A DNA stretch of 64,000 bases from Phyllobates terribilis (taxonomy: Eukaryota): NCBI RefSeq assembly GCF_046119375.1, contig NW_027362767.1:165044001-165108000 (forward strand), in the 5' to 3' direction. The translations under genes were made by a program, and so were the position numbers. Shown here in pieces: positions 1-64,000 of this stretch. How positions within the stretch are numbered: the stretch's first letter is position 1; each line of letters starts with the position of its first letter. The notes under the pieces were generated by a model that had not been told where the DNA came from, made no database searches, and worked only from the letters and a program-made list of their open reading frames with translations.

Positions 1-2
1 AC

Positions 3-1439
3 TTCCTGCACCCGGCAGCAGATGCTTCTTTCTCTTTAACCGGTGTGCATGTCCAAGGATGCTCCAAAGTGGTAGTTACCTCCGAGTCTCTACACCCCTC
101 CGACCAGGCGGAGGATCCCCTGTTGCCTCCTGAACCCTCCGGGATACCACTCGATGACAAATGGAGAGAGACTTCTCTACACCCGGTACTCAATACTTTG
201 TCCGCTTCGTCCTGTGAGCCTGACAATGGGTACCCCAAAGTGGTAGTTACCTCCGAGTCTCTACACCCCTCCGACCAGGCGGAGGACCTCCAGTTGTCTC
301 CTGAACCCTTCGGGGTGCTACCTGGTAGCGAAAGGACAGAGACTCTCCTATACTCTGTACCTGATACCTCGCTCGCTTCGTCCAGTGAGTCCAACTTAGT
401 GTACTCCGAAGCAGAGGTTACTCCTGAGTCTCTACACCCCTCCGACCAGGCGGAGGACCTCCAGTTGTGTTCAGAATCCTTCGGGGTGCCACCTGGTGGT
501 GAATGGACAGAGACTTTCCTATATCCTGGATCTGATACCTCGCTTGCTTCGTCCAGTGAGTCCGACCTAGTGTACTCTGAAGCAGAGGTTACCCGTGAGT
601 CTCTACACCCCTCTGACCAGGCGGAGGACCGCCAGCTGTCTCCAGAACCCTTCGGGGTGCCACCTGGTGGTGAATGGACAGAGACTTTCCTATACTCGGT
701 ACCCGATACCTCGCCTGCTTCCTCCAGTGAGTCCGACCTAGTGTACTCTGAAGCAGAGGTTACCCGTGAGTCTCTACACCCCTCTGACCAGGCGGAGGTC
801 CGCCAGCTGTCTCCAGAACCCTTCGGGGTGCCACCTGGTGGTGAATGGACAGAGACTTTCCTATACTCGGTACCCGATACCTCGCCTGCTTCCTCCAGTG
901 AGTCCGACCTAGTGTACTCTGAAGCAGTTGTTTTCTCTGAGCCTCTGCACTCTTCTGACCCGGCGGAGGACCTCCAGTTGTTTCCTGAATCCTCCGGGAT
1001 ATCACCAGATAACAAAGAGACAGTGACTTTTCCTCATTATGTACCTGATAACCCGTCTATTTCTTCCTGTGAGCTTGACAAGATGTACCTCGAAGCAGAG
1101 ATTACCCTTAAGTCTCTGTCCCCCTCCAACCCAGTGAACGACTGGCCCTCGAATTCCCTGCGGAAGATTCTGGCAGGCCTGAAGAAGAGGGGGCGTAAGG
1201 GGGGAGGTACTGTAACATACCTGGCGGCGTCCTTGCATGGTGGTCCATCTCCCACTGTGCAAGAGGGCGCACTTGATCTCCTGTCCAGAATGTCTCTCTG
1301 GCTTCCCTCCATGCTGTCTGTTTGTGTCTGTTTCTGCTGCTTAAGGGCGGCGCCCGATCACTTCCTGCCTTTTGTACCTGCTGTGGGTCACACCCCTTGT
1401 GCGTCCTCAGCCTATTGCTGTCTGTCACTTGGTATATAG
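3..1439 (+). CDS. 3' end of an ORF (open from the window start) with ~6.5 tandem 57-aa S/P/E-rich repeats; terminal ORF of an LTR retrotransposon, running through the PPT into the 3' LTR
   Basis: Frame 3 has no stop from base 3. The motif TCTCTACACCCC recurs at 87, 258, 429, 600 and 771 (171-bp period, SESLHPSDQAED... repeats). The ORF crosses the purine tract at ~1180-1210. No recognisable domain. Confidence 0.5.
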   Translation, partial: FLHPAADASFSLTGVHVQGCSKVVVTSESLHPSDQAEDPLLPPEPSGIPLDDKWRETSLHPVLNTLSASSCEPDNGYPKVVVTSESLHPSDQAEDLQLSPEPFGVLPGSERTETLLYSVPDTSLASSSESNLVYSEAEVTPESLHPSDQAEDLQLCSESFGVPPGGEWTETFLYPGSDTSLASSSESDLVYSEAEVTRESLHPSDQAEDRQLSPEPFGVPPGGEWTETFLYSVPDTSPASSSESDLVYSEAEVTRESLHPSDQAEVRQLSPEPFGVPPGGEWTETFLYSVPDTSPASSSESDLVYSEAVVFSEPLHSSDPAEDLQLFPESSGISPDNKETVTFPHYVPDNPSISSCELDKMYLEAEITLKSLSPSNPVNDWPSNSLRKILAGLKKRGRKGGGTVTYLAASLHGGPSPTVQEGALDLLSRMSLWLPSMLSVCVCFCCLRAAPDHFLPFVPAVGHTPCASSAYCCLSLGI

Positions 1440-2493
1440 CTCAGCAGCTCCCTTCTATCCCTGCCTGAGCATAGTGTTTCCTTCAGTGTGTGCTTGCACT
1501 CTGAAGGTGCCAGGTCCCGTCTCTTCCCTCCTGCCTTCTAGGGGCCGATTACCTAGACCCGTTCCTGTATCTTGTCTGACCTGTCTGAACTCGCTCCTTG
1601 CCTGTTCCTCTTGCCTTCTAGTGGCCGATTTCCTAGACCCGCTCCTGTGTCTGGTCTGTCCTGTCTGAACACGCTCCTTGCCTGTTCGTTCCGCCTTCTA
1701 GTGGCCGATTTCCTAGACCCGCTCCTGCGTCTGGTCTGTCCTGTCTGAACACGCTCCTTACCTGTTCGTTCCGCCTCTCTGGGGGCCGTATTCCCAGACC
1801 CGATCCTGTATCCCTCTGCAGTGTCGGTCTCCTCCGTACACTCAGTTCCAGTCTGAACTCTCTCCTGTCCTTTACCTGTTTTGCCTCTATGTCCGTTCCC
1901 TTCCTTTTTCTGCAGAGTCTGAACTCGTACCTAACTCCTGCTTGTTGTCTCTGCAAGTACTGTGTGAGTATCTGGCTCTGTCTTTCCCTTCCTGTCTGTT
2001 CCGTGTGAACAGAGCCCTGTCCTCCCTGCTCAGCCTTGTCTGCACTCTAGCTGTGCTTGCCTGTAACCCTCTGCCTGTATTGTTCCTGAGTCCCGGTGTG
2101 TACTGGGTCCTATCCCGCCTGTGTTCCTACCTGCTAGTGCCTCCCTGTCTGCACTCTAGCTGTGCTTGCCTTTACCCCCCTGCCTGCATACCCGCCTGCC
2201 TGCATACCAGTCGTGCCTGCCTATACCCACCAGTCTGTGTGCCAGCCTACCAGCCTGTTCCTGTATTCCCCTGTGTGGGTCAACAGCCGTGTCCGGGGTC
2301 TGTCCTGGAGTAGCACCTGGTCCCTCTGCTCGGTTCCTCCTTGGTGCACTGGCGTCGTATGCCGTCGTGCGACCCTGGTCGGATCGGGTGAATACTTAGT
2401 CACGCCCCTCCAGGCATTCACTCTCCGGCACGGTCCAGTGGAATCACTACCAATCACACGCACACGCCGCTTAGCCCGGGCGTGTGCATAACA
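1211..2493 (+). mobile_element. 3' LTR of a Gypsy-like LTR retrotransposon inserted into the 5' satellite of hAT copy A1
   Basis: Starts TGTAACA immediately after a polypurine tract (GAAGAAGAGGGGGCGTAAGGGGGGAGGTAC) and ends ...CATAACA (TG...CA). The sequence then switches abruptly to the middle of a 110-bp satellite monomer. Confidence 0.7.
1530..1830 (+). repeat. ~80-bp tandem repeat (~4 copies) inside the LTR
   Basis: CTTCTAG(T/G)GGCCGATTTCCTAGACCCG recurs at ~1535, 1615, 1694 and 1774. Confidence 0.8.
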
Positions 2494-4257
2494 CCTCTGA
2501 AAAAATATTGGGCTTCTAGCTGTGTGTGAGACTTGTTGTATTAGTCCATCTATACTGACCTCCATCAGGTTGCAAACTGAATATATTTTTTTCTGCATCT
2601 ACCTCTGAAAAAATATTGGGCTTCTAGCTGTGTGTGGGTCTTGTTCTATTAATCCATCTATACTGACCTCCATCAGGTTGCAAACTGAATATAATTTTTT
2701 TCTGCATCTAGCTCTGAAAAAATATTTGGCCTTCTAGTAGTGTGTCGGACTTTCTCTATTAGTCCATCTATACTGACCTCCATCAGGTTGCAAACTGAAT
2801 ATAATTTTTTTCTGCATCTAGCTCTGAAAAAATATTTGGCCTTCTAGTAGTGTGTCGGACTTTCTCTATTAGTCCATCTATACTGACCTCCATCAGGTTG
2901 CAAATTAAAACTAATTTTTATCTGCATCTACAGTACCTCTGACAAAATATTTGGGCTTCTAGCTGTGTGTGGGACTTGTTGTATTAGTCCATCTATACTG
3001 ACCTCCATCAGGTTGCAAACTGAATATATTTTTTTCTGCATCTACCTCTGAAAAAATATTCGGCTTCTAGCTGTGTGTGGGACTTGTTGTATTAGTCCAT
3101 CTATACTGACCTCCATCAGGTTGCAAACTGAATATATTTTTTTCTGCATCTACCTCTGAAAAAATATTGGGCTTCTAGCTGTGTGTGGGTCTTGTTCTAT
3201 TAATCCATCTATACTGACCTCCATCAGGTTGCAAACTGAATATAATTTTTTTCTGCATCTAGCTCTGAAAAAATATTTGGCCTTCTAGTAGTGTGTCGGA
3301 CTTTCTCTATTAGTCCATCTATACTGACCTCCATCAGGTTGCAAACTGAATATAATTTTTTTCTGCATCTAGCTCTGAAAAAATATTTGGCCTTCTAGTA
3401 GTGTGTCGGACTTTCTCTATTAGTCCATCTATACTGACCTCCATCAGGTTGCAATTTAAAATTAATTTTTATCTGCATCTACAGTACCTCTGAAAAAATA
3501 TTTATGCTTCTAGCTGTGTGTGGGACTTGTTGTATTAGTCCATCTATACTGACCTCCATCAGGTTGCAAACTGAATATATTTTTTTCTGCATCTACCTCT
3601 GAAAAAATATTGGGCTTCTAGCTTTGTGTGGGATTTGTTGTATTAGTACATCTATACTGACCTCCATCAGGTTGCAAACTGAATATATTTTTTTCTGCAT
3701 CTACCTCTGAAAAAATATTGGGCTTCTAGCTGTGTGTGGGTCTTGTTCTATTAATCCATCTATACTGACCTCCATCAGGTTGCAAACTGAATATAATTTT
3801 TTTCTGCATCTAGCTCTGAAAAAATATTTGGCCTTCTAGTAGTGTGTCGGACTTTCTCTATTAGTCCATCTATACTGACCTCCATCAGGTTACAAACTGA
3901 ATATATTTTTTTCTGCATCTACCTCTGAAAAAATATTTGGCCTTCTATTAGTGTGTCGGACTTTCTCTATTAGTCTATCTATACTGACCTCCATCAGGTT
4001 GCAAATTAAAACTAATTTTTATCTGCATCTACAGTACCTCTGAAAAAATATTTGGGCTTCTAGCTGTGTGTGGGACTTGTTGTATTAGTCCATCTATACT
4101 GACCTCCATCAGGTTGCAAACTGAATATATTTTTTTCCTGCATCTACCTCTGAAAAAATATTGGGCTTCTAGCTGTGTGTGGGTCTTGTTCTATTAATCC
4201 ATCTATACTGACCTCCATCAGGTTGCAAATTCAAAATAATTTTTTTCTGCATCTAAC
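2494..4257 (+). repeat. ~110-bp subterminal satellite of hAT family A (~16 monomers, ~550-bp higher-order period)
   Basis: CTGACCTCCATCAGGTTGCAAA recurs every 108-115 bp. The variant monomer with ACAGTACCTC recurs at 2931, 3481 and 4031. Confidence 0.95.
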
Positions 4258-4371
4258 CCAGCCAATAGTTTTGGCCTAATACCACAGTTTGGCCACTCAG
4301 CTCTGCTCGGTTACCATCCATTGTTTTTTTGTGCAAACAACTCCAGAGTTGTGAATTAGTTAACCACCAAA

Positions 4372-7300
4372 ATGAGTGGAAAAAGGCCTGCTGCTGGTGG
4401 AAAGGGGAATAGGCGTGTTGGGAAGGGGAAAAAAGGTTGTGTCCGTGGGGTAGGTGTTAAAGCAACAGTAACATCTGCAGAAGAAAGACCATCTTCCAGC
4501 CAAACTAAAATGTCTACTTCTTTTAGCGGACAATGTGATAAGATCCCTTTCTTACGGCCACGCCAATCGCTACAAATTCCAGATGAGGCACAAAAACAGC
4601 AGGTGCTTCAACGGATATCAAATGCTCCTTTAAGTGGGCTCTCCTCCACATCAACTTCAACATCACAAATACTCCAGTCCTCAAAGGTGTCACCCAAATC
4701 GCACTTGCTTCCTCACATCTCCCAAATCTCCAGCTGCCCGTCTGAGTATGAGGTAGAACAGATGGTTGAGTCTGCAGAGCTGTTTACTCATACTATAGCC
4801 TGGGAATCAGAGGTCGACTCCAGCGCTTCTCTGAATCCAGACGAGGAAATGATCTGCACTGATGCCCAGAATCTTTATGAGTCGGATCCAGGACCAGACG
4901 CAGAAGGTTCTGACCATAATGTAGACCCTCATTCCCAAACTGTAACTCCTGTTGGTGGAGACAATGAGGAAGACGATGATAAGACTCAAATACCTGATTG
5001 GAGCGACAACTTTAGTTTTTTGTCAGGGCAGGAACAGGTTGGCTCTGAGGACGACGGGTGTGATAACGCACAGGGTGATGATGATGAGGTCGGAGATCCC
5101 ACTTACTGTCAACCCACAGTCAGCCAAGAGATGAGGTCAGCAGAGGAGGTGGAGGAAGATGCTAGTGACGACGAGGTCAGGTTGCGCCTTCCTGGACAGA
5201 GACGTAGTACTGGAAGCACGTCAACAACTGCATCCTCAAACACAACTCTGCCTCTCACCACAAGTCGTGGTGGCTCTTCAGGTCGCATGGGTGCTAAGCC
5301 TTGCATAGCCTGGGCATTTTTTCAGATCGATAAAGATGACCCAACTCGTGTTATCTGTAACATTTGTCAGCAAAAGCTAAGTAGAGGCCAAAAAATACAT
5401 AGTTTGAGTACTTCATGCATGAACCGGCACATGGACATGAAGCATAAGTTGCAGTGGGAAGCTCAGTGTGCTACAATGCGGCCTAGCCGGCCGGGCCAAC
5501 CACCGTCTGCCATATCTTGTGCATCCGCGGCCTCTTCATCCTCTGTGACTGGGGGGACAGCAGTCACACCTGTTTTGGGGAGCAGACCTGCCACCTCTTT
5601 ACCCGCAACAGCCAGCGTGATTGGCAGGTCATCATTTTCTTTGGAGGTGGTAACACCAGCTGGTGTTGAGCGCTGTCCGACATCGATAGCACCACCTTTG
5701 GATCAAGGCAACCTAACATGTCCGCCTGCATCTTCCTCACAGACCGGCAGTTTGCCGGGGACACCCTTATCAACCCCGTCTAAGCACAATAGCCAGCCCT
5801 CGGTCCCTCAGATGTGGACAAGTAAAAGACCATTTCCTCCTAGCCATGAGAAAGCTAAGAGGTTGAATTTCACCATCTGCAAGCTCTTGGCTACAGAAAT
5901 GCTGCCTTTCCGCCTGGTGGACACAGAGGATTTTCGAGACCTTATGTCCGTCGCAGTGCCCCAGTACCAGATGCCCAGTCGGCACTACTTCTCAAAGAAA
6001 GGTGTGCCTGCGCTCCACCAGCATGTCGCACATAACATCACCGCTTCTTTGAGAAACTCTGTGTGTGACAGGGTGCATTTCACCACAGACACTTGGACGA
6101 GTAGGCATGGACAGGGGCGTTACATGTCGCTGACTGGGCACTGGGTAACTTTGGTGACAGCAGGACAAGGGGCTGCTGTCCAAATCTTGCCGTCCCCACG
6201 AGTTGTGCGTCAATCCTCTTTATGTCAAAGTTCCTCCACTGCTTCTGCCTCCTCAACCTCCTCTCGGTCTTCCACCTGCACCCAAAGCCTGTCTGGTCAT
6301 GCCACAAGCTTTCTAACTGTGCAGAAGGGATCCTGCACACCTCCTTACTATGCTGGCAGTAGGGCTCAACGTCATCAGGCGGTTTTTACATTGAAATGTC
6401 TGGGAAATGTGAGTCACACAGCTGAGGAGTTGTGGTCAGCTCTGGAGAACCAATTTCATGAATGGTTGTCTCCACTGGACCTGAAACCAGGGAAGGCCGT
6501 GTGCGACAATGCTGCAAACCTGGGTGTGGCCCTTCGCCGGGGCAATGTCACACACGTGCCTTGTATGGCTCACGTGTTGAACCTGGTTGTCCAGCAATTT
6601 TTAGCCCACTATCCCAGACTAGATGGCCTTCTGCAGAGGGCACGGTCGCTGTGTGCTCACTTCCGCCGTTCGCATCCCGCAGCTCAGCGACTTACATCTC
6701 TACAGAAGTCGTTGGGCCTGCCACTTCACCGGCTAAAATGCGATGTGCCTACCCGGTGGAATTCAACTCTGCACATGTTGCAGCGACTGTGGCAGCACCG
6801 ACAAGCCCTGGTGCAATACGTTCTGACGTATAGCCTGGGCCATCGAGATTCAGAGGTGGGGCAAATCACGCTGGAGGAGTGGTCTCAGATCAGGGACCTA
6901 TGCACCCTTCTGCACAGTTTTGAAATGGCGACGAAGATGTTTAGTGCTGACGATGCCATTATCAGCATGACTATTCCGGTGATTTACATGCTGGAGCACA
7001 TGTTAAACAGAATTCGGAGTCAGGTGGTGGCACACTAGGAGGTGGAGGAAGTAGAGGAGGAGGAGTTGTATGCGGAAGGGCTAACATCTGCAAGGTCCAG
7101 ACGGTCGGCAGCACCAAGGCGGCAGGCATGTGAGGGTGGGGGAGATGGTTTTACCAGGGCGCATGGTAGCAGCCAAACTAGTGAGGAAGGTGCAGGAGCC
7201 CAGGAAGAAGTGGAGGACGAACTGATGGAAGACTCATCAGATGAGGGAGACCTTGATCACATTTCTGTTGTGCGAGGTTGGGGGGAGAGGACAGAGGAAG

Positions 7301-8073
7301 GAAGCATGATTGTTACCTCGCCACCAACACAACAGGGACTTGGTGCTCCTGGATGCGCAACACACATGAGTGCCTTCTTGCTGCACTACCTGCAACATGA
7401 CCCTCGAATTGTGAGAATTAGAAATAATCCTGACTACTGGGTTGCCACACTGTTAGATCCCCGGTACAAAAGTAAATTTGCAGAAATTATTCCTGCCATA
7501 GAAAGGGATGCACGCATGCAGGAGTATCAGCAGAGACTGTTGCAGAATCTTACATGTGCTTTTCCACAAAATACCAGTGGTGCACGTAGTGAATCTCACA
7601 GTTCCAACTTGCCAACCGTGGGACTGTCAAGTGTTCAGCACTCAAACCGTAACAGAACCACAGTATCTGCTGGTAACATCAATTTTGCGGAATCATTTCA
7701 CCACTTTTTTAGCCCATCCTTTGCAAGGCCACAGGAGACAAGAAGTCTGACACATAGTCAACGCCTAGAGACGATGGTACAGGAGTATCTCCAAGTAAAC
7801 ATTGAAGCCACGACTGTGTCACTGGACCCTTGCTCTTTTTGGGCTTCCAATCTGGATAAATGGCCGGAGCTAACCACTTACGCCTTGGAGATCTTGTCAT
7901 GCCCCGCAGCCAGCGTTCTGTCTGAACGTGTGTTCAGCGCTGCTGGTGGTGTGCTGACAGATAAGCGCACGCGGCTCTCCACTGATAATGTAGACAGACT
8001 CACGTTCATAAAGATGAACAAATCATGGATCCGAAACGACTTTTCTACCCCTGTGTCATCCTGGGGAGAGTAA
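4372..8073 (+). pseudogene. hAT (Ac-family, ZBED-like) transposase, ~1230 codons, interrupted by a single in-frame TAG at 7036-7038
   Basis: BED finger (WAFF...CNIC...HMDMKH), FTTDTWTS (Asp1), CDNAANL (Asp2), CMAH (CxxH), TRWNST, LDPRYK, SERVFSAAG (Glu) and a C-terminal dimerisation region. ORFs 4372-7038 and 7042-8073 share one frame. Confidence 0.92.
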
Positions 8074-8289
8074 AAGCTTGATGATTGGTTAAAATCACCC
8101 TACCAACCGTTTTAAGCTTTCAAATTACTAATCATGTTTATCTGTATCTTGACTGGAAAATAATTTGGGCTTTGTAGCAGTGTGCAGCACTGATCCTATT
8201 AGGCCATCTATACTAAAGCTTCACCAGATTTAAAATTAAAATTAATTTTTAGCTGCATCTAGCCCGGAAAATAATTTTGGGGCTCCGAG

Positions 8290-9841
8290 ATGCGCAAGGC
8301 ACATAAGTGCCTTCTTGCTGCACTACCTGCAGCATGACCCTCATATTGTCAGAATTCGAAGTAATCATGACTACTGGGTTGCCACACACTTAGATCCCCC
8401 AAACTTTTCGATCAACCTTTTCATTTTAATAAAGACCAAAAAAATGGTCATTTTTGAAATTATAAGCATTAGCAGGTTGTTAGAAACTGAAATCAAACAG
8501 TTTTCAACTCAAAACTTTATTCTAGGTGATGTTACATTTTCACATAGGACCCCTTGTTCGAAAGGAGCTTCTGAACTCTCTCATCTATTGAATTTGTCAG
8601 GTTTTGGATGGTTTCTGCTTCAATTGTTTTGCATGAGGACAGAATACCCTCCCAGAGCTGTTGCTTAGATGTGAACTGCCTCCCGCCATCATAGACACTC
8701 CTTTTAATGATGCTCCAAAGGTTCTGAATGGGGTAGAGGTCAGGGGAGCATGGGGGTCACACCATAAGTTTGTCCCCTTTTATGCCCATATCAGCCAGAG
8801 ATGCAGATGTTTTATGTGCAGCATGAGATGGTGCATTATCATGCAGAAAAATGATCTTGCTGTGAAATACACGGTTCTTCTTCTTGAACCATGGCAGGAA
8901 GTGCTGTTTGAGAAAATCCACATACATTATGGAGTTCATCTTTAGCGCCTTCAGGGATCCTAAAGGGGCCGACAATCTCTCTCCCCATGATTCCAGCCCA
9001 AAACATTACTCCACCTCCTCCTTGTTGGCGCTGTAGCCGTGTTTGCGTGGGGTGTCCATCAACCAGCCATCCTCCACTCCATCCATCTGGACCATCGAGC
9101 GCTGCACGGCACTCATCCATGAACAAAACAGTTTTGAAATCAGTCTTCATGTAATGTTTGGCCCACTGGAGCCGTTTCTGCTTGTGTGAAGTGGATAGAG
9201 GAGGTCGACAGGATGGCGCATGCACAGCTGCAAACCTCTGAAGGACCCTGCATCTTGTTGTTCGGGGGACGTTGGAGGCACAAGCAGCTTCAAAAACTTG
9301 TCTGCTGCTATGACAAGGCTTTTTTGCCGCTGCTCTTTCAACCTGACGTAATTGCCTGTAGGAAAGAGTCCTCAATTTGCCCTTATCAGCACGCACACGT
9401 GTGTACTGTGAATCAGCTACATACTTCTTGATTGCCAAGACACTTCATCCTGATCATCGCACAATGTTGATTGTAGTCATGCCTTGACCTAAACACTCCA
9501 CAATTAGTTGCTTCTCAGCAGCCGACACATCCTTTTTCTTTCCCATTTTGGCAGAAAATGTAGGCTGCTTAATAATGTGAGAGAGCCTTCTTAAGTAGTC
9601 TTGCCTTTCATTGGACACACCTGTCAAACTAATTAGCACAGGTGTCTGCAATTGCTTACAGTGATATAAAGAGCCCTGACACACATCACCATCAATGAGT
9701 TTAACTGACAAACAAATTCTTCCCTTATCACTCCTAAACACTTTTTGCATAATAATTTGGAACGCAGTGTACATGTGCTTTTCCACAAAACACCAGTGGT
9801 TCACGTAGTGAATCTTACAGTTCTAACTTGCCAACCGTGGT
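8290..9841 (+). pseudogene. Partial duplicate of the family-A transposase 3' region (8290-8400 and 9770-9841), split by a Tc1 insertion
   Basis: 8300-8398 repeats LLHYLQHDPRIVRI (7378-7460). 9770-9841 TACATGTGCTTTTCCACAAAACACCAGTGG repeats 7551-7620. Confidence 0.8.
8400..9769 (-). mobile_element. Tc1-like element, degenerate transposase, one end deleted
   Basis: TIR-like end (reverse complement CACTGCGTTCCAAATTATTATGC) followed by TA at 9770-9771. Minus-strand ORF pieces read MGKKKDVSAAEK..., LFMDEC...DGPDG, VMFWAGI and FLHDNAPSH, with frameshifts. Confidence 0.88.
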
Positions 9842-10295
9842 CTGTATGGAGTTGTTCAATAAAGGGCCCAAAATTAAGATAACATAGATGGGAGAGGTCT
9901 CTATGAATAGGAATTCCTAAGTATTTGATACCCTGTGAGGGCCAGGCAAAGGGAAAGCTGGACTGGATGGAATCCTATATGGATTTGGGGAGGGAGACAT
10001 CGAGGGCCTCAGACTTCGCTGCATTGATTTTAAAATTTTACCATGTAACAAAGTGATCTATTTCAGCCATAACAGCATGGATGGATATATGTGATTGAGT
10101 GATATATACTAGGACATCATCAGCAAATAGAGAGCACTTGTACTCGGTGCCTCCCACCTCAATCCACCTAATATTGGGGTTATGGCGAATTGATGAGAGC
10201 AGGTGCTCCGTCACTAGGATGTATAAGAGAGGGGACAGAGGACATCACTGCCTTGTCCCATTGGTGATTGTGAAAGGTGATGAAAATGTTCTGAC
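9842..10295 (-). mobile_element. L1-clade LINE reverse-transcriptase fragment
   Basis: Minus-strand translation gives ...ITNGTRQ*CPLSPLLYIL...YKCSLFADDVL (GTRQGCPLSP and FADD motifs). Confidence 0.8.
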
Positions 10296-11503
10296 GCACC
10301 CCCTGGGCCTTGGGACACCCGGAGCCGGACCCTTTTTGGTGGATGCTGGTGGTTGTAGTCTTCGAGGCGGCGACCCCGTTCCGTGGCTCAGGGCGGTCAA
10401 ACCAGTGGCGGAACTATTTATGTGGTTTTGATGTTTAAATGTCCGACTACGCCACCCGTGGATTGCGGTCAGAGTGAACCGCCGCTACAGGGCAGACCGC
10501 TGAGGCTGGTGTTGTGGGTGCAGCAGAGCGTAGCATAACTCCCCACGGGAGGAGTATAGCCTCAGGGCAGTGTATGCGGAGGATGGGGGTGATGGTGCAG
10601 GGCAGCAGCAGTAATGACACGGAGTCAGTGATGCAGTTCAGGGCCTTTACTCACAGTTCTTATTATCCAGACCACGTCTGCAGGTAACGGCTGCCCACGT
10701 CGTACTGTGCTCACCAGGTGAGGGGCTCAGACAACTCCCAGATAACTTTGGAGCACTTCACAGGACCCCCTTTGTGTGTCCTTTGTCTGGCCTTTCTTAC
10801 CAACACTTCTGTCCGGCTGCCTCGGGCCTCCTCTTGGTAAACTTGGCGCCAGTTTCCCTGACCCTATGTGGTGCCTTCCTAGCGGGTGTAGCGAGGGGCT
10901 GCGCCACATAAAATGTCAGAGCCTCCGGTTTCTAGCTGAGGGTCGTTTCCTGCCTCCACTAGTTCGGGGACCGGTCTCCCCCTTTGGCCTGACCCCTCCA
11001 CGCAGGTGGATTCGGGCGTGCGGTGGCGACTTGCCCGTCCGCACCCCTGGGATCCCTTCATTCCTCGTTCCTGGAGCCTTCTCCGCTCCTCTTCCTTCCT
11101 TCTCCCTCTTCCAGGCCTGGGCCTTTGTTACTAGGCCCGCCTCCGGAGCAGAGCTCATGCAGAGCCCCTGCTCCCTGCCACTTCTGCTCAGACTTCTCTG
11201 CACTGAACTAAGATGGTGCCCACCTTTTATACTCCCTTCTCAATGCACCCAGGAACTGCTTCCTCCCTGCTCCTGCACTACAGGGTTCCCCTTCCTCAGT
11301 GTTCCCTCCCCCCACTCCAGCCAGGGACAGGGACTGTCGTGCCCATCTCAGGGGCATATTGGTCGCCCTGCCCCACGGCAATGTGGTGTAATGCATGCAG
11401 GTGTCGGGTCCTGATCCACACTCCATCCTTACCTGAGAGTGAGATATCACACCTCTGGGTGAGGTGCAATACGTCTGTAGCAACCGAGCCCTCAGGGTGC
11501 TAC
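10292..11503. mobile_element. Probable solo LTR or non-coding LTR-element fragment
   Basis: GC-rich non-coding block with abrupt boundaries and ends resembling TGACGCACCCC...AGGGTGCTAC. No TSD verified. Confidence 0.35.
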
Positions 11504-11882
11504 TGTTCCATTTATCTTCAGCCTAGGTGACGTATTGCGATACAGGGCCGTGATTTTGGCTATAAAAGGGTCCCCTAGACCCCTACCCCAAGCTTTTTAA
11601 GAGAATCATATATGGCGTGCCAGGAGACTCTATGGAATGCTTTCTCAGCATCCAACGAGAGTATCTAATTACAAATTTTTAACTGCATCTAGCCCAGGAA
11701 ATACTTTGTGCCTAGTAGCAGTGTCTGCTAGTCAGCGGATTATCCCGGCTGTTAAGCCAGCTGCACCACCTGTAGTTTAGACACTTAATTTTTTCAAAGG
11801 AAATGCTTCGGGACCATGGGATTCTTAGTGAAGAGCATAAGGAGGCACCCCAAGGCATAGGGGCTGGGACTGGCAGTAGGAT

Positions 11883-12041
11883 GCCTTGCGGTGGACAGCC
11901 GAGCTCGATCCTTATAAAAGCTTTTTAACTGCAGCAGCTTTAGTGGACGCTACTGGAGCTGGAATTACCGCGGCTGCTGGCATGAGACTTGCCCTCCAAT
12001 AGATCCTTGTAAATGGATTTAAAGTGTATTCATTCAAATTA
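11883..12041 (-). rRNA. 18S rRNA fragment (~160 bp, mutated, non-functional) within the 3' subterminal region of hAT A1
   Basis: The reverse complement contains TTGGAGGGCAAGTCTCATGCCCAGCAGCCGCGGTAATTCCAGCTCCAGTAGCGT...GCTGCTGCAGTTAAAAAGCT, the conserved SSU 530-loop region. No other rDNA is adjacent. Confidence 0.9.
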
Positions 12042-12547
12042 GAGAGACAATTTAAATTAAAAAGCTTAGAGCTGCCTCCACCACAGGGGGGCTCGCTCGA
12101 CCCACCAGCGGACAGGCACCAGCATTGGGAGAGGGGGGCTGGCCGTCAGGGTTCACCGCGGCTCTGGCACAAACCCGGCGACACGGAGGTGGCACGGGCA
12201 GGAGCGGACTGGCCGTGTCGGCTTCTCACTTTTTGGATTTTAGAAGGGCATGACATGCCTATATCTGTGTCTCCCCCTCCTTTTACTCCTCCACCTCTTT
12301 TATTTTCGCATGACTATATGTACTTGTCACTTTTCCATGTGTTAGTTATGTCTTCTGAGCAGTTTGTCAGCTTTTGGACACCTTTGAAGGTGTTTTCTAT
12401 GTGTTTCTATGTGTTTTTGTTTGCCTGCCATTGGTTTTAACGGTGTTCGAAGGTGTTCGACGAACAGTTCGACGAACAGTTCGGCGAACACACGGGTGTT
12501 CGACGAACCGAACCGAACTCGAACACTACGGGGGTGGCTCAACACTA

Positions 12548-12912
12548 GTCATTACCCTGGAAAGGATGTTCCTTAACATATTTCCCAAGAAAAATCCATT
12601 TTGGTTTTGTTTTTGTATGTTTTATTGTGAGTCCGTAAAAGTGGCTAATACGTTGTTGACAGCAGTGACCTGGGAGCCTGAAATGCTTCCAAGGGTCTTT
12701 CCCATGCTGTTCCCATGTCATTTGAGCACTGTTCCCATCGAGTTGGGCAGTTTTTAGGCCCTCTGCAGACCGTCAGGGGGAGCCGCCTGAAAAATGCTCG
12801 AGTTTCCCATAGACTTACATTGGGCTCGTTGCTCAGGTCAAGCACCCGAGCATTCCAATTTGCTCAACCCGAGCATCGAGCACCCGAGAATTTCAGTGCT
12901 CGTCCATCACTA
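12548..12912 (+). mobile_element. Right terminus of a family-C/D hAT (element X) that hosts copy A1
   Basis: Matches 46424-46764, with CCCGAGCA subterminal repeats and a TIR-like end GCTCGTCCATCACTA. The right flank is CTGTTCAC. Confidence 0.8.
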
Positions 12913-13211
12913 CTGTTCACACATTATAAGCCATAGGCATCAGAGGTCTGTTCCAAAGATTCACAGACTCAAGAGGAGGAAAGCATGAGCACACATGCCC
13001 GAATTTTTTGGATCCGGGGTCGGACGAAGTAGGGTCTGAGCAGAATCCTGATGCTCGTCACCAGACGTTAACCTCCAGGGCAGGTGATCCTGATGAGACT
13101 CAGATACTTAAGGCACATGCGGACTGTACTGTTCTATCAGGACAGGAATAGGATGAGGGTCACTCTCAGGGCAAGCAGTGGGAGAACAGAGAGGATGACG
13201 ATGAGGTTGTA

Positions 13212-14811
13212 CAGTGGGGAAAAAAGTATTTAGTCAGCCATCAATTGTGAAAGTTCTCCCACTTAAAAAGATGTGAGAAGCCTGAAATTGACATAATAGG
13301 TAGACCTCAACTATGTGGGACAAAATGAGAAAACAAATCCTGAAAATCACATTGTCTGATTTGGAAAGAATTTTTTTTCAAATTTTGGTGGAAAATAAGT
13401 ATTTGGTCAATTACAAACAAGCAAGATTTCTGGCTCTCACAGACCTGTAACTTCATCTTTAAGAGGCTCCTCAGTGCTCTACTCATTACCTGTAGTACTG
13501 GCACCTGTTTGAACTTGTTATTAGTATAAAAGACACCTGTCTGGAACCTCAAACAGTCACACTTCAAACTCCACTATGGTGAACACCAAAGAGCTGTCGA
13601 AGGACACGAGAAACAAAATTGTAGCCCTGCACCAGGCTGGGAAGACTGAATTTGCAATAGGCAAGCAGCCTGGTGTTAAGAAATCAATGTGAGAGCAATA
13701 ATTAGAAAATGGAAGACATACAAGACCACTGATAATCTCTTTTGATCTGGGGCTCCACACAAGATCTCACCCCATGGGGTCAAAATTATCTCAAGAATGG
13801 TAAGCAAAAATCCCAGAACCACATGGGGGGACCTTGTGAATGACCTGAGAGAGCTGGGACCAACATTACACAGGCTACCATCAGTAACACACTATGCCGC
13901 CAGGGACTCAGATTTTGCAGAGCCAGACGAGTCCCTCTGCTTAAGCCATTACATGTCCGGGCTCGTCTGAAGTTTGCTAGAGAGCATTTGGATGATCCAG
14001 AAGAGTATTGGGAGAATGTCATATGGTCAGATGAAACCAAAGTAGAACTGTTTGGTAGAAACACAACTCGTCGTGTTTGGAGGAGAAAGAATGCTGAGTT
14101 GCATCCAAAGAACACTATACCTACTGTGAAGCATGGGGGTGGCAACATCATGCTTTGGGGCTGTTTCTCTGCCGAGGGACCAGGACGACTGATCCGTGTA
14201 CATGAAAGAATGAATGGGACCATGTATCATGAGATTTTGAGTGCAAACCTCCTTCTATCAGCAAGGGCATTGAAGATTAAACATGGCTGGGTCTTTCAAC
14301 ATGACAATGATCCCAAGCACACCGCCAGGACAAGAAAGGAGTGGCTTCGTAAGAAGCATTTCAAGGTCCTGGAGTGGCCTAGCCAGTCACCAGATCTAAG
14401 CCCTATAGAAAACCTTTGGAGGGAGTTGAAAGTCCGTGTTGCCCAGTGACAGCCCCAAAACATCACTGCTCTAGAGGAGATCTGCATAGAGGAATCGGCC
14501 AACATACCAGCAACAGTGTGTACCGACCTTGGGAAGACTTATAGAAAATGTTTGACCTCTGTCATTGCCAACAAAGGATATAAAACAAAGTATTGAGATG
14601 AACTTTTGTAATTGACCAAATACTTATTTTCCACCAAAATTTGAAAAAAATGTCTTTCCAAATCAGAAAATGTGATTTTCAGGATTTGTTTTCTTATTTT
14701 GTCTCTCATAGTTGAGGTCTACCTATGAAGTCAATTATAGGCCTCTCCCATCTTTTTAAGTGGGAGAACTTGCACAATTAGTGGCTGACTAAATACTTTT
14801 TTTCCCCACTG
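13212..14811 (+). mobile_element. Full-length Tc1 element (1600 bp, ~200-bp TIRs, TA TSD); DD34E transposase pseudogene at ~13576-14597
   Basis: TA|CAGTGGGGAAAAAAAGTATT ... AATACTTTTTTTCCCCACTG|TA. WSDETK, QHDND and PIENLW motifs, with 34 residues between D and E. Stops and frameshifts in the N-terminal part. Confidence 0.95.
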
Positions 14812-17800
14812 TATATCCCACTTGGTGTGAATCCTGAGTAGCTCAGCAGAAGAGGAGGAGGAAGACGATGAGATTATGTTTCAGCCTCCAGCACAGACAC
14901 AGAGTGATGCGACCATAACAAACACTGCATCCTCAGCCACAATTGTGGCTGTGGCCAGCAGCGGTCACGTGTCTGCAGTTCGCAGGGGTGGCAAGGGTTA
15001 CCTAGCCTGGGCCTTTTTTTGAGACTGCAAAGGGTGACCCACCTCACATTATCTGTCAACTTTGCAAAAAACGACTTAGTAGAGACAAAAATTGCAATAA
15101 TTTGACTACTACATGTATGAACCGGCACATGAGCGATCAACATGCGTTTGTCTGGGAATCACACTGTGATAAAATGTGGACTAGTGGGCCTCACCAACCA
15201 CCGGGCACCCCGTCAACCGCATCTGCTGCTTATTACTCTTTAGTCACTGTGGCAAGTGTTCTCACACAGGTCTCACAACCTCCACTTGTTTACCCGCTCC
15301 AGTTGTGGTGAGTGAGAGCCCGTCACCTGTTACGGAAGTTGAAATGCCTGCTATTTTTGTTCATTGAGCACACCACGTCTTTCTCAATCCACCAAAACAC
15401 CACACCCTCAGTTCAGCAGCTTGTCGTGTACACTCTACTCCACCCTCTTTTAACACAGCAGCCGGCCCTCAGTCCCACAGTTGTGGCCACGTAAAAGATT
15501 GTTTCCTCCTTCACATGTCAAAGCTAAGAGCTTGAACTCCACCATCTGCAATCTGTTGGCCACAGAAATGCAGCCTCTCCGCTTGGTGGATACAGACGGT
15601 TTCCAAAAACTGAAGGCGGTTGCAGTCCCCTAGTACCAGTTGCCCAGTCTCTATTACTTCTCTAAGAAAGCCGTGCCTGTGCTACACCAACATTTCGCAG
15701 ACAACATCACCCGTTCCTTGAAAAAATCTATGTCTGCCAGGGTGCATTTCACCACAGACACCTGGACGAGTAAGCATGGCCAGAGGCTTATATCTCACTG
15801 ACTGGGTTCTGGGTGACTCTCGTGACTGTGGGGGCAGACGGGGAGGAGGCTGCTCCACAAATCTTGGAATCCCCAAAGCTTGAGGGACAAACCTCTGTAT
15901 TGAACACTTCCTCCCCTGCTTCTGCCTCACCCACCTCCTCTAGGGCCTCCACCTGCACCCTCAAGCTGTGCCTTAATGAGACACACATTTACACAGTGCA
16001 GAGAGAAAGCCCCCTCCCCATACTGGGCAGTTAGGGCTCACTGCAATCAGGCAGTGTTAAAATTAATATGCCTTAGAGATCGTAGTCACACAGCTCAAGA
16101 GTTATGGACAGCTATCCAGGTTGAGTTTGAGCGATGGCTGTCTCCACTGAACCTGGAGCAAGCGAAGTCTGTGCGCGATAATGGTGTGAACCTGGTGTTG
16201 GCCCTATGCCAGGGAAACCTCACACATGTATCTTGCATAGCTCAGATCCTCAACCTGGTGGTCCAGCTATTTCTCCACCACTATGCCCGCCTGGATGAAC
16301 CTCTGCATAAAGTACGGTTGCTGTGTGCTCACTTCTGCCATTCACACCCTGCAGGTCATTGACTTGCCTCGCTAAAGAGGTCTTTTGCCCTACCGGTTAA
16401 CCGGTTGATATGCAATATGCCGATATGGTGGAATACCACTCTGCATATGTTGCAGTATCTGTGGTAGCAGTGACGACCCCTGACACAGTATCTCATTTTG
16501 CACAGCCTGGACCAATCAGTACATATGTGTTGCAAATCACGTTAACAAAGTGGGCACAGATTAAGAACCTCTGCACCCTTCTGCACAGTTTTGAAATGGT
16601 TACTAAGAAGGCTAGCACTGATCATGCCATCATGAGCATCACTATTCTTGTCATCTACATGCTGGAGCACACTTTGAATAGTCTGCGGGAGGAGGTGGTG
16701 GTCCCAGAGGAAGAGGGGGAAGCAGAGGAGGATGCGGAAGGGATAACAATATCTGTAAGTTCCAGAGTGTCGTTGCACAGGTGGGTGTCAAGGGATGGTG
16801 GATTACAGTGATTGAGGGGGCTGATGGTACCAGACAAACTGTTAGTGAAGGTGCAGGAGCCATGGAGGAGGACGAGGAGGAAGAAGTTGTGGACTCGCAA
16901 CAGTCAAAAGATGAAGAGGATAATCATCCCCTCTCTGTTGTCCATGGTTGACAGGAGGGGACGGAGGAAGCAAGCTTCAGTGTTACCCCGCCACCAACAC
17001 ACCATAGACTTGGACCTCATGGAAGAGCCCGACATATGGGCGCCTTCTTGCTGCACTGCAACATGATCCCAGTATTGTTAGGATTCAAAATAGTGCTTAT
17101 TACTGGTTTGCAACTCTGTTAGATCCACGGTACAAAAGTAAATTTTGCTAGATGATTCCTACCCTGGAAAGGGACACTCGCATGCTGGAGTATCGAAACA
17201 CGCTTGTAGACAACCTTAACAATGGTTTTCCCCAGGACAGCAGTGAGGTGCACAGTGTGCATCGCAGTTGTAGATCATCCCCGGGAATGTCAATTCCTCA
17301 ATGCAAAACCAATATCAGCAGCAGTATAATTGGAAAAAGCCATTTCTGTGAGTTGTTTCACACATTTTTTAGACCAACCTATGTATCAGCAGAATAGAGT
17401 ACAAATCTGACACGTAGTGTACGACTGGAAAGGATGGTTCAGTAGTATCTCGAGTAGTGATGAGTGAACGCGCTTGCCACTACTCGGTACTCGCCCGAGC
17501 ATCATGGTTCTCGACAGGCTCGGCGCTCGGAGAGTATTTCCGGGTTGCTCGGGCGGGAACTCGGGTCCCCTCCCTGCATGTTTGGCGTGCTTTAGATAGC
17601 TAATGAACATGCAGGGATTGCCTGCCATGCACTGTAATGCCGTAGCCATGTTGGTTGTGGGAATTACAGTGATTGGCTGGCCGCATAGCATCATCAGGTC
17701 TATATAAGACCTGGCGCTGCCATGCTCATCACAGTCACTCCGGATCAGACAGTGTAGGGAGAGCTGCTGCTGTGTCAGGGAGAGATTTAATCGTGAATTA

Positions 17801-18159
17801 GGTAGTGTCGGGAGAAAAACCGTACATTACACATATCCATCTTAACAAACAGTCCTTTTGAGGACTAACTAATCCATCTGCAGAGATATCAGGCAGGCAG
17901 TGTATATAGGCAGGCAGGCAGGGTATACAACAGACTGTAGTGCACATAGGATAAGAGGCTCCATTCCAGTTCTGTTGGCTGCTGCTGTTAGATATTTCAG
18001 GAAATAGGCCCAGGTCGCAGGGGCCAGGAATAATTATTTTTGCATCTTAATCCTCATAATTTGCTTAAAAAGTAATCCAGAGAACACCGTTTTTCTTCTC
18101 CATTTGTTGTTGGCACTGCAGAATACAGCCAGGTCCGTTCCATATTACAGCGCAAAAAA

Positions 18160-18965
18160 TCCAGCTATTTAAAACTGTGTTTTGTCCGTCACACAGATCA
18201 CATATACGTTTTCAGAAAATACTGCCATTTCTGGTCTGCATTAAATTTTTTTTTCAGTGTGTCAGCAAAGCTTTTGACACTGGTTTGCTGTTCAAAACAG
18301 TTACCTACAGGCAAGGTATTTAAAACTGTGTTTTCTCAGTCACACAGATCACATATATGTTTTCAGAAAATAATGCCATTTCTGGCCTCCATTAAAAAAA
18401 ATTTTCAGTGTGTCAGCAAAGTTTTTGACACTGGTTTGCTGTTCAAAACAGTTACCTACAGGCCAGGTATTTAAAACTGAGCTTTCTTTGTCACACGGAT
18501 CACATATACGTTTTCAGAAAATACTGCAATTTCTGGCGTCCATTAAAAATTTTTTTCAGTGTGTCAGCAAAGTTTCTGACACTGGATTGCAGTTCAAAAC
18601 AGTTAACTACAGGCCAGGTATTTAAAACTGTGTTTTCTCCGTTACACGGACCACATATAGGTTTTCACAAAATACTGCCATTTCTGGCCTCCATTAAAAA
18701 AAAATTTCAGTGTGTCAGTGAAGCAATTGACGCCAGATTGCTGTTCAAAATAGTTACCTACAGGCCAGGTATTTAAAACTGTGTTTTCTGCGTCACACGG
18801 ATCACATATACGTTTTCAGAAAATACTGCCATTTCTGGCCTCCATTAAAAAAAATTTCAGTGTATCAGTGAAGCAATTCACAGCAGTTTGCTGCTCAAAC
18901 TACTGACCTACAGGCCAGGTATTTAAAACTCTGTTTTCTCCGTCAAACGGCTCACATATAAGTTC
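18160..18965 (+). repeat. 151-bp tandem repeat (~5 copies) directly upstream of transposase C
   Basis: Repeated 71-aa ORFs start at 18259, 18410 and 18561. The CAGGCCAGGTATTTAAAACTG motif recurs. Confidence 0.92.
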
Positions 18966-19019
18966 GCTCCAAACTCAGTCATTTGTAGTGAGCGTGGAAG
19001 ATACTGTCCTCCATTTAAA

Positions 19020-22000
19020 ATGGGCAAGGTACGTGGAAAGGGATGAGGAACTGGACGTGATGGTAATGGTGCATGCAGAGGCCGAGGACATGGCCGTGGG
19101 CAAGCCAAAATTGTGCCACAACAAACACCCACATTTTCTTGCCTGACCTTCCTGTCACAATTTCTAGGGGACCGCAGCACACCACTATTGAACCCAGAGC
19201 AGTGTCAAACGGTTGTTGGTTGAATAGCGGATAATGCTTCCAGTCACTTAGCCACCACCACCACCACCACCCTGTATTCCACATGGTCAAGTCTCAGTAG
19301 CCGTGAGTCTGGACCACATATTCCTCACCCTGATCCTCCTTTCTCCCACCATGCCGAGTACCCAGAGACAACTGATCCCACACTTGGACACTCTGAAGAG
19401 CTGTTCATTTTTCCATTTATAGATTCGGGCCTCTCGCCTGGTCCACTTGAAGTGGGGCAAGAGGAGATCGCGTGTAGCGATACCCAAATATTTGAGCAGC
19501 CACAGTCACACGAAGGCGACGGTGGGAAAGTGTCACAAGTGGTGGATGATGATGAGACACAATTGCCAGAAAGTCAGGAGGAGGACCAGGGTGCGGAAGT
19601 GGAAGACGAGGTGGTGGACAATATTGTAACTGACCCAACCTGACAGGAGGTCATGCAGAGCGAGGACAGCAGCACACAGGGGAAGGGATGCAGAGCACCT
19701 CAACAGGCAGGAAGAAGCAGTGTGGTGGCTGCAGACAGAAGGCAGACAACCGTTCCCCGTAACACCATCACAAAGGAAGTTGCCAGTACAACTGTTAGGT
19801 CTTCCTGAGTCTGGTTGTTTTTTAAAGACTCTGCCGATATCCCCAAAAAGGCCATTTGCACCACCTGCCAGGCCATCATCAGCAGGGGTGGCAAAACGAC
19901 CAGCCTAACCACCACCAGAATGATCAGACACATGGCAGCAAAGCACGCGACTTTGTGGGCCGAACCCCAGGGTCCAGGAACAGTGTCTGTGGGTGGCACC
20001 GTTGCTTCTTCAGCTGCTGTGGATGCAAGCCAATCCCCTGTCCATGGTGCATGCGAAGATGCCTCCTGCCCTGCACCTGTCGTTGTACACTCTCAAGTAG
20101 CAGCATCAGGAAGCACGTCCATGTCCTTGTCCCAGTGCAGCGTTCAGTTGTTCATACCCCAGTCCTTGGAACGCAACCGCAAATATGCATCCAACGCCAC
20201 ACTACTAAATTCTCACATTTCACGAATACTTGCGCTCGAAATGTTGTCTTTCAGGCTCATGGAAATGGAAGCATTCCGCAACCTGATGGCGGCGGCCGTC
20301 CCTTGGCACTCAGTCCCCAGCCGCGACTATTTCTCCCGATGTGCCGTCCCCACATTACACAAGCACGTGTCACAAAACATTAGACGTGCTCTCAACAACT
20401 CAGTTACCGGTAAAGTCCACCTAACCATGGACACGGGACAAGTGTTTGTGGGCAGGGACGGTAATTCTCGCTGACTGCACACTGGGTAAACATAGTGGAA
20501 CCCGGGACCCAGTCAGACCTTGGGACTGAACGCCAAGGATTGCGGGCCCTAGGTCAATCAGGGTTGCCCCCACGGTCTACAGCTCCTGCACCTCATCCTC
20601 ATCAGCCTCCTCCTTCTCTTCAGCCTCCATCTCCGAAATGACCACATCAGTCACAATCTGGAAGCACTGCAGCACTGCCTTGGCCAAGCGGCAACAGGCT
20701 GTGCTGTAGCTAATATGCTTCAGTGAAAAACCGTACAATGCTGAAGAGTTGTGGACAGCTCTGAAAGAGCAGTCAGATCTGTGGCTCACACCGCTGAACC
20801 TATAGCCAGGCATGGTCATGTGTGACAATGGCCGGAACCTGGCGGCAGCTCTGAGGCGAGGCGAGCTCACACACGTACCATGCCTGGCCCATGTGCTTAA
20901 CTTCGTGATTCAGCAGATTCTCAAATCCTACCCGGATCTGCCGGATCTGCTTGTTAAAGTATGCCGCCTGTGTGCCCATTTGAGAAAGTCAGCTACAGCT
21001 TCCGCCGCCCTTGCAGTGTTTCAGCAGCGTCTGCAGCTTCCGGCTCACAGACTGGTGTGTAATGTCCCCACGCGTTGGAACTCTACACTGCAGATGTTGG
21101 GAAGGATTTGTGAGCAGAAGAGGGCAGTTGTTGAGTAACAGCATCAACAAGGCCGCCGGTATTCAGTTCAGATTCCACACATAAGACCTCAGGAGTGGAC
21201 ATGGATGTCAGACATATGTACCATCCTCCAAAACTTTGAAGACTCCACCAAGATGGTGAGCGGCGATGATGCCATAATTAGCGTTACCATCTCGCTTCTC
21301 TGTCTTCTGAAATGCTCTCTGCTCACAATCAAAGAGGATGCTTGCAGGCAGAGCACGATGAGATGGAGCAAGGAACCATATATGGTGATTACACACAGCC
21401 AAGCCTCATCTCATCCCAACATGGATTGGGTGACAATGAGGAAGAGGAGGAGGAGGATGAAGGACAGGAGCTAGTTTCATGCACTATAGACGGTACTACC
21501 TGCACAGCTGTCATACCGTTTGTTCAGCGTGGATGGCCAGAGGACAGAGAGGAGGAGGAGGAGGAGAGCATGGTCAGTCATCCTCTTGGTGAGGACACGG
21601 AAGTCTTGCCTGTTAGCAGTCTGGCACGCATGGCTGAGTTTATGTTATGCTGCCTTTCCCATGACCCTCGCGTTCTCAAAATTTTGGGTGACAGCCATTA
21701 CTGGTTGGTGACACTTCTAGACCCACGCTACAAGGAGAACTTTATATCTCTTATTCCTGAGGCGGACAGGTCTACAAAAATGGGGCTGTACCAGAAGACC
21801 CTTGTTGCGGAACTATTAAAAAAATTCCCATCTGAAAACAATAGTGGCAGAGGGCACACTTCGTTGGATAACCAAGGAGTACAGGCGAGAGAGACACAAC
21901 TTCAATCCAGTAGAGGCAGGGGAATACTGTCAAAGTTCTGGGAGATTTTTCTCAGACCCTCCCATCAAACAGGCCCTGAGGCGCGGGGTACTCTCACAAG

Positions 22001-22322
22001 GAGTGCAAAGTTTGGGAAGATGCTGAGGGAGTACCTTGCCGACCGTACCAACGTCATCCCTGATTCCGCTGTGCCTTAAAATTATTGGGTATGCAAGCTG
22101 GATACGTGGAATGAACTGGCTCTCTATGGCTTGGAGGTCCTGGCCTGCCCTGCCGCCAGCATTTTATCAGAGCGGGTTTTTAGTGGCGCTGTTGGAATTA
22201 TAACTGATAAGCGCATCCGCCTGTCAAGGGAAAATGCTGACAGGCTGACTCTTATAAAAATGAACAAGGGCTGGATTGGGCCAGACTTCTCAACACCACC
22301 GAATGATAGCAGCGTAACATAA
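19020..22322 (+). pseudogene. hAT transposase C (stops and frameshifts)
   Basis: BED finger (WLFFKDSADIPKKAICTTC..MIRHMAAKH), LEMLSFRL, CDNGRNL, CLAHVLN, TRWNST, LDPRYKEN and SERVFS..TDKRIRLS motifs in broken frames. Confidence 0.9.
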
Positions 22323-25089
22323 ACTCAAATCCAGTGTCTTTTCTTGAGAGGTGTATTCCCATGCACCTTTTCACACCCACACATGGGTATACGCTTCCTG
22401 ATTTTGGCTATTTGCTCTTGTCCTCCTCTTTCTCCTCATCCTCCACCACCATATCACCAGGGTGACCGTGGTCCGTGATGCAACACCCACCAAATTTTTT
22501 TAAATGGTGTTTATTAGTGTTGAGCAAGCACTAAAATGCTCGGGTGCTCAAAGCTCAGGCCGAGCTCACCGTGATACTGGGGTGCTCGACCCGAGCAACG
22601 AGCCCAATGTTAGCCTATGGGAGACCCGAGCATTTTTGAGGCGGCACCACCGGCATTCTGTAGAAAGCCTAAAAAGTGCCCAAAACGATAGTGACAGTGT
22701 TCAAATGACATGGGGACAGTATGGGGTTCGCCACAGGAAGCATTTCTGACCCCCAGGTCACTGCTGTCAGAGGTATTAAGCCACTTTTACGGGCTCACAA
22801 GAAAACATTCAAAAACTAAACTGAATCTGCTTTCCTGTGAGATATGTTAAGGAACTTCCTTTCCAGGGTAAAGACTTGTGTATAAGGTAAAATAAATAAC
22901 CAAATACAAAAATACTCCTCCAACCTTGGGCTATGTTCACAAGTAGCATTTTTTATGCGTATTTGCACTTTTGTATTGTTTTCAACAGTGACAAATGCAT
23001 TCACCGGGAAATGTCATTTTAACATTTTACAACCTTATCTGCCCATCTGCTGTGTGACACATGCATACAGTGGTGAAAAGACATTGGATCAGCATGGGGA
23101 AGACCCCTGGAGGCATCTCTGACACTCAGGTCACTGCCTAAAAGTGTGCCCATCAGAAGTGATTCTTGCCGCATCCGACTTGCAAGTCCTTGTCCCAGGG
23201 CAGTGTTCAATTGCACCTCCCCCATTCCTTGCAATGCAAGCGCAAGTATGCAGCCTGCCACCCACCCACCCCGAGGCTGCAATACCATAATGCTTGCTTG
23301 CTTGCACTTGAAAGTGGGCCTTTTAGGCATGTGGAGGCGGAATCTGGCCACCACGTCATGGCTGCGCCGGCGGCCTGGTATCCATACTCAGTCCCCAGCC
23401 GCCCGGCGGCTGGGAGTCCACGCTTGGTCCACAGCCGCCAGGGGGCGGCTAGGTGTCCATAAACAGTCCCCAGCTTCCCGTATTTGTCCCGGTAATCTTC
23501 CCCACACTTTTCTTAGCCTGGTTTGCTTTAGGGCAGCATTGGCCGAGCCCACCAACCAGACTCCTCCGGTGGGGCCTGGCTTCTCCATCAGGGGAGTTGA
23601 GAGTGCCAAGGTGAGGAGCATGATGATGATGATTCAAGTTAGCATCTGCTTTGTTTTCTTGGAATGCAAGCGTAAGTGTGCAGTCTGCCACCCACCCACC
23701 CCCAGGATGCAATACCATACTGCTAGCTTGCTTGCACTTGAAATTGGGCCGTTTAGGCATGTGGAGGTGGAATCTGGCCACCACGTCATGGCTGCGTCGG
23801 CGGCCTGGTATCCATACTCAGTCCCCAGCCGCCAGGCTGCCGAGTGTCCACGCTTGGTCCCCAGCCTCCGGGGGGCGGCCGGGTGTCCATACTCGGTCCA
23901 CAGCCACCCCGCGGCCGGGTGTCCATAAACGGTCCTGAGCAGCCCCTATTTGAAGGACAGCCTAACCACAAACACGTGGACAAGTGAATGTGGCAAGGGA
24001 TGGTCCATCTCACTGACCCCTTCATACTGGGTTAATATTGTGAAAGCCGGGACACAATTGGACACTGGGATGCAACACGTCCTCCAGACATAGAGGATTG
24101 CGGGTCCTGGGTCAATCAGGCTTCAACACAGAGTTCAGAAGGTAGACAGCTGCAGTGGTCGGCCTCCTACACAATGAGTAAATAATTCATGATCATGAGA
24201 CCATCCATCTCCTTAGCTTTCTGTTCCTTGGAATGCAAGCGCATGTATGTAGTAGCGGCTAGGCCTGAGGTGGTCAGCGTTTTGGCGCATATCCTACCTC
24301 CTCCGAGGATTGCTGGATGTTTTCCTGCTACTATCCCAGTTCTATGACTCCCATTAAAACAAAGCTTCAGGTGATTAATGATGGATGAGGTGGTGGCAAA
24401 GGAGAAAGAGCAGGAGGAACAGGGACCATTCACATCAATATCAGGCCAGTCAGCCACACATGTCTTGTAGGATATGTTTCTGTACCAAAAGGAGCAGTTC
24501 GGCTACACAGTTATAGGGCATACAGTGAGTGCAGTGCCTAGCAAAAATTTCAAGGCACTCCAATGCCCCTTGGAAGTGACATGGAGGTCAGAGGGCCTTA
24601 ATAACCCTAGAACGCATACCTGAGGCCTCACAGGCCCGCCCTGTTAATTGTTTTCTATTTTCTGCAAGATTACTTTAGTTAGAATTTTGAAACTCAAGGT
24701 ATTCCTCAGGAATATAGTTGTTTGTCATTTCCAGTTGTTCATTTATTTTTATGTTACAGGCATTTTCGGTATAACAACTCTTTTTTGAAAATACCCATTT
24801 TTATGGTCATGCATTCTAGGGTTAACTAAACCGTTTTTTCCATTTTTAGCAACTGGGTCTCCAGTACACTGTTGGCCTAAGCAGTGAATGAAAGGCTTTC
24901 CAAAAATTATGAGGAACTGCAATGCCCGTTGAAAAAGACGTGGATTAAAGCATACTAAAGTCCTTCTACCCATTATTAGGGAGTGGGTCTCCCTTAGTGT
25001 TTGCCTATGCATTGAAAAGCAAAAGCTGACTAAAATTAGGAGGTAATGCAATGCCTGCTGGAAGAGTCATGGAGGTTAGAGGTAATTAA

Positions 25090-25990
25090 AAACATAATTT
25101 CAAAGCCCCTTGGAAGAGCTGTGGAGTTCAGAGTGGTTTAACAAGATGGTTTTAATGCCCCTTGGAAGAGACGTGGAGGTCACAGTAGCTTAACAAGACG
25201 GTTTTAATGCCCCTTGAAAGAGATAGGGAGTTCAGAGTGGTTTAACAAGATGGTTTTAATGCTCCTTGGAAGAGTGGTGGAGGTCGCAGTAGCTAAACAA
25301 GACAGTTTTAATGCCCCTTGAAAGAGCAGTGGAGGTTGCAGTAGCTTAACAAGACGGTTTTAATGCCCCTTGGAAAAGTAGTGGAGGTCGCAGTAGCTTA
25401 ACAAGACAGTTTTAATACCCCTTGGAAGAGTGGTGGAGGTCGCATTATCTTAACAAGACAGTTTTAGTGCCCCTTGGAAGAGTGGTGGAGGTCGCAGTAG
25501 CTTAACAAAACGGTTATAATGCCCCTTGGAAAAGAGGTGGGGGTTACAGTGGAATAAAAAGACAATATCAATGCCCCTTAGAAGAGTGGTGGAGGTCGCA
25601 GCAGCTAAATAAGACGATTTTAATGCCCCTTGGAAGAGTGGTGGAGGTCACAGTGGAATAAATAGACAATATCAATGCCCCATGGAAGAGTGGTGGAGGT
25701 CGTAGTAGCTTAACAAGATGGTTTTAATGCCCCTTGGAAGAGTGGTGGAGGTCGCAGTAGCTTAACAAGACGATTTTAATGCACCTTGGAAGAGTGGTGG
25801 AAGTCGCAGTGGTTAACAAGACGGTTTTAATACCCCTTGGAAGATTGGTGGAGGTTGCAGTAGCTTAACAAGATGGTTTTAATGCCCCTTGGAAGAGTGG
25901 TGGAGGTCGCAGTAGCTTAACAAGACTATTTTAATGCCCCTTGGAAGAGTGATGGAGGTCTCAGTAGCTTAACAAGACGATTTTAATGCC
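25090..25990 (+). repeat. 52-bp minisatellite (~17 copies) in the 3' region of element D
   Basis: Unit GCCCCTTGGAAGAGTGGTGGAGGTCGCAGTAGCTTAACAAGACGGTTTTAAT, period 52. Confidence 0.95.
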
Positions 25991-26410
25991 CCTTACAAGA
26001 GCCATGCAGTACAGCATATTAAAAACATTCTTCCCATTATTGGGGAGTGGGTCTCCCATAGTCTTTGCCTATGCCTTCCAAGCAAAAGCTGCCAAAAATT
26101 AGGAAGGAGGAACTTGCAATGCCCCTTACAAGAGCCATGCAGTACAGCATAATAAAAACATTATTCCCATTATTGGGGAGTGGGTCTCCCATAGTCTTTG
26201 CATTCCAAGGAAAAGCTGACAAAAATTAGGACGGAGGATCTTGCAATGCTGGCAACACAGACCACGGTCACCCTTGTGGTATAGTGGTGGTGGAGGCTGA
26301 GGATAAGGAGAAGAGCAAAAAACAGCCGAAATGAGGAAGCGTACACCCATGTGTGGTTGTAAAACGGTGCATGGGAATACACCTCCCGAAATAACACAGT
26401 GGATTTGACT

Positions 26411-29400
26411 TTATGTTACTCTGCTATCATTTGGTGGTGATGAGAAGTCTAGCCCAATCCAGCCCTTGTTCATTTTGATAATGGTCAGCTTGTCAGCATT
26501 GTCAGTTGACAGACGAGTGGGCTTATCAGTTATAATTCCCCCAGCGGCACTAAAAACACGCTCCGATAACACGCTGGCGGCAGGGCAGGCCAGGACCTCC
26601 AAGGCGTACAGAGCGAGTTCATTCCAAGTGTCCAGCTTGGATACCCAATAATTAAAAGGCACAAAGGAATCACGGAGGATGCTGGTACGATCGGCAAGGT
26701 ACTCCCTCATCATCTTTTGAAACTTTCCACTCCTTGTGAGAGTACCCCGCGCCTCAGGGCCTGTAAGCTGGGCGGGTCTCAGAAAACTGTCCCAGAATGT
26801 TGACAGTGTTCTCCTGCCTCTGCTGTATTGGAGTTGCGTCTCTCTCGCCTGTACGCCTTGGTTGTTCAACGAACTGTGACCTCTGCCGCTAGTGTGCTAA
26901 GATGGGAATTTTTTTAACAGTTCTGCAGCAAGGGCCTTCTGGTACTGCCACATTTTTGTAGACCTCTCCACCTCAGGAATAAGAGAGTGAAAGTTCTCCT
27001 TGTAGCGGGGGTCTAAAAGTGTCACCAACCAGTAATGACTGTCACCCAACATTTTGACAACGCGAGGGTCACGGTTACGGCAGCGTAACATAAAGTAAGC
27101 CATGCGTTCCAGACTGGTAACGGGCAAGACTTCCGTGTCTTCACCAAGATGACGACTGACCATGCTCTCCTCCTCATCCCCCCCGTCCTCAGGCCACCCA
27201 TGCTGAACCGACGGTATGACAGTTGTACAGGTACTACCATCTACAGCGCATGATACCAGCTCCTGTTGTTCCTCCTCATCCTCCTCCACTCCCCCATTGT
27301 CCCCCAATGCACGTGGGGATGAGTTGAAGCTGGGCTGTGTGTAATCGCCCATTATTGCTTCTTGATCCATCTCATCATACTCTGGCTGCAATGCCTCCTC
27401 TTTATTTCTCTGCAGAGAGTGTTGCAAAAGACAGACAAGTGGGATGCTGACGCTAATGATGGCGTCATCGCCACTCACCATCTTGGTGGTTTCCTCAAAG
27501 TTTGTCAGGATGGTACATATGTTAGACATCCAGGTCCACTCCTGAGGTCTTATGTGTGGAGTCTGACCTGAATATCGACGGCCTTGTTGCAGCTGGTACT
27601 CCACAACTGCTCTCTTCTACTCACAAATCCTTTGCAACATGTGGAGGATAGAGTTCCAACGTGTGGGGACATCACACACCAGTCGGTGTGCCAGAAGCTG
27701 CAAACGCTGCTGCAACACAGCAAAGGCGGCGGAAGCTGTAGCAGACTTCCAAAAATGAGCTGACAGGCGGCGCACTTTGACAAGCAGATCTAGCAACTTG
27801 GGGTACGATTTAAGAAACCGCTGAACCACGAGGTTAAGCACATGAGCCAGGCATGGTACGTGTGTGATCTCGCCTTGCAAAAGATCCGCCACCAGGTTAC
27901 GGTCATTGTCACACACGACCATGCCTGGATGTAGGTTCAGCGGTCTCAGCCACAGATCTGCCTGCTCTTTCACAGCTGTCCACAACAGTCTGCAGTCTGC
28001 AGATCCTGCAGGGCATGTATCAGGTTAGCTAAAGCTGACAATGAATTAAGGCTTGCAAGAGATGTCAAAAGCAATAAAAAAGGATTTTGGGGGTATGTCA
28101 AAAGTAAAAGAAAAGTCAAAGATGCTATAGGATTTTTACAGGATGAAAATGGAGAAATTGTAAGAGAGGATGTTGAGAAGGCCGAACTTTTTAATTCCTA
28201 TTTTGCATCTGTTTTCTCTCAGAAAGAAAATGTAACATCAACTGATCTTCACTGTCCTTTTAAAGGAATAGATGAATCCAAGTTATCTGTAAACAGAAAG
28301 ATTGTGAGGGAATATTTAGCTAACATAAATGAGTTCAAGTCTCCAGGTCCAGATGAATTACACCCCAGAGTACTGAAGGAGATCGTAGAAGAAATTTTAG
28401 AACCACTCTCCATAATCTTTGAAAATTCTTGGAGAACAGGAGAAGTCCCAGAAGACTGGAGAAGAGCAAATGTTGTTCCTATCTTCAAAAAGGGGAAGAA
28501 GGTGGACCCAGGGAACTATAGGCCGGTGATTCTGACTTCTATACCAGGAAAGATCTTTGAACAAATTATTAAACAACATGTATGTAAGTACATGGATAAG
28601 AATGAAATGATTAACCAGAGTCAGCATGGGTTTGTAACTAACAAGTCATGTCAGACTAACTTAATTTCCTTCTATGACAGAATCACTGACTGGGTGGATC
28701 AGGGAAATGCTGTAGATATAGTATATCTTGACTTCAGCAAAGCATTTGACAAAGTATCTCACACCATCCTTATTGAAAAAATGACCAAGTATGCAATGGA
28801 CCAGGCAACTGTTAGGTGGATTCATAACTGGCTTAGTGATCGGACTCAAAGGGTGGTTGTAAATGGCTTCACATCCAGCTGGATGAATGTCTCAAGTGGG
28901 GTACCACAGGGCTCCGTCCTGGGACCTGTATTGTTCAACATCTTTATCAATGATTTAGATGAAGGAATTGAGGGTAAACTGATTAAATTTGCTGATGACA
29001 CAAAGCTAGGAGGGATAGCTAATACTAGAGAAGAGAGAGAGAGGATTCAAAAAGACCTAAATAAACTGGAGCAGTGGGCAGCAACCAACAGAATGGTTTT
29101 TAACAGGGAAAAATGCAAAGTACTACATCTGGGCAATAAAAATGAAAAAAGCATATACAGAATGGGAGGAATAGAGCTAAGCAACAGTACATGTGAAAAA
29201 GACTTAGGTATACTAATAGATCATAGACTGAACATGAGTCAACAGTGTGATGCAGCAGCAAAAAAGGCAAGTACAATTCTGGGATGTATTAACAGAAGCA
29301 TACAGTCTAGATCACGTGAAGTCATTATCGGTCTTTACTCCTCTTTGGTCAGACCTCATCTGGAATACTGTGTACAGTTTTGGGTACCACATTTTAAAAA

Positions 29401-31292
29401 AGACATAGACAAACTGGAGCAAGTTCAGAGAAGAGCGACCAGAATGGTGACTGGTCTGCAAACCATGTCCTATGAGAAACGGTTGCAGGATTTGGGAATG
29501 TTTAGCTTGCAAAAAAGAAGACTGAGAGGAGACTTAATAGCTGTCTACAAATATGTCAAGGGCTGTCACATTGTAGAAGGATCATCTTTATTCTCATTTG
29601 CACAAGGAAAGACTAGAAGCAATGGGATGAAACTAAATGGGAGGAGACACAGATTAGATATTAGAAAAAACTTTTTGACAGTTAGGGTGAATAATGAGTG
29701 GAACAGGCTGCCACGAGAGGTGGTGAGTTCCCCTTCAATGGACGTCTTCAAACAGAGGCTGGACAGACATCTGTCTGAGATGATCTAGTGAATCCTGCTT
29801 TGAGCAGGGGGTTGGACCAGATGACCCAGGAGGTCCCTTCCAACTCTACCATTCTATGATTCTATGATTCTATGATTAACTCGCAAGCAGTGTGAGGTTT
29901 ATCACCTAATTTTATGAGTTTCAGCACAGCCTGTTGCCGCTTGGCTGACGCAGTACTGCAGTGCTTCCAGCTTGTAACTGATGTGGTGATATCTAAGATG
30001 GAGCCTGAACATGAGGAGGAGGAGGGGGAGGAGGATGATGCACAGGAGCTGTACACTGTCGGGGCAACTCTGACTGACATAGGGCCCGCAATCCATGGTG
30101 TGGGGAGGATGTGTTCTGTTCCAAGGTCCGACTGTGTCCCGGCTTCCACTATGTTTACCCAGTGTACCATCAGAGAGATGTACCGTCCCTGTCCACAAGC
30201 AGTTGTCCACGTGTCCGTTGTCAGGTGGACTCTCCCAGTAACTGCGTAGTTGAGGGCAGATGTTTTGGGACACGTGCTTGTGTAGTGCGGGGATGGCACA
30301 CCGGGCAAAATAGTGTCGGCTGGGGACCTAGTACCGAGGGACGGCCACCGCTATAAGGTTGCGGAAGGATTCCGTCTCCACCAGCCTAAAAGGCAGCATT
30401 TCCAACGCAAGCAGTCGTGAAATATGCGAATTTAGGACTGTGGCCTGTGGGGCGTTGGCTGCGAATTTGAGCTTTCGTTCAAAGGTCTGGAATATGGACA
30501 ATTGAACGCTGGGGTGGGACGTGGACGTGGACGTTGATGCTGTTTCTTGAGAAACTGCCATAACAAGTGAAGACTGAGAGGAGGGGGCATCTTTGCATGC
30601 AGTATGGACAGGGGATTGCCTTGCACGCACAACAGGGGAAGAAGCAGTGGTGACACCCGCTGACACTGGTCGTGGACCCTGAGGTTCACCCCACAAAGTC
30701 GGGTGCTTTACTGACATGTGCCTGATCGTGCTGGTGGTGGTCAAGCTGGTAGTTTTGTCAGCCCTTCTGATGCTGGCATGGCAGGTGGTACAAATGGCCA
30801 TTTTGGGGTTATCAGCAGAGTCTTTAGAAAAATTCCAGACTCTGGAAGACCTACCGGTTGTAATGGCAACGTCCCTCGGGTTGGTGTTATGGGGAACTGT
30901 TGCCCACCTTCTGGCTGCAGCCACTACACTGCTTCTTCCTGCCAGTTGGGGTACTCTGCCTCCCTCCCCCTGTGTGCCGCTGGCCTCGCTCTGTGTGTCC
31001 TACTGCCGCGTTGGGTCAGTTACTAGATCATCCACCACCTCCTCCCCTTCCACTTGCGCACCACGATCCTCCTCCTCACTTCGTGGCAATTGTGTCTCGT
31101 CATCGTCCACCTCTTGTGACAAATTGCCAGCGTCGACTTCCTCTGGCCATGGCTGTTCAAATATTTGGGCATCGCTACATGGGATCTCCTCTTCCACCAC
31201 TTCAAGCGGAGCAGGCGAGGGGCACAAATATGGAAATGGACCAGTGAACAGCTCTTCAGAGTGTCCAACTGCCACGCGCCTTGCCCAATGTA
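26411..31292 (-). pseudogene. hAT transposase D, split by CR1 (27986-29877), with a 5' deletion
   Basis: Minus-strand ORF pieces carry BED (WNFSKDSADNPKMAICTTC..IRHMSVKH), LTTDTWT, CDNDRNL, CLAHVLNL, TRWNS, LDPRYKEN and SERVFSAAG. Closely resembles C. Confidence 0.9.
27986..29877 (+). mobile_element. 5'-truncated CR1 LINE with an uninterrupted ORF2 3' part (RT domain) and an (ATTCTATG)n tail
   Basis: KSPGPDELHPRVLKE, YRPV.LTS, QHGF, YLDFSKAFD, SGVPQGSVLGP and KFADDTKL motifs. The frame appears open from ~28015 to the stop at 29788. Three octamer repeats at 29851-29877, with AAC at both junctions. Confidence 0.95.
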
Positions 31293-31529
31293 AATGACGT
31301 AAAATAGCTTACACTCGCACTATCAATGGAAAAAGGGTAATAAAAAGGAGATTAGAACCGTGGAAGAGGAAAACCACAGTTCTATTTCTCTGGCCTACAC
31401 CAGAATCTTTTAAACAGATATATTTGTGTCTGAACAGTCAGGTAGACACTATTACTGTTTTTTTTAATGTAAAAAAGGCCAAAAGCTGGATAATACAGAG
31501 ATTTTAACCGTGGAACTGCAAAACCAAAC

Positions 31530-32680
31530 TCGCTGCATACCCTATAACTGTATAGCAGATTCTCTCCTTTCTAATAGGAACATGTCATACTTGTTACTGT
31601 GGCTCTGTTCCATGTGTCTTTAAATTCCTAGTGGGGTTTTTCCTAAAATTGTCAGCCGCTGGACTCACTGCATACCCTATAACTGTATAGCAGACTCTCT
31701 CCTTTCTAATGGGAACATGTCGTACCTTGTTACTGTGGCCCTTCTCCATGTGTCTTTAAATTCTTAGTGGGTTTTTTCCTAAAATTGTCAGTGACGCGCC
31801 CAGGGGATGGGGACGACTCGATACCCGGGCCTTTACTTGGTTTGGGGATGTCGCGTTGGTCGGCTCCCGGGCCCGTACCCTGTGGTCACTCTTGAAAAAG
31901 GGGATTGGAACATGGATAAAATAAATAAACAGTTTGTGACGTCACCTGTGGTACCCGGTAATGATTACCAGCGCTGCTTAAGACCTCCAGGGGTGTTGGG
32001 ATGGCAGCTGAGGTGTTTCTGCTCCCCACAGGTGGAGCGGGCCCCCGGGGCAGGGATGGTGTGAAGGGATGCAGGAGAGAGGGGACGCAGCTGGGTCAGA
32101 GGAAGAACAGACACGCACACAGGGGTTCGCTTCAGTACCTTTACTGATGATGGTAGTCAGGTACGGTCCGGGGTACTTGAAGGTGGTGTGCACTTCTGGA
32201 CTTGCTCTCCAGTGAGTGGGTGTAAGGCCTCCTTGCCTCTTTCTTCCTGTCTCTCTCCCTGGAGCTTCTGACCTGCCTGGAACAGGGTCTAGCTTCCTTG
32301 ATGATTCTCTCACCAGTCTGCTTGGCAGCGAGGGCTTTCCCCTGGTTACCACTATCCCTGGACACCGGGGCCTTCGTGGTACCTAGTCCTATAAATGTGC
32401 GGTATTCACCGTTGTACTCATTGCATACCCTACAACTGTATAGCAGACTCTCTCCTTTCTAAAGGGAACATGTTGTACCTTGTTACTGTGACCCCGCTCT
32501 GTGTGTCTTTAAATTCTTAGTGGGGTTTTTCCTAAAATTGTCAACCGTTGGACTGACTGCATACCCTATAACTGTATAGCAGACTCTCTCATTTCTAATG
32601 GGAACATGTCGTGCTTGTTACTGTTGCCCTGCTCCATGTGTCTTTAAATTCTTAATGGGTTTTTTTCCACATTTTGGCAG
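31530..32680. repeat. ~135-bp tandem repeat upstream of transposase D (4 copies), interrupted at ~31791-32408
   Basis: GCATACCCTATAACTGTATAGCAGA occurs at 31535, 31670, 32423 and 32559. Confidence 0.85.
31791..32408. mobile_element. ~620-bp GC-rich insertion, possibly an LTR fragment
   Basis: Splits one 135-bp monomer between ...AAAATTGTCA and ACCGTTG...; begins GTGACGCGCCCAGGGG. Confidence 0.4.
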
Positions 32681-34089
32681 CCCTTGCAGTCACAGCATGG
32701 GCATTACCACTTATAGGAGACCAGCTCCTTTATAATGGGAAAATTTTTTTTACTGCGACCCTCCTCTATGTCTCTTCAAAGGGGTATTGGGTTGCGTCCA
32801 CATTTTTGGCAGCCCATGCAGTCACTGGATACGCAATAACAGTATAGGAGACCCACTTGTTAATAATGGGAACAACAAAGCATAGCCGGCTGATGGCTCT
32901 CTAACAATAGCTGGGGCTGACTGCTGGCCTTTTAAGAATAGTAAGGGCTGTCTGATGTCCCTATAAAAAAAGGCTTTATGACTTTCAGAGTCCCTCCATC
33001 ATAAATAAAACAGGAAGTGTCTGATGATGTGTCACACACCACATTGCCAGCTAAGGTTGTAAATTGTTAAAATTACATTTCCCGGTGAATGCATTTGTCT
33101 AAAAAAAAAAAAAAAAAAAAGTATCTGGCATCAGGCTGTTGCTGGATTTGAAATGGGTCCAGAACCTTCTGTGGTCTCCCATCCCAGTCCAGCCAGGGCT
33201 AACGCTGCTCAGCATCATCTTCAGCCCCAACGCCTAACTGGCCCACGAAATGTACAGATTGTCTCTTGGGTATTTGTGCCTAGCAACATTAAGCATAGGT
33301 TGCAAAGGGAGACACTGCCCTTGGAGTCGAAGTCCAGGATTCGCCGCACTGAGCATGCCCGTGACCTGGCGGACCGTGATTGGTGGTTTGGCAACCACCT
33401 GACCCGGTGACATAGCACCGCCTGATTGGTCCTCGGGTGGCGTCACCAATGGTGCGACCGTGGGCAGGGCTTAGTCTTTAAAAGGCCCACCCACAAACAT
33501 GGCGGTGCTCTCTGATCATATAGCATGTGATGCTGTTGTGTGGATGACTGTGTTCCACGTAGTTTCCATAGGCAGGTTTAGTGGAAGTAGGCAGGCTAGT
33601 GGAAATAGGCAGCTAACTTCGTCTTGCAGTCTGGCTCTGCCAAAGGGGTCACCTAACACCCCGATCAGCCTGCAGACGTCCTATCCACGGCTATCGCCTG
33701 TCAACCATGTGGAGTAGTACCCTTCAGTCCGGTAGCACACCGGCTGGAGGCACATGTACCCATTGGCGTAGTCACACACGCATCATAGCATCGCCAGTGT
33801 AGTCCCTGTGCAGTAATAGGTCTACAGATAGTTTTTCTCCGCACATCTCTCGTGCTGCTAACGGAGATAGTGCAAATTGCTGCACCCGTTCTTGTGTGCA
33901 GTAACACGGAAGGGTTTATTATTTAAGTTGGCTGCTTTCCTTTTCACCCAGAAAGTGTTCGGCAGCAGTCCACCAGGCTGCATCGCGGACCCTGGGGTCG
34001 GTTGCGTTCCATTATAATAAAGTTGTTTGCAACTGCCCTCCTAACAAATAGGATCTTTCTTTAGTATAAATTTAACAACAATGTAATCA

Positions 34090-34335
34090 CATTGTTCAGC
34101 TCATGCACCTTCTCCATCTCCGAAATGACCACATCAGTCACAAGCTGACAGCACTGCAGCACTGCCTTGGCCAAGCGGCAACAGGCTGTGCTGAAGATAA
34201 CATGCTTAATGCTTAATTGACAAACCACCCAGCACTGCAGAGTTGTTAAAAGCTGTAACACAGCAGCCTGATCTGTGGCTCTCACCGCTGAACATACAGA
34301 CAGGCATGGTCGTGTGTGACAATGGGCGGAACCTG
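34090..34335 (+). pseudogene. Isolated fragment of a family-C/D transposase
   Basis: Matches 20620-20835 (CTCCATCTCCGAAATGACCACATCAGTCAC...GCGGCAACAGGCTGTGCTG). Confidence 0.8.
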
Positions 34336-35009
34336 ATGACGGAGAAATGACAGCCGGGGTAGATACGGTTTCCCTCTATGCCAGTCCTTTCACTGAGCTA
34401 AAGAATATGGCTGTGGTGAAATACTACTCCCACTGAGAAGCTGTTTCAGATTGAAAAACATTGTGCCCACCAGAGGATTTGATTCTGAGGGCTAACCTTT
34501 CTCCCCCGCTCAAGAGCCCCATAGCAGCTGCAAAGTTAGCGCTATCATGAACTTTCCTGAGGTAGAAGCCAAGGCACACCAGAGGATTCTCTGGTGGGAC
34601 CGTCCAACCCTGCTGAGAAGCAGTCCTGGCTAAGAAAAGTGTGTGGAAAAGTTCCAGGACACTCTATGGTGGAATGTGGGTGGGTGGCTGGCTGCATACT
34701 TGCACTTGCATTCCAAGTAACAGAAAACTAAGCAGATGGTGGCCTCTATCATCATCATGGCCCCACCTCAGCACTATGAATTCTCCTGAAGGAGAAGCCA
34801 GGGCCCGCCGGAGGAGTGTCCGGTTCTCTGGTGGGGAAGGTTCCCGGACACTCTATGGCTGTTTTTTAATGTGGATCGGCCATGCTTATGCATGTTATTT
34901 CTCAGACCGCATTATAGATCAGGCCATTGTCCAACTCTGTATTCAAGAAATTAAATGCGCAAAGAAAGATGTGTGTGTGTCAAAGCACCACCGACAAGGG
35001 CCAGTTGAT

Positions 35010-36662
35010 GCCTGCGCTTCTCAGTGTCTGCGGGATGACAGGCTGGATGGCAGCGTTCTGCTGCGGTCCAGCCTGTCATCTCAATGTAGCAGAGCTGAAG
35101 CTGTCCTGGGAACCATGGAAAGGTAAGGATGAGGTTGCTTTATTATTTTACTTTTATTGCAGGAGATCGTTGGCTTCAGCTGGAATGGGCGTGGTGGTAA
35201 GTATGGTTTAATTTAGAACAATAAAGGATTGTGTCTTTATTTCAATTAAAGGACTTTATTCTGGGTGTTTGTGTTTTCTTTTAACTTTGACTATGGGGTT
35301 AGTAATGGGGGTGTCTTATAGATGCCTCTCCATTACTAACCTGGGCTTGATGTCAGCTGGCATTATAAGCTGACATCAACCCCAGCCCTATTACCCCACT
35401 GCCACCGCTACAGGGCAGTGGGAAGAGCGAGGCTAAGTGCCAGAATTGGCGCATCCTATGGATGCGCCATTTCTGGGGCGGCTGACGGCTGGTGTTTCTA
35501 GCCTGGGAGGGGGCCAATATTCATGGCACCCTTCCTGGGCTATTAATATCAGCCCCCAGCTGTCTGCCTAGCTTTTGCTAGCTATTAAAATAGGGGGGAC
35601 CCCACGTCATTTTTTTGGGAGGGTCCCCCATTTTAATAGCTAGTAAAGGCTAGGTATTCCGCTGGGGGCTGATATTAGTAGCCTGGGAAGCTCCGTGGGT
35701 ATTACCCCCTTCCCAGGCTTCAAACATCTGCCCCAGCCGTCTGCTTAACCTCCGCTAGAGCCTAAAATTACGGGGAACCCCACGCCAATTGTTTTTTAAA
35801 TAAATCCTTTATTTTAACACTAAATGACAAGTACAGTAATCAACACTATCACTGTACTTCGTATATATGTGGCTGACATGTTTCTATCTATCTAATCTAT
35901 GTGTGATGCTCTATTCCTTCTATTCTAAATTGTCGGGTACAAATGCTGAAATGCCGGCCGGCTTTTTTAAAGAGACAGTGCATGAAAACACTATTATTTT
36001 TTTTAATAAATCCTTTACACTAAATGACAAGTACAGTAAGCAACACTGTCACTGTACTTCATATATATGTGACTGACATGTTTCTATCTATCTAATCTAT
36101 GTGTGATTCTCTATTCTTTCTATTCCAAATTGTCGGGTACCGCTGCTGAATTGCCGGCCGGCTTTTTTAAAGAGACGGTGCATTAAAACACTATTATTTT
36201 TTTTGATAAATCCTTTACACTAAATGACAAGTACAGTAAGCAACACTGTCACTGTACTTCATATATATGTGGCTGACATGTTTCTATCTATCTAATCTAT
36301 GTGTGAAGCTCTATTCTTTCGGTTCTAAATTGTCAGGTACCGGTGTATGCCGCTGCTGAATTGCCGGCTTTTCATGTTTCACTGTTGGCACTGTTCCCAT
36401 CGATTTGGGCAATCACTGTAATGCCACAACCACCATGGCTGTGGCATTACAGTGAGTGGCAGACAATCCCTGCATGATTGGTGCTCTAAATAGCGCCAGA
36501 CATGCAGGACAAGCTTTTGGTGCACGAACAGTTATCGAACATAACCTCGAACAGTCGAATTTTTTGCAAATCGTTCGGGTTCGTCGAACAACTCGAACAC
36601 CGCCCAAAACAGCTCGAATTTGAGATTGGCGAACAGTTCTAGTCGAACACCGCTCATCTCTA
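35010..36662 (-). mobile_element. Truncated second copy of the palindromic non-autonomous hAT (left TIR plus the outer arm)
   Basis: TIR GCTCATCTCTA ends at 36662 and is followed by ATCCTTAT. 36380-36662 is the reverse complement of 40405-40690, and 35010-36380 matches 44535-46080. Confidence 0.88.
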
Positions 36663-37997
36663 ATCCTTATCCTCCTGTAAGCTACGAAGGGCTTGTCGGT
36701 CAAGGGGTGTAAGATTGTTATGATGGTGTAGCTTACCTCTATCTATGTTGTTTCTTTGATCTTGGAAGGCATTGTCTATAAAGGAGATAAATGTCTCTAC
36801 TGTTGGTGTTCCTCGAGGAGGTCTATATGTACTCTTAGGCCTCAAACCCAAACTCTGTGATGTGATGCATACTGATGGGTCTGAAGATACATTAATCGGG
36901 GGGTTATTTGCAAAATGTGTTTTAAGACGTAATGTTCTGTAGAAACGCTGCAGTTCCATATCTAACTGGAAAGTGTTGTACTTGTGTGTGGGGCTAAATG
37001 TTAGCCCTTTTTGTAGCACTGAGGTTTGGGCGACGCTAAGAGTTTGTGAGGAGATATTTACCACCAGCATTGAGCTCTGGATCTGGTGATCCTGGTAGTC
37101 TGTATTTCCTCCTCCGCCTGCCGCCTCGCCTCGTTGTCTTCTGGGTGGTCGTCGACTGGGTAGGCCTAACAAAGGAGCAGATTGTGTCAGTTGATCTCTG
37201 TGCTCCGTTTCAGAGCCTGATGTTGAGAAATCGGTAGAAGATTTTGCTGATCGGTGGATATTCCTGCCGGTATAGGAGTTGTCCTGCCATTTGTAGACTC
37301 GGTTTAGTTCGTAATCTTCAGAATCCCTGATGAATTTATTCCTTTTTCTAGCTTCAGTATCTCTTTTGTGAAGATCAATATTTGCTTGAATTTTATTCTG
37401 TAGTTCCTGTAGGTCCTCGGGACTAGTTGAGGATGTCAGTTGATCTTCAATGTTCTTGATCCTTTCTTTAGTGGTGGTGATGGCCTTATGTAAAAAATCA
37501 ACTGTTAGAACCATGAGATCAAATGAACATTTGTTAAGAATCAATTCAAATTTGGAAGAGTAATCAGGGATATCTGAGAATAAGGTAGGACGTATTTGTA
37601 CTCGCAACCCTCTAGGGATTCTGTGGGCCCTGAGGTACTCTGTCAAGGTTACGCAGTGAAGTTCAATATTTGTTAAATGCCCGCGTTCTTTCTCGAGGTC
37701 TCGTCCACGTGTCTCCCTGGGTGGAACTCTGAGAAAATCGCTGGAGAGATAAGTCTGTGCGATGATACTGGAGGCTTCATCGGCGTTGTATGAAAATGTG
37801 GAGGTTGTCATGGCACGACAGTGTGCATATGGACAGGCGTATATAATTAAAGATAGAACACGCAGCACAACTGGACCAGGGTGCATGAGAGGAATCCAAG
37901 ACCATGAAGTTAGTAGTAAAATCTCGGCACACCATTAGCTGAATATTAGTTAGTTTTTATTATAGCAGTCCACATCAAGCGTTTCGGCCCTTTTACG
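36663..37997 (-). mobile_element. Penelope-like retroelement 5' part (ORF N-terminus up to the start of RT), cut by the hAT MITE
   Basis: 408-aa ORF with ..RIPRGLR..NKCSFDLM.. and LVVNIS..VLQKGLTFSPT..NLTPLDRQALRSLQEDKD. This is my recall of the region preceding the KPADKG motif of Poseidon-type PLEs. An upstream GGCCGAAACGC motif resembles the 3' half of a hammerhead ribozyme. Confidence 0.65.
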
Positions 37998-40689
37998 GTA
38001 GATAGGGTTTCCCTCTATGCCAGTCCTTTCACTGAGCTAAATACAACTATCAGCAAAAAAAGTTGTGGACTGGGTCCGTACCGTTCCTGGCCACGTTCTC
38101 CTGTCCATGTGTTTGTGGTTAGGCGGTCCTTCCCAGTAAGAACACTGGGTAGGGCACGGGTAATGTTGTGGGACCCATGCTTGTGGAAGACGGAGGCGAT
38201 ACCGGGAAATATAGTCGCGGCTGGGGACCGAGTATGGACACCCGGCCGCCACCGGCATGAGGTTGTGAAAAGCTTCTTCCTCCACGAGCTTAATAGGCCA
38301 CATTTCAAGTGCAAGCAGCTGTCAAAAATTTGGCAGTATAGTATTGCAGCCTGTGGGTGGGTGGGTGGGTGGCTGGCTGCCTGCATACTTGCGCTTGCAT
38401 TCCAAGGAATGGGGTAGGGACAACTGAACGCTGCAGTGGGACAAGGACGTGGATGGTGATTGTTGCAAGTCTGCAACGACAGGTGCATGGCGGGAGGCAT
38501 CTTCGCATGTGCCAAGGATCACTTATGATGGGCACAATTTTAGGCAGTGACCTGGAAGTCAGAGATGCTTCCAGAGGTCTTCCCTATGCAGTTCCCATGT
38601 CTTTTCAGCACTGTATACATGTGTCTGATGATGTGTCACACACCACATGGCCAAATAAGGTTGTAAAATGTTAAAATTACATTTCCCGGTGAATGCATTT
38701 GTTTTGGTTGAAAGCAATGCAAAAGTACAAAACCGCATCAAAAACGCAACGTGTGAACATAGCCCAAGGTGTGGAGGAGTATTTTTGGTTTTGGTTATTT
38801 ATTTTGTCTTCTATACAAGTCATTACCCTGGAAAGGATGTTCCTTAACATACAGTTATATGAAAAAGTTTGGGCACCCCTATTAATCTTAAGCTTAATGT
38901 TTTATAAAAATTGGTGTTTTTGCAACAGCTATTTCAGTTTGATATATGTAATAACTGTTGGACACAGTAATGTTTCTGCCTTGAAATGAGGTTTATTGTA
39001 CTAACAGAAAATGTGCAATCTGCATTCAAACAAAATTTGACTGGTGCATAAGTATGGGCACCTCACCAGAAAAGTGACATTAATATTTAGTAGATCCTCC
39101 TTTTGCAAAAATAACAGCCTCTAGTCACTTCCTGTAGCTTTTAATGAGTTCCTGGATCCTGGATGAAGGTATTTTTGACCATTCCTCTTTACAAAACAAT
39201 TCCAGTTCAGTTAAGTTTGATGATCGCCGAGCATGGACAGCCCTCTTCAAATGATCCCACAGATGTTCAAGGATATTCCGGTCTGGGGACTGGGATGGCC
39301 ATTCCAGAACATTGTAATTATTCCTCTGCATGAATGTCTGAGTAGATTTGGAGGGGTGTTTTGGATCATTGTCTTGCTGAAAGATCCATCCCCTGCGTAA
39401 CTTCAACTTTATCACTGATTCTTGAACATTATTGTCAGGAATCTGCTGATATTGAGTGGAATCCATGCGTCCCTCAACTTTAACAAGATTCCCGGTGCCG
39501 GTATTGGCCACACAGCCCCAAAGCATGATGGAACCTCCACCAAATTTTACTGTGGGTAGCAAGTGTTTTTCTTGGAATGCTGTGTTTTTTTGCCGCCATG
39601 CATAACGCCTTTTGTATGACCAAACAACTCAATCTTGGTTTCATCAGTCCACAGGACCTTCTTCCAAAAAGAAATTGGCTTCTCCAAATGTGCTTTTGCA
39701 TACCTCAACCGACTCTGTTTGTGGCGTGCTTGCTGAAACGGCTTCTTTCGCATCACTCTCCCATACAGCTTCTCCTTGTGCAAAGTGTGTTGTATAGTTG
39801 ACCGATGCACAGTGACACCATCTGCAACAAGTTGATGATGCAGCTCTCTGGAGGTGGTCTGAGGATTGTCCTTGACTGATCTCACCATTCTTCTTCTCTG
39901 CCTTTCTGATGTTTTTCTTGGCCTGCCACTTCTGGCCTTAACAAGAACTGTCCCTGTGTTCTTCCATTTCCTTACTATGTTCCTCACAGTGGAAACTGAC
40001 AGGTTAAATCTCTGATACAGCTTTTTGTATCCTTCCCCTGAACAACTATGTTGAATAATCTTTGTTTTCAGATCATTTGACAGTTGTTTTGAGGAGCCCA
40101 TGATGCCACTCTTCAGAGGAGGTTCAAACAGGAGAACAACTTGCAAGTGGCCACTTTAAGTAGCTTTTCTCATGATTGCATACACCTGGCTATGAAGTTC
40201 AAAGCTCAATGAGGTTACAAAACCAAAAAAAGTGCTTTAGTACGTCAGTAAAAAGTAGGTAGGAGTATTTAAAACAAGAAAATGATAAGGGTGCCCATAC
40301 TTATGCACCTCTCAAATTTTGTTTGAATGCAGATTGCACATTTTCTGTTAGTACAATAAACCTCATTTCAAGGCAGAAACATTACTGTGTCCAACAGTTA
40401 TTACTAGAGATGAGCGGTGTTCGACTAGAACTGTTCGCCAATCTCAAATTCGAGCTGTTTTGGGCGGTGTTCGAGTTGTTCGACGAACCCGAACGATTTG
40501 CAAAAAATTCGGCTGTTCAAGGTTATGTTCGATAACTGTTCGTGCACCAAAAGCGTGTCCTGCATGTCTGGCGCTATTTAGAGCACCAATCATGCAGGGA
40601 TTGTCTGCCACTCACTGTAATGCCACAGCCATGGTGGTTGTGGCATTACAGTGATTGCCCAAATCGATGGGAACAGTGCCAACAGTGAA

Positions 40690-41270
40690 ACATGAAAAGC
40701 CGGCAATTCAGCAGCGGCATACACCTGTACCCGACAATTTAGAACCGAAAGAATAGAGCTTCACACATAGATTAGATAGATATAAACATGTCAGCCACAT
40801 ATATACGAAGTACAGTGAAAGTGCTGCTTACTGTACTTGTCATTTAGCGTAAAGGATTTATCAAAAAAAATAATAGTGTTTTCATGCACCGTCTCTTTAA
40901 AAAAGCCGGCCGGCAATTCAGCATCTGTACCCGACAATTTAGAATAGAAAGAATAGAGAATCACACATAGATTAGATAGATAGAAACATGTCAGTCACAT
41001 ATATATGAAGTACAGTGACAGTGCTGCTTACTGTACTTGTCATTTAGCGTAAAGGATTTATCAAAAAAAATAATAGTGTTTTCATGCACCGTCTCTTTAA
41101 AAAAGCCGGCCGGCAATTCAGCAGCGGTACCCGACAATTTATAACAGACAGAATAGAGCTTCACACATAGATTAGATAGATAGAAACATGTCAGTCACAT
41201 ATATATGAAGTACAGTGATAGTGTTGGTTACTGTACTTGTCATTTAGTATTAAAATAAAGGATTTATTAT
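40690..41270 (-). repeat. 200-bp tandem repeat (3 copies) in the left arm of the palindromic element
   Basis: GTCATTTAG occurs at 40839, 41039 and 41239. Confidence 0.9.
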
Positions 41271-44200
41271 TAAAAAAATTGGCGTGGAGTTCCCCTTAAT
41301 TTTAGGCTCTAGCGGAGGTTAAGCAGACGGCTGGGGCAGATGTTTGAAGCCTGGGAAGGGGGTAATACCCACGGAGCTTCCCAGGCTACTAATATCAGCC
41401 CCCAGCTGAATACATAGCCTTTACTAGCTATTAAAATGGGGGACCCCCCCAAAAAAATGACGTGGGGTCCCCCCTAATTTAATAGCTAGCAAAGGCTAGG
41501 CAGACAGCTGGGGGCTGATATTAATAGCCCAGGAAGGGAGCCATGAATATTGGCCCCCTCCCAGGCTAGAAACACCAGCCGTCAGCCGCCCCAGAAATGG
41601 CGCATTCATAGGATGCGCCAATTCTGGCACTTAGCCTCGCTCTTCCACGCTGCCCTGGTGCGGTGGCAGGGGGTAATAGGGTTGGGGTTGATGTCAGCTT
41701 ATAATGCCAGCTGACATCAAGCCCAGGTTAGTAATGGAGAGGCGTCTATAAGACACCCCCATTACTAACCCCATAGTCAAAGTTAAAAAAAACACAAACA
41801 CCCAGAATAAAGTCCTTTAATTGAAATAAAGACACAATCCTTTATTGTTCTAAATTAAACCATACTTACCGTCACGCCCATTCCAGCTGAAGCCAACGAT
41901 CTCCTGCAATAAAAGAAAAATAATAAAGCAACCTCATCCTTACCTTTCCATGGTTCCCACGACAGCTTCAGCTCTGCTACATCGAGATGACAGGCTGGAC
42001 CGCAGCAGAACGCTGCCATCCAGCCTCTCATCCCGCAGACACTGAGAAGCGCAGGCTTGCTTGCGCTGCTCAGCGTCTCTCTGTGACGACATCCAGATGA
42101 GCCGAGTTCATGTCCAATGAACTCGGCTCACCTCATGCACGTCACTGACAGCGTGGGAAAATTCTCACGCTGAAGCGGTGAGTGCAGGAGAATTCTCCCA
42201 CGCTGTCAGTGACGTGCATAAGGTGAACTCATGTCCAATGAACTCAGCTCACCTCCTGCACGTCACTGACAGCGTGGGAGAATTCTCCTGCACTCAGCGC
42301 TTCAGCGTGAGAATTCTCCCACGCTGAAGCGCTGAGTGCAGGAGAATTTTCCCACGCTGTCAGTGACGTGCATAAGGTGAGCTCATGTCCAATGAACTCC
42401 GCTCACCTCCTGCACGTCACTGACAGCGTGGGAGAATTCTCCTGCACTCAGCGCTTCAGTGTGAGAATTCTCCCACGCTGAAGCGCTGAGTGCAGGAGAA
42501 TTTTCCCACGCTGTCAGTGACGTGCATGAGGTGAGCCGAGTTCATTGGACATTAACTCGGCTCATCTGGATGCCCTCACAGAGAGACACTGTGGAGCGCA
42601 AGCAAGCCTGCGCTTCTCAGTGTCTGCGGGATGACAGGCTGGATGGCAGCGTTCTGCTGCGGTCCAGCCTTTCATCTCGATGTAGCAGAGCTGAAGCTGT
42701 CATGGGAACCATGGAAAGGTAAGGATGATGTTGCTTTATTATTTTTCTTTTATTTCAGGAGATCGTTGGCTTCAGCTGGAATGGGCGTGATGGTAAGTAT
42801 GGTTTAATTTAGAACAATAAAGAATTGTGTGTTTATTTCAATTAAAGGACTTTTTTCTGGGTGTTGTGTTTTTTTTAAATACTTTACTAGAAATTCATGG
42901 TGGTCATGTCTAATATTGGCGTGACCCCATGAATTTCGGGCTTAGGGCCAGCTGATAATGCCAAGCTGGCCCTAACCCCTTCATTACCCAGTGAGCCACC
43001 GCATCAGGGCCCTGGATGAGTTGGGTACAGCGCCAGAAGATGGCGCTTCTATGAACGCGCCATTTTCCGGGGTGGCTGCGGACTGCAATTTGCAGCGGGG
43101 GTGGCCCAGAAAGCTTGGGCCTCCCTGCGCTGCGGATTCCAGCCCCCAGCTGCCTAGTTGTACCTGCCTGGACACAAAAACAGGGCGAAGCCCCACGTCA
43201 ATTTTCTTTAAATTATTTCATGAAATAATTAAGAAAAAAAGGGCTTCCCTATATTGTTGTGTCCGGCCAGGTACAAATAGGCAGCTGGTGGTTGGGGGCA
43301 GCCCGTTCCTGCCTGCTGTACCTGGCTGGACACAAATATAGTGCGAAGCCCCACGTCAATTTTTTTTAAATTATTTCATGAATTTCCTGAAATAATTTAA
43401 AAAAATTGAAGTGGGGCTTCGCACTATATTTGTGTCCAGCCAGGTACAGCAGGCAGGAACGGGCTGCCCCCATCCACCAGCTGCCTATTTGTACCTGGCC
43501 GGACACAACAATATAGGGAAGGCCTTTTTTTCTTAATTATTTCATGAATTTCATGAAATAATTAAAAAAAAAGTACGTGGGGCTTCGCCCTATTTTTGTG
43601 TCCAGCCAGGTACAACTAGGCAGCTGTGGGCTGGAATCTGCAGCGCAGGGAGGCCCAAGCTTTCTGGGCCCCCCCCCCGCTACAAATTGCAGTCCGCAGC
43701 CACCCCGGAAAATGGCGCGTTCATAGAAGCGCCATCTTCTGGCGCTGTACCCAACTCATCCAGGGCCCTGGTGCGGTGGCTCAATGGGTAATAAAGGGGT
43801 TAGGGCCAGCTTGGTATTATCAGCTGGCCCCAAGCCCAAAATTCATGGGGTCACGCCAGTATTAGACATGACCGCCATGAATTTCTAGTAAAGTATTTAA
43901 AAAAAACACAACACCCAGAATAAAGTCCTTTAATTGAAATAAAGACACAATTCTTTATTGTTCTAAATTAAACCATACTTACCATCACACCCATTCCAGC
44001 TGAAGCCAACGATCTCCTGCAATAAAAGAAAAATAATAAACCAACCTCATCCTTACCTTTCCATGGTTCCCACGACAGCTTCAGCTCTGCTACATCGAGA
44101 TGACTGGCTGGACCGCAGCAGAACGCTGCCATCCAGTCTGTCATCCCGCAGACACTGAGAAGCGCAGGCATGCTTGCGCTCCTCACTGTCTCGCTGTGAC

Positions 44201-45319
44201 GGCATCCAGATGAGCCGAGGTCATGTCCAATGAACTCGGCTTACCTCATGCACGTCACTGACAGCGTGGGAAAATTCTCACGCTGAAGTGCTGAGTGCAG
44301 GAGAATTCTCCCACGCTGTCAGTGATGTGCATGAGGTGAGCTCATGTCCAATGAACTCAGCTCACCTCCTGCACGTCACTGACAGCGTGGGAAAATTCTC
44401 CTGCAATCAGCGCTTCAGCGTGAGAATTTTCCCACGCTGCCAGTGACGTGCATGAGGTGAGCCGAGTTCATTGGACATGAACTCGGCTCATCTGGATGTC
44501 GTCACAGAGAGACGCTGAGCAGCGCAAGCAAGCCTGCGCTTCTCAGTGTCTGCGGGATGACAGGCTGGATGGCAGCGTTCTGCTGCGGTCCAGCCTGTCA
44601 TCTCGATGTAGCAGAGCTGAAGCTGTCGTGGGAACCATGGAAAGGTAAGGATGAGGTTGCTTTATTATTTTTCTTTTATTGCAGGAGATCGTTGGCTTCA
44701 GCTGGAATGGGCGTGATGGTAAGTATATTTTAATTTAGAACAATAAAGGATTGTGTCTTTATTTCAATTAAAGGACTTTATTCTGGGTGTTTGTGTTTTT
44801 TTAAACTTTGACTATGGGGTTAGTAATGGGGGTGTCTTATAGACGCCTCTCCATTACTAACCTGGGCTTGATGTCAGCTGGCATTATAAGCTGACATCAA
44901 CCCCAACCCTATTACCCCCTGCCACCACACCAGGGCAGCGTGGAAGAGCGAGGCTAAGTGCCAGAATTGGCGCATCCTATGAATGCGCCATTTCTGGGGC
45001 GGCTGACGGCTGGTGTTTCTAGCCTGGGAGGGGGCCAATATTCATGGCTCCCTTCCTGGGCTATTAATATCAGCCCCCAGCTGTCTGCCTAGCCTTTGCT
45101 AGCTATTAAATTAGGGGGGACCCCACGTCATTTTTTTTGGGGGGTCCCCCATTTTAATAGCTAGTAAAGGCTATGTATTCAGCTGGGGGCTGATATTAGT
45201 AGCCTGGGAAGCTCCGTGGGTATTACCCCCTTCCCAGGCTTCAAACATCTGCCCCAGCCGTCTGCTTAACCTCCGCTAGAGCCTAAAATTAAGGGGAACC
45301 CCACGCCAATTTTTTTAAT

Positions 45320-46105
45320 AATAAATCCTTTATTTTAATACTAAATGACAAGTACAGTAACCAACACTATCACTGTACTTCATATATATGTGACTGACAT
45401 GTTTCTATCTATCTAATCTATGTGTGAAGCTCTATTCTGTCTGTTATAAATTGTCGGGTACCGCTGCTGAATTGCCGGCCGGCTTTTTTAAAGAGACGGT
45501 GCATGAAAACACTATTATTTTTTTTGATAAATCCTTTACGCTAAATGACAAGTACAGTAAGCAGCATTGTCACTGTACTTCATATATATGTGACTGACAT
45601 GTTTCTATCTATCTAATCTATGTGTGAAGCTCTATTCTGTCTGTTATAAATTGTCGGGTACCGCTGCTGAATTGCCGGCCGGCTTTTTTAAAGAGACAGT
45701 GCATGAAAACACTATTATTTTTTTAAATAAATCCTTTACACTAAATGACAAGTACAGTAAGCAACACTATCACTGTACTTATTATATATGTGACTGACAT
45801 GTTTCTATCTATCTAATCTATGTGTGAAGCTCTATTCTTTCTGTTCTAAATTGTCGGGTACAGATGCTGAATTGCCGGCCGGCTTTTTTAAAGAGACGGT
45901 GCATGAAAACACTAATATTTTTTTTAATAAATCCTTTACACTAAATGACAAGTGCAGTAACCAACACTGTCACTGTGCTTCTTATATGTGTGACTGACAT
46001 GTTTCTATCTATCTAATCTATGTGTGATGCTCTATTCCTTCTTGTCTAAATTGTCGGGTACCGGTGTATGCCGCTGCTGAATTTGCCGGCCGGCTTTTTT
46101 AAAGA
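45320..46105 (+). repeat. 200-bp tandem repeat (~4 copies) in the right arm
   Basis: CTAAATGACAAGT occurs at 45341, 45541, 45741 and 45941. Confidence 0.9.
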
Positions 46106-47159
46106 GAGTGTTTTCTGAGCAGTTTGTCAGCTTTTGGACACCTTTGCAGGTGTTTTCTATGTGTTTCTATGTGTTTTTGTTTGCCTGCCATTGGTTTTAA
46201 CGGTGTTCGACGGTGTTCTAAGGTGTTCGACGAACAGTTCGACGAACAGTTCCTCGAACATCCCGGTGTTCGACGAACCGAACCGAACCCGAACACAACG
46301 GGGGTGGCTCAACACTAGTTATTACATATATCAAACTGAAATAGCTGTTGCAAAAACACCAATTTTTATAAAACATTAAGCTTAAGATAAATAGCGGTGC
46401 CCAAACTTTTTCATATAACTGTATTTCCCAGGAAAATCCATTTTGGTTTAGTTTTTGTATGTTTTATTGTGAGTCCGTAAAAGTGGTGTAATACTCTGAC
46501 AATGTTGTTAACAGCAGTGACCTGGGAGTCAGAAATGCTTCCAGGGGTCTTCCCCATGCTGTTCCCATGTCATTTGAGCACTGTTCCCATTGATTTGGGC
46601 AATTTTTAGGCCCTCTGCAGACCGCCGGGGGGAGCCGCCTGAAAAATGCTCTAGTTTTCCATAGACTTGCATTGGGCTCGTTGCTCGGGTCGAGCACCCG
46701 AGTATTCCAATTTGCTCGACCCGAGCAACGAGTACCCGAGCATTTTAGTGCTCGCTCATCACTAATCTCAAGCTCAATATCAATGCAATTAGGGAGGGTT
46801 TGGTCCTTTTTTTTTGCATTTTGGTCTTCAAAAATGGAAGAGTGGCCTGAGCTTGCCTGTCACGCCATGGCAGTTTTGTCATGCCCAGCAACCAGCATTC
46901 TCTCAGAATGAGTCTACAGCGCTGCGGGTGGTGTCCTGACAGATAAGCGCATTCGGCTGTACCCTGAAAGTGTAGAAAAACTAACTTTCATCAAGATTAA
47001 CAAGCCATGGATCTCCAAGGACTTTTGCACCCCAATCACAGACTGTGAAGACTAGGCAATGGTGTAGTTTTTAGTGTGCTGCATTGATCTCACGTTATTG
47101 CAGTCTGTGACCTTTGTCATGGATTTTGTGCCTGCTGTTGCTACTGCTGCTGATGTTGT

Positions 47160-47830
47160 CAATCATTTTTTGAAATGTGAAGACTGCTGTTGGGTCCCCA
47201 ATATACTATTTCTACTCTCGTGAAATTGATGCCACTTTGGTGGTGTCTGCCCCTAATTTTTGGAAATTTGAAGACTTCTGATTGGGTCTCCATTTGCTCG
47301 GTTGGCTGTAGTGGAAGAGGTGCCAGTGCCCTATTATACTAGGTGTACTCTGGTGACATTGATGCCACTTTGGTGGTGTTTGGCAATAATTTTTTGAAAT
47401 ATGGAGAATCCTGGTTGGATCTCCATCTGGCTTGTTTCCTGTAGTGGAAGGGGTGTCAGTGCCCCATTATACTATTTCTACTCTGGTGAATTTAATGACA
47501 CTTTAGTGTTGTATGGCAATATTTTTTTTGAAATGTGGAGACTCCTGGTCGGGTCTTCATCTGGTGTGTTTCCTGTAGTGGAAGGGGTGTCAGTATCCCA
47601 TTGTACTATTTCTACTCTGATGAAATTGATGCCACTTTAGTGGTGTGCGGCAGAAATTTTTTGAAATGTGGAGACTCCTGGTTGGGTCTCTATCTGCTGT
47701 GTTTCCTGTAGTAGAAGGAGTGTCAGCCCATTATACTATTTCTACTCTGGTGTAATTGATGCCACTTTAGTGGTGTGTGTCAATCATTTTTTGAAATGTG
47801 GAGACTCCCAGTTGAGTCTCTTTAATGCGT
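47160..47830 (+). repeat. ~132-bp tandem repeat (~5 copies) in the 3' region of hAT B
   Basis: The GATGCCACTTT motif occurs at ~47228, 47361, 47494, 47628 and 47758. Confidence 0.85.
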
Positions 47831-50800
47831 GTTGCCTGTAGCAGTAGGGTTCACAGACTGGCAGGCTTGCACTTACTTTCAGTCAACTACCTGTGTTACT
47901 ATCCTTAAATTTCTCTAGAAATAGTAGTCCACAATACTGATATTTGTGCCACCTGAGAAGGGCTGAGCAGAAAAGCAGCTTTAGCTGTTGGATGTGATAT
48001 CAGGGCTCCCAGCACAGCAGGCCTACACTGATCCCTCACCCACCTCGCCTTAATTTGAATTAAAATTAAAAGCTGGAAATGCTGACCCAGACCCTGATAC
48101 CTCCTGCATGGCTCATTGCTGATTGATTCTGTGCCGTTATAAAATTTGTACAGTGGGTCAATTGATGCCACTTTTCCTGGTGTCTCTCCCTAATTTTTGG
48201 GCAGCTTTTGGGCCTCTTTGAAGATGTTGTCTATGCGTTTGGTTTTGCCTCCCATTGAATCAAATGGGATTTTGATACTTTCGATGTACTGTTCGACGAA
48301 CATCGGGAAATTCATCAAGCACAACCGAATCAAACCTTGAAAGGTTCACTCATCTCTAGTCACAACATGGTCTACTTAGAACCCAAACCTGTTCAGAATG
48401 TAGATGGATGAAGAAGACATTGATCCAGATTCAGCAAGAATTTTCATACCGGTCTTGACGAGGGGACATCATGGAGTCAGAAGCACCTCATTAATTAAGA
48501 ATCATTCTTAATGAATCAGGCGCATTTGAAAAGTGAAAAACTAAAGAGATGAACTTGAATGTAAGTTGGTGTGCATGAAGTGTGTAGGCGCTTGTTCATA
48601 TTGGCCACTAAACAAACAAAACCTAAGATAAAAACAAAATAAGCAAATACCCTGCAGAAAATCAATTAATAACAGTAGCGCATGAAAATAATATAGGATG
48701 CTTAGTTAACATAATTTTGATCTAAAAAACGAAAAAGTTACCCCACCACGTCAAGGTGGCCCTATACGGGAAGGTCTAACCTCTAATATTAAAACCTTAC
48801 CATATCGTTTTAATATTAGAGGTTACTAATATTTTAATGCATTTTTTTTCTTTGAAAGTTAGTATTACATAGTATTTAAAAAATAGGGAACTGCTATATT
48901 TTTCCGGACTTAAGGATTTACACTTAGCTGTGGATAGAAAAATATACAAAACTTTTCATTTTTCTAAGATTTCATGTATACAGTATCAAATTTCATAGAA
49001 ATATGTTATGATACATAAAATAGAAATGAAATATTAATTTACAAATGAGATCAGCTGAGAATAGATAATGTTTGTTCACAAAAATCTCCAAATCGATTTC
49101 AGAAATGAGTTGGGAAATTTAAAAATTGCAAAGGGGATTAATAAGCAAGTGGTGTAAAATATATAAGGAGGTCACCTCACCATTCATATTTTGTAAGAAA
49201 GACAAGATGTTGCCCCACAGATTGCTCTGCATTACTTCAAAATTGGCTGTAAGTAGAACTGAACTAAAGATTATTTTTATCATTATGTATTTTAATTCTA
49301 TATTTACATATGTTTTTCTTTTGTATTTTTTATATTTTTATTATCCACATGACATTTATTTTTCATAAAAATAAGTTCAATAAAGAAAAATAATCTATAT
49401 ATTATAGTTGGCAAAGATCATAGATAACTCAATCCAAGTTGTTCATTGCCATAGTCAAAGCATCAAAATGATTAGACAAAGGAATTAGACTCTGCAATAT
49501 ACCAGTGATCAAGGGATCAAAAAATGAAAAAAAAAAAAAATGTTTAGAATTATAAAAAAATCAAAAGTAACACAAAACACATTTTTTTCCAATTACAAAA
49601 CAATTATTGTATATAAACCTAAAAGATAAAAAAAGTGCACAGGATTGGTATCGAAGACTAGAACAACCCATAGTATAATAATATAATTTTATAATCACTA
49701 GCCAAAATGTAAAAAAGTTTAGAAGGATTAAGAACATTTTTAATTGCTTGATAACATCAGTATTCCAAATTTTATTTGGAAATCTTTGTAGCTCTGGAGC
49801 AGTGATATTTCTTGCACATATTCTTTTTGGCTACACGGTTCTCATAATAGAAGAAGCCTCCATTGCACTGTCCAGGGTTGTGACTCAGCCACTTGTTCCC
49901 ACTTTGGATGTCGACCCAGATGATCCTTTCTTTCCCAGCTTTAGTTTTATTTGCATCCTTAGGTTGTTGATACAGCTGAATGAGAACGTGCCCTTGTTGC
50001 TCCGGTTCCCTGAGATCCTTACTTTGTCACGTGGCAACTCCTGACAAGACTCAGTTGGCCCAATGATGGCATCACACAGGAGCCTAAAGAGGCCAGGCTA
50101 GGTGGATAGTCTTAAATGACAACAGAGAAACGGATAAGTGAGTATGACTTTTTTGAAAAAAAATAAGAATTACACCCAGTATGATTTTGGTATAATTATA
50201 CTATATGGCGCACTGTTTTGGAGAGGAGATACATAACACTTCATATGGTGCTATGTTTGAGGAACAGTACTTGTGGCACTGATTTTTGAGGACAATATGT
50301 GGCAAAACTCACAATCGGGGGCTACTAGATTTGGAAGGCACAGTGTGTGACCCTTTCATATCACAGGGCACAATATGTAACTATTATGGTATATTCAGTA
50401 GAAATAGGGGTTTATCCAAAGTATTTTCACCAGAGAGGGTTCAAAGTATTTTCAATTACATAAAACACTTGGAAAAGTCATGTCATAAAGAGTGGCACAA
50501 CATTTTTAAAAATTTAGTATTTTCACACAAGTTACAAGCAGCTGTGCCAAAACAGGTAAAGCTGGGGTAGGACAGAGTGTGACTAAGCCCACCCATCAAA
50601 TTTATCAATAGTGCCGGCATTTATTACACCAGAAATGTGACTCCAGTCTTTGGTGAGATGTTTTCAGGTGAGGTGCACAAATGTGCATGACACTAATAAG
50701 ATGAGCCAAATTCATTAAATGGCGCGAGTCTCTTATTGAATTTTGCGAGTTTTATTCCTGCACAGTCCTCATTAAGACTGGTATACGAAATGTCAGTCTT

Positions 50801-52199
50801 AGTGAATCAGTGCCATAGTGCTGTGCTGCAATATTATTTAAAGGCCCAGTGTGTGGAGCTATTATTTTTAAGGGGGGCACTCATATGATGCTGATACATT
50901 CAGGGGTACAATGTGTTTAGCAGTATTATGTTTCAAGAGCACAGTGTCTGTAGCACCATTATATTGATAGGCGCAATGCATAGTGTTTTTATATTAAGGG
51001 TGTGCAATGTATTTTACTATTATATTCAGGGGATGTACTCTGTAGAGATACTATTTTCAGGGTGCACAACACGTGCCATTATTATATTCAGAAATAATTG
51101 TATATAGCAGTGAACAACATGTGCCAGTATATTCAGGGCACACAGTATGTAGCATAATTATTTTTCGGGAACACAATGTGCACCAATATTATATTTAGTG
51201 GGAATAGTGAGTGGAACTACAAGTATTTGTATTAGGCTTGAGTATAAGAAAAGTCAAAGATATCAGAATTATACACTACAGAGAATTGTGAGAGCAGGAG
51301 AAGTCATCATGATGGTCTGGATTGGATGGAAAATAAAAGGAAGAAGAATCACTCCAATTAGAGAAGTCAGCTCTAAATCACTGGGTGTGAATGTGTATTA
51401 TCCTTGATATCCATCAGTGTTGGATTAATTGTATGGTCTACAATGAAGATGTCTACTACTAACCTACTGTAGATTTTGAAAGATTACTAATTTTATATTT
51501 AGGACCCAATAAACAATTAATCATGTTGGAAATCGATCTTTAAAGAACTATGGACTGTTGACAGGGCTAGCAGAATGAGTTGCAAAACCATTATTATTTT
51601 TTCATTATTCGATAACCGCTATAGATCTATGATGACCGCAGATGACTTCTGAGTGGTAATGAGTGAATTGATTCAATAGAAATAGAATTCATGCTGAATT
51701 TTTAGGAATTAACTAAATCTTGCAAATTCAAACAATATGAGATTAGCTTCACATGAATGGCTTAAAATAGCCACCATCATTTTACACATTGCAGAAGATT
51801 GCATGAGCCATAGAAGAATCTCAAGTAGAACCAGCAAATGCTATTTTGTGTTGAATCTGGATACGTCACAGCATAGAGTGTGTGAAGAAAGGAGAATTAT
51901 ATAGATTTAATTGATAGCTCTATTTCTAATGGATAGATTGCAGTAGGCACTTAACATTTGTTCAAAAGAAAAAATCTTTAGGATCTGTAGAGATCTATTC
52001 TGCTGACATAATTTCTTTATACTCACCTTAGATCAGTTTTCTCTGTCCAGAGTAATTCTACTGTAGGTAGTTCATCAAGGCATCTAACATTGGGTAAATC
52101 CTGTGATCTTTAGTTTGCAGGGTTTTGGTGACTATGCTTTACAAGACCAAATGTTACAGTATATATTTGTAAGCAGTGTGGAAACTATTTCATGGTTAA

Positions 52200-52221
52200 T
52201 TATTTTCTCATTGTATAGCAG
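52200..52221 (+). promoter_or_regulatory. Candidate 3' splice acceptor (TAG/CAG tandem) of the OR 5'-UTR intron
   Basis: TTATTTTCTCATTGTATAG|CAG|GAATC lies 17-20 nt upstream of the ATG. 5'-UTR introns are typical of vertebrate ORs. Confidence 0.5.
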
Positions 52222-52237
52222 GAATCACTCAAATGTT

Positions 52238-53185
52238 ATGGAACAACTGAACGAAACCACATCTCAAAGGTTCATCTTACTTGGATTGTCTACTGACCCT
52301 CAACTGCAAATTATCTTCTTCATTGTCTTTTTGATAATGTATTTAATGACAATATCAGGAAACCTTCTACTGATCATTGTGGTGAGGACCAATCCAACTC
52401 TACAGAGTCCCATGTTCTTCTTTCTAACTAACCTTTCTTTCATTGACATCTGCTTCTCCACCTCCATTGTTCCTGTACTCTTAATGAACACCTTAGCCAA
52501 AGACAAAAGTATTTCTTTATTTGGTTGTGCAGCACAGATGTACGTCTCCTTAGGTTTGGGTGCTACAGAAAGTATAATACTTGCCTCCATGGCCTATGAC
52601 AGATTTGCCGCAATTTGTAGACCATTGCATTATACTACCATAATCAGCAGGACATTGTGTTTTTACTTAGCTGCATTGTCATGGAGTGTCGGATTCATTA
52701 ACTCTTTTGTACAGATTTACCTAACGTTCCAACTTCCATTCTGCAAATATGTTGAAACCAACCATTACTTTTGTGAGGTACCGGCCTTTATACAAATGTC
52801 TTGTGGAGACACCTTTTTCAATGAGTTATCTATATATATCACAGGAGGAATTATTGCCGGGAGTTCCTTCTTCCTGATTCTGATCTCATATTTCCATATC
52901 ATCTCCAAGATTCTGAAAATTATTTCATCACATGGGAGGCAGAAATCCTTCTCCACCTGTGCCTCTCACCTCACTGTTGTCACCCTCTACTTTGGCACTG
53001 TCATGTCCATGTATCTAAGACCACACTCAAAAAAATATAGTCAATATTCTATTGAAACAGACAAAGTAGTGCCCATTCTATATACGACAGTAACGCCAAT
53101 GTTGAACCCTTTAATATATAGCATAAGGAACAACGATGTGAAAAACGCAGTAGTCAATCAATTGAAAAAAAGGCAATTTTACTAA
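52238..53185 (+). CDS. Olfactory receptor, class II (gamma) type, intact, 315 aa
   Basis: N-glycosylation site (NET), LQSPMFFFLTNLSFIDIC, MAYDRFAAICRPLHY, HYFCEVP, KSFSTCASHL and PMLNPLIYSIRN motifs. ATG 52238 is preferred over the ORF-track start at 52103, by length and because a splice acceptor lies just upstream. Confidence 0.95.
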   Translation: MEQLNETTSQRFILLGLSTDPQLQIIFFIVFLIMYLMTISGNLLLIIVVRTNPTLQSPMFFFLTNLSFIDICFSTSIVPVLLMNTLAKDKSISLFGCAAQMYVSLGLGATESIILASMAYDRFAAICRPLHYTTIISRTLCFYLAALSWSVGFINSFVQIYLTFQLPFCKYVETNHYFCEVPAFIQMSCGDTFFNELSIYITGGIIAGSSFFLILISYFHIISKILKIISSHGRQKSFSTCASHLTVVTLYFGTVMSMYLRPHSKKYSQYSIETDKVVPILYTTVTPMLNPLIYSIRNNDVKNAVVNQLKKRQFY

Positions 53186-56100
53186 TGTGGCCATATTTTA
53201 GATAAAGTACATTATTATATTTTATTGATAACTTGATTGCATGAATTTGTAAATATACTTAGAAAGTGTCCAACATTTTCAGACGTGGGTCTCCAGTAAA
53301 AGTGATAACTTATTGAACGGTGAGGAGCCAAACATTGTGACCTACACCAGTAAGCAGAATGGCGCCATCGTATCCCTTTATAATGGAATGGCAATACCCA
53401 AGCTTGGCTGCTGCTCCATTCTCTATGGGACAGCTGAGAGCTGTGCTTGGCTTTTTCCAGTATATTCATAGAGAATGAAGGGAGTGGGGGTCAGGCATCT
53501 GAGCCACTTCATTCTAAGAGGAAAAATGTGCCTTTTCAGGATAAAAAAAAATCCCCCATGCTGCCGACTGCTGAGTGTCCCAACGGTTGGATTTCTAGAA
53601 ACCAGTAAATTATCACCTATCCATGAATAGTTGATAACATGTTTTCCCTGGACAACCCCATCATAATTTTGGCCATCAACTTCACTCCACATATTAAATC
53701 CCTATTAAGTGTAATCCATTATAAAACGTGGCATGGCACCCCATTCTAGCAGACAGGCATTTTAGGGTACGTTTTAAGGTGGGATCGTAATGACTGCTGG
53801 GCAGCTTAATAGCTGCTATGCCTGAAATCCTGGTAATCACAATCATGGCTTTATTAAATTGAATCCTCTCTCATTAGAGGACTGTAGAAACAGATAATAT
53901 ATGCGTAAATTTTTTTACTTAGTTCAGTTGCACAGTTCCAAATTTTATAATTAGGGAAGGAAAATTGAGCTGCAAATAAAGATGGTCAAAAAATTTAGAC
54001 CAGGTCAGTGATTTTTTGATGAACGTAGTTCTTTGCTTTCGAAAACCAAAGTCAGTATTTTTCCCTTAATGGTATAAATTTTAGATTTCAACTTCTATAA
54101 GAACGATAAAGATCCATAATCCATATCACTATTTTAAGAGCCATCTTTCCGACCGAATGTGAATATTTTCCATAAAATTAATTGAGTATAAACTATGGAT
54201 CCATATTTAGGGAATTCAACATTTTCATTCAATATGGATCAATATTTTTAAGTTAGACATTGATAGGATCTAATGTTAAAATTCTATTTTAAATTCTCAA
54301 CATAGAAGTCAACGGCATTGCGTGGATCCTAATTTTTAAATTCCATTGGGAAGAAGATATTTATTTTTCAAATACTATAAAAAAAAAAGGATTGCCCCCC
54401 TATTAAATGGAATAAAAGAAGATTCGAACAGAATGACAAACAGACATGTTCTTTATACGTATGTTTTCTCGTCTTCCGTCATCAGTTTCTTTCTTCTTCT
54501 TACCCCTCTCGCCTACATTATACAGAACCTTCTTATCATTGTCTGCAATATAATTCTGCTCCAACACCAGATGAAAATTCTTCCACAATCTTCTCTCGAT
54601 AGCGACATTACTAAAAGATTTAGTAAAAAAGCTACTAAAAGCTGGCAAAACCCCAGTATGGATAAGGATATGTTGGCGTTCTTTCTTTTTTAAGGGAGCC
54701 TGAAGAGTAAGTAGTAGGTGGTCCTCACATGCCAGTGAATGCTGAAATCCAGCTGACCTTGTTAAGGCATTGGGGGATTGATTGAGACCATCAGCAGCAC
54801 AAAGTTCTCATCCTTGTATTTTGATTGGCTGAACATAAGACTGTAATTGGCTCCTTCAACCAGTCAACGAAGAACTGAGACTTGGTCCTGATCTTTCATA
54901 TGTCATCCTTCATGCTCCATTAACCAGGGGAAAGGTGGCTTTGGAGTGCAAGTCATATATGAGCACTGCTGCTCCATTCTTACAGGCATACAAGTTCCCC
55001 ATTCTGCCAATTGGAGCTTTTTAGACCACTTTGATCAGCAATTTATCACCTATAGATAAGTGATGACCAGAAAAGCCCTTTAACTTGATAAACCACCTGG
55101 GCTTAGTTCCATGGATGTCACTTATCCCTTTCCTTTGTGCTGCACTCATTTTCTAGATTGTGACTATGTTGTACTCTTTGTATTTTTTATTGAAAAATTA
55201 ATAAAAGCAAAAAAAACCTGATTATTAAGCCTAACTGCTCTTTCACAAAACCTTGGACATGACATAGCGATGCCTCAGACGTTTTAGTTGGGCGGAATAT
55301 GAATGCTATATTTCAAAGACAATAGTCCCTGTAGATGAAGGTATTATCACCAATATGTTTAAAATATACTTTTTAATAAAATTTTCAACATTTAAAACCA
55401 AGTAAAAAATCAAGCGTTTGAGTTTCTCAGATATGTAGCAAGCAGGCACATCAGAATCATATTTCAATGCTTCCAAAGTTTCTATAGATCACTGCATATT
55501 CAATAAGCTTATGACATAGATGTATAAATCGATTTATATAAAGTGCAAAGTGACCGGTGTTTCTTCAAAAAGTCACCCGATATTCAATATATGAAAAACC
55601 TCTCAGGTTTATGATGCAAAGATAAGTAGACAAATGTCATACAAGAATGAATATATTTCCAGGAGATTTTAAGTAATCAAGGTGCTATATTGAAATTTAT
55701 AGCGGTGTTGATCTTTATGTGTCTGGGCTTTATCATAAGGGGCCCTGTTCATAAAGCTAAGGCGAAACGTCGTCGTCCGGGGTGGTAGCCCAGACACAGA
55801 TCAACACGGCTATAAATGTAAGTGACATTGCTCTGGATCATTACTGTGTGTTTTTCTATACATACTTTTCAGGGATTAATATGACTCATGCCTTATGTTC
55901 CTAAGGGAGAAATTCTTTGTGCTGTCCCATTAGCACTTGCATCTTATACTTCATTTCACATTTCATTATAGCACTTTGATTGTACTTCATGTTACTGGTA
56001 AATTTTGGTCGATATAATCTGCGTTTATTTATGAACATATTAAAAATGTGACAAAAAATTAGAAAATTTAGCAATTTTCAAACTTTGAAATTTTACATTG

Positions 56101-56219
56101 CTAAACCCGGGGTGGGAACCTCCGTTTCACAATGACCTATTCTGCGGTCCCTGGGCAGATTCCCAGGGACCGCAGTGCTCGGGCCTGCAGCTGCATTTTG
56201 GCAATTGACGGCACTTTAA

Positions 56220-57053
56220 GGCTGCGTGCACGCGATACGTTTTTCATGCGTTTATGCTGCGGAATTTCCGCAGCGGAAACGCATCAAAAATGCATGGTAA
56301 TCCGCACCCCATGGTCCCCAATGGCATTCCGCAATGTCAATGCACATGCTGCGGATTTTTCCACAGCGTTTCTGCAGCGCTCATAAATCCGCAGCATGTT
56401 CATTAATTTTGCGGAAGCGCCGCCATTGACTTGCATTGAGACGCACATAATCCGTGTCTGTACATTTGTACAAGCGGATTATATGCATTTCAATGTGCGG
56501 ATGGTACCCAGTTCTGGAGGAGAGAAGACTCTCATCCAGACCTGGGTACTATTGTACCTGTGAAAAAAAGAATGAAATAAAAAATAAAGTTTATATTCAC
56601 CTGTCCGGCGGCCCCTGCAGCTCTTCTCCTTCCAGGACCTGAGATGACGTCGCGGTCATGTGACCGCAGGCTGTCTCGCGAGATGCCGGCAAGCCAGGAA
56701 GGAACCAGGAAGGAGCGCGACAGCAGACGCGGCGGCATCGGGGGTGAGTATAGCTTTATTTTTTTATTTTTACGGTCACACTGTATAAATCTTTGCCGTT
56801 TGCATGGATTTATACACTGTGACCTAGTTGTCAAGCACTTTCCAAGTGATGCTATCGCCTGGAAAGTGCTTGTCAGTCCGCATGCGGAAACACATGCGTT
56901 AACGCATGTGGATACGCATGTGAATCAGCATGTATTCCGCATGTATTCTGCAGGAAAAACGCATGCACAATCTGCATGCGTTTTTTCTGCCAGGGAGATG
57001 CAGAAATGCTGCAGAAATTTTCTGCTTCATTTCTGCATCGTGGGCACATAGCC
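56220..57053. mobile_element. PIF/Harbinger (Tourist-like) MITE
   Basis: TAA|GGCTGCGTGCACGCGATAC ... GCATCGTGGGCACATAGCC|TAA, an imperfect ~20-bp TIR with a 3-bp TAA TSD. Confidence 0.7.
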
Positions 57054-57550
57054 TAAACCCCCACTTTCACTGTGAGCATGCACACACATTGTTCAGTACT
57101 GAATACTGCATGCACATGCATTGCAGGATTACATCCTCAGGCTTGACAGTGCCAGTGTGAGGACATAATTTATGAGCGGAGTTAGTGTGCAATGCAATCC
57201 TGTCCCACAGATGAAGAGAGCAGCTGCATCCCCACCATCCCCAGTGATATCTATGCCCCCAGCCCTCCCCAGTGATGTCTATGCCCCACTGATGTCTATT
57301 CCCCCCAGCCCTCCCCAGGGATGTCTGTTCCCTCAAGCTCCCCCAGGGATATATATGCCCTCTGCCCTCCAAGTGATGTATATGCCACCAAGCCCTCCCC
57401 AGTACTATCTATACCCCCAGCCATCCCCAGTGATGTCTATGACCCTCAGCCCTTTGTAGAGATGTCTATGCCCCCCAGCCCACCCCAGTGATGTATTTGC
57501 CTTCTAGTCCTCCCCAGTCATGTCTATGCCCCCCATCCATCTTTAGTGAT

Positions 57551-58525
57551 TGTGAAGACCCGGGGTCTTCCATGGGCGCAATACCACTCAGACAACACAG
57601 GGTGAGGGTAAAAGAGTGTGGCAATACTTTATTGAACCACAAAGCAGACAATAAACAGATAGAACAGTCCCAGCATATACCCAAGATGGAAAAACTTTAC
57701 ACAGTCTCACCCTTACGCTCTGCTCGCGTGGGATAGAACAGCTGCGACTTTGGGACTTCCAGGGCCAACTACCTCAACCAGTGGCCCCCTGCTTTTGGCG
57801 GTCCCCCACAGAAAGATGGTAGCGTGAAGCTTAGGAAGCTAGCAGTCCATCGAAGTACAAGGCCAGGAGACCAGAGGGTTCCACCCTGGCCGCTCCAAGA
57901 GTTTCCATGAGGCCAGATGGCCGGCTGGTCCCAATCTGGCTTCTTCGAATGTCTCCATGGATTCCAGGCGACTGGTGGGTCCCTCCTGGCAACCCCAAAC
58001 AACATATCAATGGGGCCAGGCAACTTCATGATCCCAACCTGGTCTCCCCAAATATATCCATGTCTCTCTGATGGTCAATGGAGCAGATCCGCATCTTTCC
58101 AGTCAGGCCTATATACCCTTAGGCTAGAATCATGTAGAATCCAAATTTGTGTCTCTTTAGGTAAAGCCATGCTTCCAAGCTGATGGTGTGACAGGGTCTA
58201 AACCTTGACTCTCCTTGTAAAGTTTCTTTCTAATTTCTGCTTCAAGTCTCCCCTGCTACAGAAGCACATGTCCCTTTTAAGTACACATCCACAGGTTGGG
58301 GGGAAAGGGCAGCCTCATGTCTCATTGTTTAATGAATTTGCTTAGTTTGTCCTCGTGTCTTGTGAGTCAATAAGCCAGAGGGTCCACAAAGGTTAATCAA
58401 CATAATTAGCAAACATTCATTGTTCCACAGACCAATAGAAGTCAACACAAAGATAATAGTGTATTTCACTTGGATTAACAAATATAAACATCTAGCTGAT
58501 AAATATTTTAAGCTGTACGGTCACA
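57551..58525 (-). mobile_element. Solo LTR (975 bp)
   Basis: TGTGA...TCACA termini. Flanks GTGAT/CTGAT (4/5 TSD match). AATAAA on the minus strand at ~57626-57632. Confidence 0.65.
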
Positions 58526-59461
58526 CTGATGAATATGCCCCTGAGCCCTCTCTAGTGATGTATATGCCTTTTAGCCCTCCCCAGTCGTGCCTATGCCCCT
58601 CATCCCTCCTCAATGATATATATTCCCCCCTAGCCTCCTCCAAGGTATTTCTATTCACCCCAGCCCTCCCAGTGATGTATATGCCACCCAGCCCTCTCCA
58701 GTAATATCTATGCCACTAGTCGTACCTAGTGATGTATATACCCCCCAGCCCTTTGTAGTGATGTATAGGCCCCCTATCCCTCCCCAGTGATATATATGTC
58801 CCCCAGCCCTCCCAGTGATGTTTATGCCTTCTAGTCTTCCCCAGTCGTCCCTCCCCAGTGATATATATACCCCCGAGCCCTCTCCAGTGAAGTATATGCC
58901 CCCCAGCCCCCCAAGTGATGTCTATGCTCCCCACCCTTCCCAGTAATTTATATGCCTCCCAGCCCTCCCTAGTGAAGTCTATGCTCCCCACCCTCCCCAG
59001 TAATTTATATGTCCCCCAGCCCTCCCAGTGATGTTTATGCCTTCTAGTCTTCCCCAGTCGTCCCTCCCTAGTGATGTATATGCCCCCCTGCCCTTTCCAG
59101 TGATGTATATAGTCCCAGTGATGTCTATGCCACTCAGTCCACCCCAATGATGTATATGCCCCCAGCCCTCCATAGTGATTTATATGCCTCTAGCCCTCAC
59201 GAGTGATGAATATGAAACCCAGCACACCCCTGTGATGTACATGCCCACCAACCCTGCTTAGTGATGTACTGAATATGCCCTCCAGCCCTCACCAGTGATG
59301 TTTATGCCCCAGCCCTCCCCAGCGATGTCTATTCTCCCGATGATGTCTATGCCCCCAGCCCTCCCAGTGATTTATATGCCTCACCATCCTCCCAAGTGAT
59401 GTCTATGCTTCCCTGCCCTCTCCAGAGATGTATATGCCTCCAAGCTCTATCCAGTGATTTA

Positions 59462-59897
59462 CAGTACAGACCAAAAGTTTGGACACACCTTCTCATTTAT
59501 AGATTTTTCTGTATTTTCATGACTATGAAAATTGTACATTCACACTGAAGGCATCAAAACTATGAATTAACACATATGGAATTATATACTTAACAAAAAA
59601 GTGTGAAACAACTGAAAATATGTCTTATATTCTAGGTTCTTCAAAGTAGCCACCTTTTGCTTTGATGACTGCTTTGCACACCCTTGGCATTCTCTTGATG
59701 AGCTTCAAGAGGTAGTCACTGGAAATGGTTTTTGCTTCACAGGTGTGCCCTGTCAGGTTTAATAAGTGGGATTACTTGCCTTAAAAATGGGGTTGGGGCC
59801 ATCAGTTGTGTTGTGCAGAAGTCAGGTGGATACACAGCTGATAGTTCTACTGAATAGACTGTTAGAATTTGTATTATGGCAAGAAAAAAGAAGCTAT
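59462..59897 (+). mobile_element. Tc1 5' fragment (TIR, 5' UTR and first codons)
   Basis: TA|CAGTACAGACCAAAAGTTTGGACACACC. Ends just after ATGGCAAGAAAAAAG. Confidence 0.75.
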
Positions 59898-60929
59898 ATG
59901 CCCCCCAACCCTCCACAGTGATGTCTATGACCCCAGCCCGGCTTAGAGATATCTATGCCCACCAGCCCTCCCAGTGATGTCTGTAGTCCCATACCTTCCC
60001 AGTGATGTCTAGACTAGAGATGAGCGTTGTTCTACTCGAACTGTTCGCCAATCTCAAATTCGAGCTGTTTTGGGCGGTGTTCGAGCCGGTCGGCGAACAC
60101 AAACAATTTGAGAAAAATTCGGCTGTTCGAGGTTATGTTCGATAACTGTTCGTGCACCAAAATCATAACTGGATTTTTTCTCAGTAATGATGAAAATTAA
60201 TGTTAATACGCAGTTTGAGTGTACAGCGGGGCGGGGGGAGGGGCAGGGGATGGATCTCTGCAGGAACAATGAAGATCTCCATTTTTTTTTCTCTTTCCCG
60301 CATTTGCAGTGGGGAGGTGCAATCTGTCAGCCTATCAGCAGCGCACACACGGAGCGAAGTGCTTTTTTTCACACAAGCAAGGGCATGTCTGATTGGCAGT
60401 GTATGTCACATGTCCTTGTCCTATAAGACCAAGCCATTTTCCCCGTCGCCACCATTTTCTCACTGCTGCAGCTGCGTGTTAGACGGCACCGCTGTTGCTG
60501 TGTGCGCTATACCTTGTTAATTTCAAGCCAATTTTTGCACAAATATACAGATAGCTTGGGAGTAGGGAATAGTTGTGATTGCAGTCCTTTTAAGGACTAG
60601 GTTACAGCATTTCCTACGACTTTTATCAAGCAGGTCTGTGCTCTTAAATAGATAGATTGTGGGAGTAAAGACTAATTGTAATTGGAGTCCTTTTCAGGAC
60701 TAGGATACATCAGTTCCTATCAGTTTTTGCCAGGCAGGTCTGTACCAGTGCTGTGCAAGTTTTTTTCACAGCATTTGGCTGAATCTAGCAAAGCTAATCC
60801 TTTTTGGCCTATTGCAGAGTGTGTTAGTCAGTGGAGTAGCCTATCTGTGTTGCAAGATATACCACCTGTGTATAGAATACCAATTTTTTTACTGCACCTA
60901 GTGAAGTAAAATCTTTTGGGCTTAGCATC

Positions 60930-61660
60930 ATTCTATTAGTCCATCTATACTGACCTCCATCAGGTTGCAAATTAAAAATAATTTTTTTCTGCATCTAGCT
61001 CTGAAAAAATATTTGGGCTTCTAGCAGTGTGTGGGACTTGGTCTATTAGTCCATCTATACTGACCTCCATCAGGTTGCAAATTAAAAATAATTTTTTTCT
61101 TCATTTATCTCTGAAAAAATATATGGGCTTCTAGCAGCGTGTGGGACTTGTTCTATTAGTCCATCTATACTGACCTCCATCAGGTTGCAAATTAAAAATA
61201 ATTTTTTTCTGCATCTAGCTCTGAAAAAATATTTGGGCTTCTAGCTGTGTGTGGGACTTGTTCTATTAGTCCTTCTATACTGACCTCCAGCAGGTTGCAA
61301 ATTGAATATAATTTTTTTCTGCATCTAGCTCTGAAAAAATATTTGGGCTTCTAGCGGTGTGTGGGACTTGGTCTTTTAGTCCATCTATACTGACCTCCAT
61401 CAGGTTGCAAATTAAAAATAATTTTTTTCTGCATCTAGCTCTGAAAAAATATTTGGGCTTCTAGCAGTGTGTGGGACTTGGTCTATTAGTCCATCTATAC
61501 TGACCTCCATCAGGTTGCAAATTGAATAAAAAAAATTTCTGCATCTAGCTCTGAAAAAATATTTGGGCTTCTAGCGGTGTGTGGGACATGGTCTATTAGT
61601 CCATCTATACTGACCTCCATCAGGTTGCAAATTAAAAATAATTTTTTTCTGCATCTAACC
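60930..61660 (+). repeat. 110-bp family-A satellite (7 monomers)
   Basis: CTGACCTCCA occurs at 60950, 61060, 61170, 61280, 61390, 61500 and 61610. Confidence 0.95.
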
Positions 61661-61773
61661 CAGCCAATAGTTTTGGCCTAATACCACAGTTTGGCCACTC
61701 AGCTCTGCTCGGTTACCATCCATTGTTTTTTTGTGCAAACAACTCCAGAGTTGTGAATTAGTTAACCACCAAA

Positions 61774-64000
61774 ATGAGTGGAAAAAGGCCTGCTGCTGGT
61801 GGAAAGGGGAATAGGCGTGTTGGGAAGGGGAAAAAAGGTTGTGTCAAACTAAAATGTCTACTTCTTTTAGCGGACAATGTGATAAGATCCCTTTCTTACG
61901 GCCACGCCAATCGCTACAAATTCCAGATGAGGCACAAAAACAGCAGGTGCTTCAACGGATATCAAGTGCTCCTTTAAGTGGGCTCTCCTCCACATCAACT
62001 TCAACATCACAAATACTCCAGTCCTCAAAGGTGTCACCCAAATCGCACTTGCTTCCTCACAGCTCCCAAATCTCCAGCTGCCCGTCTGAGTATGAGGTAG
62101 AACAGATGGTTGAGTCTGCAGAGCTGTTTACTCATACTATAGCCTGGGAATCAGAGGTCGACTCCAGCGCTTCTGTGAATCCAGACGAGGAAATGATCTG
62201 CACTGATGCCCAGAATCTTTATGAGTCGGATCCAGGACCAGACGCAGAAGGTTCTGACCATAATGTAGACCCTCATTCCCAAACTGTAACTCCTGTTGGT
62301 GGAGACAATGAGGAAGACGATGATAAGACTCAAATACCTGATTGGAGCGACAACTTTAGTTTTTTGTCAGGGCAGGAACAGGTTGGCTCTGAGGACGACG
62401 GGTGTGATAACGCACAGGGTGATGATGATGAGGTCGGAGATCCCACTTACTGTCAACCCACAGTCAGCCAAGAGATGAGGTCAGCAGAGGAGGTGGAGGA
62501 AGATGCTAGTGACGACGAGGTCAGGTTGCGCCGTCCTGGACAGAGACGTAGTACTGGAAGCACGTCAACAACTGCATCCTCAAACACAACTCTGCCTCTC
62601 ACCACAAGTCGTGGTGGCTCTTCAGGTCGCATGGGTGCTAAGCCTTGCATAGCCTGGGCATTTTTTCAGATCGATAAAGATGACCCAACTCGTGTTATCT
62701 GTAACATTTGTCAGCAAAAGCTAAGTAGAGGCCAAAAAATACATAGTTTGAGTACTTCATGCATGAACCGGCACATGGACATGAAGCATAAGTTGCAGTG
62801 GGAAGCTCAGTGTGCTACAATGCGGTCTAGCCGGCCGGGCCAACCACCGTCTGCCATATCTTGTGCATCCGCGGCCTCTTCATCCTCTGTGACTGGGGTG
62901 ACAGCAGTCACACCTGTTTTGGGGCGCAGACCTGCCACCTCTTTACCCGCAACAGCCAGCGTGATTGGCAGGTCATCATTTTCTTTGGAGGTGGTAACAC
63001 CATCTGGTCTTGAGCGCTGTCCGACATCGATAGCACCACCTTTGGATCAAGGCAACCTAACATGTCCGCCTGCATCTTCCTCACAGACCGGCAGTTTGCC
63101 GGGGACACCCTTATCAACCCCGTCTAAGCACAATAGCCAACCGTCGGTCCCTCAGATGTGGACAAGTAAAAGACCATTTCCTCCTAGCCATGAGAAAGCT
63201 AAGAGGTTGAATTTCACCATCTGCAAGCTCTTGGCTACAGAAATGCTGCCTTTCCGCCTGGTGGACACAGAGGATTTTCGAGACCTTATGTCCGTCGCAG
63301 TGCCCCAGTACCAGATGCCCAGTCGGCACTACTTCTCAAAGAAAGGTGTGCCTGCGCTCCACCAGCATGTCACACACAACATCACCGCTTCTTTGAGAAA
63401 CTCTGTGTGTGACAGGGTGCATTTCACCACAGGCACTTGGACGAGTAGGCATGGACAGGGGCGTTACATGTCGCTGACTGGGCACTGGGTAACTATGGTG
63501 ACAGCAGGACAAGGGGCTGCTGTCCAAGTCTTGCCGTCCCCACGAGTTGTGCGTCAATCCTCTTTATGTCAAAGTTCCTCCACTGCTTCTGCCTCCTCAT
63601 CCTCCTCTCGGTCTTCCACCTGCACCCAAAGCCTGTCTGGTCATGCCACAAGCTTTCTAACTGCGCAGAAGGGATCCTGCACACCTCCTTACTATGCTGG
63701 CAGTAGGGCTCAACGTCATCAGGCGGTTTTTACATTGAAATGTCTGGGAAATGTGAGTCACACAGCTGAGGAGTTGTGGTCAGCTCTGGAGAACCAATTT
63801 CATGAATGGTTGTCTCCACTGGACCTGAAACCAGGGAAGGCCGTGTGCGACAATGCTGCAAACCTGGGTGCGGCCCTTCGCCGGGGCAATGTCACACACG
63901 TGCCTTGTATGGCTCACGTGTTGAACCTGGTTGTCCAGCAATTTTTAGCCCACTATCCCAGACTAGATGGCCTTCTGCAGAGGGCACGGTCGCTGTGTGC
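61774..64000 (+). CDS. hAT transposase A2: a 58-bp deletion frameshifts the first ATG; frame apparently open from ATG 61854 (Met47 equivalent) to the window end
   Basis: The offset to A1 is 57402 at the ATG and 57344 from there to the window end. The same BED, TW and CDN/CMAH motifs are present, but the first catalytic Asp codon reads GGC (TTGTW) at ~63432. Confidence 0.75.

What the first reader, a model, noticed from the sequence alone, without database searches (positions are those of the whole stretch)
40405..46317. 5.9-kb 'fractal palindrome' transposon: a mobile, nearly spacer-free 5.4-kb hairpin with palindromes nested at four scales
Seen: TIRs and a perfect 8-bp TSD (GTTATTAC) show it moved as a unit. 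The interior from ~40690 to ~46090 is an inverted repeat centred at ~43383 with a ~1-nt spacer (TTATTTCATGAA-T-TTCCTGAAATAA). Each arm has its own inverted repeat (centres ~42330 and ~44350, so block B occurs four times in alternating orientation). The central block has sub-palindromes at ~43220 and ~43545. The arm centres are arrays of perfect 13-bp hairpins (GAGCCGAGTTCAT-GTCCA-ATGAACTCGGCTC). Established: long spacerless palindromes extrude cruciforms, are fragile and give dsRNA if transcribed; typical MITEs are far smaller. Inference: this is a foldback-type hAT family built by repeated inverted duplication that still transposes.
Basis: partly seen in the sequence, partly recalled or inferred. 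Interest (0 to 1): 0.85.

Follow-up and report, generated by a model that had tools for sequence, protein, structure and literature searches.

The report
Frog hAT transposon carrying 5.4-kb palindrome
A real, high-copy, non-coding "passenger" transposon of the hAT type in a frog genome whose whole cargo is a 5.4-kb nearly spacer-free palindrome. It is a useful natural test case for how vertebrate genomes tolerate and reshape long palindromes, but it is a variant of known transposon kinds, not a new kind.

Summary
Window 40405-46317 is a 5,913-bp element with imperfect TAG... terminal repeats and a perfect 8-bp target duplication. An uninterrupted copy of the target lies in the same window: the other terminal repeat of the Tc1-like element it landed in. 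Its ends (148 and 209 bp, 91% identical) match a BED-finger hAT transposase element also in the window, so it is a non-autonomous hAT.

Positions 40699-46090 form a palindrome centred on 43383 with a 1-nt spacer. The arms are 96.9% alike. A fold-back assembly artefact is unlikely: the arms differ by substitutions and repeat numbers, and the two ends are different.

The "fractal" look has a simpler cause: two nested inverted duplications plus tandem arrays of units that are themselves palindromic.

Outer arm pairs (99%) are more alike than inner ones (95%). A second, truncated copy at 35010-36662 differs by 2.5%, so the inner palindrome probably predates this insertion.

Short-read contigs show every block is highly repeated in this species.

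The scan noted similar palindrome-filled hATs at six other places in this genome. I could not read them.

Not shown: long-read support, current activity, small RNAs, absence from Repbase/Dfam.

The parts
40397..40404 (.). Left copy of the 8-bp target-site duplication, GTTATTAC
   Evidence: It occurs once in the uninterrupted paralogous site.
40405..40698 (+). Left terminus. The imperfect terminal repeat starts at 40405. Subterminal GTTCGR motifs are present. Positions 40405-40552 are shared with the autonomous hAT.
   Evidence: 91% identical to 60015-60162, and 99% identical to the second copy at 36367-36662. Motif cluster.
40699..41250 (+). Block A: 200-bp tandem array, 2.6 units. This is the outermost part of the left palindrome arm.
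   Evidence: It pairs with 45541-46090 at 93.8% and with 45341-45866 at 96.2%.
41250..41783 (+). Block X: hairpin-rich module with its own 82% internal inverted repeat centred near 41456
   Evidence: pair I22. X versus X' differs at 3 of 534 positions.
41783..42099 (-). B1, the outer-left copy of block B
42100..42565 (.). Left H array: tandem 154/121-bp units that are themselves palindromic, bracketed by 13-bp hairpins. It is the centre of the left arm-level palindrome (42331).
42566..42880 (+). B2, the inner-left copy of block B
42880..43139 (+). C0, a diverged homologue (about 70-77% identical) of block X
   Evidence: alignment A3
43139..43629 (.). c array: three ~160-bp palindromic units. 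The global centre is at 43383 and the sub-centres at about 43217 and 43551.
43629..43896 (-). C0', the mirror copy of C0
   Evidence: 95.7% identical to C0
43897..44210 (-). B3, the inner-right copy of block B
44210..44490 (.). Right H array, one unit shorter than the left one. It is the centre of the right arm-level palindrome (44350.5).
44490..44805 (+). B4, the outer-right copy of block B
44805..45338 (-). X', the mirror copy of X
   Evidence: 99.44% identical to X
45340..46090 (-). A': 200-bp tandem array, 3.6 units, the mirror of A
46091..46317 (+). Right terminus with a GTTCGR motif cluster. Positions 46109-46317 are shared with the autonomous hAT.
   Evidence: 90.9% identical to 12349-12547. 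Motif cluster.
46318..46325 (.). Right copy of the target-site duplication, GTTATTAC
38849..39062 (-). Left long terminal repeat of the host Tc1-like element (38849-46424). It is the uninterrupted paralogue of the insertion site.
   Evidence: 98% identical to 40290-40404 plus 46317-46424. Alignment A1 shows the 8-mer once.
35010..36662 (-). Second copy of the family, holding the left terminus, A, X and most of B. It is truncated 44 bp before the H array.
   Evidence: 96.6-96.9% identical to 40405-42056
60015..64000 (+). Autonomous hAT copy: a left terminus like the finding's, a 110-bp array, and the start of the transposase gene. It runs off the window.
4372..12547 (+). Autonomous hAT copy. 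It holds a BED-finger open reading frame (4372-7038) and a hAT dimerisation open reading frame (7042-8073) in the same frame, separated by one stop. Its right terminus is 12349-12547.

Best explanation
This is a high-copy, non-coding, non-autonomous hAT transposon of a frog. A BED-finger hAT transposase element, of which two copies lie in the same window, presumably moves it in trans. The transposase would recognise only the ~150-210-bp termini with their GTTCGR motifs.

The cargo is unrelated to the autonomous element. It is a 5.4-kb imperfect palindrome, and I infer it was built in steps:
1. A short hairpin next to block B seeded an inverted duplication, giving B-H-B'.
2. A second inverted duplication, at a short AT-rich palindrome in the c unit, mirrored the whole left half. 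This gave four B copies.
3. The palindromic units in H and c, and the 200-bp A unit, then changed in number.

The likely mechanism of the duplications is fold-back (snap-back) priming or intrastrand template switching. This could happen during repair of the double-strand gap left by excision, or at stalled forks.

Arm-to-arm copying later re-homogenised the outer arms.

The finished structure then transposed as one unit into the terminal repeat of a Tc1-like element.
For: Shown:
- The 8-bp duplication and terminal repeats are present.
- An in-window empty site exists.
- Empty-site contigs skipping 5,921 bases with 9 shared letters occur in runs X2, X3, X9 and X10.
- The termini match an element with zf-BED (E = 9.5e-10) and Dimer_Tnp_hAT (E = 9.5e-16).
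- GTTCGR clusters occur only at the five termini of this family in the window.
- The element has no internal termini, so it is not a dimer.
- It has no open reading frame over 116 aa and no protein homologue.
- The cargo blocks occur in the window only inside the two copies of this family.
- Summed word depth is 3e5-8.8e5 over every 200-base bin in the DNA runs, with more than 42,000 contigs laid per run.
- Five informative sites group the B copies as (B1,B4,copy 2) against (B2,B3).
- Mismatches are 8/852 between outer arms, 20/805 between the two genomic copies and 35/806 between inner arms (outer versus inner p = 9e-6).
- In the second hairpin of the X and C0 homologues, all four stem differences are matched by complementary changes.

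Inferred:
- The fold-back or template-switch mechanism. Fold-back inverted duplications at breaks are documented in yeast (PMC11724301), and template switching in gap repair is proposed for the origin of MITEs (miniature inverted-repeat elements) (PMC3814204).
Against: - No other full-length copy could be read here. The second copy is truncated before the first centre.
- Short-read contigs cannot tell a palindrome from a half element away from its centres.
- The excess of inner-arm over inter-copy divergence is only borderline (p = 0.054).
- The outer arms are closer to each other than to the second copy. Part of the palindrome could therefore have formed or been rebuilt after the two lineages split, even after insertion.
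- The transition:transversion ratio is about 1:1, which is unusual for neutral decay. It is the same between arms as between copies.
- No intact transposase was seen. The copy read to its end has an in-frame stop, and the other runs off the window.
Confidence: 0.8

Rival explanations
1. A smaller, simpler non-autonomous hAT inserted here, for example L-A-X-B-...-R or a 3.8-kb single palindrome. Most of the present palindrome then arose at this locus afterwards, by local inverted duplication or fold-back repair.
For: The outer arms X/X' (3/534) and B1/B4 (5/316) are closer to each other than either is to the second copy (14-15/531 and 6-7/274). Unverified scan notes list shorter palindromic hATs of 3,756 and 3,258 letters in this genome.
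Against: Inner-arm divergence (4.3%) exceeds both the divergence between the two independent copies (2.5%) and that between the host Tc1 terminal repeats (about 2%). The copy-2 B groups with the outer B type, so the inner and outer B types had already separated before the two copies split. Scan notes list three other elements of 5,863-6,374 letters with 5.3-5.4-kb palindromes (not verified).
Confidence: 0.1
2. Assembly artefact: a fold-back chimeric long read or a mis-join created the inversion.
For: No long-read run was available. The DNA runs laid are short-read contigs and may include the sample that was assembled.
Against: - The arms differ by 77 substitutions and 15 gap events, and by repeat number.
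- Divergence varies by block, from 0.6% to 4.8%.
- The two ends are different (L versus R), match the two different ends of the autonomous element, and restore a continuous Tc1 repeat when removed. A fold-back chimera would give L...L' and near-identical arms.
Confidence: 0.03
3. A composite made by independent insertions: two elements in opposite orientation (a dimer or 'double Ds' type), or palindromic miniature elements nested one in another.
For: Tail-to-tail hAT dimers are noted elsewhere in this genome. Contigs with R end, 8 bp, then L end exist.
Against: No terminal motif cluster or terminal repeat lies inside the element. The junctions B/C0, X/B and A/X are mirrored exactly on both arms, which points to duplication and not to separate insertions. 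The cargo blocks are not found alone anywhere else in the window.
Confidence: 0.04

Closest known systems
Non-autonomous hAT elements (Ds-like internal-replacement derivatives; hAT-N entries of repeat libraries; hAT miniature elements such as Mar in Drosophila, PMC3517528)
   Same: The 8-bp duplication, short imperfect terminal repeats, subterminal transposase-binding-type repeats, termini shared with an autonomous partner, and no coding capacity.
   Different: It is 5.9 kb, not a few hundred bp. The interior is not a deletion derivative of the autonomous element. It is a foreign cargo that forms a 5.4-kb palindrome with a 1-nt spacer.
Foldback elements of Drosophila, and Galileo of the P superfamily (PMC3688188, PMC4168063)
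   Same: Kilobase-scale inverted repeats that contain tandem arrays, variable repeat numbers between the arms, and high structural diversity.
   Different: In those elements the long inverted repeats are the termini themselves. Their duplications are 9 bp (FB) or 7 bp (Galileo), and their transposases are MULE-like or P-like. Here the outer 294 and 227 bp are unlike each other, the duplication is 8 bp and the partner is a BED-hAT.
Inverted-duplication derivatives of DNA transposons (maize 'double Ds'; Mu killer, see bioRxiv 10.1101/2020.01.09.900282)
   Same: A DNA-transposon derivative with a long inverted duplication that can form a hairpin.
   Different: Those derivatives duplicate transposon or transposase sequence, are single loci, and (Mu killer) silence the family. 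Here the duplicated sequence is non-transposase cargo, has no internal termini, and appears to belong to a high-copy family.
Genomic long inverted repeats (LIRBase, PMC8728187)
   Same: The arms are longer than 400 nt and more than 80% alike, so a long hairpin RNA is possible if the region is transcribed.
   Different: In the one genome (rice) where LIRBase compared them with transposons, a large share of catalogued repeats are two adjacent transposon copies on opposite strands with a loop between them. This one lies inside a single element and has a 1-nt spacer.

Membership tests
hAT superfamily, non-autonomous member | 8-bp target-site duplication | tested here: met
   GTTATTAC lies on both sides and occurs once in the uninterrupted paralogous site and in empty-site contigs.
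hAT superfamily, non-autonomous member | Target fits the nTnnnnAn preference (known from Ac, hobo and Hermes; recalled from my own knowledge) | tested here: met
   GTTATTAC has T at position 2 and A at position 7. The autonomous copy's right flank, GTCATTAC, fits as well.
hAT superfamily, non-autonomous member | Short imperfect terminal inverted repeats | tested here: met
   9 of the first 13 bases match; both ends start with TAG.
hAT superfamily, non-autonomous member | Termini shared with an element that encodes a hAT transposase | tested here: met
   The left 148 bp and right 209 bp are 91% identical to the ends of an element with zf-BED and Dimer_Tnp_hAT open reading frames.
hAT superfamily, non-autonomous member | No transposase of its own | tested here: met
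   The longest open reading frame is 116 aa. A homologue search found nothing, and there is no similarity to the autonomous interior.
hAT superfamily, non-autonomous member | Mobilised by the partner transposase at present | not testable with these tools
   Only a past insertion is shown. The transposase copy read to its end has an in-frame stop at 7036-7038.
Foldback (FB) / Galileo-type elements | Long inverted repeats that reach the element's very ends | tested here: not met
   Beyond 13 bp, the outer 294 bp and 227 bp do not pair with each other.
Foldback (FB) / Galileo-type elements | 9-bp (FB) or 7-bp (Galileo) target duplication | tested here: not met
   The duplication is 8 bp.
MITE (miniature inverted-repeat element) | Small size, usually under about 800 bp | tested here: not met
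   The element is 5,913 bp.
Transposon dimer / 'double Ds' | Internal copies of the element's termini | tested here: not met
   No internal terminal repeat or GTTCGR cluster is present.
Described repeat-library family (Repbase/Dfam) | Sequence match to a curated consensus | not testable with these tools
   No repeat library is available. A full-text search for the terminal and hairpin strings gave only chance hits.

The most novel reading that the evidence does not exclude
The palindromic cargo is not passive junk. It is kept palindromic by arm-to-arm copy correction or by selection on the element, because intrastrand folding brings the two termini to within about 500 bp of each other. A 5.9-kb element would then synapse and transpose as efficiently as a miniature one, which would explain its very high copy number. 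Three observations point that way: the hairpin stems of the old paralogues X and C0 changed by fully compensated substitutions; the outer arms are 99% alike; and the palindrome starts right after the transposase-binding termini.
Probability: 0.12. Interest if true: 0.8.

Novelty: new variant of a known kind. Interest (0 to 1): 0.5.

Why it matters
Palindromes of a few hundred bp with short spacers are reported to be unstable in mouse and yeast. Here a vertebrate genome appears to hold very many dispersed copies of one 5.4-kb palindrome with a 1-nt spacer.

If the family census confirms this, the copies form a natural mutation-accumulation series. They could be used to measure how palindromes decay or are homogenised. 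This copy already shows outer arms at 0.9% divergence and inner arms at 4.3%. The series could also show whether divergence at the centre stabilises palindromes, and how often they break; the second copy ends 44 bp before a centre.

The element also bears on three other matters:
- how non-autonomous DNA transposons acquire foreign cargo;
- genome assembly quality in large amphibian genomes;
- possible long-hairpin sources of small RNAs.

Tried and rejected
Searches that found nothing:
- Exact-product look-ups of two repeat-borne open reading frames to fetch other copies: nothing on record.
- Homologue search with the 116-aa central open reading frame: no hit.
- Metagenome scan with the 20-nt left terminus: no hit.
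- Rfam at E <= 1: only sub-threshold generic microRNA-hairpin matches (best 55 bits against a cut-off of 105), and no hammerhead.
- tRNA scan to test a SINE (tRNA-derived retroposon) origin: none.
- Look-up of scan notes by sequence: blank.
- Paper searches for the terminal and hairpin strings and for frog fold-back hATs: only chance or unrelated hits.

Readings rejected:
- Dimer or nested insertion, because there are no internal termini.
- Assembly chimera, because the ends are unlike and the arms have diverged.
- A cargo derived from the autonomous element, because there is no similarity even at word size 7.

Limits of the data:
- The one read-laying run used short-read contigs only, so long-range structure could not be checked.
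- The empty-site contigs could be Tc1 paralogues and need not be an empty allele. Polymorphism of this insertion is therefore undecided.
Full report
**What is there**

The stretch 40405-46317 (5,913 bp) starts with TAGAGATGAGCGG. It ends with the complement of TAGTGTTGAGCCA, so 9 of the first 13 bases match between the ends. GTTATTAC flanks it on both sides.

The element sits inside the right long terminal repeat of a Tc1-like element that spans 38849-46424. That element's left repeat (38849-39062) is 98% identical to 40290-40404 plus 46317-46424. In the alignment it reads straight through the site with the 8-mer present once (alignment A1). This is an empty-site control inside the window.

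Contigs from four public runs of the same species also join 40395 to 46317. They skip 5,921 bases and share nine letters across the joint. These may be other Tc1 copies and not an empty allele, so polymorphism of this insertion is open.

The insertion of the whole 5.9 kb as one piece, with an 8-bp duplication that fits the hAT preference nTnnnnAn, is therefore solid.

**Family**

- The first 148 bp are 91% identical to 60015-60162, and the last 209 bp are 91% identical to 12349-12547.
- The element that begins at 60015 continues into a 110-bp array and then matches 4501-6656 at 99.1%.
- That second stretch lies in an 888-aa open reading frame with a BED zinc finger. A same-frame open reading frame with the hAT dimerisation domain follows it.
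- The motif GTTCGR clusters (4-8 per 200 bp, against 0.125 expected) only at these five termini.

So the finding is a non-autonomous partner of a BED-hAT family that is present twice in the window. It codes for nothing recognisable. Its interior shares nothing with the autonomous element.

A second copy lies at 36662 to 35010 on the minus strand. It is 96.6-96.9% identical over the left terminus, A, X and most of B, and it ends 44 bp before the first hairpin array.

**Anatomy of the palindrome**

The block order is L, A, X, B1, H, B2, C0, c | c', C0', B3, H, B4, X', A', R.

- The arms run from 40699 to 46090 around base 43383.
- A gapped alignment gives 96.9% identity, with 77 mismatches and 15 gap events.
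- Each arm is itself a palindrome around an H array, with centres at 42331 and 44350.5.
- H is a tandem array of a 154-bp unit that is itself a near-perfect 147-nt hairpin (-79 kcal/mol, z = -20).
- The c block is three ~160-bp palindromic units.
- The central 1.5 kb folds as a single hairpin of -890 kcal/mol.

A tandem array of palindromic units has a symmetry centre every half unit. Part of the 'fractal' impression is therefore automatic. Two nested inverted duplications plus array expansion are enough to produce the structure.

**Order of events**

Five informative sites split the B copies into (B1, B4, copy-2 B) against (B2, B3) (alignment A2). This is the pattern expected if B-H-B' formed first and the whole half was mirrored later.

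The arms are not equally diverged:

| Comparison | Mismatches | Divergence |
|---|---|---|
| Outer arm pairs (X/X', B1/B4) | 8/852 | 0.9% |
| This element versus the second copy (X and B) | 20/805 | 2.5% |
| Inner arm pairs (B2/B3, C0/C0', c/c') | 35/806 | 4.3% |

- Outer versus inner: p = 9e-6.
- Inner versus between copies: p = 0.054.
- Private changes in the B copies are 2 and 2 (B1, B4) against 8 and 7 (B2, B3): p = 0.02.

I read this as follows. The inner palindrome is older than the split of the two genomic copies, so it travelled with the element. The outer arms were later homogenised or rebuilt by arm-to-arm copying. The alternative, that the outer part grew after insertion, is kept as a rival.

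**An older layer**

X and C0 are homologous over about 350 columns at roughly 70-77% identity (alignment A3). Both carry two hairpins at the same places (z = -4.7 to -7).

In the second hairpin the 12-bp stems differ at four positions per arm, and all four differences are complementary:
- X: TTGATGTCAGCT / AGCTGACATCAA
- C0: TTAGGGCCAGCT / AGCTGGCCCTAA

Independent point mutation cannot give that. One arm must have templated the other, or the stem is under selection. Arm-templated copying would also explain the 99% outer arms.

**Abundance and expression**

In two DNA runs from different studies, every 200-base bin has a summed word depth of 3e5-8.8e5. More than 42,000 contigs were laid, most of them at least 99% alike. 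A run with only 10 million letters of contigs still holds 47% of the sampled words, and a second species label holds 47%.

The cargo is thus as abundant as the termini. These are short-read contigs, so they cannot show the long-range order.

In an RNA-labelled run the A arrays and termini reach depths of 7,000-14,000, while the centre has 165-1,000. The DNA profile is flat. The signal is therefore not simple DNA carry-over, but neither its strand nor its origin is known.

**Is it an artefact?**

That is unlikely, for four reasons:
- The arms differ by substitutions and repeat numbers.
- Divergence varies by block.
- The two ends are different and match the two different ends of the autonomous element.
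- Removing the element restores a continuous Tc1 repeat.

No long reads were available, so the direct check is still owed.

**Earlier notes of this scan**

Six first-reader notes describe non-autonomous hATs filled by palindromes of palindromes elsewhere in this genome. Three of them are 5,863, 5,869 and 6,374 letters long, close to the size of this element. Two are shorter, at 3,756 and 3,258 letters.

A follow-up on another locus calls the host a frog and describes hAT copies sharing one 8-bp target. This fits the R end, CTCATAAG, L end contigs seen here.

I could not read those sequences, so they are leads and not support.

**Comparison with known kinds**

By its defining features this is a non-autonomous hAT. 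It resembles Foldback and Galileo elements only in having kilobase inverted repeats with internal arrays. It fails their defining features: the inverted repeats do not reach the ends, and the duplication is not 9 or 7 bp.

Inverted-duplication derivatives such as double Ds or Mu killer duplicate transposon sequence and are single loci.

Long inverted repeats as such are common in vertebrate genomes. In rice, the one genome where LIRBase compared them with transposons, a large share are neighbouring transposon copies (PMC8728187).

I found no description of this family in the papers held. I could not compare it with Repbase or Dfam.

**Verdict**

It is real, well delimited and mechanistically readable. 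It is a new variant of a known kind, and of moderate interest.

Noticed in passing
window 38849-46424: A Tc1-like element with unusually long (~214-bp) terminal repeats, 98% alike. An open reading frame with HTH_Tnp_Tc3_2 and Sleeping-Beauty-type helix-turn-helix domains lies at 39547-40146 (-). The hAT sits in its right repeat.
   Followed up: partly
window 4372-8073 and 60015-64000: Two copies of a BED-finger hAT autonomous element are 99.1% alike over 2,156 bp. The first has one in-frame stop at 7036-7038 between the BED and dimerisation parts, and has no left terminus within the window. A 110-bp tandem array (2495-4443; 60931-61845) precedes the gene.
   Followed up: partly
runs X2 and X3, laid on window 46317 / 40405: Contigs join the element's right end to its left end with exactly 8 letters (CTCATAAG) between them, at depth 412 and 213. 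This means head-to-tail copies 8 bp apart somewhere in the genome, or a joined-ends form.
   Followed up: no
window 40370-46350, run X10: In the RNA-labelled run, depth is 7,000-14,000 on the A arrays and termini but 165-1,000 on the central C block. The DNA runs are flat. Relative to DNA, the centre of the hairpin is depleted about 70-fold.
   Followed up: no
window 35010: The second copy of the family stops 44 bp before the position of the first hairpin array and continues into unrelated sequence. This may be a palindrome-associated break or deletion.
   Followed up: partly
window 40559-40657 and 17573-17675: A small hairpin-bearing segment just inside the left terminus is shared (82%) with another hAT-like element, whose terminal-repeat-like start TAGTGATGAGTG is at 17455. 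Weaker matches lie at 46558-46603 and 12706-12749. The termini of the different hAT families look mosaic.
   Followed up: no
window 44600-44735 (block B, four copies): Block B has exon-like signals: ACCATGGAAAG followed by GTAAGG, then TTGCAG, 34 bases, and GTAAGT. This may be a captured gene fragment. No splice joints were seen in the RNA run.
   Followed up: no
window 40405-46317 versus the whole window: The CpG observed/expected ratio is 0.65 in the element and 0.46 in the window, which fits a comparatively young repeat. Transitions and transversions are about equal, both between arms and between copies.
   Followed up: partly
window 52103-53185 and 28304-29788: An intact-looking olfactory receptor open reading frame (7tm_4, E = 1e-47) and a reverse-transcriptase open reading frame (RVT_1, E = 2e-35).
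   Followed up: no

What the first reader, a model, noticed from the sequence alone, without database searches (positions are those of the whole stretch)
40405..64000. The palindromic element shares both termini with the young transposase-bearing family A in the same window
Seen: its left ~150 bp (TAGAGATGAGCGGTGTTCGACTAGAACTGTTCGCCAATCTCAAATTCGAGCTG...) matches the left end of A2 at 60015. Its right ~200 bp matches the right end of A1 (12350-12547). Inference: the family-A transposase is the mobilising enzyme, so the window holds a candidate enzyme-plus-substrate pair, of interest as a large-cargo hAT system.
Basis: partly seen in the sequence, partly recalled or inferred. Interest (0 to 1): 0.7.

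Follow-up and report, generated by a model that had tools for sequence, protein, structure and literature searches.

The report
Hitch-hiker hAT transposon sharing family-A ends
A 5.9-kb non-coding transposon filled by a palindrome, in a frog-type genome, has the same 150-200-bp end sequences as a very abundant transposase-coding hAT family in the same window; this is the ordinary helper and hitch-hiker relationship known since maize Ac/Ds.

Summary
The element at 40405-46317 (5913 bp) has a perfect 8-bp target duplication (GTTATTAC). A natural empty site lies in the other inverted repeat of the Tc1-like element it landed in.

- **Left end:** its first 148 bp are 91% identical to the left end of A2 (60015-60162).
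- **Right end:** its last 209 bp are 95.5% identical, with one 10-bp indel, to the right end of A1 (12349-12547).
- **Extent:** similarity stops sharply there, far beyond the 11-bp TIR. Between the ends lie a 146-bp linker and a 5409-bp palindrome with no ORF.
- **Family A:** it encodes a BED plus hAT-dimerisation transposase that aligns to Hermes.
- **The TAG at 7036:** it is private to copy A1. About 99.8% of contig depth in public reads shows other letters there.

The best reading is an Ac/Ds-type non-autonomous hAT moved in trans by an A-type transposase. There are three caveats.

- The ends are 4.5-9% diverged, while A1 and A2 are 99.1% alike, so an older A sublineage may be the true partner.
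- Both A copies in the window are defective.
- "Large cargo" is not special, since Tol2 carries about 70 kb.

First-stage notes of this scan report similar palindrome-filled hATs on other DNA of this genome. This is an ordinary new member of a known kind.

The parts
40405..46317 (+). Pal: complete non-autonomous hAT element of 5913 bp
   Evidence: It has TIR-like ends, TAGAGATGAGCG... and ...GGCTCAACACTA. It has perfect 8-bp TSDs. No ORF exceeds 116 aa, there is no Pfam hit, and tblastn with the A transposase finds nothing.
40397..40404 (+). Left copy of the target-site duplication GTTATTAC
46318..46325 (+). Right copy of the target-site duplication GTTATTAC
40405..40552 (+). A-type left end of Pal (148 bp), with 8 TGTTCG-type motifs
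   Evidence: It is 91.2% identical to A2 60015-60162 and 98.6% identical to P2.
40553..40698 (+). Linker without an inverted partner; not A-derived
   Evidence: 40559-40657 is 82% like 17573-17675, which lies at a similar offset inside an X-type left end. 40654-40682 is 93% like X ends at 46574-46603 and 12722-12749.
40699..46107 (.). 5409-bp nested palindrome filling Pal's interior
   Evidence: Every base has an inverted partner inside the element. The outer arms 40722-42326 and 44262-45866 are 97% alike, and 42496-44279 is self-complementary at 94%. It includes 200-bp tandem repeats.
46109..46317 (+). A-type right end of Pal (209 bp), with 11 TGTTCG-type motifs
   Evidence: It is 95.5% identical to A1 12349-12547, with one extra 10-bp motif copy.
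35010..36662 (-). P2: truncated second copy of the Pal family (left end plus 1.65 kb), head-to-head with Pal 3.7 kb away
   Evidence: It is 96.9% identical to 40405-42056. The terminus is at 36662 with flank ATCCTTAT. No right end is present, and homology breaks at 35010.
38948..38955 (-). Natural empty site: a single GTTATTAC in the other inverted repeat of the Tc1-like host element
   Evidence: 40290-40404 matches 39062-38948 at 98.3%, and 46318-46424 matches 38955-38849 at 98.1%. The two matches overlap by exactly the 8 bp.
38850..46423 (-). T: Tc1/Sleeping-Beauty-like element (1653 bp without Pal and its TSD) that hosts Pal in one of its 214-bp inverted repeats; T itself sits in an X-type hAT copy at a TA
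   Evidence: Pfam hits HTH_SB, HTH_Tnp_Tc3_2 and DDE_3 on the minus strand. The TIRs are 98.1% alike. TA flanks were read.
60015..64000 (+). A2: family-A copy with its left end; it runs off the window
   Evidence: The terminus is at 60015 with flank GTCTAGAC. 61845-64000 is 99.1% identical to A1 4501-6656. The partial ORF has no stops over 718 codons.
2493..12547 (+). A1: family-A copy with its right end; the left end is not recognisable in the window
   Evidence: A 110-bp repeat array at 2493-4255 matches A2 60931-61657. The right terminus is at 12547 with flank GTCATTAC. A2 60163-60930 has no counterpart here.
4372..8073 (+). Family-A transposase reading frame: 888 codons, TAG at 7036-7038, then 343 codons in the same frame
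   Evidence: Pfam zf-BED at aa 313-359 (E 9.5e-10) and Dimer_Tnp_hAT (E 9.5e-16). Both pieces align to Hermes transposase, showing the D..N, CxxH, TRWNST and SERvFS motifs. The stop is private to this copy.
12349..12547 (+). A-type right end of A1
60015..60162 (+). A-type left end of A2

Best explanation
The element at 40405-46317 is a non-autonomous member of the family-A clade of hAT transposons. It keeps only the roughly 150-bp left and 210-bp right cis-acting ends of an A-type element: an 11-bp imperfect TIR plus clusters of TGTTCG repeats. Its interior is replaced by a linker and a 5.4-kb nested palindrome that codes for nothing.

It moved as a unit by cut-and-paste, making the 8-bp staggered target duplication typical of hAT. 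It used a transposase supplied in trans by an A-type autonomous element, a BED-finger, Hermes-like enzyme with a hAT dimerisation domain.

Shown: the homology of the ends, the insertion event, the lack of coding capacity, and the nature of the family-A protein. Inferred: that the BED/transposase protein binds the TGTTCG repeats, and that the helper was family A itself rather than a close, older A sublineage. I put that last choice at about even odds.
For: - Shared ends: 148 bp at 91.2% and 199-209 bp at 95.5% (E 1e-54 and 1e-75). Both start at base 1 of the termini and stop sharply.
- Motifs: TGTTCG occurs 7-12 times per end against about 1 per kb in the window.
- Insertion: perfect 8-bp TSD, plus an empty-site paralogue carrying a single copy of the 8 bp.
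- Target preference: the four A/Pal flanks read here (GTTATTAC, GTCATTAC, GTCTAGAC, ATAAGGAT) all fit nTnnnnAn. From memory (Arensburger et al. 2011), that is the Ac-group hAT preference.
- No coding capacity: no ORF over 116 aa, no Pfam hit, no tblastn match to the transposase inside the element.
- A second family copy (P2) shares the same left end at 98.6%.
- Other hAT families in the window share only the TIR core or short stretches. X has CTCGGG/CCCGAG-type subterminal repeats. The right end of E matches at 82% over only 39 bp.
- Family A protein: BED plus Dimer_Tnp_hAT, with Hermes alignments.
- Family A is young and extremely repeated. In one DNA run 175,613 contigs were laid on 3.9 kb, 77,927 of them at 99% identity or more. 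The stop at 7036 is absent from about 99.8% of contig depth.
- The lengths of the shared ends match the cis-requirement measured for the hAT element Tol2: 200 bp left and 150 bp right (PMC2768751).
Against: - The ends differ from the A1/A2 ends by 4.5-9%, while A1 and A2 differ by 0.9%. About half of the left-end differences are not at CpG sites. Three of the eight TGTTCG motifs in the left end are not conserved between Pal and A2.
- The interior is not a deletion derivative of family A. The linker resembles an X-type element instead, so the history involves more than simple internal deletion.
- No activity of any kind is shown. The one RNA run with raw reads gave no reads and is no test.
- Only one copy of each A end is available in the window.
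Confidence: 0.8

Rival explanations
1. The helper was an older or sister A-like sublineage, and the young A1/A2 lineage no longer recognises these ends, or never did. On this view the pair in the window is historical rather than a working enzyme-substrate pair.
For: - The ends are 4.5-9% diverged, against 0.9% between A1 and A2.
- Pal and P2 differ by 3.1%, which is older than the A1/A2 split.
- The read set holds 72,300 contigs at 95-99% and 25,386 at 90-95% identity to the A transposase region, so older A sublineages exist.
- An A-like relative, E, with TGTTCG motifs lies in the same window.
Against: - The first 12 bases on the left and the last 15 on the right are identical, and most TGTTCG motifs are kept.
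- Cross-mobilisation across larger differences is documented: hobo moves Hermes, and Pong moves mPing (as reviewed in PMC3517528).
- Pal inserted after the Tc1-like element T, whose inverted repeats differ by only 1.9%. Its last move is therefore not much older than the family-A burst.
Confidence: 0.4
2. A different hAT family of the window (X/C/D, B or E) supplies the enzyme, and the resemblance to family A is incidental to mobilisation.
For: All these families share the TIR core TAGnGnTGAG. Pal's linker resembles an X-type left end.
Against: The subterminal regions, which hAT transposases need, match only family A. X ends carry different repeats, and E matches only short stretches at 82%. 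The B, C and X transposase remnants in the window are heavily decayed, at 27-63% aa identity to A in fragments.
Confidence: 0.06
3. The shared ends reflect duplication or recombination of one locus, or an assembly artefact of a palindrome, rather than independent transposition of two related elements.
For: - The right flanks of A1 and of Pal are homologous: 12579-12912 against 46422-46764 at 89%. The two TSDs differ by one base.
- Long palindromes can be assembly artefacts.
Against: - The flank homology is explained. Both elements sit in copies of the X family, but Pal lies inside a Tc1-like element nested in X, 107 bp from its end. A1 lies directly in X, 26 bp from the equivalent TA.
- Pal has its own perfect TSD and an empty-site paralogue.
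- The palindrome arms are 94-97% identical, not 100%, and P2 independently confirms 1.65 kb of the arm.
Confidence: 0.03

Closest known systems
Maize Ac/Ds, the autonomous and non-autonomous hAT pair (own knowledge)
   Same: A non-coding element keeps the TIR and about 200 bp of subterminal repeat-rich sequence of a transposase-coding hAT. It makes 8-bp target duplications and depends on the enzyme in trans.
   Different: The interior is not a deletion derivative of the helper. It is an unrelated 5.4-kb nested palindrome plus a linker resembling another hAT family. The host is an animal (frog-type). The ends are 4.5-9% diverged from the helper copies seen here.
Tol2 of medaka, a vertebrate hAT used as a vector (PMC2768751)
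   Same: It is a vertebrate hAT. Short asymmetric end regions (200 bp left, 150 bp right) suffice in cis and any cargo can lie between them. The shared ends here are of the same size.
   Different: Tol2 activity and its cargo capacity (about 10 kb efficiently, about 66-70 kb possible) are shown by experiment, whereas nothing is shown here. The family-A protein is much longer (about 1230 codons, ZBED4-like in length).
Cross-mobilised non-autonomous elements: hobo/Hermes, Ping/Pong/mPing, Mar MITEs (PMC3517528)
   Same: A helper can act on ends that are similar but not identical to its own. TSD consensus and end similarity are the usual grounds for assigning a helper.
   Different: Pal, at 5.9 kb, is not a MITE. 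The helper here is assigned on about 150-200 bp of homology rather than on TIRs alone.
Foldback (FB-type) elements and hairpin silencers such as maize Mu killer (own knowledge)
   Same: Long inverted repeats make up most of the element.
   Different: The palindrome does not reach the termini, which are the asymmetric A-type left and right ends. It contains no family-A sequence, so a hairpin RNA from it would not target the A transposase.

Membership tests
hAT superfamily (family A and Pal) | 8-bp target-site duplication | tested here: met
   Perfect GTTATTAC on both sides of Pal, and a single copy at the empty-site paralogue 38948-38955.
hAT superfamily (family A and Pal) | Short, imperfect terminal inverted repeats | tested here: met
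   TAGAGATGAGC against TAGTGTTGAGC gives 9 of 11 matches. The same ends occur at 5 termini, and the pattern is found 7 times against 0.39 expected.
hAT superfamily (family A) | Transposase with BED zinc finger, RNase-H-like catalytic core carrying the CxxH and RW motifs, and a C-terminal hAT dimerisation domain | tested here: met
   Pfam zf-BED 38.8 bits and Dimer_Tnp_hAT 57.8 bits, both above cut-off. Hermes alignments show D..N, pCmaH, TRWNST and SERvFS. The first catalytic Asp was not covered by the alignment.
Ac group of hAT, as against Buster | TSD consensus nTnnnnAn (Ac group, from memory) rather than nnnTAnnn (Buster, PMC3517528) | tested here: met
   All four flanks (GTTATTAC, GTCATTAC, GTCTAGAC, ATAAGGAT) have T at position 2 and A at position 7. 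Only one has TA at positions 4-5. The sample is small and no phylogeny was made.
Non-autonomous (Ds-like) partner of family A | No transposase gene | tested here: met
   The longest ORF is 116 aa, there are no Pfam hits, and tblastn with the A transposase finds nothing in 40405-46317.
Non-autonomous (Ds-like) partner of family A | Both ends homologous to those of the autonomous element beyond the TIR | tested here: met
   148 bp at 91.2% and 199-209 bp at 95.5%.
Non-autonomous (Ds-like) partner of family A | Mobilised in trans by that element's transposase | not testable with these tools
   This needs a binding or excision assay, or co-segregation data. Only the past insertion event is shown.
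Non-autonomous (Ds-like) partner of family A | Interior derived from the autonomous element by deletion | tested here: not met
   There is no similarity to A between the ends. The linker resembles an X-type element. This feature holds for classic Ds but not for all non-autonomous elements.
MITE | Small size (a few hundred bp) | tested here: not met
   The element is 5913 bp.
Foldback element | Long inverted repeats that form the termini themselves | tested here: not met
   40405-40698 and 46108-46317 have no inverted partner, so the palindrome is internal.

The most novel reading that the evidence does not exclude
Family A may be a currently active, very high-copy vertebrate hAT of about 10 kb. 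Its intact 1.2-thousand-residue transposase would still move 6-kb partners that are almost entirely a long palindrome. If so, this would be a natural vertebrate cut-and-paste system that tolerates, and spreads, DNA that is normally unstable. It would be a second Tol2-like tool candidate and a way to study how long palindromes survive in a giant genome.
Probability: 0.2. Interest if true: 0.5.

Novelty: new member of a known kind. Interest (0 to 1): 0.25.

Why it matters
The finding gives a clean, well-bounded example of an autonomous and non-autonomous hAT pair in a large, transposon-rich frog-type genome. It has a TSD, an empty site and asymmetric cis-ends.

It also delimits which 148 bp and 209 bp are likely to be the cis-acting ends of a very abundant, young hAT family. 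That helps repeat annotation in such genomes, and it helps anyone who wants to test this family for activity.

It does not open a new question. Trans-mobilisation through shared ends and large hAT cargo are both established.

Tried and rejected
- **Locus duplication.** I suspected it because the right flanks of A1 and Pal are homologous and their TSDs differ by one base. I rejected it after resolving the nest X > Tc1-like T > Pal and finding the empty site in T's other inverted repeat.
- **One giant X element.** I asked whether 22515(+) and 46764(-) are the two ends of a single 24-kb X element. Their flanks, GTGTTTAT and ATCTCAAG, do not match, so I dropped it.
- **Right end for P2.** I looked for one and found none. 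Homology simply breaks at 35010.
- **A1's left end.** I looked for it in the window. A2 60163-60930 has no counterpart.
- **Rfam.** A scan of 34000-47500 found nothing.
- **RNA evidence.** The only raw-read RNA run offered (another organism label) laid no reads, so it is no test. The two small runs guessed to be RNA cannot be told from DNA.
- **Protein word search.** The 888-aa piece gave only chimeric dendrobatid gene models (75-81% identity over 12-15% of the query) and a ZBED4-like fish protein. No intact annotated orthologue appeared.
- **No repaired frame.** The two ORF pieces were searched separately.
Full report
**What the window is.** It holds no N runs and is packed with decayed and young DNA transposons. 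The closest proteins to its main transposase are gene models from dendrobatid poison frogs (Ranitomeya, Phyllobates) at 75-81% identity on fragments, and a ZBED4-like fish protein at 21%. [quoted passage not shown]

**Checking the observation.**
- A self-comparison of the window gives 40403-40552 against 60013-60162 at 91% over 150 bp, and 12349-12555 against 46109-46325 at 91% over 217 columns.
- Exact global alignments give 148 bases with 13 mismatches and no gaps for the left end (91.2%). For the right end they give 199 bases with 9 mismatches and one 10-bp indel (95.5%); the indel is an extra copy of a GGTGTTC-type motif.
- The first 12 bases on the left and the last 15 on the right are identical.
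- In a three-way alignment the left homology runs from base 1 to base 148 and then stops dead. On the right it begins at 46109/12349.
- With a 7-base word and a loose threshold, these ends match nothing else in the window beyond short stretches.

**The element is a real insertion.**
- It spans 40405-46317 (5913 bp) between two perfect copies of GTTATTAC.
- Its left flank 40290-40404 and right flank 46318-46424 both reappear, inverted, at 39062-38948 and 38955-38849, at 98% identity. The two matches overlap by exactly eight bases.
- That site is the other long inverted repeat of a Tc1/Sleeping-Beauty-like element, T. T spans 38850-46423 including its TA flanks and measures 1653 bp once the insertion is removed. 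Pfam finds HTH_SB, HTH_Tnp_Tc3_2 and DDE_3 on its minus strand.
- T's own symmetry thus supplies a natural empty site with a single copy of the 8 bp. T in turn sits at a TA inside a copy of another hAT family, X, whose terminus is at 46764.

**Why the right flanks of A1 and Pal are homologous.** The right flanks match (12579-12912 against 46422-46764, 89%) and the two TSDs differ by one base. A1 is inserted directly into another X copy at GTCATTAC, 26 bp from the TA that T used in the first X copy. These are independent insertions into two copies of one repeat, not a duplicated locus.

**Anatomy of the element.** Every base from 40699 to 46107 (5409 bp) has an inverted partner inside the element. 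Only 40405-40698 and 46108-46317 do not.
- Right side: the non-palindromic part is exactly the A-type end.
- Left side: it is the A-type end (148 bp) plus a 146-bp linker. The linker is not A-derived. 40559-40657 is 82% like 17573-17675, which lies at a similar offset inside an X-type left end (TAGTGATGAGTG at 17455). 40654-40682 matches X ends at 93%.
- Coding capacity: no ORF exceeds 116 aa, there is no Pfam hit, no Rfam hit, and no tblastn match to the transposase.
- Second copy: P2 (35010-36662, minus strand) carries the same left end, linker and arm at 96.9% identity, but breaks off at 35010 without a right end.

**The ends.**
- Each A-type end carries 7-12 copies of GTTCG/CGAAC, mostly as TGTTCGA, within about 140 bp. 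The window average is about 1 per kb.
- Clusters of short subterminal repeats are the usual transposase-binding sites of hAT elements (own knowledge, from Ac and Tol2 work).
- The shared lengths, 148 and 209 bp, are those found sufficient in cis for Tol2: 200 bp left and 150 bp right (PMC2768751).
- The other hAT families of the window share only the TIR core TAGnGnTGAG. X ends carry CTCGGG/CCCGAG-type repeats. An A-like remnant, E (46816-48358), has TGTTCG motifs but matches Pal's right end only at 82% over 39 bp.

**Family A.**
- A2 (60015 onward) gives the left end, and A1 (to 12547) gives the right end. They overlap at 99.1% identity over 2156 bp.
- Joining A2 60015-61844 to A1 4501-12547 suggests a unit of about 9.9 kb. 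This is inference, and A1's 3' part may hold nested fragments.
- The reading frame is 888 codons, then TAG at 7036-7038, then 343 codons in the same frame.
- It has a BED finger and a hAT dimerisation domain above Pfam's cut-offs. Both pieces align to the Hermes transposase, showing the D..N, CxxH, TRWNST and SERvFS signatures.
- The four A/Pal flanks all have T at position 2 and A at position 7. That fits the Ac group (from memory) and not the Buster consensus nnnTAnnn (PMC3517528).

**State of the two A copies.**
- A1 has the stop, and no recognisable left end lies in the window.
- A2 runs off the window. It lacks 57 bp present in A1, and its frame is open only from 61815.
- Of the 19 differences between them, 16 change the amino acid, as expected for neutral decay of individual copies.

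**Public reads.**
- Runs of the same coded organism hold 97-98% of the sampled words of 4372-8073. Small runs labelled as two other organisms hold 87%.
- I laid contigs on 4300-8200. One DNA run gave 175,613 contigs: 77,927 at 99% identity or more, 72,300 at 95-99%, and 25,386 at 90-95%. The family is therefore extremely repeated and has both young and older layers.
- At 7035 and 7036 about 99.8% of that run's contig depth, and the single contigs of two other runs, read other letters. The stop of A1 is private to this copy.
- No indel reached a 10% share.
- These are contigs, not reads, so they give no copy number and no expression evidence. The one raw-read RNA run laid nothing and is no test.
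- I built no consensus and no repaired frame.

**Interpretation.** The simplest account is the classical one: a non-autonomous hAT that retains the cis-ends of an A-type element and is moved in trans.
The ends are 4.5-9% diverged from A1/A2, whereas A1 and A2 differ by 0.9%. The interior has a mosaic origin.
- On the other side, Pal inserted after T, whose inverted repeats differ by only 1.9% (4 of 214). Cross-mobilisation over greater differences is documented (PMC3517528).
- I therefore give 0.8 to "moved by an A-type transposase" and about even odds on the young A lineage against an older A sublineage.
- "Large cargo" adds nothing. Pal is smaller than family A, and Tol2 moves about 66-70 kb.
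- The palindrome cannot act as a Mu-killer-like silencer of family A, because it holds no family-A sequence.

**Earlier notes of this scan (unchecked leads).** First readers reported palindrome-filled non-autonomous hATs of 5.86-5.87 kb and other sizes on other pieces of this genome. One was matched to a transposase-bearing element in the same window, and another note describes a giant hAT with an intact 1226-aa transposase.
- These notes agree with my reading that Pal is a multi-copy family.
- They also agree with the read evidence that the stop at 7036 is not a family trait.
- I could not inspect those stretches.

**Verdict.** The feature is real and cleanly bounded, and it is ordinary. It is a new member of a known kind. 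Interest 0.25.

Noticed in passing
window 38850-46423 and 46424-46764: Three-level nest. An X-type hAT copy holds a Tc1/Sleeping-Beauty-like element with 214-bp inverted repeats (98.1% alike), and that element holds the palindromic hAT in one of its repeats. The other repeat serves as a natural empty site.
   Followed up: yes
window 12548-12912 against 38810-38850 and 46424-46764: A1 and the Tc1-like element entered two different copies of the X family only 26 bp apart, in the same subterminal stretch. This may be a local insertion hot spot or chance.
   Followed up: partly
window 17455-17760: An X-type left end (TAGTGATGAGTG) cuts the C-terminal part of a decayed family-B transposase (15015-17484, about 49% aa identity to A). 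Its 17573-17675 is 82% like the linker of the palindromic element, at a similar offset from the terminus. The hAT families here therefore share mosaic subterminal pieces.
   Followed up: partly
window 46816-48358: Remnant of an A-like family, E. It has a C-terminal transposase piece (60% aa identity to A), 133-bp tandem repeats at 47124-47856, and a right end with TGTTCGACGAACA motifs ending ..CACTCATCTCTA at 48358, with flank GTCACAAC.
   Followed up: partly
window 19384-22481 and 26252-31268: Two copies of a further hAT transposase family (C) lie in inverted orientation at 80-85% identity around a 3.8-kb spacer that holds an X-type end at 22515.
   Followed up: no
window 35010-36662 and 40405: P2 and the palindromic element lie head-to-head, with their left termini facing each other across 3.7 kb, inside the same X copy. 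P2 lacks a right end. This could be local reinsertion followed by deletion, or an aberrant transposition product.
   Followed up: partly
window 4444-4500 against 61845; 61815: A2 lacks 57 bp that A1 has at the 5' end of the reading frame, and its frame is open only from 61815. Of the 19 A1/A2 differences over 2156 bp, 16 change the amino acid.
   Followed up: yes
window 8839-9438 (minus strand): A weak Tc3-type HTH match (below Pfam's cut-off) inside the 3' part of A1. It suggests a nested or captured Tc1-like fragment in family A's long 3' region.
   Followed up: no
window 4300-8200 (public runs): Contigs from a run labelled as another organism cover the family-A transposase region in pieces of 1.2-1.4 kb with only 4-7 differences. 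A third organism label holds 87% of the words, and two more hold about 27%. This could be close relatives, mislabelling, or recent spread between species.
   Followed up: no
window 57221-60008: A2 is inserted at the edge of a long array of degenerate 28-29-bp repeats (CCCAGTGATGTCTATGCCCCC-type).
   Followed up: no
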